From: a virus
Reading direction: 5' to 3' (one strand)
Virus record (IMG/VR): IMGVR_UViG_3300047564_001181
Span: 1-64,000 of that record
Length of the DNA: 64,000 nt
In this document: positions 1 to 64,000 of the stretch, one piece after another
Numbering within the stretch: position 1 is the first letter of the stretch
How the letters are laid out: the number at the start of each line of letters is the position of its first letter
Made by a program: the position numbers and the translations under genes
Notes under the pieces: generated by a model
What the model was told of the DNA's origin: nothing
Seen by the model: only the letters and a program-made list of their open reading frames with translations
Database searches by the model: none

Positions 1-62
1 ATTTATATATTTAATATATTTATATATATAATATATATATTATATATAATATATATAAAAAA
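1..62. repeat. A/T-only low-complexity (TA)n-like tract
   Basis: About 60 nt with no G or C, downstream of the minus-strand structural operon. Confidence 0.8.
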
Positions 63-67
63 ATCAA

Positions 68-85
68 GGCTACCCGAAAGTAGCC
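68..85 (-). terminator. Intrinsic terminator
   Basis: GGCTAC-ccgaaa-GTAGCC hairpin followed by a T-rich tract on the minus strand, just after ORF 109..447. Confidence 0.6.
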
Positions 86-108
86 AAGAAATTGTTATAA
101 AAATGTTA

Positions 109-447
109 TTAAGAAGTTACATCTGCAGTTACTAGGATAGGACCTTTGAGGATTGTTGAAATAACTCCATCATTGTCCATTTGAATATCGTAGTCATAAG
201 TTTTACCGCCACTTAACTTTGCAGACTCTGTAGCAGTTAGAGTACAACGAATAATACCCTGATTTTCGTCAATGATTTGAATTGAAAAAGAAGCAACGGT
301 TGTTGTCTTATTCTTCTCTTTAATCTGACCAGTAAATGTATATGTTTCAGAATCCAGTGTGTAGGCTTCTCCTCCGCTTTCCAAAGTCATCTGAAAAACG
401 AAAGTGTCTCCACGATAGATTCGGAAGGATTTAAAGCCTGGAAGCAT
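109..447 (-). CDS. Putative virion/baseplate-associated Ig-like protein
   Basis: RGDTF...YDYDIQM beta-rich pattern typical of phage tail-associated proteins; coupled to the upstream fibre gene. Confidence 0.5.
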   Translation of the reverse strand: MLPGFKSFRIYRGDTFVFQMTLESGGEAYTLDSETYTFTGQIKEKNKTTTVASFSIQIIDENQGIIRCTLTATESAKLSGGKTYDYDIQMDNDGVISTILKGPILVTADVTS

Positions 448-1910
448 TAGCCAATCACTACCACTCTAATATTTGCAGTGTTAGCGTTTGTTGTAACTGT
501 AATTCGGCTTGTGGATGAGATATCAATATCTGCATCTACTAAGCTACTTCCAACATATGTCTGAACAATAACATCTGTTGTTCCAAGATTATGGTCAACA
601 TTGTAGGCAGTTCCACCAGTTGTTGAAATTGTTTCTGCGTATGTACGAGCAATTGGCTTTTCAGAACCAGCAAGACCAGCGGTCCAGAATTCACTTGTTT
701 CATTCCAAGTGATAGAAGCATTTGTAGCATCTCCACGCTCGATTTCAATACCAGCATTAGCAGAGGGAGTTCCAGTAACATTCTTATTAAGAACGATAAT
801 GTTATCTTCAACTAGAAGTGTAGCAACATCAAGAGTTACTGTATTTCCACTAACTGTTAGGTCGCCATCAATAACAACGCTTCCAGTAAATGTTTTAGCA
901 CCAGCGAATGACTGAGTTGTTGTAGTTACAACACCAGAAGCCGTAGATGAAGCAGATGGGATAGCAACTGGAGTGATATCTGGAGCACCAGAACCTTGCA
1001 TTGTAAGGTCTAATGTAGGACCAGCCGTAGTTCCACCAGTGAATACAATTGTATCTGGATAGTAGTTTGTATCTGTATCGGTGCTGGAAATTGTAATCGC
1101 ACCAGTAGTATGAGATACGCTAGTAGCACCAGAACCTGTAATTGTTACAGAGTCTGTATCACCAGAGCTTGGAACTAAATTGATTGACGCAGTGGTTGTT
1201 CCAGTAGATGTCAAATCATAAGTAGTATTTGTATCGGTTACAGAGTTTGTAATGGTGATTGTTCCTGAAGACTGACCTAGTGTAATACCTGTGCCAGCAG
1301 AAAATGTAACCGTATCAGTTGTTGAATCATTACCAGTCAAACTGATTGTTGGGCTAGTTGTTCCACCAGCAGCCAAATCGTATGTAGTGTTTGTGTCAGT
1401 TCCAGTAATTGTAATTGTGTTTGCGTCTGTCTGGGCAACGCTAACTGCACCTGAACCTGCGAACTTAACATCATCTGTTGTTGAGTCAGAGCCACTTAAA
1501 CGAAGGTTTGCCCCACCTGTTTCGGTAGTTGCACTAACTGCATATGTTGTGTTAGTGTCAGACACTGTGTTGGTAATTGTAATTGTACCAGTAGACTGCG
1601 AGAGCGAAATGCCAGTGCCTGATGAGAAAGTAACCGTATCTGTTGTTGAATCACTGCCAGTAAGTGTGATTGTTGGACTTGAAGTACCACCAGCTGCAAG
1701 GTCATAGGTTGTTCCTGCAACAACATCATCTGTATATGCTAAACTCTTCCATGCCGAACCAGTGTAAACCTTTAATCTTGGAGTTCCACTTGTATTAAAA
1801 TAAACACGACCTGTGGCATTTGTTGGGTCGCTTGAAAAATCTTCGAATACGAATTGTTTAGCCTTATTTAGTCCAAGGTCTAAATCAACCGCAAATAATC
1901 TAGATGCCAT
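447..1910 (-). CDS. Virion structural/tail-fibre-like protein with internal repeats
   Basis: Thr/Ser/Gly-rich with tandem DTNTTYDL...TITIT repeats; C-terminal HNLGT motif. Confidence 0.7.
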   Translation of the reverse strand: MASRLFAVDLDLGLNKAKQFVFEDFSSDPTNATGRVYFNTSGTPRLKVYTGSAWKSLAYTDDVVAGTTYDLAAGGTSSPTITLTGSDSTTDTVTFSSGTGISLSQSTGTITITNTVSDTNTTYAVSATTETGGANLRLSGSDSTTDDVKFAGSGAVSVAQTDANTITITGTDTNTTYDLAAGGTTSPTISLTGNDSTTDTVTFSAGTGITLGQSSGTITITNSVTDTNTTYDLTSTGTTTASINLVPSSGDTDSVTITGSGATSVSHTTGAITISSTDTDTNYYPDTIVFTGGTTAGPTLDLTMQGSGAPDITPVAIPSASSTASGVVTTTTQSFAGAKTFTGSVVIDGDLTVSGNTVTLDVATLLVEDNIIVLNKNVTGTPSANAGIEIERGDATNASITWNETSEFWTAGLAGSEKPIARTYAETISTTGGTAYNVDHNLGTTDVIVQTYVGSSLVDADIDISSTSRITVTTNANTANIRVVVIG

Positions 1911-1924
1911 TTGTTACCGTCCTT

Positions 1925-2407
1925 TTAGGTGAGATATGCAGTACCAGACAGTGCCACATTCATAACTATTCTAACACTGTTTGTATTTAAATACTGAGTA
2001 TCCGCCTCTATGATTCTATTAGCATTATCCAACACGGTAACATTCGGGAAAAACCCTAAATTATGTGTAATATTCCACTGGGTCGAAGCAGTGCTTTGGG
2101 TATGCACATACTTGACATGATTTACGGGGTCAACATTGATATCTGGGTAGTCAATAACGACATTTCCAGTCTTTCCATTTACCGATAATACCCCTGTCAC
2201 ATTATCGACAACTGACAGTTCTACCTGCAATCCTTCAACTGTTTGTTCTAGTACAACAGTATCCACATTTTGGGTATTATCAATAGTGATATTTGTTTGT
2301 TCAGCCACGGTATTGACATCTACCGAATCGACTTGTGTTACAGGTGAGATTGTAATTTGGTCGATTTCGTCAATAATAGTAATTGCGATAGAGTCTGGAT
2401 TTGGCAT
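1925..2407 (-). CDS. Virion structural protein
   Basis: VLSVNGKTG and WNITHNLG motifs seen in tail proteins; likely leaderless start MPNPD 6 nt after TATAAT. Confidence 0.6.
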   Translation of the reverse strand: MPNPDSIAITIIDEIDQITISPVTQVDSVDVNTVAEQTNITIDNTQNVDTVVLEQTVEGLQVELSVVDNVTGVLSVNGKTGNVVIDYPDINVDPVNHVKYVHTQSTASTQWNITHNLGFFPNVTVLDNANRIIEADTQYLNTNSVRIVMNVALSGTAYLT

Positions 2408-2414
2408 ATCTAAA

Positions 2415-3359
2415 TTATACCACCAAGCGAGCCTCAACAGAGTCAAAATGCTCTGAAATTACCTTTTCCCAGTTATAGTCTTTGTGAACATAATTTGCAT
2501 TTTCGTAATACTCATTTAAGAAAAGCTCAAGGTTTCTAGAAGTATAAATCATTCTATTCTTAAGGCTTTCATAATTAGGCTTAAACATTTTCCCAGGATG
2601 TAAAAGTTGCCATGGGCTATGCCGTATCTCAGAGTCAATTAGTAAGTCATAAGCATATGACTCATAGTCTGCCCAGCCCTTTGTCATAATTACGGGCATA
2701 CCACTAGCCAATGCTTGAAGCGGAATAAGACCAAAGCCCTCTCCCCAGGACGGATAGAGAAGGACATGGTGGTCATACATAATCTGAACTAGCTCATCAT
2801 ACTTGACTGTTTTATTAATAAAAGTAACATTGTCTGCATCCACAGTTGGGATAACTGCATCTTCATATGTTTTGATTGTTAGATGATACTTAGGATTGTT
2901 CCTATAAAGGTCTAGAAAGGCATCTAGAGCCAAGTCCATGCCTTTTCGGTATGCTGGATGCCCAATATGTAAAAACCTCGTCACGCCATCGTAGTGACGC
3001 TTCTGAGGGCTAAACACATTATCCACACCATGTGGAAAAATATAAATTTCTTTATCAAAATACTTAGACATTACATCTTTACAAAAACTATTGGGAACCC
3101 AAAGCTCATCAATCTGAGAAAGTCCATCTTTCCACTTTTCTGGAATCTCTGTAGATTCCCAAGCAGTATATCCAATCTTGTAAGAGTCTGGATTATTAAA
3201 TTTATAGTAAATTGGGTGAGAGAAGGTAAGTTCGATATCAGACGGTCTATCAAGAATAACACTATGCTTGGTTTTAGCTAGGTTAGAGATTAACTTAAGG
3301 GTTACATGCCCATGACCAGTCCAAACGGTTGAGTCTCCGTTGTTAATACTGATTTTCAT
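2415..3359 (-). CDS. Glycosyltransferase, GT-B/GT4 family
   Basis: RKG motif and YPSWGEGFGLIPLQALASGMPVI signature. Confidence 0.9.
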   Translation of the reverse strand: MKISINNGDSTVWTGHGHVTLKLISNLAKTKHSVILDRPSDIELTFSHPIYYKFNNPDSYKIGYTAWESTEIPEKWKDGLSQIDELWVPNSFCKDVMSKYFDKEIYIFPHGVDNVFSPQKRHYDGVTRFLHIGHPAYRKGMDLALDAFLDLYRNNPKYHLTIKTYEDAVIPTVDADNVTFINKTVKYDELVQIMYDHHVLLYPSWGEGFGLIPLQALASGMPVIMTKGWADYESYAYDLLIDSEIRHSPWQLLHPGKMFKPNYESLKNRMIYTSRNLELFLNEYYENANYVHKDYNWEKVISEHFDSVEARLVV

Positions 3360-3363
3360 TTAG

Positions 3364-3678
3364 TTACCTTTTACGAGTTAGGTGGTCTTCAATAACCACA
3401 ATACGCTCATGATTGACTTTTTGAAAGTCTTCTATCCTTCTTACAGCGTCTTTAAGTGATGTACCTGAGTTATAGGTTACTTCTTTATGGACTTCATTTA
3501 AGTCCTTTTCAATTCTTTTTACTCTTTCAGCGAATCCTGGCTCTTCTTCAGTTCCAAGCCATTCGTCAAAGAAACGAACGGTCTTACGAACTATTCCAGC
3601 TACCTGCTTAACAAAAATGGCAATGGCGGTAATTGCTACCAATAAACCAGCCACTGCCATGATTGTTTCGTTTGTCAT
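3364..3678 (-). CDS. Membrane protein, possibly lysis-related
   Basis: N-terminal TM helix, coiled coil and NSGTSLKDAV motif typical of actinophage membrane proteins. Confidence 0.55.
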   Translation of the reverse strand: MTNETIMAVAGLLVAITAIAIFVKQVAGIVRKTVRFFDEWLGTEEEPGFAERVKRIEKDLNEVHKEVTYNSGTSLKDAVRRIEDFQKVNHERIVVIEDHLTRKR

Positions 3679-3712
3679 GATAAAGACAATTATACAACAA
3701 TTTGTATTTTAT

Positions 3713-3976
3713 TTACTTAACTATTTTCTTTACAGCTGTTTTCTTTGCAACCTTTTTCGGTGCTTCAAGGACAACTTCAATTTCTGGAGTTGACTTCTTC
3801 AAATTCTTAACAAGTGGACCGACAACTGCTGCGAGTCCTGCGTTAAGCATAACCTTCAATGTTTCGACATCAAATAGGTTCTCAATTGAAAGACCCTTTG
3901 CTGTCCATACTGCAATTGCAGCAACCAAGAAGTGTCGTGCATATGATTCTAGAATTTTTTTATTCTTTTCTGACAT
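3713..3976 (-). CDS. Holin-like membrane protein
   Basis: Two hydrophobic helices and a basic C-terminus. Confidence 0.5.
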   Translation of the reverse strand: MSEKNKKILESYARHFLVAAIAVWTAKGLSIENLFDVETLKVMLNAGLAAVVGPLVKNLKKSTPEIEVVLEAPKKVAKKTAVKKIVK

Positions 3977-4041
3977 TGCTTTTTTGTTTCCTTTCCGCTA
4001 TAATAGCGTCTTGAGTAACTAAGTATAGTAGAAAGATTATT

Positions 4042-4734
4042 ATGATTCAAGTTTTAGACAAAGGTTATGTAAAACTAATTAATAACATGGGTAGCGATTT
4101 AGAGGTTGTAAACGCTGCCAGAGCCTCGTTCGAGAAAGAAAGCTCCGAGCTGACAGAAAGAGATTCTAAATTAATAGACTTCCTCATTCGTGACAAACAC
4201 GACAGTACGCTACGACATTGCGTTATGACCTTCGAGGTCTACGCTCCGCTAATGGTAGCTCGCCAGTGGTATAAACACGCAGTTGCAAGTACACACCTAG
4301 ATGACCAAATGGGTTGGAATGAATCTTCTCGCCGCTATATAACAGAAAATGAAGAGTTCTATTTGCCATTGCCCCAGCATTGGCGTTCGGCGGCGGAGAA
4401 TAAAAAACAAGGTTCTGGGCTACCTGTAGAAACCCTCATCGGTGCTGAATACACGCAAAAGCTTCGACATCTTACAGATGAAGGCTATACAGCCTATAAA
4501 GAAGCATTAGAAGCAGGAATTGCACCTGAACAAGCACGATTGCTGCTTCCTGCATATGCAATGTATGTTCGATGGCGTTGGACTACTTCGCTAAATGGAG
4601 CTTTACACTTTTTGGCATTACGGCTAAAAAATGACTCGCAATATGAGATTAGAGAATATGCAAAAGCGGTGGAGGAATTGATTGCTCCCCATTATCCAGT
4701 AAGTATTAACGCATGGAAGGAATACAGAGTATAA
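4042..4734 (+). CDS. thyX: FAD-dependent thymidylate synthase
   Basis: VNAARASF, ARQWYKH, WNESSRRY and EQARLLLP motifs. Confidence 0.95.
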   Translation: MIQVLDKGYVKLINNMGSDLEVVNAARASFEKESSELTERDSKLIDFLIRDKHDSTLRHCVMTFEVYAPLMVARQWYKHAVASTHLDDQMGWNESSRRYITENEEFYLPLPQHWRSAAENKKQGSGLPVETLIGAEYTQKLRHLTDEGYTAYKEALEAGIAPEQARLLLPAYAMYVRWRWTTSLNGALHFLALRLKNDSQYEIREYAKAVEELIAPHYPVSINAWKEYRV

Positions 4735-5111
4735 TGGCTAAATATGGTAAAGAAGATGTCTATGTTACAGCATCAGATGGAAATAGAGTATTGAGAGAAA
4801 GACTGTCTGAATATGAGAAGACTATAGCCAATATGCCTAAGTCAGAAGACTTAGACACTACCCCGAAAAATAAGAAAGAAGATATTATGGAAGAAACGAA
4901 TGTTGAAGACAACATTGAGATTTCAAAAGTTCAAGATGATGCTATTGTTATCAACTATATTATGTTAGGTCGAATTTATGACCTTTTATGTGTAATAGGT
5001 GATTCATTAGGTAAAGGTGAAGATATTATGAAGATTATGGATTTACATAAGTCAGGACAACTTATGTCACCACCTCCGATTTTACAGACTATGGAAAATA
5101 ATGAAGACTAG
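4734..5111 (+). CDS. Hypothetical protein
   Basis: ORF overlapping the thyX stop (TAATG), start MAKYG. Confidence 0.6.
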   Translation: MAKYGKEDVYVTASDGNRVLRERLSEYEKTIANMPKSEDLDTTPKNKKEDIMEETNVEDNIEISKVQDDAIVINYIMLGRIYDLLCVIGDSLGKGEDIMKIMDLHKSGQLMSPPPILQTMENNED

Positions 5112-5234
5112 ATTCAAACTCTATATCTTTGCTGTTTTAGTTCTGTATTTTGGATTTAGAATGACATCTATGATTATAGATAAGCTACACCTAGACTTTT
5201 CAGATGTAGTACTTACTGAAGACTAATATATTAA

Positions 5235-5281
5235 TATTTCCCCCAGCCGACATCTTGTCTAACGCTAGGGGAAATTTTTTT
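5235..5281 (+). terminator. Intrinsic terminator of the thyX operon
   Basis: AATTTCCCC...GGGGAAATT stem followed by a T run. Confidence 0.6.
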
Positions 5282-5583
5282 ATTCCCAAGGATAAAAATT
5301 TATTCCCAAAAACTAAAAAATATGTTACTTAGTAGTATATATTATTGTTTATTGGATATTTTATAATTGACAAAAATGTTAATAAAATTTTATCTTGTAT
5401 GATGCGTGTTTTCTGAACTCCTTATCAAAAAATGTAGTGAGCACATCACAAATAGTTCTATTTTGGGACAAAAGGTACATTCGTTATCAAACTGTTATCA
5501 AAGTTGTCCTATTTGTACGCATTTCTAACTTGCAAATGTGAGACCTATCCTGTATCTTTGGACACATAAGAAAGGAAGTTTCA

Positions 5584-5730
5584 ATGTTTGAAATGGAACT
5601 ATTAGATGAACTACTAGATGTAGATGTCAATGAATGCTCTGTATGTAATGCCCTCTCTGTTCCTCGTGAATGTAAGTCTTGTGGAATGGATACTTGTGCT
5701 ATCTGTGTTAGTTGCGAATACTGCGACTAA
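5584..5730 (+). CDS. Cys-rich microprotein (48 aa)
   Basis: AAAGGAAG RBS; four CxxC pairs; absent from the ORF track. Confidence 0.65.
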   Translation: MFEMELLDELLDVDVNECSVCNALSVPRECKSCGMDTCAICVSCEYCD

Positions 5731-5780
5731 TGTCAGACCTATCTGCTACACTCTCCCTACCTACTAAAGAAAGAAACAAA

Positions 5781-5981
5781 ATGGATAAGCAAATCTGCAC
5801 CCTTGAAATCGTAATTGATAATACGCCTTACTACTATGAGGCTCATTCATACCAGCGTGTTGCCGAAATCTTGCACGGGCAAATTGAAACTCTAAATAAA
5901 CTAAATGAACTTTATCCGCAAACCTATGGTAAAAAGTCAATTGACACTTTCACAATTCACTACTTTCAGGAAGTAAAATAA
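5781..5981 (+). CDS. Hypothetical protein
   Basis: ATG after promoter copy 2 and an AAAGAAAG purine-rich leader. Confidence 0.6.
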   Translation: MDKQICTLEIVIDNTPYYYEAHSYQRVAEILHGQIETLNKLNELYPQTYGKKSIDTFTIHYFQEVK

Positions 5982-6299
5982 TTGTTTGACTTATCTTTCA
6001 TAACTGACCCATTAGCAACTATTGCTCAATGGGTTGGCTATGGTCTAATCGGTATCTTTATTGTTGGCTCACTATTCCTATTAGTTGTTGTGCCTGTAAT
6101 GTTCAAGATGGCAGCCGTATCGTTTGCTCGTGTGTTAGTTGTAGAGACTAGCAATCTACTAAGCAAATCAGGATTAGCAAATCAATTTAGCAATGCTGTT
6201 GATAGTGTTAGCAAGGCAAGCAATGAACTAACAAAGGCAATGCAAAAGCAAAACACTTATCAAGTTATCAAGTTAGATGAGGAGAAGATAAATGCTTGA
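5982..6299 (+). CDS. Membrane protein
   Basis: Long hydrophobic N-terminal segment. Confidence 0.6.
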   Translation: MFDLSFITDPLATIAQWVGYGLIGIFIVGSLFLLVVVPVMFKMAAVSFARVLVVETSNLLSKSGLANQFSNAVDSVSKASNELTKAMQKQNTYQVIKLDEEKINA

Positions 6300-6595
6300 G
6301 ATACTATTCCTAATCATAGGCTTTGCAATGGGACATCTATTTGCAACTAATAAATCATTGACACAAAAACTAAATGAATTAGATAGATAAATGGAAATAG
6401 TAATTCTAACAGTGTTAGTTCTATTTGCAATTGCTGTAATGACTAACCATAAGTAACACCCGCCCAGGGCGACATGCCCGAGCGGGGTCCCCCGCCTGTG
6501 GATAACTCTTGTCAAATCGTGTCCACCATTTGGACGGCGTGTCTTGCTTATTGCGAATACTTTGCAAGTAGTATCTCATTATTTGGAATAACGGC

Positions 6596-6632
6596 GTGTC
6601 AAGTTGAAATCTATCTCTAAATAGTGTATCTT
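6596..6632 (+). promoter_or_regulatory. Sigma-A promoter with upstream GTGTC (WhiA-like) box
   Basis: GTGTC-aag-TTGAAA-N17-TATCTT upstream of ORF 6660. Confidence 0.55.
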
Positions 6633-6659
6633 TAGCCATAGATAGAAAGGAAGTTCCAA

Positions 6660-6815
6660 ATGCACGGAAACTCAAAGTTCAAACTCACTCAGCAACTGAT
6701 TGACGCTCAGCGTGGATTAGAAATGCAATTAGAGCGTGACCCTTCAAATGATAGAATGGTTGAATACTACAAGAAAGAAATCTCTCGCCTGACCAAGCGT
6801 GTCTATGGCGTGTAA
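6660..6815 (+). CDS. Hypothetical protein (51 aa)
   Basis: GAAAGGAAG RBS; MHGNSKFKL... Confidence 0.65.
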   Translation: MHGNSKFKLTQQLIDAQRGLEMQLERDPSNDRMVEYYKKEISRLTKRVYGV

Positions 6816-6863
6816 TGTCAGACCCTTGTGCTACACTCTCACCCTAACGAAAGGAAAACTAAG

Positions 6864-7034
6864 ATGAACTTAGAAAAACAAAATCAAATCAAAGACTTAC
6901 TGAAAGTCTGTTATTCAAATGAAAAAGAAATTGTATTAGACGCAAGATTTTTTGGAATGTGTCAGGCTATGCTTACTGATGAGCAAGCAGACACTATGAT
7001 TTCATACATACAAAAATGGATTGAGGAAAAATAA
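6864..7034 (+). CDS. Hypothetical protein
   Basis: GAAAGGAA RBS; MNLEKQ... Confidence 0.65.
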   Translation: MNLEKQNQIKDLLKVCYSNEKEIVLDARFFGMCQAMLTDEQADTMISYIQKWIEEK

Positions 7035-7190
7035 ATGGGTGCAGTAAAAAATGCTCTAATTGAAATTCTAGAATGTAAATTGTGTTATGGTAAAGGTTAC
7101 TCAGGTTGGGCTAATACCGAAGGTGACTATGAGTTTGAATGGTGCGAATGCAACCCCTACGAGTTTGATGTAAGTGAATGGAGTAACTAA
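7035..7190 (+). CDS. Zn-ribbon-like microprotein
   Basis: CKLCYGKG...WCEC; abuts both neighbouring ORFs. Confidence 0.6.
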   Translation: MGAVKNALIEILECKLCYGKGYSGWANTEGDYEFEWCECNPYEFDVSEWSN

Positions 7191-7399
7191 TGGGATACAT
7201 AGAAATAATTTCATTTGATGAAAATGGAGTAACTAAAAAAAATCTTAATGAATTAAATTTTGATGAAAGAGTTTCATTAGAGGTTGATGTAGATTTAGCA
7301 TTATCAGGATTTGAAAAAGTGCAACTGCTCTGCGTAAATTGTTTAGTTGAAATTCCTAGTGGCTCAGGATTTTATTGCAAAAAACATTTACCCAAGTAG
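7190..7399 (+). CDS. Hypothetical protein with C-terminal CxxC...CxxH
   Basis: ORF track; TAATG coupling. Confidence 0.6.
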   Translation: MGYIEIISFDENGVTKKNLNELNFDERVSLEVDVDLALSGFEKVQLLCVNCLVEIPSGSGFYCKKHLPK

Positions 7400-7566
7400 T
7401 GAGATGAGCTGTCTCACCATTTGAAACGGGGGACCCCGCCGTGTGATGCACATCACAAAAATAGTTATACTCACAAGTAACTAAACTGCCTAAAAATAGG
7501 TACAAAATAGGACATATTCAATTTCCAATGTCAGACCCCCTATGTATACTCAGACCTATAAACACC

Positions 7567-7623
7567 GAGAGTGTGAGCCTCGCAAATAATCCCGAAAGGG
7601 TGAGCCGAGCAAATAAAACTCTC
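7567..7623 (+). ncRNA. Candidate pseudo-symmetric structured 5' leader, copy 1
   Basis: GAGAGT/ACTCTC outer stem, CCC-GAAA-GGG inner hairpin, two TGAGCCNNGCAAATAA strands. Confidence 0.6.
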
Positions 7624-7642
7624 ACTAAAGAAAGGTAATCAG

Positions 7643-7786
7643 ATGATTGCACTAGAAGTAATAGAAAGTGCAGAAACTATTTTCTGCGAAATTCATTCAG
7701 ACTATGTTCATAGTGCTGAGTGTGTTGATTGCGAAATGAGTTCGTGTGCCGATTGCTTACGCTCATTCGGTTGCGATAACTGCTAA
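7643..7786 (+). CDS. Cys-rich microprotein similar to 5584..5730
   Basis: GAAAGGT RBS; CxxH, CxxC, CxxC, CxxC. Confidence 0.65.
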   Translation: MIALEVIESAETIFCEIHSDYVHSAECVDCEMSSCADCLRSFGCDNC

Positions 7787-7824
7787 CCATAACTAAATAA
7801 ATTTTACTAAGAAAGGAAGTCACT

Positions 7825-8022
7825 ATGACTAACTCAATAACTATCACCCTTGAAGGTCAGTATGCTGGCTGGAATGTAACCTACTTTGAAGGTTGCACCG
7901 TTTGCGAAAATGCAAAGGCTGAAAATAAGCCTCCGTTTATCTATCACAATAACTGTCTCTATGGTGGACGCAAAGTCGGTCACTCATCTGACGGTCACTG
8001 CACCGCTGACGCTTGCTACTAA
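7825..8022 (+). CDS. Cys/His-rich small protein
   Basis: AAAGGAAG RBS; CxxC...H..C...H....HC...C. Confidence 0.65.
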   Translation: MTNSITITLEGQYAGWNVTYFEGCTVCENAKAENKPPFIYHNNCLYGGRKVGHSSDGHCTADACY

Positions 8023-8089
8023 AATAGCAAGTTTCAATGTCAGACCCCCCTGCTATACTAATCCCATAACCAAACGAAAGGAAAACTCT

Positions 8090-8215
8090 ATGAATCTCCA
8101 AGAGTTTCAAGCCAAAGTCCAAGCAGACCGCTTGGCACAAGCGGAACAACTCCGCAAAGAAAACCTTGCAAAGTCTGCAAAGTTTCTCGCTACTCTAACT
8201 AAGGAAGGAAAGTAA
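8090..8215 (+). CDS. Small helical protein
   Basis: RBS; MNLQEFQAKV... Confidence 0.6.
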   Translation: MNLQEFQAKVQADRLAQAEQLRKENLAKSAKFLATLTKEGK

Positions 8216-8392
8216 AATGTCATCACTCTTTTACTTTGATTTTTATTTTGATACAATCAACGGATTGATTATCGAATTCCCATTTCTGAATCTGCAAATT
8301 GCTCCGTCAGTTATTTATCTTTTTATTTTGACAATTATCGCTTTGCGAATTCGTAAAGTTTATTTTCTAGATAGAAAGCGTGGTCGCAGATA

Positions 8393-8557
8393 ATGATGAC
8401 TAGAAAAGACTATGTGCGAACCGCTGAAATTCTAAACACATTCAAAGATGAAATTGATAAAACAATTTTTGAAGATTTGATTTTCAACTTTGGCGAAATG
8501 TTTGCAATTGATAATCCAAATTTTGACCCTGCAAGATTTTCTCAGGCTTGCAAATAA
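8393..8557 (+). CDS. Small protein, MTRKDY...DNPxFD..RF..AC family, copy 1
   Basis: Paralogue of 10469..10645. Confidence 0.7.
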   Translation: MMTRKDYVRTAEILNTFKDEIDKTIFEDLIFNFGEMFAIDNPNFDPARFSQACK

Positions 8558-9049
8558 TCTAAACCCGCAGGGCGTGTCGGATTGACACGCCCGAGGGCGG
8601 GGGACCCCGCATAACGATTTAATAACAAAAAGATACACCCTATAGGATAAGCTTGAATTATCTACCCAAAATAGGGCAATCACCTATTTTCAATGTCAGA
8701 CCCCCTCGCTAGTATTGGGTTTCCAACCCACTACGAAAGGTTCACTGTGAGCAACTACTATGATGATGACTACTACGAGCAGGAAGGTTCGGTCACCTAC
8801 ATTGGTGACTGCTCCTGCTATGACAACTACATCTGTCGGAGTTGTTTGCAAAAGTGGTAAGGGGCTAATTGGTAGGGCGACCAAAACATTTGGCTGCCCT
8901 ACCAAATCCAAAGGCGGGGGACCCCCCTTGTGGATAACTCGTGTGACGGACATCACAAAAAAAATATTTATCCACAGCCCATTTTGTCCCGATTTTAGGG
9001 CTTCCAATGTCAGACCCCCCTTGTATAATTCTACTATGAAAATTAAATA

Positions 9050-9118
9050 GTGAGCGTTTAGGTGAGCCTAGCAAATAAGTCAGAAATGAATGAGCCTAGC
9101 AAATAAACTAAACGCCAC
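9050..9118 (+). ncRNA. Candidate pseudo-symmetric structured 5' leader, copy 2
   Basis: GCGTTTAG/CTAAACGC outer stem, TCA-GAAA-TGA inner hairpin, two TGAGCCTAGCAAATAA strands. Confidence 0.6.
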
Positions 9119-9148
9119 AAAATAAACTTACTAAAGAAAGGTTCTTAA

Positions 9149-9271
9149 ATGAATACTGAAAATGAAAATAAAGAAATCACTTGTGAAATGTGTTTAATCT
9201 TTGGTGAATACACTCACATTGCTTATGTAAATGGTCACGGATACCATTGCACTTGTGACCGCTGTTTCTAA
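9149..9271 (+). CDS. Cys/His-rich microprotein
   Basis: GAAAGG RBS; CEMC...HCTCDRC. Confidence 0.6.
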   Translation: MNTENENKEITCEMCLIFGEYTHIAYVNGHGYHCTCDRCF

Positions 9272-9324
9272 CAGCGTGTCATACCCCTATGCTACAATTT
9301 CTCCCATAACGAAAGGTAAACTAA

Positions 9325-9450
9325 ATGTTTTGTAATGTATGTAATGATTTTATTGATAGTGCATTTGATGAAGAGGTAACTTGCATAGATTGTGCGTTGT
9401 CTGATTTTGATTTAGAAATTGAAGAGATTGAATTGGAAGAGGTATTCTAA
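9325..9450 (+). CDS. Acidic Zn-ribbon-like microprotein
   Basis: RBS; CNVC...CIDC with Glu-rich tail. Confidence 0.6.
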   Translation: MFCNVCNDFIDSAFDEEVTCIDCALSDFDLEIEEIELEEVF

Positions 9451-10242
9451 ATGATGTTCTACAATGGATTTAATTTACTTATTGATTTAATTTTGATTAG
9501 CGTTACTGCGTTATGGTTTCACGGCGTTGGATATCGTAAGGCTAAGCACTACTATCAGAATAAATTCAAGGGATATTTCAAACCCCCGTTCTAGCGACAC
9601 GCCCGAGCGGGGTCCCCCCGCCAGCTCCGCTGTCAAATCGACACGCCGTAAATCCTAAAATTGTTATCAAATGTTTACCAAAATCGGACAAATGCCTTAT
9701 TCGAGTGTGGCGAAGGTCACAAACTAAATTCGGACAAATGCGACTTTCGAGTTGCCGAATGTCAGACCCCTATGGTATCTTTAGCACATAAAGAAAGGAA
9801 GTCTAATGACAAACTCATTCAAGTCACTTGATGAACTCAAGCAATTCGTGCTTGCTGAAAAAATTGCTAACTATGAACAACAAAAATTAGTTGAGCAAAA
9901 ATTGTTCGCTTCACTACAAAAGAAAGGTAACAACTAATGTTAGATTGCGATTGGTGCGAAAAATATTTCGCTATGCAAGATTTATTCAATGTAGACTACT
10001 TAGGTGGTTTCGCTAATGTGTTATGTGCAAAGTGTGTTGATGAGGCACACAAAATGTTTGCAGATACACTAGAAGGAGTGTGGCAGTAATGTTGCTAAAC
10101 ACTTATGCTAAAACTCAACTAATGTGTTGCTATTGCGAAGGCTTATTGCCTAGTGATGCAAAATGGTGCGAGAGTTGCCAAGAATACAAAGGCGTAATGA
10201 CTATCGCAAACTTTCAAGAAATCTATGGAGAGGAATACTAGA

Positions 10243-10455
10243 ATGTATCCAATTACTGAATTGCTAAAAGGTGGCTCAATGTACACTATCAAAAGTGGAG
10301 TGTTCATTGAAGACATTGACCGAGTAGAATTTGACGCTTGGGGTAAGTTGCGAATTCGTGGCTATCACACCGAATGGTATGGAATACTTAGCCATTCACC
10401 AAAGCGTGAGCGTTGGACTATTCTTGACCCTAACGACATTGACCTAAGTGCATAA
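10243..10455 (+). CDS. Hypothetical protein
   Basis: ORF track; start MYPIT after GAGGA. Confidence 0.55.
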   Translation: MYPITELLKGGSMYTIKSGVFIEDIDRVEFDAWGKLRIRGYHTEWYGILSHSPKRERWTILDPNDIDLSA

Positions 10456-10468
10456 GGAGAAATAAAAA

Positions 10469-10645
10469 ATGATGACACGCAAAGACTATGTAGCAACTGC
10501 AGAAATTCTAAATGGAAATAGAATTTTTATTCACCCTGCAACATTCGCAGAATTAGTAAATGAATTTGGAAATTATTTTGAAAATGATAATCCACGATTT
10601 GATTTTGCAAGATTTGAAAATGCTTGCAACGGAAAGGAAAAATAA
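10469..10645 (+). CDS. Small protein, MTRKDY...DNPxFD..RF..AC family, copy 2
   Basis: AAGGAG RBS; paralogue of 8393..8557. Confidence 0.7.
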   Translation: MMTRKDYVATAEILNGNRIFIHPATFAELVNEFGNYFENDNPRFDFARFENACNGKEK

Positions 10646-10968
10646 AATGGATTTATTAGCATTAGCAATAATTATGGCAATTGCAATTCCGTTTTTTATT
10701 CACTTGGAAAAATAATAAAATGGAAATTGTAATTTTATTTTTTGTTTTACTTTTTATTTTTGCAATTGGAACTAATTCAAAATAAAAAAGTGTATCGCAA
10801 CACGAGCAGCTGCGAGGGCGGGGGACCCCCGCAAGCCCTGGATGTCAAGCCGACACTCCGATAAATTTTGTGAGATTAATCACAAAAGTCGTGTCCGAAT
10901 TGGTAGGATTCTGAGTTGTGGATGTCAGTGGCTTATGGTATCTTTAGACCCTAACGAAAGGGGTCTTA

Positions 10969-11505
10969 ATGACTAACTACTTTGAAAAATACTTAGCAAT
11001 TGCTAAGAGTGCAACACTATCTCAGGTTGAACAAGCAACGCAATGGTATGCAGACGCAGAATTATTAGCGAATGATGTAATGCGAATTCTAAACTCTCGT
11101 GGCGTTGAATGTAATCTTGAACAAGCCTCGTCAATTGTATCCTCATTCTCACCTCGTAATCGTTGGTCACGCAATGTAGTGCAAGCATTAGAATTTGCGA
11201 ATGGTGGATTGCCTAATGGATTGCAAAATAATTTGCGAATGGCACAATACTCACTCGTGCAAGGTTTCAGTGCGTTGCGTGGAATGAAAACTAATGCATT
11301 CGCTCGTGCAATTGCAGGTGATGATAGTGCAGTTACAATTGATGTGTGGATGATAAAATCTGCTGAACTAAATAAAAATTCTGTAAATAAAACTGAATAC
11401 GCAGAATTAGTTAGTGCAGTTAATTTAGTTGCGGATGAATTAAAATTAACTCCACGAGTAACGCAAGCGTTAATCTGGATTGTGTTTAGAGGTAGTGCAT
11501 ACTAA
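10969..11505 (+). CDS. DNA-glycosylase-like (HhH-GPD-related) phage protein
   Basis: WY...SP..RW..N, K..AF...VTIDVWM and QALIW motifs. Confidence 0.5.
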   Translation: MTNYFEKYLAIAKSATLSQVEQATQWYADAELLANDVMRILNSRGVECNLEQASSIVSSFSPRNRWSRNVVQALEFANGGLPNGLQNNLRMAQYSLVQGFSALRGMKTNAFARAIAGDDSAVTIDVWMIKSAELNKNSVNKTEYAELVSAVNLVADELKLTPRVTQALIWIVFRGSAY

Positions 11506-12055
11506 TGGAAATTTTATTTTTACTAATTGCATTATTATTTTTAATTGCAAAATTAACAAACACAAAATAAAAAAGCTAGGGCGACACGCCCAAGCGGGGG
11601 GACCCCCGTATCGGGTCCCCCGCCCCTTTTGTACTAATTTACGAGAGGCTAATTTTATTCACTGGAATTTTACGATAGGCAAACAAAAAGGCTGGAACTT
11701 GTCCAGCCTTTAAGATTTCTGTCTCACTATTTGGGATTTGTCAACAAAGCGATAATGAAACAAAATAATAACAAAATGATAACAATTTCCAAACTATCCC
11801 TTTCGCCCTATTTTTATTAGTAGCCAATTTTACCAAAAAGTAACCAAATTGTCAAGGGTGTCCAAATAGTGAGATTATTCTAAATTATCTTGACAAGCAT
11901 AGGCTCTATGGTGTAAGGTAGCCCTATGAAACCAATACTCTCACCCAAAGCAACGCCTGAGCAATTACAGGCACGACTTGAACTACGCCGTTCAGGTGCG
12001 TCAGGCTTGCATAAAAATAAGAAAGCATACTCCCGAAAGGAAAAGCACAAGAATA

Positions 12056-12241
12056 ATGAATACTAAGTCATACTTTCTATCAGAGTTAGATTACTCAACC
12101 ATAGTTTCTGCACTTGCAAAACTTGCAGACTTTCACTTTGAAAAGTCAAAGACTTTGAAGCGTGAACAAGATGTTCAATTTCACTATGAACAATTTCAAA
12201 AAGTAATGGAAGTAAAGTTCAACCTACGGGAGCAAAAATGA
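12056..12241 (+). CDS. Hypothetical protein
   Basis: ORF track; likely start MNTKSY. Confidence 0.55.
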   Translation: MNTKSYFLSELDYSTIVSALAKLADFHFEKSKTLKREQDVQFHYEQFQKVMEVKFNLREQK

Positions 12242-12579
12242 CATATGCACTAAAAGTAACTACAAGTGGTGAGCGTATCGGTATCAACTATGACGCTGAC
12301 GAATCCTATGAAACTATCTCACAAGCAGTTGGTGGTTGGATTGAATGTGTTCGCCTTACACCTACGCTTGATATGTGGGTAAATGAGGAAGGCAAGTTAG
12401 ACGGGTTAGACTACAACCCTGACGCTACTGCTATCTTTTGGTCACACTTTGGCTTGATGTCAGATGTGATTGTCGGTGATGTTATTTTTACTTCACACGA
12501 TGATGAGGGAAATACAACCTCTCTTGAAAATGAACAAATGGAATATTTACAAAAACACATAGGAGCATTCAGTGAATGA
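12238..12579 (+). CDS. DUF3846-like protein
   Basis: VGGWIE...MWVNEEGKL..L..N..AT...IVGDV pattern. Confidence 0.75.
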   Translation: MTYALKVTTSGERIGINYDADESYETISQAVGGWIECVRLTPTLDMWVNEEGKLDGLDYNPDATAIFWSHFGLMSDVIVGDVIFTSHDDEGNTTSLENEQMEYLQKHIGAFSE

Positions 12580-12781
12580 TTTTTGGAGACAATACTATTC
12601 AAGTCTTGAAGGTGCAACAATTACCAAATTCGCAGGTATGAACGATGCGGAAATGGGAGACGGATTCCCAGCCTTTATGGTGCGTTTCGCAAATGGTGAT
12701 GAAGGTATCATTGAGATTTCTCGTGACCCTGAAGGTAATGGTGGCGGATTTATTTTCGGATTAAATATGCCGCAGCAATAA
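12572..12781 (+). CDS. Hypothetical protein
   Basis: Contains the SRDPEGNGGGF motif seen in small phage proteins. Confidence 0.6.
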   Translation: MNDFWRQYYSSLEGATITKFAGMNDAEMGDGFPAFMVRFANGDEGIIEISRDPEGNGGGFIFGLNMPQQ

Positions 12782-12997
12782 TTTTTTAAATTATTTTTTA
12801 AATTTAATTTAAATTATTTCTAAATTTTATTTAGAAAGCTGGGGGTCCCCCGCCCGCTTTGTGATTTTAATCACAAAAATATTTCTACCAAGTAGTAACT
12901 AAACCCCATAAAATTGGGACAAAATAGGACATTCTCAAAAGGTGATGTCAGACCCCCCTGCTAGTATTGGGCTATGCCCAAACGAAAGGAAATGCAA

Positions 12998-13132
12998 ATG
13001 ATTATTTGCTCAAAATGTGATGAAGTTCTTTACACCGACACTATGCCCGAAGGCTTTGACGAAAATGTATTTGTAATGTGTGCCTCTTGTGCATACGATT
13101 ACACAATGTCAGACCCTAATGGTATTCTCTAA
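12998..13132 (+). CDS. Zn-ribbon-like microprotein
   Basis: CSKC...CASC; in-frame leaderless ATG at 12974 also possible. Confidence 0.6.
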   Translation: MIICSKCDEVLYTDTMPEGFDENVFVMCASCAYDYTMSDPNGIL

Positions 13133-13154
13133 CCACTAACCCGAAAGGAAAAAA

Positions 13155-13379
13155 ATGTTCTCACTCCCCGTTGATGTAGCAACCCCTTGCTCAACTATTC
13201 CACTTGCCGAAGCCGACAAGTTATTTTTTAGCGAAAGCCCAAAGCGTATCGCTGTTGCAAAAAATCTCTGTGCCTCTTGCCCTATCACCTCAAAATGTTT
13301 GCAGTTCGCACTTGATGAGGAAATTGAGTTTGGCATTTTTGGTGGCACAACTCCACAAGAAAGAAAGGTAATGCTCTAA
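13155..13379 (+). CDS. whiB: WhiB-family transcription factor
   Basis: C...CxxC-x5-C and GIFGG turn; driven by promoter copy 12. Confidence 0.9.
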   Translation: MFSLPVDVATPCSTIPLAEADKLFFSESPKRIAVAKNLCASCPITSKCLQFALDEEIEFGIFGGTTPQERKVML

Positions 13380-13500
13380 TGGAATACCAAGTTACAAAAG
13401 TAGTCACCTATTGGGTGCAAGCAGAAAGCCGAGACGAAGCATTAGCAAAAGTCAAAGCAGGAAAAGTAAAACCAAGCGAACAGTATTTGGAGGCTAACTG

Positions 13501-13701
13501 ATGTATCGCTCACAAGTTGATTTGATTTTGAATTTTGTAGACAACAGCACAATGTTGTTTGCTGATGTTCACCCTGATAACACTTACAAAGTTGTAGACG
13601 GGCTAATTACTTTTGAAAGTAATGACGGCGAACAAATCCATTACCTGCCAGCAGTAAATGTAAAAAACTTTTTTACTGTTGCAACCGAACCACACGATTA
13701 G
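13501..13701 (+). CDS. Hypothetical protein
   Basis: ORF track. Confidence 0.6.
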   Translation: MYRSQVDLILNFVDNSTMLFADVHPDNTYKVVDGLITFESNDGEQIHYLPAVNVKNFFTVATEPHD

Positions 13702-13711
13702 GAGAAACAGA

Positions 13712-13924
13712 ATGACTGAAGAATTAACAGCATACCGATACCACCGAGACGGACTAATTTTTTCTTGGCTTGGTGGTGCATACATAGAAATTTATTTTGA
13801 AGGTAATGCAATCCCCTATGATGTTTTGAATGTGTGGAACTATGAAAAAGATGAGCCAACAATTGAACGCTCTATGCGTGGGCTAGTTGATTTCATAGAT
13901 GCAGAAATGGAATTGGAAGAGTAG
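13712..13924 (+). CDS. Hypothetical acidic protein
   Basis: AGGAG RBS; start MTEEL. Confidence 0.6.
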   Translation: MTEELTAYRYHRDGLIFSWLGGAYIEIYFEGNAIPYDVLNVWNYEKDEPTIERSMRGLVDFIDAEMELEE

Positions 13925-14080
13925 CGACAAGGGCGGGGGACCCCGCCCCTGGACTGGCAGCTTTCACCCTTTACGACTATGCAAAAAAAATCACGGAAAT
14001 TCTTTTACGATACACTTGACAAATCGCTGAAAATCGTGTATGTTTGCCTAGTAAATCCAACCACTATCAAAGGAAATCAA

Positions 14081-14410
14081 ATGGGAAGTAATCTCTCAAA
14101 TGAAATGACAGACGGAACACTCGAAGACTTGGGTATTAGTTTGTCACTAGAAGACCAAATCACTATTCAACTACGCTCTAATCACTATCCACCCGTTCCT
14201 TATTCTATGGTGCAACCTTGCATTGACGCTATCTTGGCTTGCAACGAAGATGAGAGTAACCGACAAATTGAACTGCCTGAAGGTGTGCTATGGCGTAATC
14301 AAACTACTGCACCTGCATACGCTATCGTTGAAGGTCACCACCTTGACGCTTGGGTAGACTATGGTGATGTCTACGAATACGAAGACTATGATGTAAGTGA
14401 GGATTACTAA
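14081..14410 (+). CDS. Hypothetical phage protein
   Basis: AAAGGA RBS; start MGSNL; NHYPPVP...HHL motif. Confidence 0.65.
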   Translation: MGSNLSNEMTDGTLEDLGISLSLEDQITIQLRSNHYPPVPYSMVQPCIDAILACNEDESNRQIELPEGVLWRNQTTAPAYAIVEGHHLDAWVDYGDVYEYEDYDVSEDY

Positions 14411-14411
14411 A

Positions 14412-14618
14412 ATGGAAGATGAAGTAATCAACCGCTATGCTGTAAAGGTTATTGTTGAATACTACTATGATGTAGAGGCAAAGACTAAAGAAGAAGCAGA
14501 AGAAGAAGGTTGGAAGTATGAAGACTATCCTTATTCTGCCGAAGTCTATTCAATAGATGTAGACTTATTGGAAGAAGACATTTATGGAGAAGAGCCTGAA
14601 GATGAAGATGTGGACTAA
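14412..14618 (+). CDS. Very acidic protein with VEA..EEA motif
   Basis: ORF track; start MEDEV. Confidence 0.6.
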   Translation: MEDEVINRYAVKVIVEYYYDVEAKTKEEAEEEGWKYEDYPYSAEVYSIDVDLLEEDIYGEEPEDEDVD

Positions 14619-14838
14619 TGAGACTTGTCTCAACTGCCCTAATCTAATGAAAAATGAATGGTATGCATTCGCAGATGATGACATTCAGTTATGCCACGCT
14701 TGTTACAATAATGAAAATCTAAGGAAACATTCTTATGCCAAAATCTAAGACTGTGTATCGTTGTGCAAATGGACACACATCTACTAACTCAAAAGACGCT
14801 CTATTGCAATTCTTCTGCAAATCCTGTTTAGAAGAAAA

Positions 14839-15054
14839 ATGATGTATTATTCTTACATGAAGAAAGCATGGCACATTGACGGCTACACATTCAATGGGGA
14901 GATTTATTGCCGCTCCTGTGTAGCAGAAACACTTGAAGACCCCGACTTCAATGACCCTTACACTCTAGATGAACACCCACAGTTCAAACCAATCTTTGCA
15001 TCTGATAATGATGATGAACTGATGTGTGACTACTGCTTCGCAGAGTTGGACTAA
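14839..15054 (+). CDS. Zn-binding small protein
   Basis: CRSC...CDYC. Confidence 0.6.
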   Translation: MMYYSYMKKAWHIDGYTFNGEIYCRSCVAETLEDPDFNDPYTLDEHPQFKPIFASDNDDELMCDYCFAELD

Positions 15055-15190
15055 TCCAGCTCTGCGGGGGTCCCCCGCCTCCAAATATTTATAAAAAATA
15101 TTTGGATTTTTATCCGATTTCCTATTGACAATTTTCAGATTTTGGTGTATCTTTGCCCTGTAAATAAAACCCCACTACTAAGGAGAAAAA

Positions 15191-15685
15191 ATGGGATTAG
15201 ATATGTATCTCTATGCAGATAAGTATGTAAGCCGTAAGTCAAACACTCGCATTGAAGGAACTGACTATGACTACTACGACAATGAAGCATTTGCAACTAT
15301 TGTTTCGGCTCTCAATGCAGATAAGTTGATTGACAACGAATGGTCTGGTATGACTGTTTCTTTGCCTATCGGTTATTGGCGTAAGGCTAATGCTATCCAT
15401 TCTTGGATTGTTGATAATTGTGCAGACGGCGTTGATGAATGTCAGCGTATCTACATCTCTAAGGATAAGGCTGAGGAGTTAGTCTCTATCTGCAAAGAGG
15501 TTATCAAAAATAAGTCTAAGGCTACCGAACTCTTGTCTCCACGAGCAGGATTTTTCTTTGGTTCATTAGACATTGACGAATACTACATTCACGACCTCAA
15601 GCGTACTGTTGAAATCTTTGAGAAAGTTCTCAGGGCTTCCGAGCGTGGCGAGATTGAAAGTGTAGTCTACCAAGCAAGTTGGTAA
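15191..15685 (+). CDS. Conserved phage protein (MGLDMY...YWRKANAIH family)
   Basis: AAGGAG RBS; recognisable family motif, function unknown. Confidence 0.75.
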   Translation: MGLDMYLYADKYVSRKSNTRIEGTDYDYYDNEAFATIVSALNADKLIDNEWSGMTVSLPIGYWRKANAIHSWIVDNCADGVDECQRIYISKDKAEELVSICKEVIKNKSKATELLSPRAGFFFGSLDIDEYYIHDLKRTVEIFEKVLRASERGEIESVVYQASW

Positions 15686-15768
15686 AACTTGGTTGGGTGG
15701 GCTTGACAAAGCCCACCCACCTATGATACACTTCCCCCGTAATACAAACCCACTAACAAAGGAAAACT

Positions 15769-16203
15769 ATGGAAAACACATTCAACTTTGAACAAGCAAG
15801 TTATGTAGATTTGCTTGCAGAAGCACAACGCCTAAACGGATTAGTTGCAGACCTTCACGGAACTGCTACAACCGCCAGCAACAAACTTATGTATGTTGAA
15901 AAGGCATTTGCTAATCGTGACCGACAATACGCACTAGCAAAAGAAATTCTTACAACTCTCATTGAAGAAAATGAGATTGAAAATGAAGAAGCCGTAAAGC
16001 AACTCATTGAAATCTTTGACATTGAGATTCTAAAGTCTGTTGAGTTCACCTTGACTATTGAAGTCACAGGAACTATTGAACTTCCAATGGGTTCAGAACT
16101 AGATGAATACTCATTCACCCTTGAGAGTCTTTCTTACAATGGAGATGATGTAAGTATTGACCACGAAAGCATTAGCATTGACGATTGGAACTTTACTGAA
16201 TAA
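15769..16203 (+). CDS. Acidic hypothetical protein
   Basis: RBS and own promoter. Confidence 0.7.
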   Translation: MENTFNFEQASYVDLLAEAQRLNGLVADLHGTATTASNKLMYVEKAFANRDRQYALAKEILTTLIEENEIENEEAVKQLIEIFDIEILKSVEFTLTIEVTGTIELPMGSELDEYSFTLESLSYNGDDVSIDHESISIDDWNFTE

Positions 16204-16871
16204 TAGTGGGTGAGATGTGCTGGGCATCACTTAAAACTGCCCACTTAATAATTTGTCTCTGATAAGCACTTGGCTTAATTGCTAGGTTATTCCTGAGATA
16301 AGACTCCTGAGCAAGAGTTCTAAACTGCTCATTTACCCCCGCAAAACGGGGGACCCCAGCTGTGACGCATGTCACAGTATTTCTTTACGAACACCCTTGA
16401 CAAACCCTGTAATCTGTGATAGATTTTCCCTATGGAAAACAACAAATCACCCCTAGAAATTGTAATGGAATGGTATCCTGACGGAAACTTCACAGAAGAA
16501 GACCTTTGGGAAGCAATAGGCGAAAGTGACGGCTGGAAGCAAGATTACTACGCAGACGGAGACTTAGCAGAATGGCTCTAAAGTTTGACCCACTAGATGA
16601 CATTGAAGTATGCTCTAAGTGCTTTGATGATGAGGAATATGACTTTGGACTATGCATTGCTTGTGTAGAAGAAATGTTGGAGGACGAACTTGAATCTGTT
16701 CGATAATGTAATTGACGAAAAAGTCATTGAATCATTAGATAAAGAGACATTAGAACAACTCCTAAATATTTTGGAAAAAATCTAAAAATACCCTTGACTT
16801 TCTTGCCGAGATACGGTAAGATTACCTAGTAATCAAATTGGTTACTAAAACTACAAAAGAAAGAAGCAAAA

Positions 16872-17021
16872 ATGATTGAAATCGGTTCAAGTTTCACAAC
16901 TGCTAAATCAGGTGTTGTTGGAACTGTTCAAGAAGTAATCAAAAACGCAAATGGCTCTTTGCGTGTTCGCCTTGATGTCAATGGTGCAGACCGTTGGACT
17001 ACTGTAAAGGAAGGCAAGTAA
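16872..17021 (+). CDS. Small beta-barrel (SH3-like) protein, copy 1
   Basis: MIEIGSSFTTAKSGVVGTV...LDVNGADRWTT; tandem paralogue of the next gene. Confidence 0.65.
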   Translation: MIEIGSSFTTAKSGVVGTVQEVIKNANGSLRVRLDVNGADRWTTVKEGK

Positions 17022-17179
17022 TGTCTAAGCCTATGTACAAAGTCGGTGACACTTTCACCACGCTCAAGTCTAAAGTTACAGGAGTTATCAAAGAAATTAC
17101 TCCTGTGAACTCAAACACAGTTCGCATTCTGCTTGATGTAAACGGCAAAGACCGTTACACTACATACAAAGCAGACTAA
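17021..17179 (+). CDS. Small beta-barrel (SH3-like) protein, copy 2
   Basis: YKVGDTFTTLKSKVTGVI...LDVNGKDRYTT. Confidence 0.65.
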   Translation: MSKPMYKVGDTFTTLKSKVTGVIKEITPVNSNTVRILLDVNGKDRYTTYKAD

Positions 17180-17516
17180 TTTCCACAAAGGGTGGAAAAC
17201 CTAAATGATAGGGTAGTTACGGCTCGCAATGATACACGAGTAAGAATACCGTAGTCGGTATCGCCGTAACCGTTCTCGCATAACGCAAATTGCGAAACAC
17301 CTGAGCAAGTGTCAAAACTGCTCTCTTGCTAAAGCAATTCCCAGAGATAAGTGGGATATGCACACCTGAGTAAGTGTTAAAACTGCTCATTTTTTAATGA
17401 GCAGAGCTGGGGTCCCCCCGCTTGGATTCCCCAAAACTTTATGAGTTTTGGGCTTGACTTTTTGATTACGATAGTGTAGGTTTAGCCCTGTAAATAACCC
17501 ACGAAAGGAAATACAA

Positions 17517-17720
17517 ATGGCAAGATACGAAGTAGAAGTTATCGGACACTTCTCGTCTGTTGTAGAAGTAGAAGCAGATTCATACGAAGAAGCAGAAATG
17601 GTTGCAGTGCAAGACTTTGAGCAAGACTATTCTCCATACTCATCTAAAAATGGTTGGACAGATTCTTGGGGTCATACGGAAATAGAGATGTGCCGTAATC
17701 TTGATGAAGAAGAATACTAA
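17517..17720 (+). CDS. Acidic protein with VEADS.EEA motif
   Basis: RBS and promoter. Confidence 0.65.
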   Translation: MARYEVEVIGHFSSVVEVEADSYEEAEMVAVQDFEQDYSPYSSKNGWTDSWGHTEIEMCRNLDEEEY

Positions 17721-18042
17721 AATGCAACTTGCATACTTTGCTGGTGACGGCAACTACGGATTAGAAAATGGTAACTTTGTTCTCGTAGATGTATCTAAGT
17801 GGACAGAAGAAGATTGGGAGCGTATTGAAATGGCTTCTGATTATCAACGACCAATGATGGCTATGTCTATCTCCGCAGTTTATGAGGGATAAAGTGAAGA
17901 ATAGTCAAGACAGTTTCTACTGGTCAGAACTGGCAGAACTAACACACGAAACACAAGTAGGTATCTTTGGCTGGTGTTCTTGTGAAGACAACGAAGACAA
18001 CGATAATCCATTTGGTGATTGTCCTAAAGATGAAGGATAATA

Positions 18043-18276
18043 ATGTCTGATAACTTAGAGTTTCATTATGTAGTTTCATACCGAGAAGGCTACGGCTGGG
18101 GCATTGCAATAGATGTTGAACAGGCTGTAATGACTGACGGAACTATCTATGATTGGACACAAGGAAATGGTTGGACTTTCCCATTAGAAGGTGAACTATC
18201 CGACCTTGACTTACATCACTATCGTATGCTAAACTCCGCACTAAACCTACTAAATGAAGGAGCAATAAATGCCTAA
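18043..18276 (+). CDS. Hypothetical protein
   Basis: ORF track; AAGGA RBS. Confidence 0.6.
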   Translation: MSDNLEFHYVVSYREGYGWGIAIDVEQAVMTDGTIYDWTQGNGWTFPLEGELSDLDLHHYRMLNSALNLLNEGAINA

Positions 18277-19003
18277 CTGGGTATTCAATACAGTTGTTGT
18301 TTCAGGTGACAAACTTGAACTAGACAAACTACAAGCACAACTAAATCAGCCATTTGAAAAGCATTTCCCTGATAGCAACTTCAATCAGGAAACTAAAGAA
18401 TGGGAACACACACCTTCAACTCAGGTCTATTCTAATCCTGTATTTGCTTTCTGGAATGTTGTTCGTCCTACCGACCTTGAAGCCTACTATGGTGAAGAAA
18501 AGGAAAAGGTTGGACTAGATAACTTTATGGCAGATTTCAATAATGCTATTGCAACTGGAGAGTCTTGGTATTATTGGAACTTGCGTAACTGGGGAACAAA
18601 GTGGGATGTCTCTGTTACAGATGGAGAGAAGTATTCAGACACATCTCTTGAAGTAATGGATGATGAGACTATTCTGTATCGTTTCCATACTGCTTGGTCT
18701 CCTGTTCACGAAATCTTCAACATTCTTTCAGAACAGTATCCTAGTTTAGAGTTTGACTATGAATACGAAGAAGAACAAGGTTGGGGTGGAAGTGCATTAT
18801 GGGTAGATGGTTACTTAGTTGGTGAAGAACAATACGACATTCCAAACTCACACTATGACTATGAAAAACGAGACAGAGAATGTCATTGTTCAGAAGGTGA
18901 AGCCGTAGATTGGGCTTACTCAGACTGTCCTGTTGATACTGAAAAGTATGAATGGAACAGCGATAACCATAACTGGGTTGAGAAGCAAGGGGTGGAGGCT
19001 TAG
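18269..19003 (+). CDS. DUF1281/YubB-like (ferredoxin-like fold) protein
   Basis: MPNW..N, WY.W...NWGTKWD and F.TAWSP motifs. Confidence 0.75.
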   Translation: MPNWVFNTVVVSGDKLELDKLQAQLNQPFEKHFPDSNFNQETKEWEHTPSTQVYSNPVFAFWNVVRPTDLEAYYGEEKEKVGLDNFMADFNNAIATGESWYYWNLRNWGTKWDVSVTDGEKYSDTSLEVMDDETILYRFHTAWSPVHEIFNILSEQYPSLEFDYEYEEEQGWGGSALWVDGYLVGEEQYDIPNSHYDYEKRDRECHCSEGEAVDWAYSDCPVDTEKYEWNSDNHNWVEKQGVEA

Positions 19004-19160
19004 CCTCCCCCCCAAGCTCGGGGGTCCCCCGCCTTCCCCGATTTGTCAAGTGCCAAATCGGAAATGTCCGAAATAAATATTTATTTATTTAGACTTGACA
19101 AATGCCTATCTAATCGTGTATCCTTGCCTAGTAAATAAAAAACTAACTAAGGAGAAAAAA

Positions 19161-20138
19161 TTGCCCGCTGAAATTGAAAGTTTCGCTTCGTATCGTGAAC
19201 CTGCTTGGCACAATCTAGGAACAGTATTTGACCACGAAGTTACTTCGTCTCGTGAAATGCTAAACCTTGCTGGACTTGCAGGTTGGAATGTTCGCTTGGA
19301 GGAAGTCACCTATCCTGAAGGATACACAACTTCACTTCCACAATCATTCAATGTTGTTCGCAATCACCCAACAGACGGAAATCCTGATGTGCTTGGTGTT
19401 GTAGGCTCACGCTACAAAGTTTATCAAAATGAAGAAATGTATGACTTTGCTGATGGCTTGCTTGATGGTGCAAGGTGGGAAACAGGTGGTTCGCTAAAGA
19501 GCGGAACAGTTGTATTCGGTTCACTTGCATTAGAGCGTGAAACTGTGCTTGACCCTAATGGCGTTGCAGATGTTGTCAAGAATTACATCTTGGTTTCATC
19601 TAGTCATAATGGTACAACTTCACTTCAGGCTTCCGTAACACCTACTCGTGTTGTGTGTGCAAATACGCTTGCAGTTGCATTACAAGGTGCAAAGCAATCG
19701 TTCAAAATCCGTCACACTCAATCTATGGACGGCAAAGTTGCTCAGGCTCGTGAGGCGTTAGGTCTAACCCACCAATACCTAGATGAGTTTGATAAACTTG
19801 CTAAGGCTATGATTGAAAAAGAAATCAACGATAAGGTATGGCTTGACATTATCAAGACCGCTTACCCTAAGCCTGAAACAGATGCAAAGGGTTCATTCGT
19901 CAAGTGGGATAACAAGGTTATGGAATTGGAAAGTATCTATCGTGGTGACACCAATTTTATGATTGCTGATACCGCTTGGGGTGCATACAACGCTTTGACA
20001 GAACGCTTGGATTGGTATCGCCCTGTCCGTAGTGGTAATGAAGAAAATGTTTATGCTTCCGCTTCAGGCTTTGATGTTGCAACTCAAAATGAAAAAAATC
20101 GTTTGTTGCAAATTGTAAGCAAAGTTGTTTCGGTCTAA
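19161..20138 (+). CDS. DUF932/DUF945 phage-plasmid protein
   Basis: REPAWH.LG, LGVVG.RY...QN, RVVCANTL, IRHT, TAWG.YNA motifs; TTG start after AAGGAG. Confidence 0.85.
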   Translation: MPAEIESFASYREPAWHNLGTVFDHEVTSSREMLNLAGLAGWNVRLEEVTYPEGYTTSLPQSFNVVRNHPTDGNPDVLGVVGSRYKVYQNEEMYDFADGLLDGARWETGGSLKSGTVVFGSLALERETVLDPNGVADVVKNYILVSSSHNGTTSLQASVTPTRVVCANTLAVALQGAKQSFKIRHTQSMDGKVAQAREALGLTHQYLDEFDKLAKAMIEKEINDKVWLDIIKTAYPKPETDAKGSFVKWDNKVMELESIYRGDTNFMIADTAWGAYNALTERLDWYRPVRSGNEENVYASASGFDVATQNEKNRLLQIVSKVVSV

Positions 20139-20179
20139 CTCTAGCAACCTGAGCAAGTTGTAAAACTGCTCACCTATTT

Positions 20180-20256
20180 GGTTCTGTAGCTCAGTTGGTT
20201 AGAGCGTTGCCCTGTCACGGCAAAGGTCACGAGTTCAAGTCTCGCCAGAATCGCCA
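20180..20256 (+). tRNA. tRNA-Asp(GUC)
   Basis: Cloverleaf; TTGCC-CT-GTC-AC-GGCAA anticodon arm; TTCAAGT T-loop; encoded CCA. Confidence 0.9.
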
Positions 20257-20388
20257 GCGGCGGGGGACCCCGCACTCGGGCGTGTCTATTCATATGAATA
20301 GTCATCTATAAATAGATTACGAGCTTCCAAAAAAAATCACTGGAATTTTGGGCTTGACAAATCCGTGCTTATGGTATAGGGTGTGCCT

Positions 20389-23270
20389 ATGGAAAAAAAC
20401 AACCCTATGATGGAAAAGTATGTAACTATCTCTTGGTGTCCTGCTGATATTAAAGCAGTACGAGAGGAATGGTCTGACGAGAAATGTATGGAAGTATTGT
20501 TAGATGTAGGCGGTTGGCTAGAAGACCGTTCAATTGAATTAGGTTGGGAAGTTCTAGAAACCCTCCTTTTAGACTATGATGAGGAAGAAGAATAATGTTA
20601 CAAGTTTATGAGTTTGACGGAAGTGTAATTCCAGGTAGTTACACTAATTGGTTTGAGGTCTATGAAGCAGAAGATATCCTTAAGCCAATTTACTTTTCAG
20701 ATAGTATTGACAAAGTGGTTAAATACTGTTATGATTCGGGACAGAACTTTGAAATAAATACCCTACAAGCCTACTACAACGAGCACGGAGAAGAATAGTG
20801 ATTAACCTACAGTTCTACACAGTAAGAGAGTTTGACATTGTTTATGATGTTAAACTTGATGAGAAAGACCCAATTGTCCTTAAGTTCCTTGAAGATAATG
20901 AATTATCAGTTAAAGACTTATATGAACTAGACTTTAATCAAAGTTTAGAATTATGGTCAGAGATTATCGGTGACGGAAGTGTTCCACTAGAAGAAGAAAT
21001 CCTAGAAGGCAATGAACGCTTTGTAGACTTGGAGGTTAAGTAATGATAGTTAGATATTGCCACTACTATGATGAGACTCGTGATGACCCCGCCTTTTACA
21101 CATGGGATACGCCTGAATTTGTAGCAAGTGTTTCAGATGGTGTTCGACAACTAGAAGCGTGGACAGTTGGTGAAATGGTTATCTATTTACCCAATGATGT
21201 TACTATTCGTTATGCAGATGATTTAGAAAATGCTGATATCTATTCAGATACACAGTTACACGAAATCGGAAGAACTGATGAAACCCTAAATGCTTGGGAA
21301 CATAACTCATGGATAGAACTCCGTGATTATGAAGGACAATGGATAGGTGATATATTTTCAGGACATGTCTACCATAGCGTTAAAGAAGCCGTAGAAGCCA
21401 TGAAGGAACTTCTAAATAATTCAGAATTTTTATCAGAATACCCTTGTTTAATTTCAGAAAATGTGGTAGGTTAGCCCTATGAATTTGGATAATTTACAAG
21501 CACGGCTACAAGACAATTTAATTACTTACTTATCAGACCTTCCAGATAGTTTAATTGACGGAGTTTGCCAAGTTGTAGTAGATACCTTTAAGGAGAACAA
21601 GTGAAGTATTCAGTAGAAGCCCGACAAATTAACTATGGTCGCTTTGAGATAGAAGCAGACAGCGTAGAAGAAGCACAAGCAATCCTTGATGAATTAATCG
21701 AAGATGATTTCATTAGAGACACAGCAGAGTGGGAAATTGGAGAAATTGAATTGGTAGGTTTACGATAATGTTACCAGACACAATTAACGCTATGAAGATT
21801 ATTACCTATGATGTTAAGAACATTGTAGAAAGTCTTACAGAGAATGATGAACAGCCACGAGAAGTAGATTTAGAAGAAGTTATGGAAGTTGTCAGAGCGT
21901 GGGCTATTGACGACTTTGGAGATAATTGGAATGTCTTTTACCAGACAGATGATGGAGATGAACTCTAATGACATACTACCCAATTCAAGTAAATGTAATT
22001 GTAGATGCAGAGACATTAGAAGAAGCACAACTTAAAGCCACCTTATTTATGCCGTGGACGACATCAGGCAGCGATTGGCATTTGACAGGTCACAAGTATC
22101 TTGCTCAGCCGTGGAAGATTGACCAATGGAATATTGAAGGCACAGACAGTGATGAGATGGACGGCTTGCTGCAACGATTGGGTTACAGATGAACGCCATC
22201 TTTAGCCCAGTAACAAACAAAGCCTATTTTAAGAAACATGGCAAACTCTACGAAGCCCCGTTTGATATAGACACAAAAAACATTGACTTTATGGAGGTCG
22301 CTGTGGTAGACTACTTTTTTCTTACTCCTTTGGAGTTTGAGAACGCTATGGAAATGTTAAATGCATTGGAGGAATATGAAGTACAGTAAGCAAGACATCG
22401 GAGTGTTTATTCCAGGTGTAACAGAGAATGACAGCGTAGAGCAAAACTTCAAGATTATTGACTTTGCTATCACTAATGGATTTGAGATAGATATCCAGGA
22501 ATTGTCTTATGCCAAAGACGAGTATGCAAACGATAAAGACGAACTCGGCTGGGGCTGGTTTGAAGACATTGGTTATGTAACTGAAGAAGCATTAGAGTAT
22601 CTAAATACAAAGTGTGTAGAGCAGGGGGTAGTGTTTACATTTGTAGATACTGACTTTGTTCTACTTGACAGCAACTATGAGAGTGTGGTAGGATAGGGCT
22701 ATGGAAAGACGACTTTATGAATTTGAACCACTATTTAGGCTAACTGATGTTGGCACACACGCACAGGGTAATCCTTTTACCCTACTACAAAGCGTTTATG
22801 AAATGGCTATCTTCAACGGATACTCAGGCGGATTTGTAGATGAAGAAACAGACGAGCCATTAGACACTTGGGAAGGTCTTACTGATGACAACTACCAAGA
22901 ACTGCTAGATAGTGTCCTTGATTACCTGAATACATACAACTGCGTAGATGTAAGGCTTGTGGTAAAAGATGATACCATTCAAGTTGTAGAGGACATTGGC
23001 AACGGATTTGACCCATACTATCGGGAGGAATAATTGCCCCAGAGCAGAGAAGAATCAGGTGCAAAGAAAATTGCAGATATCTTCGCTGACGAAAGACTCA
23101 ATGTGGTACAACTCGGTTATCACTCGTCACTAACATTCACACCTAACATTATTGAAAAGATAAAAGGTTGGATACATTGGCACGAGCAGGTCAGCGAAAA
23201 CATTGAAGTGAGAGATGACGGGGGAATGAATTACATCGATGGGGATTACCTTCAATATATAAAAAGATAA
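20389..23270 (+). CDS. Run of about 12 small, highly acidic hypothetical ORFs (20389, 20595, 20798, 21043, 21478, 21601, 21768, 21968, 22189, 22376, 22701, 23034)
   Basis: Overlapping start/stop coupling; several leaderless starts. Confidence 0.65.
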
Positions 23271-23284
23271 TTAAAATGTTATTG

Positions 23285-23310
23285 CTGCAAGCCTACGGGC
23301 TTGCAGCTTT
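23285..23310 (+). terminator. Intrinsic terminator ending the early region
   Basis: GCTGCAAGCC-tacg-GGCTTGCAGC followed by a short T run. Confidence 0.7.
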
Positions 23311-23403
23311 GGCATACCCAAAAAACGGGGACCATGCCAGGGTCCAGCAAATTGTCGACATATCTCTATATACACATATCCTTATATATCTAAACATACA
23401 TAC

Positions 23404-24020
23404 TTATCCACAATGTTATCCACATATAAATTAGGACAAATTGGTATATATCCACATATTATCCACAAGTTATACACATAGTTATCCACATACTTATACA
23501 CAGGTGTGGATAAACCTGTGGAAAACTTTTATACCTATTTAAAAAAAGATTACGATGGACTCAAAAAATCACGGGGAACTTTTTCATCAGGAATATATTA
23601 CGAAGGCGTGAAAAAATCACTGGAAAGTTATTACGAAGGTGATTAAAAATCACGGGGAGTAATCAGAAGATACTCTGATATAACTTATACTATAGGTAAG
23701 AATACATTAGCTTAAAACCTCCCCAAAATATCTTAAAATCTAGAATTTACATATATGTTTAAATAGAAATACATTACGAATATTCCAAAATATCACAGAA
23801 TATATGGGGAATTTTTGCCTTGTCAATGTCTGTTTATATAAGGATATATACATATGTAAAGGATGTACAAGGATATTTTTATATATATGTAAATAAAGAA
23901 ACATTACGATGGGGGCTGGAAATCACATTATTACTACTTATAATGACTATTTAAACCATATTACATATTTATTTCCTTTTATTACTAAGTTATCCACAGT
24001 TTGGGGGTAATTGTGGATAA
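23404..24020. other. DnaA-box cluster, candidate origin or DnaA titration locus
   Basis: TTATCCACA-type boxes at 23404, 23416, 23448 (1 mismatch), 23459, 23470, 23482, 23494; reverse at 23505, 23517; inverted pair at 23990/24012. Confidence 0.8.
23550..23926. repeat. Bipartite repeat TTACGA-N13-TCAC, 5 copies
   Basis: Copies at 23550, 23598, 23631, 23774, 23904; N14 versions at 11639, 13971, 20317. Confidence 0.75.
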
Positions 24021-24109
24021 CTTTCTCTGATTAAATATAGGACATATCAGACATTTGACTTGTAGTCATAATTCTGATATACTCGTATCAGGTAAATCTA
24101 GGAGGATAA

Positions 24110-24643
24110 GTGACTTGTATAGCTATATTGAGACAAGATGATAAGGTATTTATATCAGGGGAAAGAGCTGTATCTAATGATAGTGAGATTCACTACCTCT
24201 CCACCCCGAAAATTTGGAGAGCTGGAGAGTATCTTATTGGATACGCTGGACACTTATCTGCATTAAGTGTATATCATTCATTTGCTCCTCCACAACCTAG
24301 AGGTTTGCGTGGTAAGGACTTAGATAAGTTTATGTACACGCATTTCCTAGATTATCTAATAAATTTCTACGATAGTAAAGGTATAAAGACCGATGGTCTG
24401 GATTTACTCATTGCGGTAGGAGACCGTATTTACGAGCACTCCTCAGACAATATGTCTTTGTATGTTTACGACACGAATTACAACTCAATTGGTTCAGGTT
24501 CTTCATATGTAATGGCAAGTCTTTTCTCTACCGCCGACTTCGAGCTTTCTGGTCGAGAGCGAGTCAAACTTGCTATGGAATCTGCCTGTAAATTTTCGCC
24601 TTCTTGTGGTGGAAAAATCGATATCTTATCTATGGGAATATAG
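24110..24643 (+). CDS. Ntn-hydrolase, HslV/proteasome-beta-like protein
   Basis: N-terminal (M)TCIA, KI...IGYAG, SIGSGS and final GG motifs. Confidence 0.75.
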   Translation: MTCIAILRQDDKVFISGERAVSNDSEIHYLSTPKIWRAGEYLIGYAGHLSALSVYHSFAPPQPRGLRGKDLDKFMYTHFLDYLINFYDSKGIKTDGLDLLIAVGDRIYEHSSDNMSLYVYDTNYNSIGSGSSYVMASLFSTADFELSGRERVKLAMESACKFSPSCGGKIDILSMGI

Positions 24644-24771
24644 TAAAAAATCTGATAAATTGTCTAATTATTTTTAGATTTTTTATCAGATTTATTTTTA
24701 GATTTTTTTCAAATTTTATTTCAATTTTTAATTAGATTTTTATTTAAAAATCCTATCTAAATATTTTTAGA

Positions 24772-24987
24772 TTATTCGTCTCTTTTCCAATGGATATAGG
24801 ACCTAATATAGACTGCAGCATAGGCTAAGGCAGATATAATGAACCCGTATTGTTCTGTATTAATAGCATAGGCAATCCAGATAAACTCATTGCATAATAG
24901 AATGAGCCAACCCCATACTGTTTTCTTACCAACAAAGAAAATCCCTATTATACCGATTGCCGCAAGAATCCATGACCAATATTCCAT
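24772..24987 (-). CDS. Small membrane protein, PnuC-like fragment
   Basis: Three TM segments; WGW and QYGF. Confidence 0.55.
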   Translation of the reverse strand: MEYWSWILAAIGIIGIFFVGKKTVWGWLILLCNEFIWIAYAINTEQYGFIISALAYAAVYIRSYIHWKRDE

Positions 24988-26592
24988 TATTGTTCCTCTG
25001 GTCTAGTAACTGGATGGTCTAACGGATTCCATTCACCATCTAATGCTTTGATAGTGGGGCATGGGTATTCGATATAGATTGGCTCTTCTATTCCGTCAGA
25101 GCAGATATTTGCATACTCAGTGCATGCTTCACATGCTAGGTCGTCATATGGACCATTTACTGCATTATGTAGGTTATAAACACTTTGAATAGCCGTTACT
25201 AATCTTCCTATAGCATCTTCATCATGCTTGCTTAAAACCGCCTCAATAGCGATATACTTCTTTGTATCGCAAATGCTACACATCTTCTTGCTCTTCATCT
25301 ACTTCTTCTCTGGCATAGAATCCAAAGATATGCAGCATAACCTTTTCACGAATATATTCCATTTCTTCCTTGGAAGCTGGTCTACCATACTTTTCCGCAA
25401 AGTTATCCACAATACTATTAAACATCCCCACAGCCTCATCTGAGAGCTGTTCTGGTGTCTTTTCTATATTAATTTCCGTCATCTAAATACCTATCTATTT
25501 TATCAAACATATCTTCGGTATCTATCATACCAAATCTAAATCTAAGAGCCTGTAAGACATACTTATCTATGGTGTCTAAATGCCCCTGTAAGGCATCCTG
25601 GAGGCTTGTATATCGGTTTACCCACACTTCTTCACCTATGCTGTTAAAAGCCATTGTCTCAAAGATGTAGGGGTTTCCTTCATCGTCCGTTCCATGCCTG
25701 AGACCAAGCCAGACTGTAGATACCATAACTCCATCAATCTCTGATTTACCAATGATTCTAGAGTTATCTTCAAATCTCTCCAACCACTGTGTATATGTGA
25801 TTGGAAGACCATGCATATCAAAGTATTTACTCATCAGAATCAGACTCTTCAGAGTCCTTTTCTTGTAATTTCTGTAGTTTTGCCTTAGTCATTTCAAGGT
25901 CTTTTTCAAGCTTTTCAATCTTATTCTGATAATAAGTTTCTGTAGCGTATGTAAACATTATTTCTTTACTCTCTTTCCATTAGAAACCTTTGCACTAGCC
26001 TTAAGGTTATCAATTTCATCATTAAGTTCTCGAATCTTATCTGAGACCATAAGGACAGCAATAAACCATCCAATCATTACACCTATTGCAAGCATTAAGT
26101 ATAAGGCAAATAGCGTACTCATTTCACTCCTTTGTGACAAGAGCAGTTGCATTCCTGCTCTATATTATTCCAGTCTGTGTACTTAGTTCTACATGTGTCG
26201 TGATGACCTGTAGTACACCAACCAAACTTGCTGTTTGACTTGGTGGCATTAGGATTAATCCTGTCTGCTGTTTTCTTTCTTTTCGGCAAGTCTTAGCCCC
26301 TTTACATCCTCTTGAACTAGGAGTAAAGCATACACGAAACCTTCTAAAAAGTCAAGGTTAAAGTTCTCGTGTTTGCCAGCATTTTTAATATGCTCATCAA
26401 TTCTCTTATATAACCAAGAAAGATTATTTGAAGTATCTTCCATCATCTACCTTCATCATATATAAATCTACATCATTTAATGCACCATTGTAAGTCCATG
26501 TCCACCCAACCATACAGGGTCCGTCAACTTCATCATAGACAACCCAGTAGTAGGACTTTTTCCAAAATGGTTTTTTAGTATCTCTAAAAATT

Positions 26593-27093
26593 TTATACTT
26601 CAACCGTTTGCCTTTGTTCGTGTGTACTCCAGAAATATGTACATCCTTTATCTGGGCAACAAACATATTCCATAAAGATATGACCTTCAGCTTCATATTC
26701 AGCATAGTGGGCTGGGTCTTTTTCCCATAAGCGACCACGATGTGTAATCATAACTCGGTTATGCATATCTTCATCTTCCATCCAGAATGGTCTTTCGTAT
26801 GGCTGGTCAACAAAGTGACGCTTATAGGTATCCTTAATTACTTCCCAATTATTTTCCCACTTATATCCACGCTGTTCCATCTCTGTACGAATAGCCTTTA
26901 AGTAGAAATATAGGTCGTGCTCATAGCCCTTAAACATTTTAACTGCTGGATGATTACGCCATGCATTGCTAGGAGACTCTCCAGCCAGCACAGTCATAAT
27001 CTGACGACCCTCTAGTAATTGTTTAACTAAGCGTTTATAGTCTAAAACTTCTGCACAATGCTTAAAGTTTGCTTCTGGTAAAAATACTTGCAT
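26593..27093 (-). CDS. Pyrimidine-dimer DNA glycosylase-like protein (MSMEG_6728/DenV-related)
   Basis: MQVFLP...LD.KRL.KQ..E..Q...W.NHPAV.M..GYE. Confidence 0.75.
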   Translation of the reverse strand: MQVFLPEANFKHCAEVLDYKRLVKQLLEGRQIMTVLAGESPSNAWRNHPAVKMFKGYEHDLYFYLKAIRTEMEQRGYKWENNWEVIKDTYKRHFVDQPYERPFWMEDEDMHNRVMITHRGRLWEKDPAHYAEYEAEGHIFMEYVCCPDKGCTYFWSTHEQRQTVEV

Positions 27094-27904
27094 TTTGTTC
27101 CTTATGGTTGGTTTGCAATAAAGGCTGACACTGCTTCGGTATAAGCCTCTGTTGAATAAATTAAATCTTCAATATGAGTATTATAGCCCTCTTTGAAGGT
27201 ATTGTCAAGGTATTGTTGCAAACCTTTTGAGAACCAATCTACAAAATAATCGTTAGAAAAGTGTCGAGTGGTCTTCATTGCTATCTCCAACATAAACATC
27301 CGCTATTCCTGCATTTTTAAGAAACGCAAATGTAGCCATTAGCCACTCACGAGACTCACAGGTAAAACATCCACAGTAGGCATCGAATGGCTGCCAACCT
27401 TCTGGAAGTTCACTTTCATCTGCATGAAGAGACTCAAAGCAATTAGACATATGAAACTCTAAATATGCTTCCAGTTCTTTTGCTAAATTTTCAGGTATTA
27501 CAATTTCTGGTATCATTTTACCCACGATTCTGTTTGATATGTGTACTGTGGACAAAAATGTTCTACGCTTTCCTTTACAATAATTGCTCCATAAATAAAG
27601 GTAGAATCATTTCGCTTTTGTTGGTCAAAGACTACTGCGAATATTGCATCATCCGCACTCTGACCGCTATCTAGAATTCCGCATACGAACTCTGATAGAC
27701 TTAGGAGCTTTTCATCATTTTGTAATTCAACAATCTTATGATTAATTTCTCTTAGCTCCTGTATATATTTATCTTTAGCTAGTTTTTCTTCGAACTTATA
27801 TGTAGTTCCAATAGTTGCTGTGGTTGCAATTACGATTGCAAGACCAATAAAAAAGTTTTTCATAGGAGAATATTACCATATCTCTCTGGGTTTGTCAATA
27901 GGAA

Positions 27905-27929
27905 ATCCCCCAGCCGTAGCTAGGGGGAA
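27905..27929. terminator. Hairpin, possible terminator
   Basis: TCCCCC-AGC-cgta-GCT-AGGGGGA. Confidence 0.4.
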
Positions 27930-27948
27930 ATCCGTAAGTATAATTATA

Positions 27949-28182
27949 CTATCTTTTAGCTCTCTTGTCAACCTTAACGAAAGCCTCATTTATTTCATCT
28001 TTAGATAGTTTACCATCTTGTAGGTATGCTCTAGCTAGAGACTCTACAACTGTTGCAACGCCCAAGCCACCAGCCAATACTGCTGCTTGCCAAACCTCAA
28101 TGCCAACCAAAGAGCCAGCACCAATAACGCCTAGACCATTTGCAGCAAAGACAGCAACTATTCTCAATAGAATATTATTCAT
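27949..28182 (-). CDS. Membrane protein, holin-like
   Basis: Two TM helices and a DGKLS..EI motif. Confidence 0.5.
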   Translation of the reverse strand: MNNILLRIVAVFAANGLGVIGAGSLVGIEVWQAAVLAGGLGVATVVESLARAYLQDGKLSKDEINEAFVKVDKRAKR

Positions 28183-28365
28183 CTTTGTCACCACCCTCTC
28201 TTATGTATAGAGTAAGTAGCCAAATTGCCAATGAAAATAAAATTGCATTTCCAATAACTGTTTTAGCACTTCCCTCAAGAACGCACCATGCGGTGAACAT
28301 TCCAAGCAGAGTCCAAATCTGATTTAATGTCTCAATGAATGAGTCTTTAATCCATTTTAGTAGTT

Positions 28366-29607
28366 TCATCTTGTACTCCTAACTAGCGTAATTGCTGTTG
28401 TAGAGCCAACAATCTGTGTAACAATAATTGCTGGAATAACAGCTTTTTGTGCCTGTTTTCTTTGTTCTCTTGTCATGTCTGCACCAATATTCATAATCGC
28501 AGTAGCCACCTGACCAGGATTTGTAAAGATAGCATTGATTAAATCTGAAGGGCTTTCAAACAGTTCTAGTGCCTGAGCAACTGTGACTGTCAATTCCACT
28601 CCATTCTCTAATACAATAATGCCATCAACATTATCTAGGTTAGGGTCTGTGCTATTACAAATTTCTGTTGCAGAACCAATGTCTTCTTCTCTTCCGTCCC
28701 AATATAGTTTATATTGCTGAATTGCTGTCCATCTAACCTCTGAGTTATCTATGGGTGAGTTTCCAATACAGTTTATATTTTTATTTCTAATTTCTGGTAG
28801 TGGTTCTGGGAAGTTTGGTTTGTATGCATTGCATGCTTCTTCAACCGTATCGATATTTTCTGTGTTTCCATTCCAATATAAGTAGTATCTTTGATATGCT
28901 TGCCAAGTTTCTGTGACTTGTGTATATGGATTTGGTCCAGTGCAAGTTAGTGTCCTTGATTCAATAGTAGGCTGCGGCTCTTCTGCACACTGCTCTGTAA
29001 CTGGAATAACTGCACCATTCCAACATTCTTTTGTTTCTACTGGTATTCCACCATCTCCAACTTGAAATGTGGAATCAATTGCAACTACAGATTCATTAGC
29101 TTGATACCTAATTCCTCTTCTTAGATTTTCTGGAAGCCAGCCCTCAGATGTTACTTCTCCGACCCAAGTTCCATTATCGTATCTAAGAATTCTTAATTCA
29201 ATATATGTTAAGTCTCCTGTAGATTGTGGGTATGGTCTTACTGCCCATTTAATACATAGCGTATTTGCAGTTACTCCATACTTTAAGTAAGCCCCATCGC
29301 CCCAAGTTACCCAGTCATATCCTGCTACGGAAATGCTAGGGGTATTTGGGTAGTCCCAATATGTGGTATCAGAGACACCGAAGGATAGTACGCCATTTGT
29401 GCTTACGAATACCTGCTCATACTCTGTCTGACCCAACTTAAGACTAAACGGCAGATTCATCTGAAATGATGAGTCGTCTGCCGCAGGGAATGTTGTTGTA
29501 TTACATACATACTCTACGCTATTGTTTGCCATAACGATTGGAATATTAATTGATATCACTCCAAGAATTGTTGCGATAATAGCGAATAGTTTTATTTTTC
29601 TATTCAT
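28366..29607 (-). CDS. Secreted/membrane-anchored protein with NIDO-like N-terminal domain
   Basis: Signal peptide; DD.S...LPF...G...Y..VFVSTNGVLSFG motif; C-terminal hydrophobic segment. Confidence 0.55.
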   Translation of the reverse strand: MNRKIKLFAIIATILGVISINIPIVMANNSVEYVCNTTTFPAADDSSFQMNLPFSLKLGQTEYEQVFVSTNGVLSFGVSDTTYWDYPNTPSISVAGYDWVTWGDGAYLKYGVTANTLCIKWAVRPYPQSTGDLTYIELRILRYDNGTWVGEVTSEGWLPENLRRGIRYQANESVVAIDSTFQVGDGGIPVETKECWNGAVIPVTEQCAEEPQPTIESRTLTCTGPNPYTQVTETWQAYQRYYLYWNGNTENIDTVEEACNAYKPNFPEPLPEIRNKNINCIGNSPIDNSEVRWTAIQQYKLYWDGREEDIGSATEICNSTDPNLDNVDGIIVLENGVELTVTVAQALELFESPSDLINAIFTNPGQVATAIMNIGADMTREQRKQAQKAVIPAIIVTQIVGSTTAITLVRSTR

Positions 29608-29674
29608 TCACCTTTCTCCTATGCAGAACAAATGTCTGCTTAGTTAATTATACTTTATAATTGAACTAAATACG

Positions 29675-29709
29675 AAAAGGGGACAGGAAAAATCCTGTCC
29701 CCTATTCTT
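29675..29709 (-). terminator. Intrinsic terminator
   Basis: GGGGACAGGA-aaaa-TCCTGTCCCC flanked by A/T runs. Confidence 0.7.
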
Positions 29710-29725
29710 TGGGTTACAAATTAAA

Positions 29726-30256
29726 TTAATACCAATTTTTTAATTTAAAATGTGAATAAGCATCACAAGGAGTGCCATATCGTAAATCGATATACTTTGC
29801 ACCCCATTCAATTTGTGTTGCTGGGTTAGTCATCCAATCGTCTCCTGCACTTGCCATTTTATTTGCAGGTAGTGATTGAGGAATTCCGTAAGCACCAGAT
29901 GATGAATTCTTAGCAAGATGATTCCATCCGCTTTCACGAGTCCAAAGAGTACTTAAACAGGAAAATTGTTTTTGTTCCCATCCATATTTCTCTTTAATAT
30001 ACCATTCAGCGTACATCTTATTACTTTTAGGATTTCCTAAAACAATTTGAATAGAAACTTCGTTTTTCTTATTTCTATCTACTTTTGTCTTAAAAGACTT
30101 ACTAGCAAGGGTCTTGTCCTGACCCTTCAGCTCTTTCAGTTTAGCTTCCGACAGGATTACTGTGGAGCCGTTTGTAAGAGCTAGAGCAGGGTCTTGACTT
30201 GTGTTTGACCCTACTACGGCTAGAGTTACTACAACGAGTGTTGTTGCTATTTTCAT
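29726..30256 (-). CDS. Lytic transglycosylase-like (lysozyme fold) secreted protein
   Basis: Signal peptide; LW.RESGWN...SSGAYGIPQ...NP.TQI.WG..YI..RYG. Confidence 0.85.
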   Translation of the reverse strand: MKIATTLVVVTLAVVGSNTSQDPALALTNGSTVILSEAKLKELKGQDKTLASKSFKTKVDRNKKNEVSIQIVLGNPKSNKMYAEWYIKEKYGWEQKQFSCLSTLWTRESGWNHLAKNSSSGAYGIPQSLPANKMASAGDDWMTNPATQIEWGAKYIDLRYGTPCDAYSHFKLKNWY

Positions 30257-30295
30257 AGCCTTACCACCTTTCGCAACCGCCCTCGTAGGACAGCT

Positions 30296-31327
30296 TTATT
30301 TTATTGCATGTGGAATAGACTCACCTTTTGCGAGACTACTTACTTCCACATACATACATTCTACACTAAGGTCAGACAGTTTGTCAATCCCAGAGTAAGA
30401 AATGCCCGATTTAATACCATTTTCAAAAGAAATTAATGTATTTACTACTGTTCCTTTATACGGAATTACAGTTGATACACCCTCTACAACAGAAACATAT
30501 CCTCGTGAATGTTGTGCATCTGCACTTGCCATTCCACGAAATTCCTTACTGATTGGATTACCATTGCTATCATAGTGAGTTTCTCCTGGACTTTCATCAT
30601 GACCAGCAAGAACTGAGCCGAGCATAACTGCATGAGCACCTGCAGCAAATGCCTTTACAGCATCACCACTATTACGAATACCACCATCAGCAATGATTGA
30701 GGCATCGGTGTCCTTCCTATGCTCTACAATATCCATAATTGATGCTAGTGTTGGAATGCCGTGACCAGTAACAATACGAGTAGTACAGGCTGAGCCTCCA
30801 CCGATTCCTACACGAATTGAGTCTGCCCCAGCATCTGAAAGACGCTTAAAACCTTCCCAAGTAGAAACATTGCCCGCCATGATATGTACAGGAAGCTCTC
30901 TAAGCCTTTCTACAGCCCTAATAGCAATTTCGCTATGCCCATTAGCCGTATCTACAATAAGGCAGCTAACGCCCTCTCCTACAAGTTTTTGGGCATGTTC
31001 AAAGAAGTCTCCAGTTGCACCTATTGCAAAGAAGTTGTTAATATATCCATCTTCTCTAAGATTTCTTGCAATGTTTATCTGTTGTTCATTTGACATATAT
31101 CTATGAATTGAGCCAGTAGCACCCATATTTGCAAGAACAACTGACATGTATTCATCACATACTGTATCCATTGGTGCAGCAATAATTGGTAATCCTAAAT
31201 TAATTAATCTATTATCTCTACCAATATTCATTACTAAATCAACATTTTTTCTACTTTTTACATCCGAGTGCTGTGGCACAAGAAGGATATCATCGAAGGA
31301 CAAAGCCTTCTCAATATATTTTTTCAT
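30296..31327 (-). CDS. IMP dehydrogenase/GMP reductase family, no CBS domains
   Basis: [37 protein letters not shown]. Confidence 0.9.
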
Positions 31328-31330
31328 TAA

Positions 31331-32035
31331 TTATCTATTCCAACATTCTGTGTTATTAATTGCTAATTCTTTATTAATCCAAATTTGGTCTTCAATATCC
31401 CATCCCCATTCGTATGAAATATCGGCAAGATAGAAACCATTATCTTCCATAAATTTTTGGACTTCAAGGTTATTCCTATGGTTGTTATGTGTTGGCTTCT
31501 TTTCTGTTTCTAGGTGTAGTAACTTGACATTACGAAGGTTCTCTTTAAATCCCTGTAAAACTTGCCAACTATATCCTTCGGTATCAACCTTTACAATGTC
31601 AATAATTCCTTCTGTCAATCCAACAGAGTTGAGGAAAAAGTCCATAGTTAAAACAAATACTGGGATTTCTTCAATATGTCCTTGCAAGTCTTGTTGGTTA
31701 GCAATCCTAGATGAATATAAAGACGAACACCCCTGATAGTCTTCTCTATCATGATTTACCTTCATGAACATATCTGTACCGTTAAAGTCGGAGATTGCGT
31801 TCTGATAAACTTCCATAAAGCCATAAAACTTTTTAGTCTTCTCTACAGCACTAGGATTAGCATCAATTGCAATAAGTCTATTTACTCTATCCTTCCCTAG
31901 TTTATTTGATAAATAAGCTAAATCATGACCGTCACGAGTTCCAACATCAATAAGAATCTTTGCACCTTCACCAAAGAACTTTCTAAAGTTAGTTACTACT
32001 GGTTCTAATGGATTTACATTAACTAGATGTCCCAC
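31331..32035 (-). CDS. FkbM-family methyltransferase
   Basis: IDVGT..G and IDIVKVDTEG. Confidence 0.85.
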   Translation of the reverse strand: MGHLVNVNPLEPVVTNFRKFFGEGAKILIDVGTRDGHDLAYLSNKLGKDRVNRLIAIDANPSAVEKTKKFYGFMEVYQNAISDFNGTDMFMKVNHDREDYQGCSSLYSSRIANQQDLQGHIEEIPVFVLTMDFFLNSVGLTEGIIDIVKVDTEGYSWQVLQGFKENLRNVKLLHLETEKKPTHNNHRNNLEVQKFMEDNGFYLADISYEWGWDIEDQIWINKELAINNTECWNR

Positions 32036-33185
32036 TAATACCCCTTAAATAATCTTTCAATGTTTCTGTTGTACCTTTCCAAGTTAATCTCTCTGAACCT
32101 TGTCTATGTATAGTTGGAATTTTAAACCTGCAAGCCTCCGCCACAAACTCTTTGAATTGAGATTCTGAATCTGTAACTCTAACAAAATCTGCTAAAGCAA
32201 AGTCCTCAAACCCTCTAAATGAAACAGATGTACCCACCACTGGTCTTCCAGATACAAGTGCTTCTGCTGTTTTTAGATTTGAGCCGCCGCCATATGGAAT
32301 AGGAAGTGCAATAACATTTGCAGACTCAAGTAGTTGATTTAATTCTTTATCTGTACGCTTTCCAAGAAAACGAATTGTAGTGTCGTGATACTCGTTTCTT
32401 TCTGGACCTAATTTTCCACGAAGACCATCACACATTGTGCCAACAAAGATTAAATCTGTATGGTCTGGTAGCCAATCAACCGCATTATAAAGATACTTGA
32501 TTGAACCTTCAATGTTTGGTGGATGTCCAGAACCTACAACAAGAGCATAGGTATGTGCAGATTTAACATCGCTTAGACTGGCATTAGTTCCATTATTAAC
32601 TGCAACTACATTTTTAGCACCATTTTTTCTAAACCATTCAGCATCTCGTTCTGTAACACAAATAACCAAATCTGAATTTTCAGCAATTTCAATTTCAGTA
32701 TCTTCTAGAAAATCAATTGCTGCATTCATATGCTTTGGCTCAAGACCTTCTAATAGTTCTGGCTTTAACATAAACTCGATATTGTGACTAGAATGAATAA
32801 CCTTAACTTCTGGATAACGCTTCTTTAGCTTCTTTACTTCAGTCCACATCCAAGGATGGTCGAATATGATAGCGTCTGGAACTCCATTCAAGAATCCCTC
32901 TATTCCCATATCCTTAAATAGCATAGCAATATCATCTAATTGAGGATGATTACTCTTCATAAACTCTGGCATAGGAAGCCAGGCAAAATGCAAATTATTG
33001 CAATTAACTACATAGGAATTAGGAAATACTTCCTTGACTGCCTTACTAATTTCTCTAGACCTAATTGCACCACCCCACTCACCATCTGCAGGAAATGGAG
33101 ATAGAGATACAATAGTTGCATCTTCTGGAAGACTAAACCCAGAATCTGAGTATGCCCTAATCTTTTTCATTATCAAATCTTTCAT
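32019..33185 (-). CDS. Glycosyltransferase, GT4-like
   Basis: HNIE and GGGSNLKTAEAL..GRPVV. Confidence 0.85.
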   Translation of the reverse strand: MKDLIMKKIRAYSDSGFSLPEDATIVSLSPFPADGEWGGAIRSREISKAVKEVFPNSYVVNCNNLHFAWLPMPEFMKSNHPQLDDIAMLFKDMGIEGFLNGVPDAIIFDHPWMWTEVKKLKKRYPEVKVIHSSHNIEFMLKPELLEGLEPKHMNAAIDFLEDTEIEIAENSDLVICVTERDAEWFRKNGAKNVVAVNNGTNASLSDVKSAHTYALVVGSGHPPNIEGSIKYLYNAVDWLPDHTDLIFVGTMCDGLRGKLGPERNEYHDTTIRFLGKRTDKELNQLLESANVIALPIPYGGGSNLKTAEALVSGRPVVGTSVSFRGFEDFALADFVRVTDSESQFKEFVAEACRFKIPTIHRQGSERLTWKGTTETLKDYLRGISGTSS

Positions 33186-33326
33186 ACTCTGAAAATTCTG
33201 TATGTTCTAAATATTCTTCATGAACAATTCCATCTTTTTCCCAAGTAACAAGCGAGAAAAAAGTACCATGCTGAATAACAGTTCCAATACAACTATCATC
33301 AAATATCCAGACTTTATCTCCAGAAC

Positions 33327-33596
33327 TCATCTCATTCCCCTTCCAGGTGGGTCTCCAACAGCACCATCAAAGTATACCTTAGTTGCTCCCATAGACAAAA
33401 GAATATTTCTTAACCTATGTAAGTATTCAATGATTGAAACCTTTTGTCCATCCGACAAAGCCATGATTTGATTCTCATATACCCTAATGGCAATGTAGTC
33501 AGGAAACTCTACGAAATCAACTGCTAATCCAGAATAAGGTGGCTTAACCGTTCTAACGGCAGTCATCATTTCTGGGGTATACTTATGCTTCTTCAC
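33327..33596 (-). CDS. Hypothetical protein
   Basis: ORF track; coupled to the WhiB gene. Confidence 0.6.
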   Translation of the reverse strand: MKKHKYTPEMMTAVRTVKPPYSGLAVDFVEFPDYIAIRVYENQIMALSDGQKVSIIEYLHRLRNILLSMGATKVYFDGAVGDPPGRGMR

Positions 33597-33885
33597 TCTG
33601 TACCGCTGCTAAAATTTCTTCCCATATTTCTTGTGTTTTATGTGCATTGCGAGATTTGCTTATTTCTCCATCAACAAAATACACACCGCCAAATACGCCG
33701 TTAGCCCGATAAGGCTCTTGCATTTGGGTAGCATACTCAAAGCAGTCTTTAATGACTGGGCAATGTAAGCATACTGTTGTGTCAATTGTAAGTGCAAGCT
33801 TTGGGTCTTCTTCATATTTTTCAAAAAATAAGTTAACATCTAGACCTGCACATTTAGCTTTTTTTCTCCACTCATCATCGAACAT
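33583..33885 (-). CDS. whiB: WhiB-family transcription factor
   Basis: W...AKC...FF...CxxC-x5-C...GVFGG. Confidence 0.85.
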   Translation of the reverse strand: MFDDEWRKKAKCAGLDVNLFFEKYEEDPKLALTIDTTVCLHCPVIKDCFEYATQMQEPYRANGVFGGVYFVDGEISKSRNAHKTQEIWEEILAAVQSEEA

Positions 33886-34096
33886 ATCTTTGCGGAACCT
33901 TCCAGCCATCACTGTCTGGAGAGAATCGCTTTTCAAAACCCCAACGGTTTTTATATCTAACCCCACGCTTATCATATTCTGCGTTGGCATCAAACTTAAA
34001 GTCTACGATATCCCAGCCATCCCAATGCAAGAACTTATTGTTCTTGACAACATTGTGTGCTTGTTCGTAATTAATTGTAATCATTTTATCTTTCTG

Positions 34097-34465
34097 TTAG
34101 TATTTATAAATTGCTGTTTTAACGCCGAATCCATCTGCTTTATGAATCAGAGAATCCCAGGACATAATGATATCATCTTTGTTGGCAAATAACAAGACCT
34201 CGTTGATATCATGTTTTTCAAAGTTGCTCATAATATCATTATACGCAACCTTAGAAAACTTAATTTTAATTTTCTTTTGCTTAAAATACTGTTGAGTTTT
34301 ATTACAAAACTCCGCAGTAAAACTATTAACCTTGTACGGACCAGCAGTGAGCAATTCAACTGTTTTAGTTGCATCATTTATTTGACTATCAATTGCTACT
34401 ACTATTCCACGCATGAATGTATTATAGTCATCAAACTTATGACTACCATAAACAAGAATTTTCAC
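34097..34465 (-). CDS. Hypothetical protein, possibly SLOG/YspA-like
   Basis: KILVYGS..F.DY N-terminus; own TTGACA promoter. Confidence 0.4.
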   Translation of the reverse strand: MKILVYGSHKFDDYNTFMRGIVVAIDSQINDATKTVELLTAGPYKVNSFTAEFCNKTQQYFKQKKIKIKFSKVAYNDIMSNFEKHDINEVLLFANKDDIIMSWDSLIHKADGFGVKTAIYKY

Positions 34466-34515
34466 TTTCTTACCTTTCGATTAGGTATAAATTATATCAA
34501 TTTATAATGATATTG

Positions 34516-34695
34516 TCAAGGGGTTTCTGGTGCTGACCATACACCATCAATTAAAATCCAGCCGATATTCATACCTTCTGGAGAAGATTCATATTCAATT
34601 GCAGATAAACCTGTAACTTCTTCTGCAATTTCTTTTGTATCAGCTAGGATGAAGTTCACAATTTGTGAGCCATTAGAAATAAAATAACTAGGCAT
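34516..34695 (-). CDS. Small acidic partner of the Gly-rich fibre gene
   Basis: 59-aa ORF coupled to the upstream gene; IGW...GVW..P. Confidence 0.55.
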   Translation of the reverse strand: MPSYFISNGSQIVNFILADTKEIAEEVTGLSAIEYESSPEGMNIGWILIDGVWSAPETP

Positions 34696-35591
34696 TATAC
34701 ATCTCCTGTGTTAGTAGAAGGATATGCTCTACCAGAACCCCAAATAATTCTAACAGCTCCAGATGCTCCACCTAAAGCACCAGTTGAAGGGGCAGAATTG
34801 TCATCAATAGCACCGCCACCTCCGCCATAGAGACCTCCTCTACCAGAAGTAGTAACAGTCCCACCAAGAGTTCCACTATCACCACCAGAACCACCTCCGC
34901 CACCATTTGCAGTAGTTCCACTTCCAGTGCCAGCAGTTCCAGCAGTTCCTCCAAGACCAGACGAGCCTTCTCCTAAAAGACCGACACCACCGCCGCCTCC
35001 TGAATCTGCTCCATCTGAACCACCTCCGCCAGCTCCGCCGCCAGAACCAGGGTCTCCATTTACTCCAGTAGTTGATGGTGAAACTCTACCATTTCCACCA
35101 TTACCAGAATATCCACCAGCACCTCCACCACCTCCTGGGTTAGTTGTGTCAGCTTCAGAACCGCCACCATTTCCACCACCTATAGTGCCACCAACAGAAG
35201 AGCCAGTTCCACCAGAAATAGTTCCAGAACCAGAGGTTCCTCCAGTTCCGCCACCTGCAGTTAGTAATGGTGTGCCTCCTCTGGATATTGAAGAATCCCC
35301 ACCAGATGTTGCAACAGAAACGGCTCTTACTCCGCCAGCACCAACAGTAACACTTAAAGATTCTCCAGGAGTTACAGATAAAGATGTTATATATCTAAGA
35401 CCTCCACCGCCACCGCCTTTTGCACCTCCAGTGTTATAAACTCCACCTCCACCACCACCTACACATACTGCAGAAATAGATGTTACGCCTGTTGGTACAG
35501 TAAATGTTCCAGATGTTGTAAATACTTGCTGACCTGATGGACCGCCACCAGACTCAAAGTAGCTAGATGAAATTGTTCCAATAATTGGCAT
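34695..35591 (-). CDS. Glycine-rich tail/receptor-binding-like protein
   Basis: FTTSGTFTVP.GV...VGGGGGG...GAVRIIW. Confidence 0.75.
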   Translation of the reverse strand: MPIIGTISSSYFESGGGPSGQQVFTTSGTFTVPTGVTSISAVCVGGGGGGVYNTGGAKGGGGGGLRYITSLSVTPGESLSVTVGAGGVRAVSVATSGGDSSISRGGTPLLTAGGGTGGTSGSGTISGGTGSSVGGTIGGGNGGGSEADTTNPGGGGGAGGYSGNGGNGRVSPSTTGVNGDPGSGGGAGGGGSDGADSGGGGGVGLLGEGSSGLGGTAGTAGTGSGTTANGGGGGSGGDSGTLGGTVTTSGRGGLYGGGGGAIDDNSAPSTGALGGASGAVRIIWGSGRAYPSTNTGDV

Positions 35592-36706
35592 TATGCACTC
35601 AAATCTCCGAGTAGTAGCCATGAATCAGTTCCGATTTTAACAAGAGTGGCAGATGAATATGCGGCTCTAAAGTTTTTTCCTGGGGTTGCGTTAACAGTAA
35701 CACCTACAGATTGTGTAACAGACGCACCAGTAGTTAATGCTACAAGGTTAATCTGTGTGCCAATTGGATATGGAACTACTGAGTTAAGTGGAACAGTAAA
35801 AGCAAAAGCACCGTTCATCTGAACTAAAGTATTTGCATCTGCTGCAGCCAATGTATACGCACCAGTTTTAGCAGTTGTGTTAACTCTAAATGTTGGAACC
35901 AATGTAAGGTTTGTGCCGTCTCCAATATATCCATGATGATATGTTGTATCCCAAGCTATTCTACCGTCAGATGTGCTTGAGGTTGTGCTTAAAGTTAAAG
36001 TTGGGGTAGTAATAGTTGGAGAAGAACCTGTAATATATGCACCACTAACAGCAATTGTAATTGTGTCTGTGCTTGCATCTCCAGTAACAGAAATACCAGT
36101 TCCACCAGACAATGTTAATGTATCTGTAGAACTCTCTGCCTCAACATTGCTTCCAGAAGAAGGAACAATAATGGTAAATGAGTTTCCAGAGCCACCAGCA
36201 CCTGTTGCATCACTTCCATTTATCCAGTTCGTTCCATCATATTTTAATACTTGACCAGAAGCAAGTGTGCCAGATGTGATAACAACATCTGAAAGATTGT
36301 CTAAAGTATGAGTGTGAGAAGTTGTAGAATATGATGCAGTGTCTAATTCCCAAGTATCTGCTGCAGTCTTTTTAAGAAAGCCAGATGTTCCTGCTAATGC
36401 TTCAATTGCTTGAAGGTCTGCACCAGCAGAAAATGTCATTCTCTGATTTCCTTCATCCCATGAAATAACTAATCCAGAGCCTTGTCTAAACTCAATTGTA
36501 TCGGTAACAGAATCGCTACCTATTAGTTGTAAGTCAGCACCGCTGGCATTAGTTGCACCTTCTAGATGGTATGTTGTATTAGCGTCTGTTAATGAATAAC
36601 TATCAAGTTCTGTATCAATAGCTTCTGCTAGAGCTTGAAAATCCGCAGGAATATTTGGATTGTCAGAACTCGATGGGTACGGAAACCCTTTAGTTGTTGT
36701 TGGCAT
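35591..36706 (-). CDS. Tail-fibre-like structural protein
   Basis: LSDV.I...LKY.GT.W.N repeat; C-terminal W.L.GDL module. Confidence 0.7.
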   Translation of the reverse strand: MPTTTKGFPYPSSSDNPNIPADFQALAEAIDTELDSYSLTDANTTYHLEGATNASGADLQLIGSDSVTDTIEFRQGSGLVISWDEGNQRMTFSAGADLQAIEALAGTSGFLKKTAADTWELDTASYSTTSHTHTLDNLSDVVITSGTLASGQVLKYDGTNWINGSDATGAGGSGNSFTIIVPSSGSNVEAESSTDTLTLSGGTGISVTGDASTDTITIAVSGAYITGSSPTITTPTLTLSTTSSTSDGRIAWDTTYHHGYIGDGTNLTLVPTFRVNTTAKTGAYTLAAADANTLVQMNGAFAFTVPLNSVVPYPIGTQINLVALTTGASVTQSVGVTVNATPGKNFRAAYSSATLVKIGTDSWLLLGDLSA

Positions 36707-36736
36707 TACTTCTCCTTTTCACCTAATTATACCTTA

Positions 36737-37045
36737 TTATACTACCCGATTCAAGATATACTCGTGATATCCCTGTTCTCCATATAGGTCAGGAGACCAA
36801 CCATAATAAATCTCTGGATTCATTTCTTCATCTGGTAGTTGATAATATACTTGATTTACTGAATCCCAGTGCCAACCAAGTCCTGGCATATATCCTAGAT
36901 TACAGCAACATTCTACTTTATCTCCTTGCATCATCAATAATAAGTCTTGAAATATTGAGTCATCATGTTCATTAAATGTTCCAGTCCAAACAACAATGCC
37001 ATTTTTAATAATAGCGTGTGGGTGACTATCTAAATGCTCTATCAT
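36737..37045 (-). CDS. Hypothetical protein, partner of the Gly-rich gene
   Basis: ORF track; ATGA overlap. Confidence 0.55.
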   Translation of the reverse strand: MIEHLDSHPHAIIKNGIVVWTGTFNEHDDSIFQDLLLMMQGDKVECCCNLGYMPGLGWHWDSVNQVYYQLPDEEMNPEIYYGWSPDLYGEQGYHEYILNRVV

Positions 37046-38373
37046 ACAGGATACCTCACAATTACCATTCCGCTACCTCCAGTTCCTCCAGTTCCAGAAC
37101 TTGAGTTCAATCCAGCACCACCGTTTCCAGTATTTGATGTTCCAGAACCACCTCCAGAGATACTGCCACCAACACCAATTGTTCCAACCGTTGTACCAGC
37201 AGCCCGATACCAAGTCGTATATGATGAACCAGTTGAGCCAATAGTTCCAGCAGCAATACCTGCACCACCACCAGCACCAGCACCACCAGTTGTACCATTA
37301 CCACCATTACCGCCCTGAGAACCAGTTCCACCACTTACTGTTCCTCCAGAGCTAGCACCAGCACCACCACCACAAGAGCCATTACCACCTGCAGTAAAGT
37401 AGATTGCACCATAGCCTCCACCAGTTCTAGATGAACCATTAAATGAAGATGTTGAGCCAGCACTTCCGTTAACACCAGCACCACCAGAACCTCCATTGCC
37501 AACCACTACAGTATAGTTTCCAGCAGTTAAGGTTGTAGCGGCAACTGTGATAGAGTCGCTAGCCCCACCACCACCTCCACCACCACCTGAACCAGTAGAC
37601 CTAGCTCCTCCGCCTCCACCGCCAACTATTAGTGCTTCAACATTTGTTTGTGAAGCACCACTGACTGAAAGAGTTCCTCCGTTTGTAAACACATGATATT
37701 TGTATGAACCTTGTGTAAATGTTGAGTTTCCACCAGTAACTGTTGCAACAGGATTTGGTGTCACGGAAGCAGTTGCCGTAGATGCTGTTCCAGTTCCATT
37801 GGCATTAATTGCTGCAAGGGTAAATGTGTATGCAGTATTAGCTGTAAATGTACCAGTTACAGAAATAGGACTTGTAACATCAGTGCCACTGTAAGATAGC
37901 GATATCGATGGACTAGATACAATGTTATATCCAGTAATAGTTTTACCACCTGTATTTGGTGCTCCTGTCCAGGCAACGCTAACTGTTGTTGAGTTTGTTA
38001 CAGTTGCAGTAACGCCAGTAGGAGCAGATGGTGTAGATGTAATTAAAACTGAAGATGAAGCAGAAGATGTTCCACTATTTCCAATTGCATTTGTAGCTCT
38101 AACTGTAAAAGTATGGTTTGTTCCAGATGGTGATGTGTCAAGACCTGTTACTGTTGTTGGTGACCCATTTAAATCACTCTGAGAACCGCCTGGAGAACCT
38201 GTAACTAAATAAGAACTTATTGGAAGTTTTCCATCGAATGGTTCTGTGTATGTTACGGTTGCAGAACCGTTGTCGTATGCTCTATTTGTTCCAACATCTG
38301 TTGCAGATGGAGCAGCTGGTGTATTTGGAACTGTTCTAGTTGAAGAAGGAACTGCTACTACTGGTAAAACCAT
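37042..38373 (-). CDS. Fibronectin type III plus glycine-rich virion protein
   Basis: Two FN3-like domains (FTVRATN..G; YTFTLAAIN..G) and a Gly-rich C-terminus ending GSG.VIVRY. Confidence 0.75.
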   Translation of the reverse strand: MVLPVVAVPSSTRTVPNTPAAPSATDVGTNRAYDNGSATVTYTEPFDGKLPISSYLVTGSPGGSQSDLNGSPTTVTGLDTSPSGTNHTFTVRATNAIGNSGTSSASSSVLITSTPSAPTGVTATVTNSTTVSVAWTGAPNTGGKTITGYNIVSSPSISLSYSGTDVTSPISVTGTFTANTAYTFTLAAINANGTGTASTATASVTPNPVATVTGGNSTFTQGSYKYHVFTNGGTLSVSGASQTNVEALIVGGGGGGARSTGSGGGGGGGGASDSITVAATTLTAGNYTVVVGNGGSGGAGVNGSAGSTSSFNGSSRTGGGYGAIYFTAGGNGSCGGGAGASSGGTVSGGTGSQGGNGGNGTTGGAGAGGGAGIAAGTIGSTGSSYTTWYRAAGTTVGTIGVGGSISGGGSGTSNTGNGGAGLNSSSGTGGTGGSGMVIVRYPV

Positions 38374-38385
38374 AACAAATCACTC

Positions 38386-40314
38386 CTAAGCACTAATATC
38401 ACCGACTAGAATCCATTCATCAGTTGCAGCATCTACAATCTTGATTAATGTAGCCATAGAATATCTTGCACGAAGATTTTGACCTGGTGTTGCATTAACT
38501 ATAGCAGTTCCGTCAGCAATATTTAAGGCACCTGTTCCCCCACGAACAAAGCTGATTTGAGAGCCAACAGGGATTGTTGTATCGTTGTTAATTGTAACAG
38601 TACATGTACCTGTATTATTTGCATAAATTGTTTTACCAAGATGAGTAGTATCACTAATTGTAAGGGTTGTCGTTCCAGAAGCAATTGTGGCTGTGTCTAA
38701 ATTTAATGCAGTAAGTGCGACTGTTCCGCTTGCATCTGGTAGTGTAATAGTTCTATCTGCTGTTGGATTCACTACTGTTAAAGTAGTTTCATTTGCATCG
38801 TCAGATGAGCCTTCAAATACTAAAACATCGGATGTTCCTAAAGTTAGATTTCCATTAAGTTGAATACTATGATTAAATGTTGTAGTACCTGTACCAGCAC
38901 CAATTGAAATTGCAGTAGCAGTACCACCAATGTTTAGGGTAGTAACACCAGTATTTAGTAGGTTAAATGTCGATGAAGCAGAGCCAACACTGCTGCCATT
39001 AATATTAAAATCTCCGCTGGTATTTAGTGTAGCAGCAGTTATTGAAATTGTTCCACCGCCAACTGAGCCAGTTCCACCAGAAGCAAGAATTCTAGAGTCA
39101 TAATCTACTGCAGTTGCTCCAGAGTGGAAGTCTAAAAATGGAGTTGAAGATGTACCATCTGTTCTTCCAATTTCAATGCTATTGTTGTGAGCACTATCAA
39201 TTGTAATCTTAGTAGAAAATGTTGGGTTTGTTGCAAAGACAAGAGAGCCTGTTCCAGTTTCATCGGAAACTACTCCTGCTAGTTGTGAGGATGTGGTAGA
39301 TGCAAATTGTGCAAGGGTTCCAGATGTTACTGCAAGACCAGCTTCAGATGCGGTTTGATTTTTCCAAAGCCCAGAAGCATCGTCCCAAGCAAGAACTTCA
39401 TTATCGGCAATGTCATCATCTGCCTCAATTTGAACTCCATGAAGTTCATTTAGTTCATATCCATTTTGAACACTAACAAAAATTTCACCAGCACTAATAC
39501 TTGCTTTAACTACATACCCAAGAAATACGGAGTGTGCTGGTTCTGCAGGAATAGTTGTTGTATAGCCACCAGCAGTAGATGATAACCATAATGCAGCACC
39601 TTCTGTAAGTCCGTCAGTATTTACTCCTCGTAATATACCAAATGTCGTAACAAAGCCTTCTGCTGTATCGGCAATTGTTTCCGCTGTTAATCCTAGTGTT
39701 TTAGAAGATGTTGCTTCTGTATCTGCGTCTGACAGTGCAATTGTTGGTCTTTGACCAGCAGCACCGTTAATATAAACAACGCTACCTTTAGGGATTGATG
39801 AACCAGTTGCATTTTTACATAGTGCTACCTGCTCTTGCCCAAGACCAAGCTCAACATTTGCATTTAAAATTACTTTTGGAAGACCATCCCCAGAATCCCA
39901 AAACATTGTTCCAGTTTCAGTACTAGAAGCCTCTGGTGTGGTATCAAAAGTGATATAGTCTGGGTAAACAATAGAATCTACTGATGTAAAGTTTCCAGTA
40001 GAGTTAATTGTAATTGAATCGGCTGCGGCATTTGTAGTTATAGAAACATTTGTGCCATTTACAAGTGTAAGTGTATCTGTAGATGAATCTGCTACAACAT
40101 TGTCTTGTCCAGATACTGAAATAGTGCTAAAAGAATCTGATGCTGAACCACCACTGCTAGTGGCATTTACCCAACTTGTTCCATTATATTGTAAAATTTG
40201 ATTTGTACTTGGAGATGTTATTACAACATCACTAAGGTCATCTATTGATGTTGTAGATGGTCCAAGAATAGACACCCAAGAAGAACCGTCCCAAATATAT
40301 GCTGGCTTAGCCAT
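38386..40314 (-). CDS. Tail-fibre-like structural protein
   Basis: Shares modules with 35591..36706 and 40501..41409. Confidence 0.7.
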   Translation of the reverse strand: MAKPAYIWDGSSWVSILGPSTTSIDDLSDVVITSPSTNQILQYNGTSWVNATSSGGSASDSFSTISVSGQDNVVADSSTDTLTLVNGTNVSITTNAAADSITINSTGNFTSVDSIVYPDYITFDTTPEASSTETGTMFWDSGDGLPKVILNANVELGLGQEQVALCKNATGSSIPKGSVVYINGAAGQRPTIALSDADTEATSSKTLGLTAETIADTAEGFVTTFGILRGVNTDGLTEGAALWLSSTAGGYTTTIPAEPAHSVFLGYVVKASISAGEIFVSVQNGYELNELHGVQIEADDDIADNEVLAWDDASGLWKNQTASEAGLAVTSGTLAQFASTTSSQLAGVVSDETGTGSLVFATNPTFSTKITIDSAHNNSIEIGRTDGTSSTPFLDFHSGATAVDYDSRILASGGTGSVGGGTISITAATLNTSGDFNINGSSVGSASSTFNLLNTGVTTLNIGGTATAISIGAGTGTTTFNHSIQLNGNLTLGTSDVLVFEGSSDDANETTLTVVNPTADRTITLPDASGTVALTALNLDTATIASGTTTLTISDTTHLGKTIYANNTGTCTVTINNDTTIPVGSQISFVRGGTGALNIADGTAIVNATPGQNLRARYSMATLIKIVDAATDEWILVGDISA

Positions 40315-40500
40315 TATTTCCTCCTATTCCTAATGCCTGTTTAATAGCATCCAATGTTTCTTGTGGAAGTTGTGACAATACATCAGCAATAGCCTGAACA
40401 TCTGAAACCTGTTCATCTTCAAATTCTATAATCTCTACGATATTATTATTTGGCTTAGATTCATCATACCCGCCAATTCCGTATGTAACTATTTGAGACA

Positions 40501-41409
40501 TTATTCCTTCCTTAACCAAACTGTAGGCGTGTTATAACTAGCACCGCTAACCGAAGCGGTAGCAAAAGCACCACTTACGCCGCTCTGAGTCCAACCAATA
40601 GCCTGACCACCACCACCAGTATTTGTACCGTGGGCAGTCTGATAATAAGCAGTGATTGAAGTTCTGTAGTTATTTGTTGTAGCGTTTGTCTGAGATACAA
40701 AAGCAAGCCAATAAATACCAGCACTTAAAGTTTGACTGATAGTTATTTCATAAGCAGTGTTAGATGCAGATGTAGCAACAGTTCCAGCATCTAAAACAAC
40801 AGTAGAAGGTTGCCCACCTGAGTCATCATAAATACCAAGTCTAACTACCCCACTACCAGAGAATGATGCACCAGTACGAGTAGCGATGCGGTCAAAAGTA
40901 GTTGTTTCCGCCACTATTAGAGGTAGGAAATAAACCAAGTTCAGTGTTGCTGCAACGCTAGAGTTACTTCCAGGAGCAGTGTAATAGTAAGTGCTGACCA
41001 TAGAAAGTGCAGGTGGGATACCATTAACTTCTGCTGTAGACCCATCTGAATCTATCCAAACATCTCCTGTTGATGGTGTAGATGGTTCTGTAGTTTGATA
41101 TGAAATCTTATTTGTACCAACACCAGCAACTAATCCTGCTTCTGATGCTGTTTGATTAATCCAAGTAGATGTTCCATTATCATATGCTAAAACTTCATTG
41201 TCTGTAGTAGATGTTATTGTTACATCTGTGAGTCCATCTAGGGTGCTAGAGCCACCACCAGAACCAATAGTTGTCCAAGCACCATTAGCATAAACTCTTA
41301 CAACATCATCAGTTGTGTTGTAATAAATATCACCCTCGTCAGCTGATGCTGGGTCAGATGATAAATTTAATAGATTAATTGGTACATTAAACTTACGATT
41401 ACTAGCCAT
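40501..41409 (-). CDS. Virion structural protein
   Basis: L.DV.IT...VLAYD...W.NQTASEAGL module. Confidence 0.65.
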   Translation of the reverse strand: MASNRKFNVPINLLNLSSDPASADEGDIYYNTTDDVVRVYANGAWTTIGSGGGSSTLDGLTDVTITSTTDNEVLAYDNGTSTWINQTASEAGLVAGVGTNKISYQTTEPSTPSTGDVWIDSDGSTAEVNGIPPALSMVSTYYYTAPGSNSSVAATLNLVYFLPLIVAETTTFDRIATRTGASFSGSGVVRLGIYDDSGGQPSTVVLDAGTVATSASNTAYEITISQTLSAGIYWLAFVSQTNATTNNYRTSITAYYQTAHGTNTGGGGQAIGWTQSGVSGAFATASVSGASYNTPTVWLRKE

Positions 41410-41481
41410 TAATCTTCACTCCAATGACATTGACATAGACATAATTTAAAAGAATATGTTGAGTTACATAGCTCGTGCATA

Positions 41482-41688
41482 TCACTCTGACAGCTTAGGC
41501 TTTCCTCTTTTTGGAATGATTTTTCCTTGCCAGAGTTTTGATGACTTGTCTGCTTCTGAGGCATAAAGTGCTTGCTGATGGTTGAGGGCAGAGCCACGAG
41601 TACTGTGACACCCAACCACTTCACCATTTTCTTTAACAACAGCATATCCTTTGCACCCACCATAGTTTCTTCTTATGTCCCAAGGCAT
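41482..41688 (-). CDS. Conserved small phage protein
   Basis: MPW...C.GYAVVK...GCH.T...A..AL motif; leaderless start. Confidence 0.6.
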   Translation of the reverse strand: MPWDIRRNYGGCKGYAVVKENGEVVGCHSTRGSALNHQQALYASEADKSSKLWQGKIIPKRGKPKLSE

Positions 41689-41700
41689 AATCTTATTTTA

Positions 41701-41985
41701 TCACAAGTCGAGGTCTTTTGCGAGAGCATATTTAGGCTTAGCACCTACGATTTGCTTCAAAACTTGACCATTTTCAACGACCATGATTACAGGGATTGAA
41801 GAAATACCAAATTCTGTGGCTAGGTCTTGTTGTTCATCCACATTAATCTTAATTAATTCTATATTTGATTCGTCTGCAAGCTCTTGTAGAACTGGACCTA
41901 CCATTTTGCATGGTCCACACCACTCAGCCCAGAAATCAACAATTGCTTTACCTTTAATTCCATCAAGGAATTCTTGCTTACTCAT
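41701..41985 (-). CDS. trxA: Thioredoxin
   Basis: VDFWAEWCGPCK and SIP. Confidence 0.95.
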   Translation of the reverse strand: MSKQEFLDGIKGKAIVDFWAEWCGPCKMVGPVLQELADESNIELIKINVDEQQDLATEFGISSIPVIMVVENGQVLKQIVGAKPKYALAKDLDL

Positions 41986-42003
41986 ACTTCCTCCAAGTTT
42001 AGT

Positions 42004-42148
42004 GAAAGGGTAGACTAGCAAAATATCCAACTGCACACAATAGCGTAACGGAATTCAGCCTTTTACGCTGTCGCTTATGTCCATAGACTCTAGCGAATGT
42101 CGGGATATCGGATTGTAACTACACCATCCTAAGATTGTCTACCCTTTC
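42004..42148 (-). ncRNA. Candidate multi-branched ncRNA
   Basis: Perfect 12-bp closing stem plus several internal stems; directly 3' of tRNA-Asn. Confidence 0.5.
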
Positions 42149-42149
42149 G

Positions 42150-42221
42150 CTGGAATGATAGGATTCGAACCTATAGCCCGCCGATTAACAGTCGGCTGCT
42201 CTGCCATTGAGCTACACTCCA
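42150..42221 (-). tRNA. tRNA-Asn(GUU)
   Basis: Cloverleaf; CCGA-CT-GTT-AA-TCGG; CCA not encoded. Confidence 0.9.
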
Positions 42222-42225
42222 AAAG

Positions 42226-42388
42226 TGGATAGGTGGATTGCTTTTTACCACCACGGATAAGCCAGCAATACATCTAAGTACCGCTTTCATCCGACCAGAC
42301 CTTTGTTCCGCTAAGAACAGAGACGCTAATCTCAGACCTGTGCTTTACTCTCCCCTTGCTGGCAAAGAGATTCGTTCAGCCATATCCC
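42226..42388 (-). ncRNA. Candidate structured ncRNA between tRNAs
   Basis: GGATA/TATCC ends, GCCAGCAA/TTGCTGGC long-range stem, GGTGG/CCACC hairpin; no ORF. Confidence 0.45.
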
Positions 42389-42413
42389 AAATTCTTCGTC
42401 AAGAATTTGTTTG

Positions 42414-42485
42414 AGCCTTCTATCCGATTTGAACGGATGACCCTCGCATTACAAGTGCGATGCTCTACCACTGAGCTAAGAAGGC
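42414..42485 (-). tRNA. tRNA-Thr(UGU)
   Basis: Cloverleaf; TCGCA-CT-TGT-AA-TGCGA. Confidence 0.9.
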
Positions 42486-42532
42486 GAACTCCATAAAGCA
42501 AATATACCCTATGGAGAACGATTTGTCAAGAG

Positions 42533-43327
42533 TTACTTGACTTTATTTGCAAGTTTTTTAAACTCTGCGAATGTCTTTGGACCAACTACAGCATCAGCAG
42601 TTCCAAACTTTGGATTTGCTTTTTGCCAAGCAACTACTGCTTTTCTAGTTACAGGACCATACTGACCATCTACTGCTTTACCAGTAAATCCAAGAGCCTT
42701 CTGAATAACCTTAATGTATTCTCCAACCTCGCCTGGCTGAATTGGGTCATTTGGATATGCTGCTGGGTCATGTGGCTTTTCAGCCTTTGGCTTAATTGCC
42801 TTTACTGGACCTGGGAACTTAGGACGACCAAAGCCAACAATGCTGACCTGAACGCCCTTCTTGTTCTTTTTGTATCCACGAATCTTCTTTAGAACCATAC
42901 CACCATTTCTTTGGTCTCCAGTAACACCAGCAGTGTTACCTTCAACAGTAGTTACGGTTCCATCGCCATTGTCTTTAATAACAATACCGACATGAGAAAT
43001 CCTCTCAACGCCATCTCCAGGAAAATTGAAATAAGCGACATCTCCTGGTTGTGGCTTTGCATCATCTGCATCAGACCATGCTTTTGCCTTTTCAAATGCT
43101 GCTGCACCGTTAGGAGTATAGATTGTTGCTTTATCTCCAGGAAGTTTAAATCCTGCCTGATTTGCACACCAAATTACGAATGAACCACACCATGCAACAA
43201 AGTTAGCACCAGTGAATGCACCGTATTTAGTTTGATTATCTTTTGGACCTTCAACAACGCCGACTTCTTTGAGAGCAACCTCAACAAATTTTTCGGCAGT
43301 GCCAAGTTCCGCTGGTTTCTTAGCCAT
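42533..43327 (-). CDS. Endolysin: CHAP/NlpC-P60-like peptidase plus peptidoglycan-binding domain
   Basis: WCGSFV, SHVGIV, VEGNT; C-terminal DGQYGP.T..AV..WQ...D.VVGPKT. Confidence 0.9.
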   Translation of the reverse strand: MAKKPAELGTAEKFVEVALKEVGVVEGPKDNQTKYGAFTGANFVAWCGSFVIWCANQAGFKLPGDKATIYTPNGAAAFEKAKAWSDADDAKPQPGDVAYFNFPGDGVERISHVGIVIKDNGDGTVTTVEGNTAGVTGDQRNGGMVLKKIRGYKKNKKGVQVSIVGFGRPKFPGPVKAIKPKAEKPHDPAAYPNDPIQPGEVGEYIKVIQKALGFTGKAVDGQYGPVTRKAVVAWQKANPKFGTADAVVGPKTFAEFKKLANKVK

Positions 43328-43372
43328 ATATTTTTTACCTCTTCTAATTAGATTTGATAGCTTGGCTATCAG

Positions 43373-43445
43373 CACCCTATACGAGATTCGAACTCGTGGT
43401 CTCTTCCGTGAGAGGGAAGCGTCCTTACCGCTAGACCAATAGGGC
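43373..43445 (-). tRNA. tRNA-Glu(CUC)
   Basis: Cloverleaf; CTTCC-CT-CTC-AC-GGAAG. Confidence 0.85.
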
Positions 43446-43469
43446 TTGGATATAGATTATATCATTTAG

Positions 43470-43727
43470 TGGAGCATATGGGAATTGAACCCATGTCCAA
43501 ATAGTTTCTGTCTAAACGGAATTACAGCAATTTGTTTTTATTACGGTTTGTTTTTTCTTTTTGTTTTGCAACTTTCTGTTCCCAAGGAGTTGCCCCTCGG
43601 CACTGCTATGCAGCTAGTGCGAGAGCGTTTTGTGTTACGCCGTTTATTATTTTGTGTCGTTTTAGAAGTCTACACAACTTCTGCTGCCGTGTTAGATTTC
43701 GGCTATCTGTCGAAACCTGTATGCCCC
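43470..43727 (-). ncRNA. ssrA: tmRNA
   Basis: GGGGCAT/ATGCTCC-A acceptor with G3.U70, TTCGAC, T-arm; tag frame (A)GVTQNALALAA*. Confidence 0.9.
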
Positions 43728-43728
43728 G

Positions 43729-43800
43729 CACCCCTGGCAGGATTCGAACCTGCGACCAATAGCTTAGAAGGCTACTGCTCTTCCACTGAGCTACAGAGGT
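43729..43800 (-). tRNA. tRNA-Arg(UCU)
   Basis: Cloverleaf; TAGC-CT-TCT-AA-GCTA. Confidence 0.9.
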
Positions 43801-43806
43801 ATTCTA

Positions 43807-44040
43807 TTAATTCGATGCTGGGGAAGGCTTTGAATTAATAAACTCTCTATCGTCAATGATTTCAAATGCATATTCACGAATCTTTGCTTCGTGTTTGCTA
43901 AAGTGATGACCACAAAAATATAGGTCTCCAGTAATTCCATTTACCCATACAAATGCTTCAGCACTGCATGAGTCGCATCTGTCAGATGTTTTGGTCTGTC
44001 TCTGCTTAACTTCTTCTGTTTCTACTATTTCTGTTGTCAT
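43807..44040 (-). CDS. Small Zn-binding actinobacterial-type protein
   Basis: DRCD.C...A...L.FCGHH...H. Confidence 0.65.
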   Translation of the reverse strand: MTTEIVETEEVKQRQTKTSDRCDSCSAEAFVWVNGITGDLYFCGHHFSKHEAKIREYAFEIIDDREFINSKPSPASN

Positions 44041-44080
44041 AGGATAATTATACCCTGTTTACCAGCATATTGTCAAGAGA

Positions 44081-44761
44081 TTAAAGAAATTTTTTAAGGT
44101 CAAATGGGGAATTGTCCCATTTCTTCATATTTTGAATTTGCTTCCATTTCTTAGTCGACCAAGAAAATCCTGCATCTCCACCCCATAAATCCCATGCAAC
44201 ACGACCAGGACTTGGGAAGCCATTTTCTCCAGAGTTAAATCCTTCTGCTTGTTTGTCAACTTCATGACGAGAAAAGAATGAATACATTCTTGCAACTGTT
44301 GAAGGTGAAAGATTTGTTCCATTTACAATTTGATTAGCACGAGCCAAACCAACTCTAGTTCCTCCACGCTTACCTTCAGACTTCCACTGCAAAGCTCTAC
44401 GGGCTGCAGATTTCATTCCATCTGTTGGTCTTAAATCAATGTCTGCTTTATAAACATTGTCAATCATGTCGTCATCCATATCATCTTCGTTATCCATAGA
44501 GTGACCTTCAAGTGTGTCTAGTCTTTCTGCATCATTATGCATCATACCAATGCTATATGGTGTTGGTAGCCACTGACCGTTTTCCTCTTCATAGATTCTT
44601 ACAGACATTGCTGGGTTATCTGGTGGCATAGACTCTAATGCGTACTGGTCTCCTGGAGTTCCAAGAGTTCCACCCTCAATCATAATATGCTCTACACGAC
44701 CATGAACAATACCAGCAGCAGTTCTGCCCATAACATAGTCGCCTTCTTTAATGTGTGCCAT
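44081..44761 (-). CDS. Conserved phage protein, often head-associated
   Basis: GGT.VG.ARA.Q...RMYSFFSRH...GRVAW.LWGGDAG. Confidence 0.65.
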   Translation of the reverse strand: MAHIKEGDYVMGRTAAGIVHGRVEHIMIEGGTLGTPGDQYALESMPPDNPAMSVRIYEEENGQWLPTPYSIGMMHNDAERLDTLEGHSMDNEDDMDDDMIDNVYKADIDLRPTDGMKSAARRALQWKSEGKRGGTRVGLARANQIVNGTNLSPSTVARMYSFFSRHEVDKQAEGFNSGENGFPSPGRVAWDLWGGDAGFSWSTKKWKQIQNMKKWDNSPFDLKKFL

Positions 44762-45137
44762 ATCCTAATTATATCCTTCTTTTGCCTGTAATTCATTGAA
44801 CACCTGAATAAACAGAATAAACTCATCTTCCTCAAGCTCTTTTTTGGCTAATTCATGGTTCATACTCTTTTCATTTAGGGCTATATTCCAGTCTCCATCT
44901 ACATTGACAGGGTTCATTTCAATAAATCCCTTGTTCCAAATAGTGAATAAAATATCGTTTGTGATAGACTCGTGAACCTCTATGAACTCTGGCATATCCA
45001 TAAGCTCCTGTGAAAACTTATACAAAGGCTCTCCGTCTTCTGATATCCCCACAATAGTCAAATATCCCTCTTCTAGCATTACCCTTAAAATTTCTGTAAT
45101 GTCTTCTGGGGTAATTTCTTCCTCATCCATACTTCTC

Positions 45138-46922
45138 CTAAATCATTCCAATATTAATTAAATAATCTTTCATGTTATCTGGCATAGTTCTTTTAGGTGC
45201 ATAAATAACATTATTTTCTTCTTGCTCTAACCTATCTTGTCTACCAAGAGAAGCGTAGGTATGAATTTCAATCTCTCTCAACCCCGTGTTCTTGGGAGTT
45301 CCAGAGATTGCATTATATATAGAACCACACACAGCATCTGAAAGGTCTTTAGAACCTTTGCGTGGATGGTCTACTTTATCTCTAAGTATACGCAATTGTA
45401 CCAATTCTTCTTTAAGTAAGTCAATAGAAGGACCGATAATTCTTTCTTCTGATACCAACATTTTCATATCTTCATAGTGCTTTTTAGCAACGGAAAGGGT
45501 CTCAGTATTGATTCCATATGCTCTAAGTTCATTCATAATATCAAATGAATTCCATCGGTCAAAGGTTACTTTCTTTAACTTGAATCCACGATTTCTTAGT
45601 TCAAGGACATAGTTTTTAACATCTGTAAAGTTAACTGCTTTATCTGCTGTTGGTGTCCACCATCTAACAGCATCAACTACAACAACTGGAACTACAATAT
45701 CTACATCGTTAATTGTATGTGTCTTTACCCATTTCTCAACATGTGCAAGAGATACCGCACAGTGGTCGTGTTTTTGTGCAAGGTCAACATGTACAAAATA
45801 AACCTTATCTTCATCTGGGGTAAACCATTCTGCAAACTGCCCTTTGTCATCTACCGCAAATTGATTTTGATTGAAGCAAATATCAATCTTTTCCCTTGAA
45901 GGGAAGAATGCATCTACTGCATCTGGTGGCATACAGGCAAAGCGAGATAAAGCGTCTGTAGGGTTTGTTAAAAACTGAATCTTAAAGTCTGTAATCTTAC
46001 GAGTAGGGTTAACCTCCCATGTAGGTCTACGCAAAGCAAATACTTTTGGAACCTTGTAAGAAGTAATGTGGTCTTCTTCCCAGTGGATACTAAACCTATT
46101 CATTTCATCAAAGACATCTCCGTCTTCATCTATTACAAACTCATGCTCTCTAACTACAACATCTTTATCTGCAACAACGGCATTGTATCTTTGCTGAATA
46201 TAGTCATTCTTATATCGGGGAAATGAAAGAAGAATTAGCTTACCAAAGTCTGGGAAACGAGAGTCTACAGATGCACGATACATATCATAGATTGCACCTG
46301 CTGTTTTAGCTTGGTCATGCCCTGATGTACTGTCAATGGCAAAGCCAGAAATCTCATCGAGAATTACGCAGATAACATTGTAACCTTCAAATGCTTCTCT
46401 TTCTGAGTGACCAGAATAGCAATTTACATACTTGTCAAACTCAATAACATTTTGTTTTGGATTGTATTTTCCAGCAAACCATGGACAGTTATCAATACGC
46501 TTTTTAAAGTTATCGAAGAATACCCGCTTTGCTTGGTCAGCGTTGATAGCGATGTTGATGATATCAATTGAGTCTCCTGGTGGCTTTCCAAAGTATTTTG
46601 CAGGGTCTTTTAGGCACAGTAATAAATACACAATATAAGCAACAGCAATTGTTGACATATAGTCCTTACCAGAACCCTTGCCTAATTGAAGAATTACCTC
46701 GTTCATCGTCTGTTTCCAGCGTTTTAATCCAGCTTCTTCTCCATAAAGATGGATTAATGTTTCTTTTTTATAAATCTGAGACATAGCACGAATAGCCGTA
46801 TATTGATGTTCTGATAGTGGTGGTAGTCCAAGGTATTCTTTACTGGTTACAAACTCTTCAATAGTTACTGGTCTCTCTTCAAAATCCTCGCCACCGAGCA
46901 TATCCAGAATGTCATCAAACAT
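45138..46922 (-). CDS. terL: Terminase large subunit
   Basis: Walker A GKGSGKD, Walker B VILDE, nuclease HVDLA...KDLSDA. Confidence 0.9.
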   Translation of the reverse strand: MFDDILDMLGGEDFEERPVTIEEFVTSKEYLGLPPLSEHQYTAIRAMSQIYKKETLIHLYGEEAGLKRWKQTMNEVILQLGKGSGKDYMSTIAVAYIVYLLLCLKDPAKYFGKPPGDSIDIINIAINADQAKRVFFDNFKKRIDNCPWFAGKYNPKQNVIEFDKYVNCYSGHSEREAFEGYNVICVILDEISGFAIDSTSGHDQAKTAGAIYDMYRASVDSRFPDFGKLILLSFPRYKNDYIQQRYNAVVADKDVVVREHEFVIDEDGDVFDEMNRFSIHWEEDHITSYKVPKVFALRRPTWEVNPTRKITDFKIQFLTNPTDALSRFACMPPDAVDAFFPSREKIDICFNQNQFAVDDKGQFAEWFTPDEDKVYFVHVDLAQKHDHCAVSLAHVEKWVKTHTINDVDIVVPVVVVDAVRWWTPTADKAVNFTDVKNYVLELRNRGFKLKKVTFDRWNSFDIMNELRAYGINTETLSVAKKHYEDMKMLVSEERIIGPSIDLLKEELVQLRILRDKVDHPRKGSKDLSDAVCGSIYNAISGTPKNTGLREIEIHTYASLGRQDRLEQEENNVIYAPKRTMPDNMKDYLINIGMI

Positions 46923-47437
46923 TAGAATGCCTCTGCTTTATCTGTCACTTCACTAAGTCTAGCCATAACCTTTGGCTTACAATGCTCACACTGAGATACA
47001 ACATCCCTAATAATTGACGCAAGAATCTGTTGCTTTTCTTCTGTAGCAATAATCTTTTCAGCCATCTCATTATTCTCAAGGACACCAGCCTTTTGAAGCA
47101 TATCAATTTGTTTTTGCTGAATATCTGCAACAAGTTTAACCGCAGCAGTTCTTTGTGCAAGATTAGATGTATTTGTTGCCTCTTCGATGATATCCCATGC
47201 CTCTTTAATTAGCATAGAATAGTGTTGGTCTGCTGCACCTAAAGCTTCTCGTGCTCGCATCTGAACTTGTCTGTCAGACTGAACGACTCCACGCCACTCA
47301 TTTAGATACTCAATCACATCTTTACGAGTAAAGCCTGTTATCTTTGCAATCTTTGTAGGGTCAGTATTGCCTTTTAAAAATTCATTTACGACAATATTAA
47401 TTCTTGCCCAGTGGTCTGCTAATTCTAAATCAGACAT
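46922..47437 (-). CDS. Probable terminase small subunit
   Basis: N-terminal HTH-like segment plus helical region, coupled to terL. Confidence 0.5.
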   Translation of the reverse strand: MSDLELADHWARINIVVNEFLKGNTDPTKIAKITGFTRKDVIEYLNEWRGVVQSDRQVQMRAREALGAADQHYSMLIKEAWDIIEEATNTSNLAQRTAAVKLVADIQQKQIDMLQKAGVLENNEMAEKIIATEEKQQILASIIRDVVSQCEHCKPKVMARLSEVTDKAEAF

Positions 47438-47707
47438 TCTTTTTCACATACTTTCTCTTTGGTTTTACAAGACACTTAAGTCTATCGATATAAAATGCCC
47501 GATATCCAGAGCGACTATAGCAATCAACCCACATAACATCTTTTTCTTTATGATGAACTACACGCTGGAAAATAAATTCCCCATGTTCACTTTTAATCTT
47601 AATCTTCATTCCTGGCTTAATTAAATCTTTTCCATGTTGATACTCATAAGATATTTCCCAGTTTGGATTAACATAAGGTTCTTTAGTGAACTTTTTCCTT
47701 CTAGACA

Positions 47708-47884
47708 TTATCCACCCGTACTATAAAATCCAGACCCCTTGAACTGAATTTGTGGAGCAGCAAAAGACCTGCTCATGGTATATCCACATTTTTCACAAAT
47801 GACAACATCGTCTCTTTCTTCTACAGTTCTCGATAAGTCTCTAGATAAATCACATTCTATACATGTATACTGGTAAGTAGGCAT
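47708..47884 (-). CDS. FmdB-family zinc-ribbon protein
   Basis: MPTYQYTC..C...C..CG..M.R...FKGSGFYST; leaderless. Confidence 0.8.
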   Translation of the reverse strand: MPTYQYTCIECDLSRDLSRTVEERDDVVICEKCGYTMSRSFAAPQIQFKGSGFYSTGG

Positions 47885-47896
47885 AAGATTATTATA

Positions 47897-48178
47897 TCAG
47901 TAGTTCCCTTCAAGACGCTTAATTTCGTCCTGAATGTAGAAGATAGCCTTTTTTAAGTCTTCAATATGTTTTTCTTCATTTTTTAGACCAGCTCTCCAAA
48001 GATATTTGATTGCATTTCCAATGTTGTAGTTTCGATGCCTCACAACTTGGATACATTCAATGCCACTTGGGTCACTTGTATAGTGCTGCGGATGGTTTAC
48101 CATGTCTGACACATACACTTCTGTGTATCTTTCTGGCTCAGCACCCTTCTGTGAATACCAATTTTTATATTCTTCCAT
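47897..48178 (-). CDS. DUF3310 family protein
   Basis: VNHP.HY...IECI...GNAIKYLWRAG.K...DLKKA. Confidence 0.85.
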   Translation of the reverse strand: MEEYKNWYSQKGAEPERYTEVYVSDMVNHPQHYTSDPSGIECIQVVRHRNYNIGNAIKYLWRAGLKNEEKHIEDLKKAIFYIQDEIKRLEGNY

Positions 48179-49206
48179 TATATTTTCCCTTCAATTTCTT
48201 TAAGTCTAGGTAGAGCGTACTTGGCAATAACATCTTCCCAATTCCACTCTTTGTGTATTTTGATTGCTTTTGTAGCAGATTCTTTAAACTCTTCTTCGTG
48301 GTTTTGATAAACCTCACGCATTAGTTTTTTAATAGAGTCTTTTCTAGCCATATAAACCTCGCCAAGATATGACTCTTTTAGGTATGATGGAATTCGTTCT
48401 GGAACTGGAACTAGGTCACTATCAATCTTATGTTTGATATCATCCTTGTACTCAGCCCATTCCCAAGTAGAGATTACTGGCATACCGCTTGCCATAGCTT
48501 CTAATGGCATCATTCCAAATCCTTCGCCCCATGATGGGTAAACTAGGCAGTGTGTATTGTGTAACATCTTAAGATAATCACTAAATGACAATGACTCTCT
48601 AATTGTAATAATATTCTTGTATAAAGTTTCTGGAGCAACTAAATTTCCATCTTTATCTGGAATTCTAATTGTGTGTCCCTGCGGATATGATTTAATCAGA
48701 AGTAGCACATCTTCGTTATCACCAAACTCTTCAATAAATGCTTCTACAGTTACTTGTCCACCTTTACGAATATAGGGTTCTCCTAAGTGTAGGAAAATAA
48801 ACTTTCCGTCCTGAAGTTTTCTTTTTGCAGGAATAAACTTTCCAGATACTCCATGCGGAACTACATAAACAGGATTGTTTACTTTAGCCCTATATACATC
48901 TGCAATCCAAGATGATGTTGCCCAAACCTCATCACCTTTATCTAAGCACTTAGCCCATCTCTCACAAAGCTCTGTAGTTTCATGTGCGGAGTACAAAACA
49001 TTGTAGGCATTTGCTAACAATATATGATGTTGAGGAACTGCAAATGAAATATTGATTACAGATTCTTGGCTTAATTTTTGAACATCGTATCCAGCTTCAT
49101 ACAGTTGATTGTATATACTATTACTTGCTGTAGCATAGCCACTATCATTAGTTGAATAGTCAGAGTACATGGTTGCACCAGTGACATTAATCTTTACTTT
49201 TTCCAT
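48178..49206 (-). CDS. Glycosyltransferase, GT4, paralogue of 2415..3359
   Basis: PHGV, RKG, YPSWGEGFGMMPLEAMASGMPVI. Confidence 0.9.
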   Translation of the reverse strand: MEKVKINVTGATMYSDYSTNDSGYATASNSIYNQLYEAGYDVQKLSQESVINISFAVPQHHILLANAYNVLYSAHETTELCERWAKCLDKGDEVWATSSWIADVYRAKVNNPVYVVPHGVSGKFIPAKRKLQDGKFIFLHLGEPYIRKGGQVTVEAFIEEFGDNEDVLLLIKSYPQGHTIRIPDKDGNLVAPETLYKNIITIRESLSFSDYLKMLHNTHCLVYPSWGEGFGMMPLEAMASGMPVISTWEWAEYKDDIKHKIDSDLVPVPERIPSYLKESYLGEVYMARKDSIKKLMREVYQNHEEEFKESATKAIKIHKEWNWEDVIAKYALPRLKEIEGKI

Positions 49207-49355
49207 GACCGTTGATTCCTAATCAATCCGTGCTTTTCGAGTGCTCTTTGGATAGTCATGTGACTAACACCAGCCTCTTCAGCCATCTCTTTGATGTTCT
49301 TTCTTTCGACTACATATCTTTTTTGTAGCCAAACTTTTGACTCATAAAGTTTCAC
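49194..49355 (-). CDS. Small HTH DNA-binding protein
   Basis: WL...Y...KEMAEEAGVS..TI.R.L. Confidence 0.7.
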   Translation of the reverse strand: MKLYESKVWLQKRYVVERKNIKEMAEEAGVSHMTIQRALEKHGLIRNQRSWKK

Positions 49356-49915
49356 TATTTTACCCTATTCTTATATACATAATAGGCAATACCACAAGCA
49401 TCTCCAACATCGTTATCATCAATATCAATATCATACTTCTTAAAGAAATCCATAGTCTTTTGCTTTCTAATATCTCTAATGCGAGCTTTAATAAAAGCTT
49501 CACCTTTCCCTGGATATTGAGACTTTACTTCTTCCTTCATTGCCTTTGTAAAGTTATTATTTCCAATATATGATTGCCATTGAATTGGAGTTATTGTAAC
49601 TACCTCTGTCTTCTTATCTAGTAGATTAGTAAGTAGAGCACCAACTACCATTGCAATCTTTAGACCTGCATCCGCAGATTTTACCATAATAGCCTGTTCG
49701 ATTGCAACATAATCGGGAGAAGTTATTTTTTTTAATGCTTTTGCTTTAGTTCCAGCATCTTTAATCTTGTCATAAATAGTCATTCCAACAACTGGAAGCT
49801 TACCTATTTTAGTAATCTTTCCATCTTCAATCAGACAAAATGCTACTGATGCTGTTGAAGCGTCAATTCCTAGAACTCTTTTTGCGTTTGTTCTTTTCAA
49901 TTCCGCTAATGACAT
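49355..49915 (-). CDS. RuvC-like resolvase
   Basis: VLGID, VAIE, D..DA..IA. Confidence 0.8.
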   Translation of the reverse strand: MSLAELKRTNAKRVLGIDASTASVAFCLIEDGKITKIGKLPVVGMTIYDKIKDAGTKAKALKKITSPDYVAIEQAIMVKSADAGLKIAMVVGALLTNLLDKKTEVVTITPIQWQSYIGNNNFTKAMKEEVKSQYPGKGEAFIKARIRDIRKQKTMDFFKKYDIDIDDNDVGDACGIAYYVYKNRVK

Positions 49916-50176
49916 TTCTTATATCTCCAATTACTTTTACTGTATCATTTTTTGTATTCTTTGATTCACACCAAGCACAAACCTCTGACGGGTTATGTTT
50001 GCTTAAAATGGTATCGCATTGAATGCATACCCTGTGTTTACCAGCAAGTCTTTCTCTTTTTTCATAGTACTTCTGCATAATCCTTTTATTAGTTGCAACC
50101 CTGCAACATTGATTAGAGCAATACTTTTGATTATGAGTTTTAAACTCAAATTCTTTTCCACACTCTGCACAGATTT

Positions 50177-50965
50177 TCATAGCTTCCTGACCTGTAGTGG
50201 TTCAATCTTGGTACGACCATCTGGAGCCTCCTGACACGCATCAAAAATAGGACAGTACTTACATTGGTAAGAACTCTTTGTATATCCACGCTTTACATTT
50301 TTCTTTTCTTCCCAAGCCTGACGAACTTCACGCATCCAGTCAAAGATGTAGTCTGCATATTCTTGATTGTCTTCTGTCATAAGAATTGGGAATGTAGAAA
50401 TCTCATGTGTGTTTTTATTTTCATAAAGGAAGAAGCCTTCTTGTGCTCCTGTACCCTTCATATAAATAAGAATTTGAACTAGATGTGACTCGGATGGTGT
50501 CTGTGTCATTTTACGAATGTCGTACTGTTCAGACTTAATGGTTTTAATTTCGCCAATGATTTCTTCTCCGTCAACATCCATTACGACATCGATAAAGCCA
50601 CGAATAGGTGGGTCAGAAAGTTTTAATTCTCTTTCTACCTCTTTAACTGTAGCAACCTGAGTTACTTTCTTTAAAGCTTTTTGAATGCGGTCATGGCTTG
50701 CTGTGCCATTTTCCATAGCAGCCATACCCTCTGCGGTGAATGAGTCTTTCATCACTACACCATTAAATGCAAATTGCCAATATCTAGGGCAAGTTCCAAA
50801 ACCATATCCTACTGTAGATGGTGAAAATGAATATTTGGTTTGAACACCATCTCTTTGCTTTCCTTCTAGACTTGCTACCTTTAATTCTTTTTGTAGCTTC
50901 TTATGGTCTATCTTTGTTTCTCTCTTGCGATTCTTTAACGCACTAATATGGTTAGTTGGTGACAT
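50177..50965 (-). CDS. Cas4-like PD-(D/E)XK exonuclease
   Basis: CPR, G...H, G.ID, EIKT, Q..IY, CKYC.....C. Confidence 0.8.
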   Translation of the reverse strand: MSPTNHISALKNRKRETKIDHKKLQKELKVASLEGKQRDGVQTKYSFSPSTVGYGFGTCPRYWQFAFNGVVMKDSFTAEGMAAMENGTASHDRIQKALKKVTQVATVKEVERELKLSDPPIRGFIDVVMDVDGEEIIGEIKTIKSEQYDIRKMTQTPSESHLVQILIYMKGTGAQEGFFLYENKNTHEISTFPILMTEDNQEYADYIFDWMREVRQAWEEKKNVKRGYTKSSYQCKYCPIFDACQEAPDGRTKIEPLQVRKL

Positions 50966-51283
50966 TTCTTCTCCTAGTAAATCTTTGTCGTGTATTTCAA
51001 TGCTCCTACAAGCTTGTCTATTGTATCAGACATTGTGTAGTAAACATTCTTTTTGGTATGATTTACCGACCCACTTGGACCTTTAGCCACTGTAGTATAC
51101 CAAGTCGCTAGAATCTGGAACTTAGCAGACATAGCCTGAAGCTTTGTAATTAATGCAATCGCTTGCATTGCTGGCACATCTGGCTTTACGAGTAATTTTA
51201 CAATAATACCCAACGCCTCATCTAAATCCTCATCCTTCATAAACTCATGAAGGTCATTAAACTCTGTAATCTTATTAATCTGG

Positions 51284-51589
51284 TCAAGAGTTGTTTCCAT
51301 TTGCTCTCCTTACTAAATCCTCTAACATAGCCCACTCAATTACGGCTAATCTTGTTTTATATTTGTCTCCCAATACAACCATAAGTGCTGGAGACTTTTC
51401 TTTATCTGTTCTAAGGGCATCGGTTACAATCTTTGCCCAATTGTCTTGTGATATAGAATATGACTTTTCATACTCTTTAATATCTATTACAAACTCTTCC
51501 CAGCTTGCATCACCCTTTTGGTACTGTCCACGCCCAGAGTTCTTATGTGCCTTAGCACCAATCTTTTTAATCTCTCCACGCTCACTCAT
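51284..51589 (-). CDS. Holliday-junction-resolvase-like nuclease
   Basis: NSG...KGD...IDIK. Confidence 0.6.
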   Translation of the reverse strand: MSERGEIKKIGAKAHKNSGRGQYQKGDASWEEFVIDIKEYEKSYSISQDNWAKIVTDALRTDKEKSPALMVVLGDKYKTRLAVIEWAMLEDLVRRANGNNS

Positions 51590-51770
51590 AACTTTCCTTC
51601 CGATTGATGATTGCTGCTGCACTTCCAAATAAGTTTTCTTTTTTCTTCATTTAATCTAGCAGACTTTACAGTTTCAGAGCATTCCTGACACATGAATGTT
51701 CCAGAGATTTCAATATACTCCTCAACATCCTCTTCTGTATTTTCTTTATTAAGAAAATCTTTAGGGTTTA

Positions 51771-52778
51771 TCATACCTTTTCGTATACCAAAATCTTTAG
51801 TTTGTCAAACATTTCTTTGTTTTCACGAACCATATCTACTACCTTAGCACGACCCTGAACACGCTCTCCTAGAACTGTGTACCAAGCTCCACCTCGTTCG
51901 ATTACACCCATCATTTCAGCTGTATCTACTAGGTCTGCAACCTCGTCTACACCAACATGCTCACCCTGGAAGTAGAAGTCGTACGAGCCTGTAATAAATT
52001 GTGGACCAGTCTTGTTATAGTCAATTGTCCAGTTTACAGGACGACCAACCTTTTGCTCAATTAACTTATCACCGACTGCAACTTTATCCTTGATAGAGTT
52101 TGCCTCAGCTTCTGATGACCAGAGCTTTACAATTGTTGAGCTAAAGAACTTAACAGCCATACCACCTGTTGGGATATGAGTAGCATGCATAGAGCCAAAC
52201 TGGTTACGCTGCTGTGAGATAAGAACCAACAATGTATTCTTATTTGCATAGTTAAGCATCTTAACTGCGTGAGTCATATCTTTTGCTTCTGCACCAATCT
52301 GCTTTGTGTCTTGAAGGTGCTTTAGTTCTTCTCCATCTTTTTCAAAATAGATTGCGGGTAGCAATGCTGAGATTGAGTCAACTACTATTAAGTCGACTCC
52401 TGCGTTCATAAGTTGAACACCAATATCAACCATGTCGTTGATAGTCTTAACTGGAGAATAGATTAGCTTAGATGAATCTACACCTAGTTTTTCTGCCCAC
52501 TCCTGTGAGTAAGACTGCTCAGCGTCAATCCAAGCACATACCTTACCTAACTTCTGTGCCTCAGCAATCATCTGAAGACAGAAGGATGACTTACCTGCTG
52601 ATTTATTTCCCCAGATAAGAACCTGTCGCCCATAGGCGAATCCACCTTTTAGTCCAACATTTAGACTAAGGCTTGGCGTTGCCTGTTTTTCGATTTCGAC
52701 CTCTGTTGCCGACTGAACCCTTTGTCTTGTCTTTGGGTCTAGTCTGGACAGGATGTCCTCTATAGTTATCTCGCTCAT
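51771..52778 (-). CDS. recA: RecA-like recombinase
   Basis: GNKSAGKS, IDAE, VVDSI, PTGG. Confidence 0.9.
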   Translation of the reverse strand: MSEITIEDILSRLDPKTRQRVQSATEVEIEKQATPSLSLNVGLKGGFAYGRQVLIWGNKSAGKSSFCLQMIAEAQKLGKVCAWIDAEQSYSQEWAEKLGVDSSKLIYSPVKTINDMVDIGVQLMNAGVDLIVVDSISALLPAIYFEKDGEELKHLQDTKQIGAEAKDMTHAVKMLNYANKNTLLVLISQQRNQFGSMHATHIPTGGMAVKFFSSTIVKLWSSEAEANSIKDKVAVGDKLIEQKVGRPVNWTIDYNKTGPQFITGSYDFYFQGEHVGVDEVADLVDTAEMMGVIERGGAWYTVLGERVQGRAKVVDMVRENKEMFDKLKILVYEKV

Positions 52779-52933
52779 AAAAGTGATTCTCCAATATTTC
52801 TGCTAATTGCCGTATGTCATCATTTCTCATTGATGAAAGTTTTTTAATTATTGAGAAGATTAAATCTTCATCGTGGCTCTTGATTACCATTAGGTATTCT
52901 CCCTCTGAGCCTTCTAGGAAATACCCAGAGATA

Positions 52934-53278
52934 TTATCCTTTGACACCATGGAGATATGGTCTTTCTCTATTCTTGTTTATCTTTTCTACAAAGACTTCC
53001 TCAAGAGAAGATGTAGTTACTCCATTTGCATCGAGTCCAGCCCATAGGTCAAGAACACGGACAAGAATGTCTGCTAGTTCTTCAACTACTTCTCTTTCTC
53101 CCTTGTCCTTGCGAAGTGCTTCTAATACCTCTGTGGCTTCTGAGTGAATCATTGCAATTTGCTTTGCATAAAATACAAAGGCATCCTGCTCTTGAATTCT
53201 TTTAGTTGGTTCCCAAAAACCTTTATCTTGTGCTGTTCTGTGTAAATCTTTTGCGAGTAAGTCAAAACTTACATTCAT
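52934..53278 (-). CDS. MazG-like nucleotide pyrophosphohydrolase
   Basis: HSE..E.LEA.RK...EELAD. Confidence 0.8.
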   Translation of the reverse strand: MNVSFDLLAKDLHRTAQDKGFWEPTKRIQEQDAFVFYAKQIAMIHSEATEVLEALRKDKGEREVVEELADILVRVLDLWAGLDANGVTTSSLEEVFVEKINKNRERPYLHGVKG

Positions 53279-56200
53279 CGTACAAACTCCTTAATTGTTA
53301 GTGTTCCAGTTCTAGTTTCTTGCAATACTGGCTTACAGCGAGTTCCTGGCTTGGCATTTACCAAAGCATTTGAATACATACCAGAGAACACAGTAGTTGC
53401 AAATAATTCTTTATCATTATTAGCGAAGATGATATTTCCCATCTTATCGCCTTTCTTTGTTTTTCTACCAGAGAATGATACCACATACATTTCATCATCG
53501 ATTAAATTAAGATTCTTCGCTGCAAGGAACTTGGTAAACGGAGTATCCGCTTTCTTAATTTCATCTGTGGTTGCATACTCTGCAATTCTATTATCTCCTA
53601 CTAGAATAAGATACTGCTTACCTGTTTCAATTTCAGTATCTTGCTTATCAAAGACACCGACAGCACCAGTCTTATCTACTAGCTCAACACGAGACCATCC
53701 ATCTCCACGCTTAATTGACTTAACCATAGCCATAACTAAGAATGAACCTATTTCTTCATATTCTTCTAATGGCTTAATAAAGGCTTCCATCCATCTAGGC
53801 AAATCATTAACAAACTCTGGAATGTTTAACATCTCATAGTAGTTCTCCGACTCTTTTCCTGTTCGCTGATTATCATCAAACGCTGCACCACCAATCTTAT
53901 TTAGTGATTCAACTGCACGAGCATTGATGCCAGAACCCTTCTCACGAGTTACCTTACGGAAGTGTTCATATGAAATATATGGTCTACGCTTAATAATTGC
54001 ATTAGCAATGTTTTCAGAAATATACTTAACATTTCCAAGACCAAATCTAATAGCATCACCTTCAAGAGTGAAGTCAATTCCGCCTTCATTAATGTGTGGC
54101 AAGCGAATCTTGATACCCATACGCTTTGCTTCGATTAGATATTCTGTACGAGTATCTTTATCTTTTTCGTTGCGTAAAAGAGAGTACATAAACTCTACAG
54201 GATAGTAACGCTTGAGCCAAGCGGTCCAGTAAGAAAGCATAGAGTAAGCAACTGCATGTGACTTATTAAATGAATAACCTGCGTGTGCTTCGAAGTCGTG
54301 CCAGAGCTTTTGAGCATCGTGAGCATCGATATGCTTACTTGCACCCTTGATGAACTCATCCTTGTACTTATCAAATTCACGAGCATCTTTTTTCTTACCA
54401 ATAATCTTACGAACTTTATCTGCTTCTGCCATTGTCATTCCACCTAGCTTTACGCAAGCGAGCATAACTTGTTCTTGATACAGAATACATCCATAAGTAT
54501 CTTTAGTAAACTCTTCAACAATTGGGTGAACATAGTTAACCTTTTGCTTACCCTTTTTACGCTTAATATAATCAGCACCAATGGTATTCATAGCACCAGG
54601 TCGAACAAGGGCGTTAGAGGCTGCCAATTCGTTAAAGTTGCTTACCCCCATCTTTATCAGCAGGTTAGTGTACGGCACTGTTTCCGCTTGGAATACACCC
54701 TTTGTGTGTCCAGCCGTTAGGTCTAGATACACCTCTGGGTCGGCTAAATCCAATTCTGAGAGGTCAATCTCCTTGTTGTGGCGTAATTTAATGCTGTCCA
54801 GAGTGTCGTGGATTACAGCAAGGGTTTTAAGCCCTAGAGCATCAATCTTAATGAGACCAATCTCTGCAGCCTTTTCCATATCTACAGCCACTACAGGAAT
54901 ACGGTCATCCCCTTGGGTATCCTTACGAGTCTCCATTGGGGCAAACTTGTAAATGTCATCCTTAGCAGTTACGATACCTGCGGCATGCATACCAGTGCCA
55001 CGAATACGACCACGAAGGCGGTCTGCATAGAAAACAATCTCTGGATACTTCTGCCTAAATTCTGCCGTATTTTTACTTGTAATAAAGTCTTCCCAAGTCT
55101 CAACTTGCTTGAGTGCTTTGTTTACTTCTGATAATGGAACATGGAACGCACGAGCAACATCTCGAACAACACCTTTGTCCTTGAATGTAAGAAATGTAGC
55201 AATTGAGGCAACATGTCCATACTTGCTAGTTAAATATTCTTTAACCTCACTTCTTCGGCGGTCTTCATAGTCTGTATCAATATCGGGAAAGTCGTTACGC
55301 TCAGGGTTAATGAATCGGAAGAATAGTAATCCATATTTAATTGGGTCTACTTCTGTAATTCCCAACGCATAACAAACCAAAGAGCCAGCAGCAGAACCAC
55401 GACCAGGACCAACAAGAATTTGATTACTCTTAGACCAGTTAATCATGTCTGCAACAACAAGGAAGTATGAACTAAAGTTTTTGTCTTTAATAATTTCTAA
55501 CTCATCATACAGACGCTTTTTGTATTCTTCATTTACTGCCAGACCTTTTCTTACAAGCCCAGAGTATGCGAGTTTTTCCAGCTCTGCATGTGGGTCGCTA
55601 TATTGGGCTGGTAGAAGGTCTAGGTCTTTCTTTTCTGTGTACGAGCCAATCTTGTCACTAATTGCAACAGAGTTTTCGTATAGGTCTGGTCTATCAATTC
55701 CCTGCTCCTCCATTTTGGATTTAACATCATTGATACCAGAAAGATAAATATCTAGTTCTGAGAACGACATCTGACGGTCTCCATATAGGTAGTCGAGCCT
55801 CTGCATAACATCTTTAATCTTGGTGCTTCCATCGTAAGTTGCTTCCTTACGAATGTTTGGGTGTGTACCCAAGATAAGCATGATTTCTTCTGCTACTCTA
55901 TCCTTTGGGTCTGCGTAGTGGCAGTCAAGAGTTACTGTGCTCTTTACACCCATCTCATCTGCTAACTTAAGCAATGAGTGATTAAGCTCGGCAGGATTGT
56001 GTGGCTGAAGTTCCATATAGAAGTCATCGCCAAAAACTTGTTTAAACCAATCGGTATACGATTTAGCAGCAGACATATTGCCATTCTCAATAGCCTTTGC
56101 AATAATACCGTTCATACATCCAGATAGCACAACAAGACCACTTGAGTGCTTTTCTAGGATATCAAAGTCCATACGAGGCTTCATGAAGAATCCATCGTTC

Positions 56201-56535
56201 CAAGCACTTTCCGACAACTTGCCAAGGTTTTCTAGCCCCTTATCGTCTTTTGCAAGAACAATTAAGTGGTTATAAATTTGGTCTTCTGCTTGTCGGTCTT
56301 TCTTTGCTCGCTTATCAAATCTATCATTTGTAAAGTATGCCTCAATACCGAGGATTGGCTTTACTCCTGTTTCTTTTGCTGCAGCAAGCATATCCATATG
56401 ACCAGATAGAGTTCCGTGGTCGGTAATAGACAACGCAGTCATATCTAGCTCTTTTGCTCGTTGCATTAACTCTAGTGGCGATGAAAAGCCATCTAGTAAA
56501 CTGTAATAAGAATGTGAATGGTGGTTATGAAACAT
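53275..56535 (-). CDS. dnaE: DNA polymerase III alpha subunit
   Basis: PHP motifs HSYYSLLDG/TDHG; GRGSAAGS; PDIDTD; YSFNKSHA. Confidence 0.97.
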   Translation of the reverse strand: MFHNHHSHSYYSLLDGFSSPLELMQRAKELDMTALSITDHGTLSGHMDMLAAAKETGVKPILGIEAYFTNDRFDKRAKKDRQAEDQIYNHLIVLAKDDKGLENLGKLSESAWNDGFFMKPRMDFDILEKHSSGLVVLSGCMNGIIAKAIENGNMSAAKSYTDWFKQVFGDDFYMELQPHNPAELNHSLLKLADEMGVKSTVTLDCHYADPKDRVAEEIMLILGTHPNIRKEATYDGSTKIKDVMQRLDYLYGDRQMSFSELDIYLSGINDVKSKMEEQGIDRPDLYENSVAISDKIGSYTEKKDLDLLPAQYSDPHAELEKLAYSGLVRKGLAVNEEYKKRLYDELEIIKDKNFSSYFLVVADMINWSKSNQILVGPGRGSAAGSLVCYALGITEVDPIKYGLLFFRFINPERNDFPDIDTDYEDRRRSEVKEYLTSKYGHVASIATFLTFKDKGVVRDVARAFHVPLSEVNKALKQVETWEDFITSKNTAEFRQKYPEIVFYADRLRGRIRGTGMHAAGIVTAKDDIYKFAPMETRKDTQGDDRIPVVAVDMEKAAEIGLIKIDALGLKTLAVIHDTLDSIKLRHNKEIDLSELDLADPEVYLDLTAGHTKGVFQAETVPYTNLLIKMGVSNFNELAASNALVRPGAMNTIGADYIKRKKGKQKVNYVHPIVEEFTKDTYGCILYQEQVMLACVKLGGMTMAEADKVRKIIGKKKDAREFDKYKDEFIKGASKHIDAHDAQKLWHDFEAHAGYSFNKSHAVAYSMLSYWTAWLKRYYPVEFMYSLLRNEKDKDTRTEYLIEAKRMGIKIRLPHINEGGIDFTLEGDAIRFGLGNVKYISENIANAIIKRRPYISYEHFRKVTREKGSGINARAVESLNKIGGAAFDDNQRTGKESENYYEMLNIPEFVNDLPRWMEAFIKPLEEYEEIGSFLVMAMVKSIKRGDGWSRVELVDKTGAVGVFDKQDTEIETGKQYLILVGDNRIAEYATTDEIKKADTPFTKFLAAKNLNLIDDEMYVVSFSGRKTKKGDKMGNIIFANNDKELFATTVFSGMYSNALVNAKPGTRCKPVLQETRTGTLTIKEFVR

Positions 56536-56596
56536 TTTTCTCCAATAATATGTAAGGACAGTAGGAATTATATCCTACTGCCCCTACCTTTGTCAA

Positions 56597-57247
56597 TTAC
56601 CAATCCAAAGAAGTTGAGGCAGAGGAATCGACATCTAGACCCATGTAAAAATTCTCTTGGTCTGTGTATGCAACCTGACGAGTAGCAACCTTCATCAAAT
56701 CAAATGGTTCAACACCACTGAAGTCGAAAGCGTTTTCATCAATAGCACCTGGAATCAAAACATAGTTTGTTTGTGTTCCAGTTCCATTACGGCGAAGTGA
56801 CCAAACAAGATTGGTAATAGAACCAGTCTCATCATCGTAGTCACTGATAGTGTTTGTTGTAGTTGACTTTGGACCAACTCCCTGTGACCAGATTGCCACA
56901 TAATTTTCTTCATTGTCATATACATAGACATTGGTGTAGAAACGGAGCTTAGCCTTCCAGCCAGCCTTTGGGTCTTTACGATTTTGTTCGCAGCCATAGC
57001 AACGACCTTCATCATCCATAGAGCACAATGCTTTACGGCGATAATCTTTAGGGTTGGTATGTTCTGCAACTACGATAGCCTGACCTAGCTTCTCGTTATA
57101 GTTCTTTGAATCGGCACTAAGTTCGTTTACAAAACGAAGTTTGACCTTTTGTCCATCGTCTAGTTTTAGCCAACGACCTTTTGGACCTTCTGATGCTCTA
57201 GCATCAATTTCATTTTTTGCTTGCTTAAGCGATTTGACAATTGCCAT
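56597..57247 (-). CDS. Single-stranded DNA-binding protein (gp32-like)
   Basis: W.KL.DG...LRF, H/C Zn motif, acidic tail ending DW; position in the replication module. Confidence 0.65.
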   Translation of the reverse strand: MAIVKSLKQAKNEIDARASEGPKGRWLKLDDGQKVKLRFVNELSADSKNYNEKLGQAIVVAEHTNPKDYRRKALCSMDDEGRCYGCEQNRKDPKAGWKAKLRFYTNVYVYDNEENYVAIWSQGVGPKSTTTNTISDYDDETGSITNLVWSLRRNGTGTQTNYVLIPGAIDENAFDFSGVEPFDLMKVATRQVAYTDQENFYMGLDVDSSASTSLDW

Positions 57248-57304
57248 TATATTTCTTCTTTCTAAATAGTTGAACCTATAGGTGGTTCGTGTAGGATAAG
57301 TATA

Positions 57305-58255
57305 TCAGAGTTGGAACAATAAGTCAAGTGTTTTATTGTCCATAGCATCAAGGATTTCTTGCTTGGTCATGTCCCCAATGTCTTTCTTGCCTTCTGGAAT
57401 ATTAATTAAACTAATATCTCTAGACTTAATGTTGTCCATAATTTTCTTTACGAAGGTCTGCCCAGCATCATCGGAATCTGGGGCAAGGATAATTTTAGTT
57501 GCATACTTTTCAAGTAACTTAATCTGCTCTCTGCTTACATTAGCACCTAAAGTTGCAACAGCATTTAAGCCCATTTGATGTAACTTAATTGCATCGAATG
57601 ATGATTCTACAACTATAATCTCTTCAAACTTGCATCTGTTGAGATTAAACAAAACTTTAGAGCGTGGCATATTAGTAGAGTTTTTAAATGATTTGCCTTC
57701 CACAGAACGAGCAACAAATCCAACATACATTCCGTTATCTGCCTGAACAGGAACAGTAACCATATCTTGATTTGTAGAATATCCAAGTTTAAATGTTTCT
57801 ACAGACTCCGCAGTAATTCCACGACCTTGCCAATACTCTTTTGCTCTTTCAGAAGATGTACATTCGCTGTGTAATTTTTTAATTAACTCTATATCGAATG
57901 GTTCTATCTCTTTGCTATTACTAATAGTATTAACAATTTGGTCGGTAAAGTTTATTTCTTTTGCAGCATTACTAATAATTCTGCTTGCTTCAAAGTATGA
58001 ACGCTTTGTTGTTTTCATCACAAAGTCCAATAGAGTGCCATTCTCCTGACATGAAAAACAAATAAAGAGTCCTTTCTCTTTATCTACTTCACAGGCTGGG
58101 GTATTTCTATTATTGTGAAATGGGCAGAAAATTAGGAAGTGGCTGTCTAGCTCTGACCCGATTGTGATGCCACACTGGGCGAGGATTTCTTTGACTTGCC
58201 CTGCTGAGTAGGACTCATTAGTATCAGCTTTGTTCCAATTACGGCTTGATAACAT
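57305..58255 (-). CDS. dnaG: DNA primase
   Basis: CPFH...C..C zinc finger; TOPRIM VVES.FD and D.D.AG. Confidence 0.9.
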   Translation of the reverse strand: MLSSRNWNKADTNESYSAGQVKEILAQCGITIGSELDSHFLIFCPFHNNRNTPACEVDKEKGLFICFSCQENGTLLDFVMKTTKRSYFEASRIISNAAKEINFTDQIVNTISNSKEIEPFDIELIKKLHSECTSSERAKEYWQGRGITAESVETFKLGYSTNQDMVTVPVQADNGMYVGFVARSVEGKSFKNSTNMPRSKVLFNLNRCKFEEIIVVESSFDAIKLHQMGLNAVATLGANVSREQIKLLEKYATKIILAPDSDDAGQTFVKKIMDNIKSRDISLINIPEGKKDIGDMTKQEILDAMDNKTLDLLFQL

Positions 58256-58518
58256 CTTGATTTTGCCTTTCCAACATATATTCCATATCTTGTGTACTTA
58301 AAATTATATCCGTGAGTAGTATACTCTATTGTAAAGATTGGGTCAAGGTCGTAGTGTGGAATATATCCTTTATTTCGCATATATTCTTCTGCAATCTGTT
58401 CATATCTCTCTCTGAGACGGATAATGTCTTTATCGTCATTAATCACACCAGAGAAGTCGAAGTTGTGAATCTTCTTATGAATAGCGTATTCCACATATTC
58501 ATTATACCCCAAATCTGA

Positions 58519-59742
58519 CTAGAAATTAGGGTCTGAAATCTCTTGAAATTGACCTTTATCAAAGTCTGCAAACATTACGAAGTCACCTAAAAACCCATGG
58601 CGATTCTTACGAAATGCACACTCTAGAGCATCCGTATTTTGCTTACGACCAAGTGCTAATACCCAGTCAGCATCGTACGCAATCTGACGAGACCATGCTA
58701 CCTGTCCCAATTGTGGAACAGATTCTAAGTCTGTGGCATCATCTGGCGTAGCAGATGCAATTGCAATAACTGGAATTTGCTCTGCAATAGCCAATAACTT
58801 TAGCTCACGAGATAGGTTCTTAATCTTTACTGTCTCATTTGCATTTGTATTAGAGTTGTCAGTCATCAACTGTAGGTAGTCAATAATAACTAGGTCTGGT
58901 TTATATTGGTCAATCTTGGCTCTAATAACGCTTGGCGTTACTGCTCCTTCTCCATCACCAGAGATAATTTTGAATGGTGCTTTACCAACAACATTGTCTT
59001 CAGCCCATTCTTTAAAATCATTCTCATCTACTTTTCCAGAAGACATAACTCTATGACTAAACTTTCCATCGCCAATAACTGTAAAGATACGATTACGAAC
59101 TTCATTCTCAGTCATTTCAAGCGATAGAATCATTGGCACACGACCTGCTTTCCAAGCCTGTACTGCAAAATACAATGCAAGCCAAGATTTACCAATAGCA
59201 GGGTATGCAAGAAGGATACCTAGTTGTCCTTTGGAGATTCCCATTGGGAGGCAGACATCGAATGATGGGATATTGGTCCTGATTCCAATGTCCCCATTTT
59301 TAGCAGCCTCACGAGTCTTTTCAAAGTACGCCAGAGCATCATCAATGTCTGTAACTTCAACATCTCTCACCTTTGCTGTAATTCTAGACAGGTTAGATAC
59401 AGAGCCATTTACAAAATCAAGTGCTTTGCTTGTTTCTCCATTTTGCAGTAGCTCTGCAGACTGTCTAAGTGTTTTTCTAAGAGATTCATCCAGAAAGGCT
59501 TCTTTTAGTTTATTTACATGATAAACGGTAGGACCAACCTCTACTGAATCAAAATCTCTAAATCTAGTTTCAAGTAGTTCAGCGTTTGGGATTTGTTTTG
59601 TATCATTGTAGTATTCTTTAATAAAGTCCCAAATGTCACCACAAGTAGTCATCATTGGGTCTACACCATTCTCAAATAGAATGTGGATATCTTTATTTTT
59701 ACATACGGCAGAGATTACCTCTACTTCTTCCTTCATACTCAT
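58519..59742 (-). CDS. dnaB: DnaB-like replicative helicase
   Basis: AYPAIGKS, SLEM, IDYLQLM, DAD, KNRHG. Confidence 0.9.
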   Translation of the reverse strand: MSMKEEVEVISAVCKNKDIHILFENGVDPMMTTCGDIWDFIKEYYNDTKQIPNAELLETRFRDFDSVEVGPTVYHVNKLKEAFLDESLRKTLRQSAELLQNGETSKALDFVNGSVSNLSRITAKVRDVEVTDIDDALAYFEKTREAAKNGDIGIRTNIPSFDVCLPMGISKGQLGILLAYPAIGKSWLALYFAVQAWKAGRVPMILSLEMTENEVRNRIFTVIGDGKFSHRVMSSGKVDENDFKEWAEDNVVGKAPFKIISGDGEGAVTPSVIRAKIDQYKPDLVIIDYLQLMTDNSNTNANETVKIKNLSRELKLLAIAEQIPVIAIASATPDDATDLESVPQLGQVAWSRQIAYDADWVLALGRKQNTDALECAFRKNRHGFLGDFVMFADFDKGQFQEISDPNF

Positions 59743-60492
59743 TTATTCATTTCCTTAACAATCTGCTGAGTCATTACTCTTCTTTCGGCTCTAAGTCTAT
59801 CATCTCGTTCTTTGTCTGTCAATGACTTAATCAAAGATTCGCAGTTATTGTAGAACCAATTTAGGGGATGACCTTCTTTATGAAGTGTAAAATAGTAGTC
59901 TATTGCTTTTTCTATATTTTCTTCTGAGAAATCATCAATGATTTGGGACATAGCCCATTTTTCTTTATACTTATTAATTGGTAGTGGCTTGCCATATCTA
60001 TTCTTATACTTATTAGCATAATATGCAAGCATTCCAAATGCTGCACTAGATTGGTCTTTAGTCACCCAATTCCTCCGTAATTTCGTTTACTTTTTCTTTT
60101 AACTTAGTTTCAACAAACTTATAGACTCGTTCAGTTGCTTGGTCTACAGTCTCGCCTTGTCTTACATAATCTTCAACGCCTATGTCTACATGTAGGCTTT
60201 CGTAATTACCAAGATTACGAACAAACTTTAGACCGACCTTAACTGTGGTACTCATCCTTATCCTCTACTTCTCTAGTAAACCCAATTGGGAGCTTAACAT
60301 CTTCTTCCCTCTCAAGAATCCTTCCAAGCATGGACCATCTATCAGAGATGGCTACAATTGCATCTAGGTCACGATTAAACCTAGCAATCTTATAAGCTTC
60401 TTTCAAGGCTGCTGCACTATTTTCAAATGCAATGACCGAGGATACCATGTTATAGTCAACCTTGTCAAGTTCTTTTCTTTTCTTTTTAATCA

Positions 60493-61029
60493 TTAAAAAT
60501 CAACTCTTTTCCAAATTGGGACAAAGTTACCCTTTTTGTCCTTTACATATACCATTTCACGCTTTCCTAGAAGGGCATCTAGTTCTTCAATTGAAGGAAC
60601 ATTGTAGGATGTAATTGTTCCATCTGCTCTTGGTCTTCCTTTATGAATGTTAGCAAAGTAATCTCTTATCTCATAAATATTATCTTCAGAGAAGTAATAA
60701 ATACCAGCTCTACCTACTGCAAACTTTCCTTTTCCAGCTTCTTTTCTGATTGGAAGCATAAATGGCTTTGTTACTTTACCAGCATTAATTGCTTTCCAAA
60801 CTGCCGTAATGTCTCTACCAACAAAATAAGATACATGTTTGATTGTATAAGCTTGCTGCTTAAACTTTTTGTAGTCTGCAATGCTGTATGCAGAAACATT
60901 ATTTGTCGAATAGTTGTATGCACGAATCATACCTGCAGCACGATTTGTGTTTACAATCTCATGAAACTCTCCGTTAAGGAAGAATCTCTTTTTATTAATT
61001 CTTAATGGTTTGTCGTCCACTCGACCCAC
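60493..61029 (-). CDS. Putative DNA-binding protein
   Basis: Central HTH-like segment and GRPR. Confidence 0.45.
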   Translation of the reverse strand: MGRVDDKPLRINKKRFFLNGEFHEIVNTNRAAGMIRAYNYSTNNVSAYSIADYKKFKQQAYTIKHVSYFVGRDITAVWKAINAGKVTKPFMLPIRKEAGKGKFAVGRAGIYYFSEDNIYEIRDYFANIHKGRPRADGTITSYNVPSIEELDALLGKREMVYVKDKKGNFVPIWKRVDF

Positions 61030-61228
61030 TCCATTTCAACCTTGTGAAGCCATATAATAAAATCCCCGTGTTGACTAGGATAATGATAAATCCATAGTTT
61101 TCCACAAGATAAACAAGATAGCTCTAAGTGAATTTCTGAAAGGTATTGTCTTTCTGACATAACCCTGCCACCACACTTGTCGCAAAACAAGTTCATCCCG
61201 TTGTTTACAGATACTTTTGGAACTTTCA

Positions 61229-62038
61229 TTAGGCACTAAACTTCTTTCCATCAACATAACATGTGTAGTCTGGGCTAACATGAATTAGGTCGATGTGAGG
61301 GTATTCTCCGTTCTCAATATGTGCAATAGCAAATGCTTTTTGCCAGTTGTGTACATTTGTATAAGCCATACCACTAGACCTTTCGTCAGCCATATGACCA
61401 ATTTCGTAACCACGAAGAATTTCTCCCTTGCCATCATTACGAAGTTCGTATGTTTGAAACATAGCACCAGCACGATGTGAGTGACCACGAATAATTGAAA
61501 CGCCAAAGTTTTCAACATCCTTCTTTACAGATTCACCTGCATTTTGAGAAATAGCCACACCGTGATGGACATGGATATCTCCAAATCGTTTCTTTGGTAA
61601 TTCATTATAATAAATATAATCATATCCAAGAGAATCTAATCTCCAGAGTGCTTCTGGAGTTACAGTCTCTATATAGTCTGGAAGCTTTGCATCTACATAA
61701 TCAAAGATACGGATATCGTGATTTCCTAGTGCCGAAAACAGCTGTGCCTTTGGAGCAAGCTTACGAGTACGCTCATAAAATTCTCTAGCACCCTTTGCTT
61801 CGTGTTGCATTAAAGGTACAATTTCATTTCCTAATTCATCTTTATGCATTTTTAGGAATTCTGCTGAACGACCTTCTGTATACTTACTGTAACATGCTTG
61901 GTCATCTGTATCACCAAGATAATCGACAACATGTGGCTTAAACCACTGCATAACCTTGAACCAAAGTTCAATCATTCTATCATCTTGATAGGGGAATTGC
62001 TGGTCGGATGACAGCATCCACCGTAAATCATTTGACAT
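61229..62038 (-). CDS. Metallophosphoesterase (calcineurin-like)
   Basis: SD.Q, GD..D, GNHD, HG, GHSH. Confidence 0.85.
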   Translation of the reverse strand: MSNDLRWMLSSDQQFPYQDDRMIELWFKVMQWFKPHVVDYLGDTDDQACYSKYTEGRSAEFLKMHKDELGNEIVPLMQHEAKGAREFYERTRKLAPKAQLFSALGNHDIRIFDYVDAKLPDYIETVTPEALWRLDSLGYDYIYYNELPKKRFGDIHVHHGVAISQNAGESVKKDVENFGVSIIRGHSHRAGAMFQTYELRNDGKGEILRGYEIGHMADERSSGMAYTNVHNWQKAFAIAHIENGEYPHIDLIHVSPDYTCYVDGKKFSA

Positions 62039-62049
62039 TTTTAGCCTTT

Positions 62050-62535
62050 CTAAGCTGCTTTTTTTGCTCTTAATCTACATATTTTAGAGCAGTACTTATA
62101 ATGCTTTTCTGCGTGTATAGGTACAGAGTACGAATTGTAGCAGAACAAACATTCTTTTTCAACCATTTTTTGCAATCTACATTGTGAATTGCACTTTTTC
62201 TTACGCTTTACAATATGTGGTGGTCCAAAGAACTCTCTCCCACATGTACTACAAAGCCTACTAATCCATTTAGGATGTAATTTTGTAAAGGATACATTCC
62301 TCATATTATGAGCTTTATCGTGTTCCCTGCGAGAACAGACAAATAAGTTTTCAATTCTATTGTCATTCTTTATTTCATTAATATGATGAACTGTTTCCCA
62401 GTCTTTTAGAGGTCTACCCAGATGTGATTCAGCGGTTAGTATGTGTTCAAAATACCAACCGCCAAAAGCCTTGGGATGCTTGGATGGAACCAAGACATAC
62501 CCATTTAAATATCTATACGATAGCTCTCTTTCCAA
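62050..62535 (-). CDS. HNH endonuclease (homing-like)
   Basis: EH...E..LGR.L...E.VHHIN..K.DNR.ENL...H plus Cys repeats. Confidence 0.85.
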   Translation of the reverse strand: MERELSYRYLNGYVLVPSKHPKAFGGWYFEHILTAESHLGRPLKDWETVHHINEIKNDNRIENLFVCSRREHDKAHNMRNVSFTKLHPKWISRLCSTCGREFFGPPHIVKRKKKCNSQCRLQKMVEKECLFCYNSYSVPIHAEKHYKYCSKICRLRAKKAA

Positions 62536-62953
62536 TTGCTATGTATTTCACCTCAAACTTTTCATTCTTGATGTCGTTGTCGGCATCAAATACTTGAACT
62601 GTTGCATTGAATTTGGTAGCAGTAATTCCATCAACTGATACCGCTGCTGGATTTGGCTTTGTGCTTCCAGTTACAGAGTGTGTGACCATTGCAACAACCA
62701 CAACCTCTGAATCTTTAAACGATACTGGGAACTTAATGTTTTCTCTTCTAACCTGAATACCCTTTTTATTTGCAGAGATAGAAATATCAATTTTTCCAGT
62801 AACTACCTGAACATCTACATCCTTAACATATCCAGAAACAAGAATGTTGGAGTTGTTCTTATTGTCAACCTCAAGGGCATTGATAGCGTTAGCAACGCTA
62901 TTTAACCATTCAAATGTTAGTGGCGTTCCATCGCTAAGGATTGGTACGGGCAT
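62513..62953 (-). CDS. Tail-associated protein with beta-rich C-terminal domain
   Basis: I.FP..F....VVA...YIAIG. Confidence 0.5.
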   Translation of the reverse strand: MPVPILSDGTPLTFEWLNSVANAINALEVDNKNNSNILVSGYVKDVDVQVVTGKIDISISANKKGIQVRRENIKFPVSFKDSEVVVVAMVTHSVTGSTKPNPAAVSVDGITATKFNATVQVFDADNDIKNEKFEVKYIAIGKRAIV

Positions 62954-63173
62954 TAGTCTTTCTTACCTTTCGCTGGCTCTGTTTGTAAAGCCTTTAGTTC
63001 TTGAATTTCGGCATCTTTAGCAGCAAGTGCTTCAGTAGCCTGAGCCTTCAGTACGGCTAGTTGTGTTTCGTAGTTACTTGTAATTTGACCAATTCTATTC
63101 TGAAGTTCCTGAACTACGAGTTCTAGTGTTGTTGCCATTTATTCTCCTATTTTCTCTTGGGTAAAGTATAGCA

Positions 63174-64000
63174 TTATCCTTCTAAAATTGCAAGCCTATT
63201 TTCAAGTTCTATGACTTTATTATTTAACTCTTGAATAGCTTTAATTGATGGAGCAATTAACTCTTCATATGCTAATGCCTGTGTTGAATCTAAATCATAT
63301 TTATCTATTAAATTCCATATTGATGTATCAATTCCATAAACATCTAAAATAGACTTAATTTCTTGAGCAATAAACCCATAATGCCATCTTGTTCCAGGCA
63401 TATTTTCTATTACATTGCCTTCTTCATCCAATTCTTTTTTGTTTCCATTATTAAATTTAAACTTAACTGGTCTAATAGAATTAATAAACCCTAGCCCTAA
63501 ATCTGAATCCGAAATTGAATTTTTTAGTCTTTCATCTGATGTAGTAACAGAAGCACCACCTTTATATAATTGAGAAAACCATCCCTGATATATATATTTT
63601 GAATTATCACCAATCATTCCATAAAGTCCAGATGCTGGATATGTTAATTTTGGCTCTACACCATCTGCTATGATTCTAAAAGATGTTGATGCGTCTAGTG
63701 GTCTAAAAGTTATATGTCCACCAGAAGTGGCTTGAAAAAGAAAAGTATTTCCATTCCAGGTGTCAGAAGTGTCAGACCTGAGATATTGAGAAGATGTAAA
63801 TCCTCCTAGTCTTTCAGAACTTAGGTTTGTTACTGTTGTTGTTGAAGATACTGTTAGTGGTGCTGTGCCTGTAGCTACAACACTATTAAATCTATTAGCT
63901 TGAACTGTACCATTAACTTCTAAAGCATAGGTTAGCCCACCAGAACCCCTAATGTACAAGTCTCCATAAAGATTGGTATCAGACTCAGTACCAGAATCAC
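63174..64000 (-). CDS. Tail fibre C-terminus with intramolecular chaperone (peptidase S74); truncated by the window edge
   Basis: SDERLKN.I...L.F...PV.F, YGFIAQE, I.AIQEL coiled coil. Confidence 0.85.
   Translation of the reverse strand, partial: DSGTESDTNLYGDLYIRGSGGLTYALEVNGTVQANRFNSVVATGTAPLTVSSTTTVTNLSSERLGGFTSSQYLRSDTSDTWNGNTFLFQATSGGHITFRPLDASTSFRIIADGVEPKLTYPASGLYGMIGDNSKYIYQGWFSQLYKGGASVTTSDERLKNSISDSDLGLGFINSIRPVKFKFNNGNKKELDEEGNVIENMPGTRWHYGFIAQEIKSILDVYGIDTSIWNLIDKYDLDSTQALAYEELIAPSIKAIQELNNKVIELENRLAILEG

What the first reader, a model, noticed from the sequence alone, without database searches (positions are those of the whole stretch)
5537..13128. Phage early genes appear wired to the host PafBC DNA-damage promoter (12 copies)
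Seen: twelve intergenic or gene-end sites read TGTCAG-N10-TANNNT with invariant spacing. Ten are exact and two have one mismatch; the 10923 copy reads TGTCAGTG-N8-TATCTT. Most lack a good -35, and each precedes tiny ORFs, including whiB. Known: TGTCRG-N10-TANNNT is the LexA-independent RecA-NDp promoter of Actinobacteria, activated by the WYL-domain heterodimer PafBC when it senses single-stranded nucleic acid. Inference: the phage uses the host's DNA-damage sensor to fire a battery of takeover or anti-defence genes when its DNA is injected, resected or attacked. I know of no description of such an array in a phage.
Basis: partly seen in the sequence, partly recalled or inferred. Interest (0 to 1): 0.92.

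Follow-up and report, generated by a model that had tools for sequence, protein, structure and literature searches.

The report
Lake phage promoters copying PafBC boxes
An uncultured freshwater phage of actinobacteria starts a 7.6-kb block of tiny genes from twelve promoters built like those that actinobacteria switch on through PafBC, their single-stranded-DNA alarm protein, so it probably borrows that alarm, though nothing has been tested at the bench.

Summary
Twelve same-strand sites, TGTCAG-N10-TAnnnT (10 exact, 2 with one mismatch), lie at 5537-13128 and nowhere else in the 95-kb virus record. Each has a conserved +1 position and an SD plus start codon downstream, so they are real promoters.

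The layout (GTC at -27..-25, 10-nt gap, sigma-A -10, no -35) is that of PafBC-dependent RecA-NDp promoters. In 38 of 40 sampled actinobacterial genomes recA has this layout upstream. At least four use the phage's own box variant, TGTCAGACC, before recA; one of these also uses it before an SbcD-like and a DnaQ-like exonuclease gene.

Neither this phage nor 19 relatives encode a WYL (PafBC-like) protein. At least 120 other viral contigs carry similar arrays, whereas two cultured Streptomyces relatives (Stanwilliamsviridae) checked do not.

The phage also has about 9 canonical TTGACA-N17-TAnnnT promoters, which leaves room for a T4-like cascade with a phage-coded activator. Its promoters add an extended -10 TG that cellular sites lack.

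This scan has reported the same thing on other DNA (94 notes, at least 74 genomes). I found no paper describing it.

The parts
5537..5558 (+). Class-A promoter 1 (TGTGAG box, one mismatch; -10 TATCTT); predicted +1 near 5565; drives ORF 5584-5730 (48 aa, Cys-rich)
5731..5752 (+). Class-A promoter 2 (TGTCAGACC; TGc TACACT); box abuts the stop codon of the previous ORF; drives ORF 5781-5981
6816..6837 (+). Class-A promoter 3; drives ORF 6864-7034 and following small ORFs
7529..7550 (+). Class-A promoter 4; 86-nt leader holding GAGCCTCGCAAATAA; drives ORF 7643-7786 (Cys-rich)
8038..8059 (+). Class-A promoter 5 (TGTCAGACCCCCC, the same 13 nt as the recA box of cellular genome G370)
8694..8715 (+). 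Class-A promoter 6; 21 of 22 nt identical to a cellular site in G370 (C12:19404-19425)
9008..9029 (+). Class-A promoter 7; 113-nt leader with two GAGCCTAGCAAATAA copies; drives ORF 9149-9271 (Cys-rich)
9277..9298 (+). Class-A promoter 8 (TGTCAT box, one mismatch); drives ORF 9325-9450 (Cys-rich)
9760..9781 (+). Class-A promoter 9; drives ORFs 9806-10645
10923..10944 (+). Class-A promoter 10 (TGTCAGTGGC-N6-TATCTT, the recA box form seen in several large sampled genomes); drives DUF7178 gene 10969-11505
12946..12967 (+). Class-A promoter 11; drives ORF 12998-13132 (Cys-rich)
13107..13128 (+). Class-A promoter 12, inside the 3' end of the previous ORF; drives whiB 13155-13379 and ORFs up to about 13924
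13155..13379 (+). WhiB-family gene (marker of an actinobacterial host)
   Evidence: PF02467, 1.4e-16
14016..24083 (+). Second promoter class on the same strand: canonical TTGACA/TTGACT-N17/18-TAnnnT at 14016, 15125, 15703, 16794, 17454, 19095, 20354 and 24055 (and 5367-5396 upstream of the array). They carry no TGTC box.
6482..20273 (.). GC-rich palindromic hairpins (GCGGGGGACCCCGC or its complement) at 6482, 7428, 8597, 8914, 9607, 10818, 12842, 13933, 15067, 19021 and 20260. Most lie about 60-100 nt before a promoter of either class and look like terminators separating the cassettes.
   Evidence: the terminator scan lists only the 15066 copy
14081..14410 (+). Most conserved early-region orphan protein (61 distinct homologs in motif-bearing phages). 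It is the first gene after the first canonical promoter and the only candidate I found for a phage-coded factor.

Best explanation
The twelve sites are transcription start signals of the PafBC-dependent (RecA-NDp) type. Host RNA polymerase with the housekeeping sigma A reads the -10 box (TAnnnT, mostly with an extended -10 TG). Because there is no -35 box, full activity needs the host PafB-PafC heterodimer, which sits between sigma region 4 and the DNA and reads the GTC of the TGTCAG box at -28..-23 ('sigma adaptation'). PafBC is always present but acts only when it binds single-stranded DNA. This block of about 35 tiny genes (Cys-rich mini-proteins, DUF7178, DUF3846, WhiB) would therefore fire when ssDNA appears in the infected cell, through end resection, nuclease attack or the start of phage replication. 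Each unit is separated from the next by a GC hairpin, which would explain why every 1-4 genes need their own promoter. Shown: the sites, their confinement to this block, their promoter anatomy, their identity in layout to cellular recA-type promoters, and the absence of a phage WYL gene. Inferred: PafBC binding, ssDNA gating, timing, and what the genes do.
For: (1) Ten exact and two near copies, all on one strand, within 7.6 kb and nowhere else in 95 kb.
(2) Promoter anatomy across 296 unique sites in 19 related phage loci: with TGTC and the -10 T, A and last T fixed by the search pattern, the free positions show G at position 6 in 78%, T/G at 14/15 in 84/85%, a pyrimidine at -1, and A (78%) exactly 7 nt after the -10. 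The strand split is 338 forward against 54 reverse.
(3) Positions 5-10 of the box differ between phages (AGACC, GGTGG, GGTAG, AGAGG; CC[A/T] in L022), while TGTC and the spacing stay fixed. That matches the published readout of the GTC triplet by PafB R46/R50 (PMC8635444).
(4) Cellular check: 38/40 sampled Actinomycetota genomes have GTC-N12-TAnnnT upstream of recA on the coding strand, against 4/40 on the other strand.
(5) The phage's own variant occurs in cells. G370 has TGTCAGACC-N7-TAnnnT before recA, before a leaderless SbcD-like gene and before a leaderless DnaQ-like exonuclease gene; a fourth G370 site is 21/22 identical to phage site 8694. G168, G272 and G338 also have it before recA. 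It occurs in 67/401 sampled genomes, about 175 matches against about 28 for the reversed control.
(6) A PWM trained only on cellular recA sites puts 8 array sites among the 12 best of about 190,000 positions.
(7) No WYL domain in this record or in 19 related records, three of them 90-100% complete. No sigma factor or HTH turned up among about 60 ORFs scanned.
(8) WhiB and DUF732 point to an actinobacterial host. Tandem WYL (pafBC-like) pairs were present in 26/26 relatives of one sampled actinobacterium and in a small low-GC order whose recA carries a TGTC box.
Against: No binding, reporter or TSS data exist, and no RNA run holds this DNA. The host is unknown, so whether it has pafBC is untested. 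Some small-genome actinobacterial lineages in the sample have LexA-box recA promoters and no WYL hit.

The phage promoters differ from cellular ones. They carry an extended -10 TG (8/12 canonical, 3 more abutting; 71% across the family), which the sampled recA promoters lack, and an A-rich tract instead of T before TGTC. An extended -10 could allow sigma A to start without any activator.

About 9 canonical TTGACA-N17-TAnnnT promoters on the same strand, and a late-looking TAYAATTA class, give a three-class layout like T4. In T4 the -35-less middle class depends on phage proteins. Most early ORFs are unannotated, so a phage-coded factor cannot be excluded. Site 5537 lacks the C of the GTC triplet. 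The cellular-PWM scores of single sites do not exceed the maxima of shuffled sequence.
Confidence: 0.62

Rival explanations
1. T4-like cascade with a phage-coded activator. The canonical TTGACA-N17-TAnnnT promoters (14-24 kb) are the true early promoters. One of their products (a MotA/AsiA-like pair, or a small sigma-4-binding protein such as the conserved orphan 14081-14410 or the phage WhiB) then directs sigma-A RNAP to the -35-less TGTC promoters as a middle class. On this view the likeness to PafBC boxes is convergence, or copying of the site without using PafBC.
For: The genome has three promoter classes. The TGTC class has an activator-type box in place of -35, as T4 middle promoters do. 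An orphan protein with a confident but unmatched fold is conserved in 61 motif-bearing phages and is the first gene after the first canonical promoter. Most small ORFs are unannotated. Two cultured relatives with a 55%-identical DnaE lack the array, so the system is specific to this phage clade.
Against: A phage-specific reader would not be expected to keep both the GTC core and the exact 10-nt spacing of the cellular class, nor to use box variants that also occur before cellular recA and sbcD genes, up to 21/22 identity. No HTH, sigma or WYL protein was found. The phage WhiB is itself behind a TGTC promoter, so it cannot start the class.
Confidence: 0.17
2. The sites are ordinary activator-independent extended -10 promoters. 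Sigma A reads TGnTAnnnT alone and the sites fire at once on entry, like the strong early promoters of the SPO1 host-takeover module. The TGTC box is then an accessory element: an operator for a repressor or shut-off factor, or a spacer element.
For: The extended -10 TG is strongly conserved in the phage family but absent from the sampled cellular recA sites. From general knowledge, extended -10 promoters work without a -35 in Gram-positive bacteria and actinobacteria. A tight array of strong promoters, strong SDs and tiny genes resembles the SPO1 host-takeover module (from memory).
Against: TGTC is at least as conserved as the TG, including in the 4 window sites without a canonical TGn. Its position is fixed to the base, and it equals the cellular PafBC box. 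An operator would more likely be palindromic and vary in position. The canonical class in the same genome shows that this phage uses a -35 box where it needs helper-free promoters.
Confidence: 0.14
3. The repeats are not promoters but another kind of repeated element, for example recombination or packaging sites, or cassette borders.
For: They recur at cassette borders together with GC hairpins.
Against: They keep a fixed distance to the SD and start codon, a conserved +1 A with a pyrimidine at -1, a -10 consensus and strict co-orientation with the genes.
Confidence: 0.02

Closest known systems
PafBC-dependent (RecA-NDp, recA P1-type) promoters of Mycobacterium, Streptomyces and other Actinobacteria, read by 'sigma adaptation' (PMC8635444, PMC6789036, PMC11804915)
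   Same: A 22-nt bipartite motif, tGTCgg-N10-tAnnnT. The box lies at -28..-23, the GTC core is conserved, there is a sigma-A -10 and no -35. The same box variants occur, including TGTCAGACC, TGTCAGTGGC and TGTCGGTGG. Starts are often leaderless or have short leaders.
   Different: Here the sites are in a virus, as an array of 12 in 7.6 kb (up to 26 in relatives), and they drive tiny orphan genes instead of DNA-repair genes. An extended -10 TG and an A-rich tract upstream are added. PafBC dependence is not shown.
Phage T4 middle promoters (MotA box at -30 plus sigma-70 -10; MotA/AsiA 'sigma appropriation')
   Same: An activator box replaces the -35, the housekeeping sigma reads the -10, and the class sits beside canonical early promoters and a minimal late class.
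   Different: In T4 the activator and co-activator are phage-coded and remodel sigma region 4. Here no phage factor was found, and the box is that of a host activator.
Bacillus phage SPO1 host-takeover module (from memory)
   Same: A compact block of many small genes, each with a strong promoter and a strong ribosome-binding site.
   Different: The SPO1 promoters are canonical sigma-A early promoters with a -35 box.
WYL-domain ssDNA sensors that control defence or damage genes (DriD, CapW, BrxR; PMC9186387, PMC11662680, PMC9122601)
   Same: The same idea of ssDNA as the alarm that changes transcription during damage or phage attack.
   Different: Those are host regulators of host genes. Here a phage appears to place its own genes under such a sensor.

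Membership tests
PafBC-dependent (RecA-NDp) promoter | TGTCRG-type box with the GTC triplet at about -27..-25 | tested here: met
   11/12 sites have GTC; 5537 has GTG. With +1 taken as the conserved A 7 nt after the -10, TGTC lies at -28..-25.
PafBC-dependent (RecA-NDp) promoter | Exactly 10 nt between the hexamer and a sigma-A -10 TAnnnT | tested here: met
   12/12 in the window. The same spacing holds in 19 relatives and at 38/40 cellular recA genes.
PafBC-dependent (RecA-NDp) promoter | No -35 hexamer | tested here: met
   0/12 reach 5/6 matches to TTGACA at 16-18 nt. In the wider family 13% do, against 2% at random positions.
PafBC-dependent (RecA-NDp) promoter | The same sequence class stands before DNA-damage genes in cells | tested here: met
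   TGTCAGACC-N7-TAnnnT stands before recA, an SbcD-like gene and a DnaQ-like exonuclease gene in G370, and before recA in G168, G272 and G338.
PafBC-dependent (RecA-NDp) promoter | PafBC binds with RNAP-sigma A and activates, only with ssDNA | not testable with these tools
   Needs in-vitro transcription or reporters. No RNA run holds the DNA.
PafBC-dependent (RecA-NDp) promoter | The host encodes PafB and PafC | tested here: inconclusive
Tandem WYL pairs occur in 26/26 relatives of G001 and in the G046 order, but WYL was found in only 1/8 genomes of the order of G328. An attempt to pick out acI genomes with a 16S probe failed.
Phage-coded PafBC-like regulator | A WYL-domain protein in the phage | tested here: not met
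   No PF13280 match at E <= 1 in G000, or at E <= 0.1 in 19 related virus records, three of them 90-100% complete.
T4-type middle promoter (sigma appropriation) | A phage-coded activator or co-activator that reads the box | tested here: inconclusive
   No HTH or sigma family in about 60 ORFs scanned. The conserved orphan 14081-14410 has no known fold: Foldseek best E 2.4, VIA best Z 3.3.
Extended -10 promoter | TGn directly before TAnnnT | tested here: met
   8/12 are canonical and 3 more have TG abutting the -10. Across the family 71% are canonical.

The most novel reading that the evidence does not exclude
The phage makes the host's ssDNA alarm its own trigger. The same PafBC signal that hosts use to turn on repair genes, and possibly defence islands, fires a battery of phage counter-measures. 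In addition, dozens to hundreds of replicated phage copies of the box draw PafBC-RNAP complexes away from the host regulon, so the array acts as both a sensor and a sink. This would be the first virus known to parasitise a WYL-domain alarm and the sigma-adaptation mechanism.
Probability: 0.2. Interest if true: 0.9.

Novelty: new variant of a known kind. Interest (0 to 1): 0.74.

Why it matters
PafBC and sigma adaptation are known only as a host DNA-damage response. If a large, abundant clade of lake phages runs a whole gene block on that switch, three things follow. First, it shows a way for viruses to time gene expression by sensing ssDNA through a host alarm protein. Second, it gives at least 120 natural promoter sets (about 800 sites) that map which box variants are in natural use. 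Third, it offers a host-prediction marker for actinophages whose hosts lack CRISPR spacers. It can be tested directly with existing M. smegmatis PafBC in-vitro and reporter systems.

Tried and rejected
**Naming the host.**
- My single genome-contig scan, with the phage WhiB, returned one 62%-GC MAG that is not the host.
I tried small genome size, GC content and rhodopsin as markers (that search found nothing anywhere, controls included).
It led nowhere.
- GC is a poor guide here, because the nearest cultured relatives (Stanwilliamsviridae) are, from memory, far lower in GC than their Streptomyces hosts.

- A protein-atlas look-up of the GMP reductase gave only viral clusters.
- No RNA holder was listed among the sequencing runs, so I made no expression test and did not use read laying.
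- Megablast of the 9-kb block against cultured phages found no match. tblastn of the conserved orphan against cultured phages found no match.
- Pattern scan was my own spacing error (0 hits). One search is the corrected scan.
- In one search I included one unpublished genome (G044) by mistake. Nothing in this report rests on it.

**Candidate factors.**
- The weak Sigma70_r2 hit at 27952-28047 (E 0.015) is not a sigma factor. The ORF matches PHROG 26427 'nuclease' at 1e-25.
- The orphan 14081-14410 folded well (pLDDT 83) but matched nothing: Foldseek best E 2.4, VIA best Z 3.3. This neither supports nor excludes a regulatory role.

**Other.**
- The cellular-recA PWM is too heterogeneous to give single-site significance.
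- The generic sigma-70 scan is not enriched overall (65 found against 61 expected). The canonical class is called from intergenic position and near-consensus boxes only.


Full report
**What the window is.** The window is the first 64 kb of a 95,186-bp IMG/VR virus record. The record is linear, estimated 87% complete and 38.5% GC. The same DNA is held by freshwater, river and lake metagenomes.

Genes run on the + strand from about 4 to 24.6 kb as small ORFs. From 24.7 kb onward they run on the - strand. That part encodes:
- replication and recombination genes: a DnaE-type polymerase, RecA, RuvC and a PD-(D/E)XK nuclease;
- nucleotide metabolism: ThyX and a GMP reductase;
- glycosyltransferases, a CHAP endolysin, five tRNAs and a tmRNA;

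A WhiB gene and a DUF732 protein mark the host as an actinobacterium. The DnaE is 55% identical to that of Streptomyces phages of the family Stanwilliamsviridae, with similar gene order around it.

**The observation.** It is correct in every detail I could check.
- TGTCAG-N10-TAnnnT occurs 10 times, against 1.0 expected and in 0 of 100 shuffles. All copies are on the + strand between 5731 and 13128.
- Two further copies with one mismatch lie at 5537 and 9277.
- A PWM built from the 12 sites scores them 27-43 bits. The next best position in the whole record scores 8, so the family is confined to this 7.6-kb block.
- Ten sites are followed at 18-25 nt from the predicted start by a GAAAGG-type SD and a start codon. 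Two have longer leaders of 86 and 113 nt.
- None has a usable -35.
- Eight have a canonical extended -10 (TGnTAnnnT), and three more have TG abutting the -10.

**They are promoters, and a family trait.** Homologs of the DUF7178 gene fetched 19 related viral loci.
- Eighteen of them carry 5-21 copies of TGTC[AG]G-N10-TAnnnT on the gene strand. The nineteenth, L022, uses TGTCC[A/T] with the same spacing.
- Over 296 unique sites, TGTC and the -10 T, A and last T are fixed by the search pattern. The free positions show G at position 6 in 78%, T/G at 14/15 in 84/85%, a pyrimidine at -1 and an A (78%) exactly 7 nt after the -10. That is the signature of a start site.
- This places TGTC at -28..-25.
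- In the four most complete or longest relatives, one estimated 100% complete, the sites form one cluster on one strand.
- In those 120 loci (1.08 Mb, GC 34-51%) there are 803 sites on the major strand against 34 on the minor strand.
- Two cultured Stanwilliamsviridae genomes have only 1 and 2 matches in about 130 kb.

**What kind of promoter.** The published PafBC motif is tGTCgg-N10-tAnnnT. Its box lies at -23..-28, PafB R46/R50 read the GTC triplet, there is no -35, and sigma A reads the -10 (PMC8635444). PafBC is activated by ssDNA bound to its WYL domains (PMC11804915).

I checked this against genomes rather than relying on memory:
- In a sample drawn evenly from one phylum (Actinomycetota by its WhiB and RecA content), 38 of 40 recA genes have GTC-N12-TAnnnT upstream on the coding strand. 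The opposite strand has it in 4 of 40.
- The cellular boxes vary (TGTCAGTGGC, TGTCGGTGG, TGTCGGAGG, TGTCACCCCGCAG, TGTCACACCCC) over the same positions that vary among the phages.
- One genome, G370, has TGTCAGACCCCCC before recA, the same 13 nt as phage site 8038.
- The same genome uses TGTCAGACC-N7-TAnnnT before a leaderless SbcD-like gene and a leaderless DnaQ-like exonuclease gene. A fourth G370 site is 21/22 identical to phage site 8694.
- G168, G272 and G338 also have this variant just upstream of recA.
- Across 401 sampled genomes the variant occurs in 67, with about 175 matches against about 28 for the reversed control.
- A PWM trained only on the cellular recA sites puts 8 array sites among the 12 best of about 190,000 positions in the phage. 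Single-site scores are not above shuffle maxima.

**Who reads the box.** No WYL domain is encoded in this record or in the 19 related records, three of which are 90-100% complete. No sigma, HTH or other transcription-factor family appeared in about 60 ORFs scanned with Pfam or PHROGs. A weak sigma hit proved to be a PHROG 'nuclease' family.

Tandem WYL gene pairs of the pafBC type are common: 26/26 relatives of one sampled actinobacterium have them. So does a small order of 1.3-1.5-Mb genomes (recA loci 37-42% GC) in which three of four recA genes have TGTCGC/TGTCGG boxes. Another small-genome order has LexA-box recA promoters and almost no WYL. The host's identity therefore matters, and I could not establish it.

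**What weakens the simple reading.**
- The same strand carries a second, canonical promoter class: TTGACA/TTGACT-N17/18-TAnnnT at 14016, 15125, 15703, 16794, 17454, 19095, 20354 and 24055, plus 5367.
- The - strand shows further canonical sites and a late-looking TAYAATTA class before five - strand genes in the distal, presumably structural, part of the genome.
- Three classes recall T4, where the -35-less middle class depends on phage proteins made from early promoters.
- The most conserved early-region protein (14081-14410) has 61 distinct homologs and invariant N-HYPPVP, C and HH-L positions. It is the first gene after the first canonical promoter. It folds confidently (pLDDT 83) and matches no solved fold. 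It is a candidate for a phage factor, nothing more.
- The phage promoters add an extended -10 TG that the sampled cellular recA sites lack. This could give PafBC-independent basal activity.

**How I weigh this.**
- 0.62 on host PafBC dependence. The exact core, the exact spacing and the shared box variants are hard to explain otherwise.
- 0.17 on a phage-coded activator.
- 0.14 on activator-independent extended -10 promoters with an accessory box.
- 0.02 on the sites not being promoters at all; the rest is unassigned.

**Anatomy of the block.** GC-rich palindromic hairpins (GCGGGGGACCCCGC) stand about 60-100 nt before most promoters of both classes. The block is therefore a row of cassettes: hairpin, promoter, then 1-4 tiny genes. 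Six of the twelve first ORFs are Cys-rich, zinc-ribbon-like mini-proteins. Their functions are unknown, so 'takeover' or 'anti-defence' remains a guess.

**Prior knowledge.** Full-text searches for PafBC or RecA-NDp together with phage terms found nothing on phage promoters of this class. The nearest papers concern PafBC and phage resistance of the host (cited in PMC12848934). This scan has noted the same pattern before on other DNA: 94 notes in at least 74 genomes, with follow-ups reaching the same partly-supported verdict. Those are unchecked AI notes and I do not count them as evidence.

**Unpublished genomes.**
- The tallies (26/26, 389/401, 67/401, and the approximate match counts) include genomes flagged as unpublished: G019; G027, G044, G074, G108, G114, G172, G198, G250, G263, G292, G342, G360, G367 and G415; and G367.
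- No sequence from these genomes is quoted, and none of the 40 recA loci or the named examples (G370, G168, G272, G338, G046, G361, G383) is among them.

Noticed in passing
window 14016-24083 (+), also 5367-5396; - strand near 27900, 56570, 58330: A second promoter class of canonical TTGACA/TTGACT-N17/18-TAnnnT sites stands in intergenic gaps, often followed by a conserved GCC(T/C)(A/T)GTAAAT stretch. Together with a TAYAATTA motif before late genes (about 29650, 80960, 84830, 87730 and 94830 in the record) this gives a three-class, T4-like layout.
   Followed up: partly
window 6482, 7428, 8597, 8914, 9607, 10818, 12842, 13933, 15067, 19021, 20260: A GC-rich palindromic hairpin, GCGGGGGACCCCGC, occurs in either orientation about 60-100 nt before most promoters. 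These are probably terminators that separate the cassettes. The generic terminator scan lists only one of them.
   Followed up: partly
window 7575, 9064, 9092; also L011, L012, L017, L023: The conserved leader element GAGCCTNGCAAATAA occurs only in the two long 5'UTRs (86 and 113 nt). It recurs after TGTC promoters in related phages. It may be a regulatory RNA or a binding site.
   Followed up: no
window 7504, 8668, 12921 (also 5505-, 9680, 24034): A second motif, AAAATAGGRCA, starts about 25 nt upstream of the TGTC box at several promoters (12 matches with up to one mismatch, against 3.9 expected). It is centred near -50 and its reader is unknown.
   Followed up: partly
window 42222-42406 (-): Rfam places a manA RNA here (82 bits, gathering score 55) between two tRNAs. 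A tmRNA lies at 43467-43727 (-), and tRNAs Asp, Asn, Thr(TGT), Glu and Arg(TCT) are present. The A-ending-codon tRNAs hint at a host with higher GC than the phage.
   Followed up: partly
window 5584-5730, 7643-7786, 8747-8860, 9149-9271, 9325-9450, 12998-13132: Six of the twelve first ORFs behind the promoters are 37-48-aa proteins with four or more Cys in CxxC-type pairs, which looks zinc-ribbon-like. None has a family match.
   Followed up: no
window 14081-14410 (+): This orphan protein is conserved in 61 motif-bearing phages, with invariant N34, Y36-P40, C47, H86 and L88. It has a confident AlphaFold model (pLDDT 83, pTM 0.71) and no match in the PDB.
   Followed up: yes
window 23390-23530 and 23600-23700: A dense cluster of TTATCCACA-type (DnaA-box-like) 9-mers sits next to repeated AAAAATCACGG(G/A)A / TTACGA elements. 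The latter also occur before canonical promoters at 13990 and 20330, and as TTACGAAATCGTGGA repeats in L022.
   Followed up: no
window 24110-24643 (+), 26593-27093 (-), 51771-52778 (-): The phage encodes an HslV-family peptidase (PHROG 1e-19), a DenV-type pyrimidine-dimer glycosylase (Pfam 5e-21) and its own RecA. It therefore brings DNA-damage functions of its own.
   Followed up: no
L191 (IMGVR_UViG_3300020044_005177), 270-9000: A 51%-GC phage contig carries 26 TGTCAGACC-type promoters in 9 kb, one every 150-1080 nt (mostly 180-330). Several have the start codon 6-7 nt after the -10, which means leaderless mRNAs, an actinobacterial habit.
   Followed up: partly
G046, G361, G383 (loci L052, L054, L055, L066-L068): A small order of 1.3-1.5-Mb actinobacteria (five species held; recA loci 37-42% GC) has one tandem WYL pair in each of the three genomes tested. 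Their recA genes have promoters of the TGTCGC/TGTCGG-N10-TAnnnT type. By contrast, the order of G328 has LexA-box recA promoters and WYL in 1 of 8 genomes.
   Followed up: partly

Follow-up and report, generated by a model that had tools for sequence, protein, structure and literature searches.

A genome-specific GC-rich palindrome in repeated hairpin-promoter modules between the early gene units of an uncultured freshwater phage

Promoter-early stem-loops (PeSLs) have been described in the T4-type phages RB49/phi1, T4/PST and KVP40/nt-1 (Arbiol et al., 2010, PMC2839356; Comeau et al., 2014, PMC4122927). In each of these intergenic modules, a stable stem-loop is joined by an early promoter of the host sigma-70 type and by a ribosome site; the stem-loops are rich in polyG and polyC, and a reporter assay has shown that they terminate transcription (PMC2839356). 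PeSLs cluster in a hyperplastic region whose small genes have no known function, relatives differ in gene content and order at these modules, and recombination between flanking copies gives circular cassette DNA, or mini-circles. In Actinobacteria, the transcript ends classed as ‘I-shaped’ terminators or trimmed Rho-dependent ends carry GC stem-loops that lack a U tract, and Term-seq in Streptomyces clavuligerus has recorded hairpin 3′ ends that lack U tracts (PMC8269248). The mechanism behind these ends is disputed, and U-less hairpin termination in actinobacterial hosts is still debated, given that mycobacterial RNA polymerase requires a U tract in vitro (PMC3993855).

Integron attC sites are imperfect palindromes that border small mobile gene units. 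Stoperators, found in mycobacteriophage L5 and other cluster A phages, are asymmetric 13-mers that lie in a single orientation to transcription and are bound by the repressor of the temperate prophage; many copies of this short word sit in short intergenic gaps, where they are proposed to stop transcription from unit to unit. The RNase III sites between the early genes of phage T7 are irregular helices of ~20 bp within one long transcript, that is, intergenic stem-loops without U-tails that leave hairpin-ended early messages.

Here, we describe a repeated palindrome in a 64,000-nt stretch of viral DNA (the window), which is part of a record of 95,186 bp, a linear fragment without end repeats that is estimated to be 87% complete. 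Its source is an uncultured freshwater siphovirus that is not T4-like and probably has an actinobacterial host. It encodes a DnaE-type polymerase, for which the best matches are Streptomyces phages (55%), and none of 50,697 phage records matched the early region in a nucleotide search. This early region is laid out in ~15 promoter-to-hairpin units, each with a promoter, one to six small ORFs and a hairpin, and its larger ORFs match DUF7178, DUF932 and DUF3846 only, or nothing. While such a layout is already known from T4-like phages, its version in an uncultured freshwater phage is new, and it would mean that the terminator-promoter cassette arrangement, by which early ‘orphan’ genes are organized and shuffled in T4-like coliphages, also exists in a large group of uncultured phages from freshwater, the hosts of which are probably actinobacteria.

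A first-pass annotation of the sequence had reported 15 GC-rich elements between the units from 6482 to 23345, eight forward and seven reversed, with U-tails nearly absent. We find the same 15, all of them intergenic: 14 copies of GGGGWCCCC, of which 0.03 would be expected by chance in the window, and one GGGTCCCCC at 11613. All 15 cores consist of G3–6, W and C4–6, and the exact 12-mer GCGGGGGACCCC occurs nine times (five forward and four reverse, versus 0.04 expected). The cores span 6484–20271, and a scan of the whole 95,186-bp record revealed none in the remaining 75 kb. The end of the reported range therefore overshoots the last copy, at 20271, by 3 kb. Except for one pair with a distance of 17 nt (11596/11613), the spacing from core to core is 317–1611 nt. 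As the reverse complement of the core is almost identical to the core itself, orientation has to be judged mainly from the central base, which is A in eight cores and T in seven, matching the reported split, and from a one-base imbalance between the G and C runs. The orientation is nevertheless genuine, given that both the asymmetric word GGCGGGGGACC and its complement GGTCCCCCGCC have been kept and that, in a relative with 78–83% identity, site 13 is still of the T form and site 14 of the A form. Within a genome, the word varies far less than ordinary terminators do, which counts against the reading favored below.

Each element comes after the ORF or tRNA that closes a plus-strand unit (Table 1). 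At 12 of the 14 sites, the core follows the stop codon or tRNA end by 5–59 nt, and at the remaining two it is preceded by non-coding stretches of 144 and 229 nt. The next start codon is 74–318 nt away, with a predicted promoter in between that begins ~35–140 nt downstream of the element at every site. Two classes of promoters are predicted, a TTGACA-17/18-TATCTT type at six elements and a ATGTCAGACCCC-N-TAnnnT type at the others; core and −35 box are separated by 35–74 nt in the sigma-70-like class and by larger distances in the other. Local folds of the elements range from −6 to −17 kcal/mol, and at most sites they are directly preceded by a first hairpin (mean of −13 kcal/mol for the upstream 50 nt). 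A GC-rich hairpin soon after the gene end, one hallmark of canonical intrinsic terminators, is thus present; the other, a U-rich tract of 7–9 nt, does not follow the cores. In line with the reported scarcity of U-tails, the 12 nt past the core contain at most five T at every site, and the sole canonical tail belongs to the composite hairpin at 11594–11625, which is followed by CCUUUUGU. Of the 15 cores, a consensus scan listed only that at 15066; Rfam, at its gathering threshold, gave nothing at the elements and matched tRNAs, tmRNA and manA RNA only; and a sequence search of public runs returned no RNA run among those listed.

Table 1. Palindromic elements and related features, in window coordinates
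Feature	Position	Strand	Form and upstream distance	Surroundings and relatives
Early region	5300..23300	+		~60 small plus-strand ORFs, mostly without family assignment
Element 1	6482..6495	+	GCGGGG-TC-CCCCGC, T form; 27 nt past stop of 21-aa hydrophobic micro-ORF	C-rich arm 6461-6466 upstream, can pair with G arm; DnaA box at 6497
Element 2	7427..7438	+	CGGGG-GA-CCCCG, A form; 28 nt past stop at 7399	First hairpin 7399-7417 upstream; TGTGA-N6-TCACA at 7442 downstream
Element 3	8597..8610	+	GCGGGG-GA-CCCCGC, A form	Upstream 8+5+8 palindrome GGCGTGTC-N5-GACACGCC, 8575-8595
Element 4	8914..8927	+	G5-A-C6, A form	10-bp hairpin 8871-8904 upstream; DnaA box 8929, then TGTGA-N6-TCACA 8942 downstream
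Element 5	9607..9621	+	GCGGGG-T-CCCCCCGC, T form; 14 nt past stop at 9594	CCCCCG arm at 9583 upstream, can pair with the element's G arm
Element 6	10818..10832	+	Perfect 7+1+7 palindrome GCGGGGG-A-CCCCCGC; 33 nt past 21-aa hydrophobic micro-ORF	Module upstream of DUF7178 gene, conserved in relative G001
Elements 7a and 7b	11594..11625	+	G6-A-C5 and G3-T-C5	Jointly one long GC hairpin, −22.5 kcal/mol, CCUUUUGU after
Element 8	12841..12851	+	G5-T-C5, outer stem AAAGC/GCUUU	TGTGA-N6-TCACA at 12860 downstream
Element 9	13931..13948	+	GGGCGGGG-GA-CCCCGCCC; 10 nt past stop	Longest stem, 7-8 bp, −17.8 kcal/mol; TTGACA-17-TATGTT promoter 72 nt downstream
Element 10	15064..15078	+	Perfect palindrome GCGGGGG-T-CCCCCGC	Overlaps 3′ arm of 12-bp first hairpin 15037-15068; TTGACA-17-TATCTT promoter at 15125
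Element 11	16336..16357	+	Three-arm CCCCCG-CAAAA-CGGGGG-A-CCCC; closes 144-nt non-coding stretch	Downstream TGTGA-N6-TCACA 16361, leaderless-type promoter 16397
Element 12	17409..17419	+	G4-T-C6; closes 229-nt non-coding stretch	Hairpin 17383-17404 before; in relative L220 C run kept, G run down to GGG
Element 13	19019..19031	+	CGGGGG-T-CCCCCG; second of two tandem hairpins past stop at 19003	T form kept in L220; other hairpin in L216
Element 14	20260..20273	+	GCGGGG-GA-CCCCGC; 4 nt past tRNA-Asp (20180-20256)	A form kept in L221; relatives have other GC hairpins at this site, some U-tailed
RecA homolog, phage-encoded	51771..52778	−

The comparison with the promoter and stem-loop modules of T4 that the annotation had drawn proved apt. 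As in PeSLs, a promoter-like block accompanies every element, a polyG tract is followed by a polyC tract in all 15 cores (the PeSL criterion of PMC2839356), the modules are concentrated among ~60 small ORFs at 6.4–20.3 kb, and differences in gene content and order between relatives map to them, the latter as an association only. There are also differences. The present phage is a siphovirus of a lineage unrelated to the T4-type myoviruses; its stem-loops lie ~35–140 nt upstream of the −35 box instead of within or beside the promoter, are usually the second of two hairpins, often in a three-arm C-G-C layout, and have their own signature palindrome in each genome. The U-less hairpins of Actinobacteria are diverse in sequence, whereas one word is used 15 times in this phage, the actinobacterial host of which we infer. 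In contrast to stoperators, the word is palindromic, is split 8:7 between two orientations and is found in a phage record without an integrase, and the T7 sites differ from the elements by the short stems of 5–7 bp and the separate promoter of each unit here.

An exact 14-mer scan of IMG/VR yielded 101 contigs, nearly all with single chance matches in GC-rich viruses, and G001 as the only true relative; the closest relatives (L216, L220 and L221) came from a metagenome scan and are short contigs only. Phages of this uncultured freshwater clade share the boundary modules, while the G-run/C-run palindrome differs from genome to genome. G001, for example, with a GC content of 37% and homologous early genes, contains ~16 modules with constant arms (GCGGGG/CCCCGC) and loops of CTAC, CAC, CAA, GA, GAA or GATC. 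In relatives, the loop length varies from 2 to 4+ nt while the arms stay constant, and the spacer ranges from 1 to 4+ nt within single genomes such as G001. In four clade members with mutual identities of 75–86%, the palindromes are GGGGGTCGACCCCC, GGGGGGCGACCCC, GGGGTACCCC and GCGGGG-CAC-CCCCGC, which means that both arms change together. The GC hairpin 3′ of tRNA-Asp differs from lineage to lineage; in L119, L130 and L131, a U-run follows the signature hairpin at this site and thereby completes a canonical terminator. L216 has unrelated GC hairpins in place of elements 13 and 14, with homology restarting at the promoter. Finally, among 153 distinct GC tetraloop hairpins from related loci, GNRA and UUCG loops were counted 29 times on the sense strand, versus four times for their complements. 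Position and pairing potential are shown here, and across the relatives it is the pairing that is conserved, not the sequence.

Collectively, the individual palindrome of each relative, the co-changing arms, the unrelated hairpins at orthologous sites and the UUCG/GNRA bias make an RNA stem-loop the most likely identity of the element, and we hold, with moderate confidence, that it belongs to a composite terminator/attenuator-promoter module ending the early units. Such a module would open after the stop codon with a first hairpin that varies, continue with the signature GC palindrome and operator-like sites, and lead through a promoter and a ribosome site to the next small ORF, and ~14 of these modules would partition the early plus-strand region. 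In the plus-strand transcript, the element is predicted to fold into an all-GC hairpin of 5–7 bp with a loop of 3–4 nt, which would constitute the 3′ end of each early unit, one tRNA included. We infer that the hairpins serve in termination or stabilization, in favor of which stand also the terminating PeSL stem-loops and the U-less hairpin 3′ ends of Streptomyces. Since the U tract is missing in 13 of the 15 copies and mycobacterial RNA polymerase requires it, simple intrinsic termination is doubtful; the hairpin may rather be an attenuator or a factor-assisted terminator, and/or a block to 3′ exonucleases after termination farther downstream. In consequence, its own promoter would be the main driver of each unit. 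The 15 near-identical U-less hairpins and the natural variants in relatives, which differ in arms and loops and in whether a U-tail is present, offer a ready test series for hairpin function.

The first-pass annotation had instead deduced a site acting at the DNA level from the missing U-tails and the two orientations. In its most plausible form, which we nevertheless consider rather unlikely, the GC word would be a site in duplex DNA for a sequence-specific protein of phage or host, or a hard-to-melt GC clamp, serving as a roadblock or insulator between units, possibly jointly with DnaA on the neighboring box, and the hairpin would be secondary. The absence of U-tails is compatible with this, as is a word that is stereotyped within each genome and differs between genomes. 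Moreover, the centers of many palindromes measure just 0–2 nt, which suits the symmetry of duplex DNA best, not RNA, and a DnaA box adjoins elements 1 and 4. In the sister phages L204, L118, L114, L121 and L127, the same position holds a non-palindromic, unstructured word, CCGCGCCCC or CTGCGCCCC, which is fused to adjoining DnaA boxes, is mostly sense-oriented (7/8 in L204, 7/7 in L118 and 5/6 in L127) and folds locally no better than shuffled sequence. For a dimeric site, however, the variable spacers within G001 are awkward, and neither the unrelated hairpins at orthologous sites nor the canonical U-tailed terminators among the relatives' copies fit a duplex site, for which no candidate binding protein was identified. 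A palindrome yields the same hairpin in either direction, the original deduction is not supported, and the RNA-type loop bias on the sense strand of neighboring hairpins argues against a purely DNA-level role, be it in protein binding or in injection pausing.

A reading in which the GC word is more than a hairpin is unlikely: it would be the recognition mark of a novel, lineage-specific boundary system, with a short palindromic signature in some phages and an oriented, unstructured, C-rich, DnaA-box-fused word in others, and would be read by a co-evolving phage factor or by host DnaA as a roadblock, such that early units end with no need for a U tract and cassette exchange is driven by these sites too. 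It is quite unlikely that the hairpins are signals for RNA processing or stability only, with read-through early transcripts being cut nearby (e.g. by RNase E or J, at a C-rich tract) and left with hairpin-protected 3′ ends. The copies without U-tails, the tandem hairpins, the C-rich 3′ flank on the sense strand and the hairpin directly 3′ of tRNA-Asp, where processing must happen, are in keeping with this idea, but the stems are too short for RNase III, and the promoter right after the hairpin in nearly every unit suggests separate transcripts.

An action on incoming DNA, through injection-pause sites, Chi-like nuclease attenuators, decoys or restriction-type sites near the first-entering end, is extremely improbable: the clustering in one 14-kb early region, the GGWCC-type sites and the two orientations would agree with it, but such roles do not need a strictly intergenic placement after stops and before promoters, the sequence differs among close relatives that presumably share hosts, and a linear record without end repeats does not define the genome ends. 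We also set aside RNase III sites, for which the stems are too short, lambda-type nut/boxB sites, because the elements lie at unit ends instead of past promoters, and a mobile miniature element, as target duplications and flanking repeats were not seen.

The annotation had further proposed that the elements bound self-contained and possibly shuffleable cassettes, to be checked by comparing relatives for reordering at the element, and this comparison bears it out. Homology blocks within the clade have the size of cassettes and occur in permuted order; a hairpin lies at or just beyond their ends, and they start 53–58 nt past a hairpin, with breakpoints scattered over ~70 nt instead of one point. 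Gene adjacency is kept in 15 of 58 module-bearing gaps versus 132 of 212 other gaps (odds ratio 0.21), in a test built on rough ORF calls and on reciprocal, phylogenetically non-independent pairs. Gene-order differences are thus associated with the modules, and order breaks would be expected at operon boundaries with or without module-driven recombination.

Because the GC word and the adjoining promoter block are repeated ~14 times, they provide short homology for recombination and gene conversion, with the phage RecA homolog as a possible agent of homologous exchange. These processes would homogenize the word within a genome and reorder promoter-gene-hairpin units between genomes, and the genome-specific signatures illustrate cleanly how regulatory repeats evolve in concert. 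Site-specific recombination at attC-like sites for the excision and insertion of cassettes, as in the integron analogy of the annotation, is most improbable. Imperfect palindromes at the borders of permuted cassettes recall integrons, but tyrosine or serine recombinases (PF00589, PF00239) are absent from the 95-kb record (87% complete by estimate), each cassette has its own promoter-like block, unlike the promoterless integron cassettes that depend on one common promoter, the palindromes do not approach attC sites in length and vary between closely related genomes, and the breakpoints are spread. As a counter-case to exchange at modules, at least one indel relative to a close relative, at 17900–18047, matches ORF borders precisely, at a distance from any module.

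The palindrome GGGGWCCCC occurs 14 times in the window, against 0.03 copies expected by chance, and a fifteenth copy of this GC element, GGGTCCCCC, lies at 11613. The copies are confined to 6484-20271 and absent from the remaining 75 kb of the 95,186-bp record; the cluster that the first-pass annotation had placed at 6482-23345 stands, but its end lies 3 kb past the last copy. All copies are intergenic and spaced 0.3-1.6 kb apart, and their central base is A in eight and T in seven, in agreement with the 15 intergenic copies, eight forward and seven reversed, that had been annotated. At 12 of the 14 sites, the upstream stop codon or tRNA end lies 5-59 nt before the element, while the two sites with longer distances (144 and 229 nt) both close non-coding stretches; the next start codon follows after 74-318 nt. 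As had also been noticed, U-tails are nearly absent: a proper U tract follows only the pair at 11596 and 11613, which folds into a single long hairpin followed by CCUUUUGU. This architecture is real and striking.

After the stop codon, the module around each element usually opens with a hairpin whose sequence varies (-12 to -22 kcal/mol), followed by the stereotyped GC word. In several copies, a C-rich upstream arm is able to pair with the G run in competition with the downstream C run, which results in a three-arm C-G-C layout. Operator-like sites, among them DnaA boxes and GACACGCC half-sites, stand 3' of the element and upstream of the promoter. Perfect TGTGA-N6-TCACA palindromes, which correspond to the CRP/GlxR-type consensus, are found five times against 0.15 expected, each 3-40 nt past a GC element and before the next promoter, and may be sites for a host cAMP-receptor-type or a phage regulator. 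The promoters are of two kinds, either TTGACA-17/18-TATCTT-like or the repeated word ATGTCAGACCCC-N-TAnnnT, whose copy at the DUF7178 gene reads TGTCGGTG-N8-TAGGAT in relatives. The last part of the module is a conserved ribosome-site leader, AACGAAAGG.

Positions of features in and around the early gene units
Feature	Positions	Remarks
Three-arm C-G-C layout	6461-6495, 9583-9621, 16336-16357	Examples
DnaA boxes	6497-6505, 8929-8937, 8968-8976	The boxes at 6497 and 8929 directly abut elements 1 (6482..6495) and 4 (8914..8927)
TGTGA-N6-TCACA	7442-7457, 8942-8957, 10869-10884, 12860-12875, 16361-16376	
ATGTCAGACCCC-N-TAnnnT	8037, 9007, 12945	Examples; at least 10 copies over 5730-13139
Micro-ORFs, 21 aa, hydrophobic	6391-6456, 10721-10786, 11506-11571	Three paralogues (start MEI...), each the last frame before a GC element
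Paralogous small genes, first pair	8393-8557, 10469-10645	
Paralogous small genes, second pair	16872-17021, 17021-17179	
Small ORF	17900-18047	
Promoters close to ATG	16397-16434, 20354-20391	-10 box only 6-8 nt upstream of ATG
Stem-loop	15689-15722	-24.8 kcal/mol, TTGACA in loop
Promoter match, - strand	11855-11827	Strong; TTGACA-17-TAAAAT with TG
Terminator facing it	11711-11687	Canonical A-tract/hairpin/T-tract
Non-coding repeat CCTGAGCAAG-N-AAACTGCTC	16304-16330, 17297-17332, 17362-17397, 20145-20180	

For comparison, the region's DUF932 and DUF7178 genes were used to retrieve about 100 loci from a large uncultured phage group. One relative, G001 (36.8 kb, 37% GC), has early genes homologous to those of the window and, at its boundaries, about 16 hairpins in which the arms GCGGGG/CCCCGC stay the same around loops of CTAC, CAC, CAA, GA, GAA or GATC. 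Four genomes, G001 among them, are 75-86% identical to each other, yet each has one palindrome of its own (GCGGGG-CAC-CCCCGC in G001, and GGGGGTCGACCCCC, GGGGGGCGACCCC and GGGGTACCCC); that of relative L124 is GGGGGCCGCCCCC. Such turnover is also seen at the site 3' of tRNA-Asp. Of the closest relatives, two contigs of 78-83% nucleotide identity (L220 and L221) keep elements 13 (19019..19031) and 14 (20260..20273) with the same central base and different run lengths, a third (L216, 75%) has unrelated GC hairpins in their place, with homology restarting at the promoter, and in L119, L130 and L131 the signature hairpin 3' of tRNA-Asp is joined by a U run to form a canonical terminator. Among the distinct GC tetraloop hairpins of the related loci, 29 carry a GNRA or UUCG loop when read in the sense direction, versus 4 with the complements. 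Because pairing rather than sequence is conserved, the arms change jointly and the choice of loop is strand-specific, these comparisons point to the GC element as a putative RNA hairpin at unit ends.

Alternatively, the GC word itself could be read by a factor and thus act at the DNA level. It is unusually uniform inside one genome, and the centre of many copies measures only 0-2 nt. Furthermore, five sister phages (L204, L118, L114, L121 and L127) have CCGCGCCCC or CTGCGCCCC in the corresponding position, a word that is unstructured (its local fold equals that of shuffled sequence), almost always sense-oriented and fused to a DnaA box; it could be a decayed palindrome. In L204, L118, L127 and L114, nearly all boundary GC words are joined to DnaA boxes, which face either way; this arrangement may serve as a DnaA roadblock or regulator, or in DnaA titration. 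Given the conserved pairing and the strand-specific loops, we nevertheless regard a DNA-level role as unlikely.

The closest known match is the promoter-early stem-loop (PeSL) of T4-type phages. PeSLs are concentrated among orphan genes, have been shown to terminate transcription by reporter assay (PMC2839356) and are implicated in indels and mini-circles (PMC2839356; PMC4122927). The modules of the window share four defining features with them, but keep the hairpin well clear of the -35 box, on its upstream side, and belong to a phage not related to the T4-type. On balance, we lean towards reading them as boundary modules of PeSL-like type, with a stem-loop that acts at the RNA level; while the PeSL layout was known already, its occurrence in another phage group and with genome-specific signatures is new. 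The GC element differs from canonical intrinsic terminators in generally lacking the U tract. Since hairpin 3' ends without a U tract have been recorded in Streptomyces (PMC8269248), yet the mycobacterial polymerase requires one in vitro (PMC3993855), we propose that it functions as an attenuator or factor-assisted terminator and/or in 3' protection. Membership in the stoperators failed on the tested features, as did that in the integron cassettes; the likeness to the latter proposed in the first-pass annotation was not borne out, and the 95-kb record encodes no tyrosine or serine recombinase. A separate, very stable stem-loop, located between two genes within a single unit, encloses a promoter-like box, much as classical PeSLs do.

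The proposal of shuffleable cassettes fared better. When clade members are compared, homology blocks of 0.3-2.5 kb appear in permuted order, with ends at a hairpin or shortly before it and starts 53-58 nt past one. Gene order in relatives had been suggested as a check on the element, and orthologous adjacency is indeed kept in only 15 of 58 gaps with a GC hairpin versus 132 of 212 without one (odds ratio 0.21, p about 1e-6, from rough ORF calls and reciprocal, non-independent pairs). Between G001 and G000, apparently the window's own phage, the DUF932 gene has traded places with its neighbour across a hairpin, and a unit of tRNA-Asp plus hairpin is relocated relative to them. Within G000, module sub-families have 30-66 nt in common outside the core, and two units end in paralogous last genes, both adjoining GC elements. 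The first pair of paralogous small genes, each near the 3' end of its own unit and close to elements 3 (8597..8610) and 6 (10818..10832), suggests duplicated cassette ends. As there is one signature per genome while orthologous modules differ between genomes, the pattern indicates that gene conversion probably homogenises the signatures within a genome; RecA is among the proteins encoded by the phage. However, operon boundaries would tolerate rearrangement in any case, and one gene-sized indel, the small ORF precisely missing from the 78%-identical L220, lies away from a hairpin module. A role of the modules in recombination is thus supported as an association and not as a mechanism.

The source, an IMG/VR virus record (GC 38.5%, completeness estimate 87%) whose first 64 kb make up the window, is contained in public runs from freshwater metagenomes. 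At 4-24 kb it has about 60 small ORFs, all genes being on the + strand, and gene direction changes to the - strand from 24.7 kb onward. The window also codes for terminase, tail proteins, a DnaB-type helicase, five tRNAs, one tmRNA and a DnaE-type polymerase; among phages, the latter is best matched by those of Streptomyces (about 55% identity). The short distance from -10 box to ATG at two promoters suggests leaderless messages, a common trait among Actinobacteria, and the word ATGTCAGACCCC-N-TAnnnT presumably resembles the actinobacterial PafBC (RecA-NDp) motif. From the polymerase relatives and these two promoter traits, we infer an actinobacterial host.

Within the early region, the - strand promoter and the terminator that it faces (together 11687-11855) could delimit a small antisense RNA about 110 nt long. 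The non-coding repeat lies directly upstream of tRNA-Asp and within both long non-coding stretches closed by elements 11 (16336..16357) and 12 (17409..17419); it is almost invariant in L220 and could indicate small RNA genes or a leader of tRNA type.

Follow-up and report, generated by a model that had tools for sequence, protein, structure and literature searches.

The window (the whole stretch of 64,000 nt analysed here, positions 1 to 64,000 of the IMG/VR virus record IMGVR_UViG_3300047564_001181) carries two leader elements on the + strand, exactly where an initial annotation of this DNA had placed them. Each lies, as that annotation had also described, between a promoter (predicted) of the PafBC type and a Cys-rich micro-ORF (Table 1). 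The window contains exactly four copies of the 16-mer TGAGCCNNGCAAATAA, as many as the whole 95,186-base record, at 7574, 7601, 9063 and 9091, always on the + strand. Each leader is a rod-like hairpin in which P1 is followed by an internal loop, P2, the same loop rotated by 180 degrees and P3, and in each internal loop UGAGC faces CAAAUAA. The four conserved copies had thus been counted correctly, but the 16 nt do not act as a single strand, being made up of 5 nt of loop strand, 4 nt of helix strand and 7 nt of loop strand; the NN positions within them covary and pair with each other in P2 (in copy 1 TC pairs with GA, in copy 2 TA pairs with TA).

Table 1. Features of the two leaders and their flanks, in window coordinates
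Feature	Position	Strand	Sequence or note	Basis
Promoter of leader 1 (predicted), RecA-NDp / PafBC-like class	7529-7550	+	TGTCAGACC-N7-TATACT	regex scan
Leader hairpin 1, double inverted module	7567-7623	+		sequence, fold, covariance-model match
Hairpin 1, P1	7567-7572 with 7618-7623	+		sequence, fold
Hairpin 1, purine pair after P1	G7573/A7617	+		
Hairpin 1, loop 1	7574-7578 opposite 7610-7616	+	UGAGC opposite CAAAUAA	
Hairpin 1, P2	7579-7582 with 7606-7609	+	CUCG with CGAG	
Hairpin 1, loop 2	7583-7589 opposite 7601-7605	+	CAAAUAA opposite UGAGC	
Hairpin 1, bulge	U7590	+	directly 3' of CAAAUAA	
Hairpin 1, P3 and GAAA loop	7591-7600	+	CCC-GAAA-GGG	
Shine-Dalgarno; Cys-rich micro-ORF (47 aa)	7630-7635; 7643-7786	+	GAAAGG	sequence, ORF list
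Promoter of leader 2 (predicted)	9008-9029	+	TGTCAGACC-N7-TATAAT	regex scan
A/U-rich 5' leader segment	9036-9049	+	AUGAAAAUUAAAUA	sequence
Leader hairpin 2, double inverted module	9050-9118	+		sequence, fold, covariance-model match
Hairpin 2, P1	9054-9061 with 9108-9115; extension 9050-9052 with 9116-9118	+		
Hairpin 2, purine pairs	G9062/A9107 and G9079/A9090	+		
Hairpin 2, loop 1	9063-9067 opposite 9100-9106	+	UGAGC opposite CAAAUAA	
Hairpin 2, P2	9068-9071 with 9096-9099	+	CUAG with CUAG	
Hairpin 2, loop 2	9072-9078 opposite 9091-9095	+	CAAAUAA opposite UGAGC	
Hairpin 2, P3 and GAAA loop	9080-9089	+	UCA-GAAA-UGA	
Shine-Dalgarno; Cys-rich micro-ORF (40 aa)	9136-9141; 9149-9271	+	GAAAGG	sequence, ORF list

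The stems differ in sequence between the two copies and nevertheless pair, as had been noticed at the outset, and the minimum-free-energy structure of each contains P1, P2 and P3, at z-scores of -2.4 and -3.4. A covariance model derived from other phages matches hairpin 1 with 54.5 bits (E 4.7e-14) and hairpin 2 with 69.9 bits (E 7.4e-19), and since its next-best match in the window scores 13.8 bits, the two hairpins do not arise by chance. Homologues that share the P1 of hairpin 1 together with the TC/GA form of its P2 were found at four loci (L075, L084, L140 and L141). No + strand terminator adjoins either window copy, and in folds of the full leaders neither the Shine-Dalgarno sequence nor the AUG is paired with the motif.

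We demonstrate that the element is a real structured RNA, establishing its structure, modularity, conservation, position and strand. In particular, 39 distinct P1 and 20 distinct P3 helices surround the invariant loops, in keeping with the covarying stems first proposed from the window. The alignment of 116 matches combined a hand-specified structure with covariance-model realignment, so that its covariation statistics derive in part from a model-fitted alignment: 95.3% of its cells are paired (many loci are related, and cell counts therefore exceed the number of independent events), both sides have changed in 13 of 15 pairs, and the covariation score is 0.569, against 0.10 in shuffled and <=0.10 in slid controls. 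The register of P1 and P3 is shifted in the raw MAFFT alignment by two flank variants, an R-R pair and a bulged Y. The versions of P2 covary as well (CUAG:CUAG, CUCG:CGAG, CUAC:GUAG and the 5-bp CUAAG:CUUAG), and wherever the first NN of an IMG/VR contig is other than TA the second NN compensates (4/4). Among the 59 distinct helices G-U appears 13 times and A-C 0 times, which indicates that the sense strand is the one that folds. The 12 loop nucleotides are essentially invariant, even in copies that lie outside the search-pattern selection, and CGAAUAA and CAAGUAA were the sole loop changes seen.

The unit of this RNA is an asymmetric internal loop, 5'-(R)UGAGC-3' opposite 5'-CAAAUAA(R/Y)-3', and not a symmetric pair of loops. 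A helix that covaries freely borders it on one side and a short one, as a rule CUAG, on the other, and a hairpin may hold one, two or three such loops, the commonest form being the two inverted loops seen in the window. Single-module hairpins were found at L066:1563-1602, L061:2652-2696 and L105 (at ~7205), a same-orientation tandem at L061 (~2647-2725), and triple-module hairpins in 78 contigs (51 distinct sequences), with consistent nesting in all and with covarying linker helices of 3-8 bp. Across single, double and triple forms the total helix length runs from ~10 to >25 bp, and up to 3 hairpins may stand within 400 nt. Since the same loop is used singly, in same-orientation tandems (3-8 bp linkers) and in triples, two-fold symmetry is not essential, and the idea that the symmetry of the window copies implies a symmetric ligand or an obligate dimer is not supported.

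The element is present in at least 190 IMG/VR contigs. Complete genomes of ~100 kb carry 1-3 hairpins each, a range seen in five genomes, complete or almost so, with a TerL only 55-67% identical to that of the window. The five close TerL relatives that gave no covariance-model match are all fragments, 26-72% complete, and hence uninformative. Isolated phages (INPHARED) showed neither similarity to the 4.5-kb region nor a copy of the motif. Of five matches among GTDB species genomes, one is an unrelated 21-bp tandem repeat and four are short MAG contigs, which are probably mis-binned phage DNA; the motif is effectively absent from cellular genomes and phage-specific. The sequencing runs that contain the region are freshwater DNA runs, and the carriers form a clade of roughly 100-kb freshwater siphovirus-like phages whose host is probably actinobacterial. 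The initial annotation had recognised no known family, and none was matched in Rfam 15 (4227 covariance models), which at gathering thresholds returned only tmRNA, manA and tRNAs over the whole window, and at E <= 10 between 7400 and 9300 only a 19-nt chance match of TCV_H5 to the CCCGAAAGGG hairpin, at 17 bits where the threshold is 70. The two window hairpins belong to a family of structured RNAs, located in early-gene leaders, that has no Rfam entry. Literature searches on motif strings, phage structured RNAs and freshwater actinophage motifs returned no description of it; a catalogue of 10,006 candidate RNAs from IMG/VR may contain the motif (PMC10690425).

Both TGTCAGACC-N7-TAtAnT sites in the window are, judging from their match to this class, putative promoters. 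Hairpins stand at only 2 of the 11 promoters of the class in the window, and these two have its best -10 boxes, TATACT and TATAAT. In other phages a TGTCRG-N-TAnnnT architecture precedes the motif in 60 of 78 distinct contexts, a TTGACT-type site forms a second class, and a promoter-like site is present in 71 of the 78. From the end of the -10 box to P1 the distance is 11-41 nt in nearly all contexts, with three outliers of up to 50 nt, and the AAUUAAAUA(A/G) part of AUGAAAAUUAAAUA is found ahead of most motif copies. In every case the element points the same way as the gene downstream of it, the start codon of which follows at anything from 24 to >100 nt. The first downstream ORFs encode 35-75 aa and fall into many unrelated families, and the commonest gene family within 3 kb of the motif occurs in only 37 of 66 contexts. 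In about 10 contexts another operator and promoter intervene between motif and gene (L005, L032, L041, L053, L059, L061, L069, L072, L076 and L103). At L103 one hairpin follows each of two successive promoters and a further one ends the preceding operon; there, as at L071, the motif follows a stop codon and has a GC border element just downstream of it. Such post-stop-codon copies would also fit 3'-end formation or processing.

We suggest, with a probability of roughly 0.45, that the hairpin is recognized, as a multivalent site, by a protein or by RNA polymerase and acts in cis on early transcripts, in a role like that of nut, put or RAT. Each loop would fold into a fixed non-Watson-Crick module exposing adenines, and each module would dock one trans-acting macromolecule, be it RNA polymerase itself or an RNA-binding protein of phage or host, with several modules providing avidity. 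Transcription would come to the element in the first 10-80 nt after the promoter (~40-110 nt where this is of the TTGACT class), and the element may then affect the early transcript as a whole, by elongation or read-through of GC-hairpin cassette borders, or by selective stabilization or shut-off; occlusion of the start site of the next gene is not the route we propose. It is the combination of a promoter-proximal position, independence from any one ribosome-binding site and 1-3 copies per genome that points to an action in cis on the whole early transcript. Both the binding of a factor and the effect of that binding are inferred here. Pfam and PHROGs scans of 20 window proteins revealed no RNA-binding regulator and no N-like protein, and no WYL/PafBC-like protein was found in the window phage.

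The initial annotation had considered the element riboswitch-like or protein-binding. Protein binding remains the leading idea, whereas a riboswitch, in which each loop or symmetric pair would bind a small molecule or ion (such as a metal or cyclic dinucleotide), thereby tuning early genes to host physiology, now appears improbable. Highly conserved internal loops set among covarying stems are what an aptamer usually shows, the form found most often has pseudo-two-fold symmetry and its place is a 5' leader, but the absence of a terminator and of Shine-Dalgarno or start-codon pairing leaves no expression platform, and the genes that follow are unrelated small ORFs and no coherent set for a single metabolite; these two facts make a classical riboswitch unlikely. 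Moreover, a promoter often separates motif and gene, the variation in module number (1-3), orientation and spacing is hard to fit to one ligand pocket formed by a symmetric pair, and apart from the four short, probably mis-binned MAG contigs the motif does not occur in cellular genomes. An element acting at the DNA level, either as a direct-repeat operator for a DNA-binding protein or as a single-stranded DNA hairpin, would account for two identical direct-repeat 16-mers just downstream of a promoter, and the unrelated 21-bp tandem repeat mentioned above, which lies in a Chitinophagales MAG (L129), does contain TGAGCCNNGCAAATAA. Yet compensatory changes run through three helices, the arms between the repeats stay paired without conservation of sequence, orientation is strictly that of transcription, and G-U (13) exceeds A-C (0), so that the direct-repeat alternative, which had been named as the outcome that would overturn the RNA interpretation, fails and we consider it extremely unlikely.

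A role in RNA processing or stability, as an endoribonuclease site (like the phage T7 RNase III sites) or as a barrier to 5'-3' decay by RNase J that defines stable 5' or 3' ends of early mRNAs, is in our view unlikely, despite suiting a rod-like hairpin with internal loops that is found both in leaders and in intercistronic positions, does not depend on the gene downstream and at L103 and L071 stands at an operon's 3' end, immediately ahead of the border element. A simple decay barrier would need no 12 invariant loop nucleotides, and helices of ~10 to >25 bp are unlike substrates whose length RNase III measures. Additionally, the roughly 10-30 unpaired nt that we infer before the hairpin speak against a 5'-terminal protective stem, and with 1-3 copies per genome the element cannot be a general signal of mRNA punctuation. 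Quite unlikely, too, is a decoy acting in trans, that is, an abundant early leader that titrates a host protein (a defence sensor, ribonuclease or regulator) and to which the downstream ORF is incidental. The multivalency of the element (1-3 modules per hairpin, up to 3 hairpins in 400 nt), its association in the window with the best -10 boxes that its promoter class has there, its phage specificity and its lack of ties to any gene family would all agree with such a sponge; however, no terminator delimits a discrete small RNA, and the promoter-adjacent position is equally explained by action in cis.

Going beyond the cis-acting recognition site, the element may represent a new class of phage riboregulator, in which a portable, invariant module of ~12 nt, present 1-3 times per hairpin, would either recruit the transcription machinery of the host and reprogram it (antitermination, by RNA alone or with the help of protein, in phages infecting Actinobacteria) or sequester a host factor, for example the regulator behind PafBC-like promoters; we regard this as possible but doubtful. 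If it were true, a few early transcripts would constitute a master switch of the infection programme. Provided that our overall reading holds, the RNA element is widespread, under strong selection and at home in an abundant group of uncultured freshwater phages. The reuse of the same small loop singly, in tandem, inverted and three times over is an unusual design, and its modularity makes the system tractable, since a 40-nt single-module hairpin should suffice for pull-downs, probing and crystallography. The identity of the partner would show how these phages control early transcripts in hosts without Hfq, and together with the RNA the partner could make a new and compact recognition pair, usable as a tool.

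Among known systems, the window element resembles the ydaO/c-di-AMP, guanidine-II and NAD+-I riboswitches, whose 5' leaders contain small ligand-binding units that are repeated or a structure with internal pseudo-symmetry, but it is confined to phages, lacks both an expression platform and a coherent regulon, and matches no Rfam family at E <= 10. Because their core sequences do not fit, the ribozymes of the hammerhead, hairpin and twister classes were set aside on inspection, along with Y RNA and group II domain 5, as was an anticodon-loop mimic, there being no U33; an Hfq (AAN)n site was dropped because Actinobacteria, to our knowledge, lack Hfq. A parallel among actinophages is offered by the SAS and ESAS elements of Cluster K mycobacteriophages, a 13-nt SAS at the ribosome-binding site and a 17-bp inverted-repeat ESAS that is conserved in sequence, which number 10-20 per genome and whose function is unknown, a bound host or phage factor having been proposed (PMC3203893). 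Like these, the window element is a conserved, non-coding, probably actinophage-specific element upstream of a subset of genes from different families; it differs in that its stems vary and only its loops are conserved, in that it does not lie beside the start codon, and in its 1-3 copies per genome.

At the level of the single loop, the internal-loop motif named UAA/GAN, reportedly described by Lee, Gutell and Russell in 2006, is said to place UAA opposite GAN between helices and to be defined by non-canonical pairs and a cross-strand A stack; in sequence the window loop agrees with it, having UAA within CAAAUAA and GAG (GAN with N = G) within UGAGC, and its fold may be UAA/GAN-like. With this motif and with the kink-turn the loop shares a run of A on the longer strand, flanking purine-purine pairs and portability in either orientation. 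In a kink-turn, a bulge of 3 nt leads on the same strand into G-A, which forms sheared G-A and A-G pairs in tandem with the GA of the opposite strand next to the C-stem; the loop itself is not one, having UA in its longer strand (C-AAA-UAA) where GA is required and a shorter-strand GA that is split from P2 by GC.

At the level of the whole hairpin, RAT is a leader hairpin bound by symmetric dimers of the LicT/SacY/BglG CAT domain; like it, the window element has a pair of asymmetric internal loops that stand in a pseudo-two-fold relation. A terminator overlaps RAT, and sugar-utilization operons follow it, whereas the window element overlaps no terminator, precedes unrelated genes and also exists in single and triple forms; no BglG-family protein was detected among the 20 window proteins scanned. 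Lambda nut (boxA-boxB) and HK022 put are cis-acting antitermination RNAs of phage early operons. They show no similarity to the window element in sequence or secondary structure, and their architecture is fixed, in contrast to 1-3 interchangeable loop modules in either orientation; such variability would be unusual for RNAs known to modify RNA polymerase, such as nut and put, and may count against our preferred cis-acting reading. In its placement the window element resembles nut and put, as a short hairpin present 1-3 times per genome that comes soon after an early promoter or between cistrons (-10 boxes end 11-50 nt before P1 in 71 of the 78 contexts, and complete genomes hold 1-3 copies). 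It further resembles them in the conserved linear A/U-rich segment ahead of the hairpin and in an effect that would be exerted on the transcript or the polymerase and not on one ribosome-binding site.

Exactly four copies of TGAGCCNNGCAAATAA occur in the window, as in the whole 95,186-base record, all on the plus strand and arranged as two pairs, each with a complementary outer stem outside and a 3 bp hairpin with a GAAA loop inside. Reading the window sequence confirms how the initial annotation described both sites and placed them between a promoter-like site and a Cys-rich micro-ORF. One correction concerns its conserved 16-nt strands. Their two variable positions are complementary, TC pairing with GA in copy 1 and TA with TA in copy 2; the centre of each 16-mer therefore forms a 4 bp helix, P2, with the other 16-mer, and the overall shape is a rod of outer helix P1, internal loop, P2, internal loop and inner helix P3. 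In both loops a 5-nt strand, UGAGC, faces a 7-nt strand, CAAAUAA, and a 180-degree rotation turns the first loop into the second. ViennaRNA reproduces the structure in both copies (z-scores -2.4 and -3.4). An IMG/VR-wide scan for copies whose first variable pair is not TA, with the second left free, returned four contigs, in every one of which TC is compensated by GA; they count as one evolutionary event because their P1 is that of window copy 1. Copies found by model rather than by pattern have the P2 versions CUAC:GUAG and 5 bp CUAAG:CUUAG. Judged from these sequences, P2 is a real helix. The invariant 16-mer (all four occurrences) also holds all three stop codons (TGA, TAG, TAA), and the leader CATAACAATTAAATAAG preceding it carries TAA in every frame; chance may account for this, or it may serve to halt ribosomes coming from upstream.

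No match to Rfam 15 was found at gathering thresholds in the window, nor at E <= 10 in 7400-9300, in agreement with the initial annotation, which recognised no known family. The exact double 16-mer pattern is present in at least 120 IMG/VR contigs, and among the matches listed flanks and centres diverge widely yet stay paired, giving at least 39 distinct P1 and at least 20 distinct P3 helices. A covariance model built from eight gap-free copies gave 69.9 and 54.5 bits for the two copies in the window (rest of the window, <= 13.8 bits) and found 116 matches across 100 loci. Within the alignment of these matches, which is fitted to the model and includes many related loci, pairing holds in 95.3% of cells, both sides vary in 13 of 15 pairs, and covariation scores 0.569, compared with 0.10 after column shuffling and <= 0.10 with slid partners; on account of that fitting and relatedness, the count of distinct helices is the sturdier figure.

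The unit is the internal loop and not the symmetric pair. Single-module hairpins (P1, UGAGC, a short hairpin, CAAAUAA, P1'), a tandem of same-orientation modules (locus L061) and triple-module hairpins, in which a third loop encloses the inverted pair, all use the same loop, and the two-fold symmetry stressed in the initial annotation is not required. The triple form, its P2 mostly CUAC:GUAG, was searched for specifically and is present in 78 contigs (51 distinct sequences), with identical nested order in all and a covarying linker helix of 3-8 bp (CUC/GAG, CUCU/AGAG, CUGU/ACAG, CUAU/AUAG, CUU/AAG and longer ones). Hardly any change is seen in the 12 loop nucleotides, even in copies outside pattern selection, CGAAUAA and CAAGUAA being the sole variants; beside the variable helix, either two purines oppose each other (A/G 29, G/A 14, A/A 6) or one pyrimidine bulges out behind CAAAUAA. 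The module places UAA opposite GAG, which we take as a lead towards a UAA/GAN-type loop; the kink-turn consensus does not fit. At triple-module loci (for example L164, L168, L174 and L184) a second small hairpin, GAUAAC-ACAAG-GUUAUC, lies about 15 nt 3' of the triple-module hairpin and is directly followed, just before the Shine-Dalgarno sequence, by CGAAUAA, which has the look of half a module, its 7-nt strand lacking the UGAGC partner; the 5' leader AAUUAAAUAAG also resembles this strand.

The window's record is siphovirus-like and encodes a DnaE-type polymerase, DnaB, TerL, tRNAs, a tmRNA (tag GVTQNALALAA) and a manA RNA, the last placed between two tRNA genes with the tmRNA adjoining. Considering that the polymerase has its nearest matches in Streptomyces phages (55% identity) and that the phage DNA is present in freshwater metagenome runs, the host is likely a freshwater actinobacterium. 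In five genomes of 100-112 kb, complete or almost so and with TerL only 55-67% identical to the window's, there are one to three hairpins each. The motif is absent from the isolated phages of INPHARED, and in GTDB (one genome per species) it occurs on four short MAG contigs only. A further GTDB hit, in a Chitinophagales MAG (JAAFIM010000003.1), is a 21-bp tandem repeat, CATTGAGCCRCGCAAATAACA, of about 10 units that contains TGAGCCNNGCAAATAA by chance; as no pairing partner accompanies it there, it has nothing to do with the RNA motif, and it cautions against any pattern-only census.

Among 78 distinct upstream contexts, TGTCRG-N-TAnnnT precedes the motif in 60 and TTGACN-N16-18-TAnnnT in 11; the TGTC type, preceding the motif in most other phage contigs, is thus a clade-wide feature. 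The -10 box ends 11-41 nt from P1 in nearly all contexts (three outliers to 50 nt), and an A/U-rich segment, (C)AUAACAAUUAAAUAA, usually lies 5' of the hairpin. Eleven window sites of the form TGTC(A/G)(G/T)-N-TAnnnT resemble the actinobacterial RecA-NDp/PafBC class, each with ...AUAAC...GAAAGG and a small ORF within about 15-25 nt; two of the eleven have the hairpin. No WYL-domain protein is encoded in the phage record (G000). The window's early cassettes are bordered by fourteen palindromes of the G-run/W/C-run type (GGGGGACCCC or GGGGTCCCCC) without a U-tail, which may act as terminators lacking a U-tract; motif copies in L103, which has three hairpins within 400 nt, and in L071 are followed by elements of a similar kind. 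CRP/GlxR-like inverted repeats stand 5' of early promoters, here and at many loci, and in L053, L059, L061 and L069 the P1 3' strand (GUGACC) overlaps such a box of the next promoter. In L061, from a complete 111.9-kb relative, arrays of CCCCTATATA and AAGACTGGTCATGTG repeats just 5' of the motif-bearing TTGACT promoter could be origin or regulator iterons.

Locations of the hairpins and neighbouring elements
Feature	Location	Strand	Remark
Hairpin copy 1	window 7567-7623	+	after promoter-like TGTCAGACC-N7-TAtAnT; before GAAAGG Shine-Dalgarno, then Cys-rich micro-ORF
Hairpin copy 2	window 9050-9118	+	as copy 1
16-mer (one of four)	window 7574-7589	+	
Promoter-like sites	window 5731-13128, e.g. 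7529, 8038, 8694, 9008, 9277	+	
GTGTGA-N5-6-TCACAC repeats	window 7441-7470, 8943-8968; e.g. L059:7680-7700		
Palindromes	window 6484, 7428, 8599, 8916, 9609, 10820, 11596, 12841, 13935, 15066, 16348, 17409, 19020, 20262		
tRNAs	window 42149-43800		cluster of four
manA RNA (Rfam RF01745, 82 bits) and phage tmRNA	window 42222-42406, 43467-43727	-	
Single-module hairpins	e.g. L066:1563-1602, L061:2652-2696		
L103 hairpin (first listed)			directly 3' of stop codon, 5' of GC-rich border element
L103 hairpins (other two)			one after TTGACT promoter, one after TGTCAG promoter
Divergent control region	L061:2190-2380		repeat arrays
21-bp tandem repeat	L129:380-600		

We tentatively favour, with a probability of about 0.45, the hairpin as a putative cis element bound by a protein or by RNA polymerase. 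Its loops are invariant, its stems are free to vary, and module number and spacing differ between copies, which suggests that every loop docks a macromolecule independently of the others; multivalency would give avidity. Since the motif is promoter-proximal, in few copies per genome and behind successive promoters, the effect may well be on the whole transcript, by elongation or read-through at the cassette borders with their GC hairpins, or by selective stabilization or shut-off. No partner protein was recognized among 20 window proteins scanned.

That a site in duplex DNA is concerned, such as a direct repeat, is extremely improbable: 59 distinct helices include 13 cases of G-U and none of A-C, so the sense strand, that of the downstream gene, folds, and the transcript is meant, as the initial annotation had supposed. 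A riboswitch is distinctly improbable, given that no terminator adjoins either window copy, that full-leader folds leave the Shine-Dalgarno sequence and AUG unpaired with the motif, that the first downstream ORFs encode unrelated proteins of 35-75 aa (no protein family within 3 kb recurs in more than 37 of 66 contexts), and that in about 10 contexts a second operator and promoter intervene between motif and gene; the same four points argue against operator-type occlusion of the ribosome-binding site. A processing or stability signal seems rather unlikely, and a decoy acting in trans less likely still.

Overall, the hairpin is genuine and represents a new family. Leader RNA elements as such are already known; what is unusual here is the modular architecture. 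No description of the motif turned up in the searchable literature, and it could be present without a name among the 10,006 candidate viral RNAs catalogued in 2023. A binding element of the kind favoured here would have close functional analogues in the nut/put RNAs of lambdoid phages, which it resembles in lying close to a promoter, in its low copy number per genome and in recurring after each of several consecutive promoters, and in the RAT hairpin, whose two pseudo-symmetric asymmetric loops are bound by a dimer; on the features tested it belongs to neither. Among actinophages, a conceptual parallel is offered by the SAS/ESAS of Cluster K mycobacteriophages, conserved elements of undescribed function 5' of genes from different families, which are conserved in sequence, adjoin the ribosome-binding site and number 10-20 per genome (PMC3203893).
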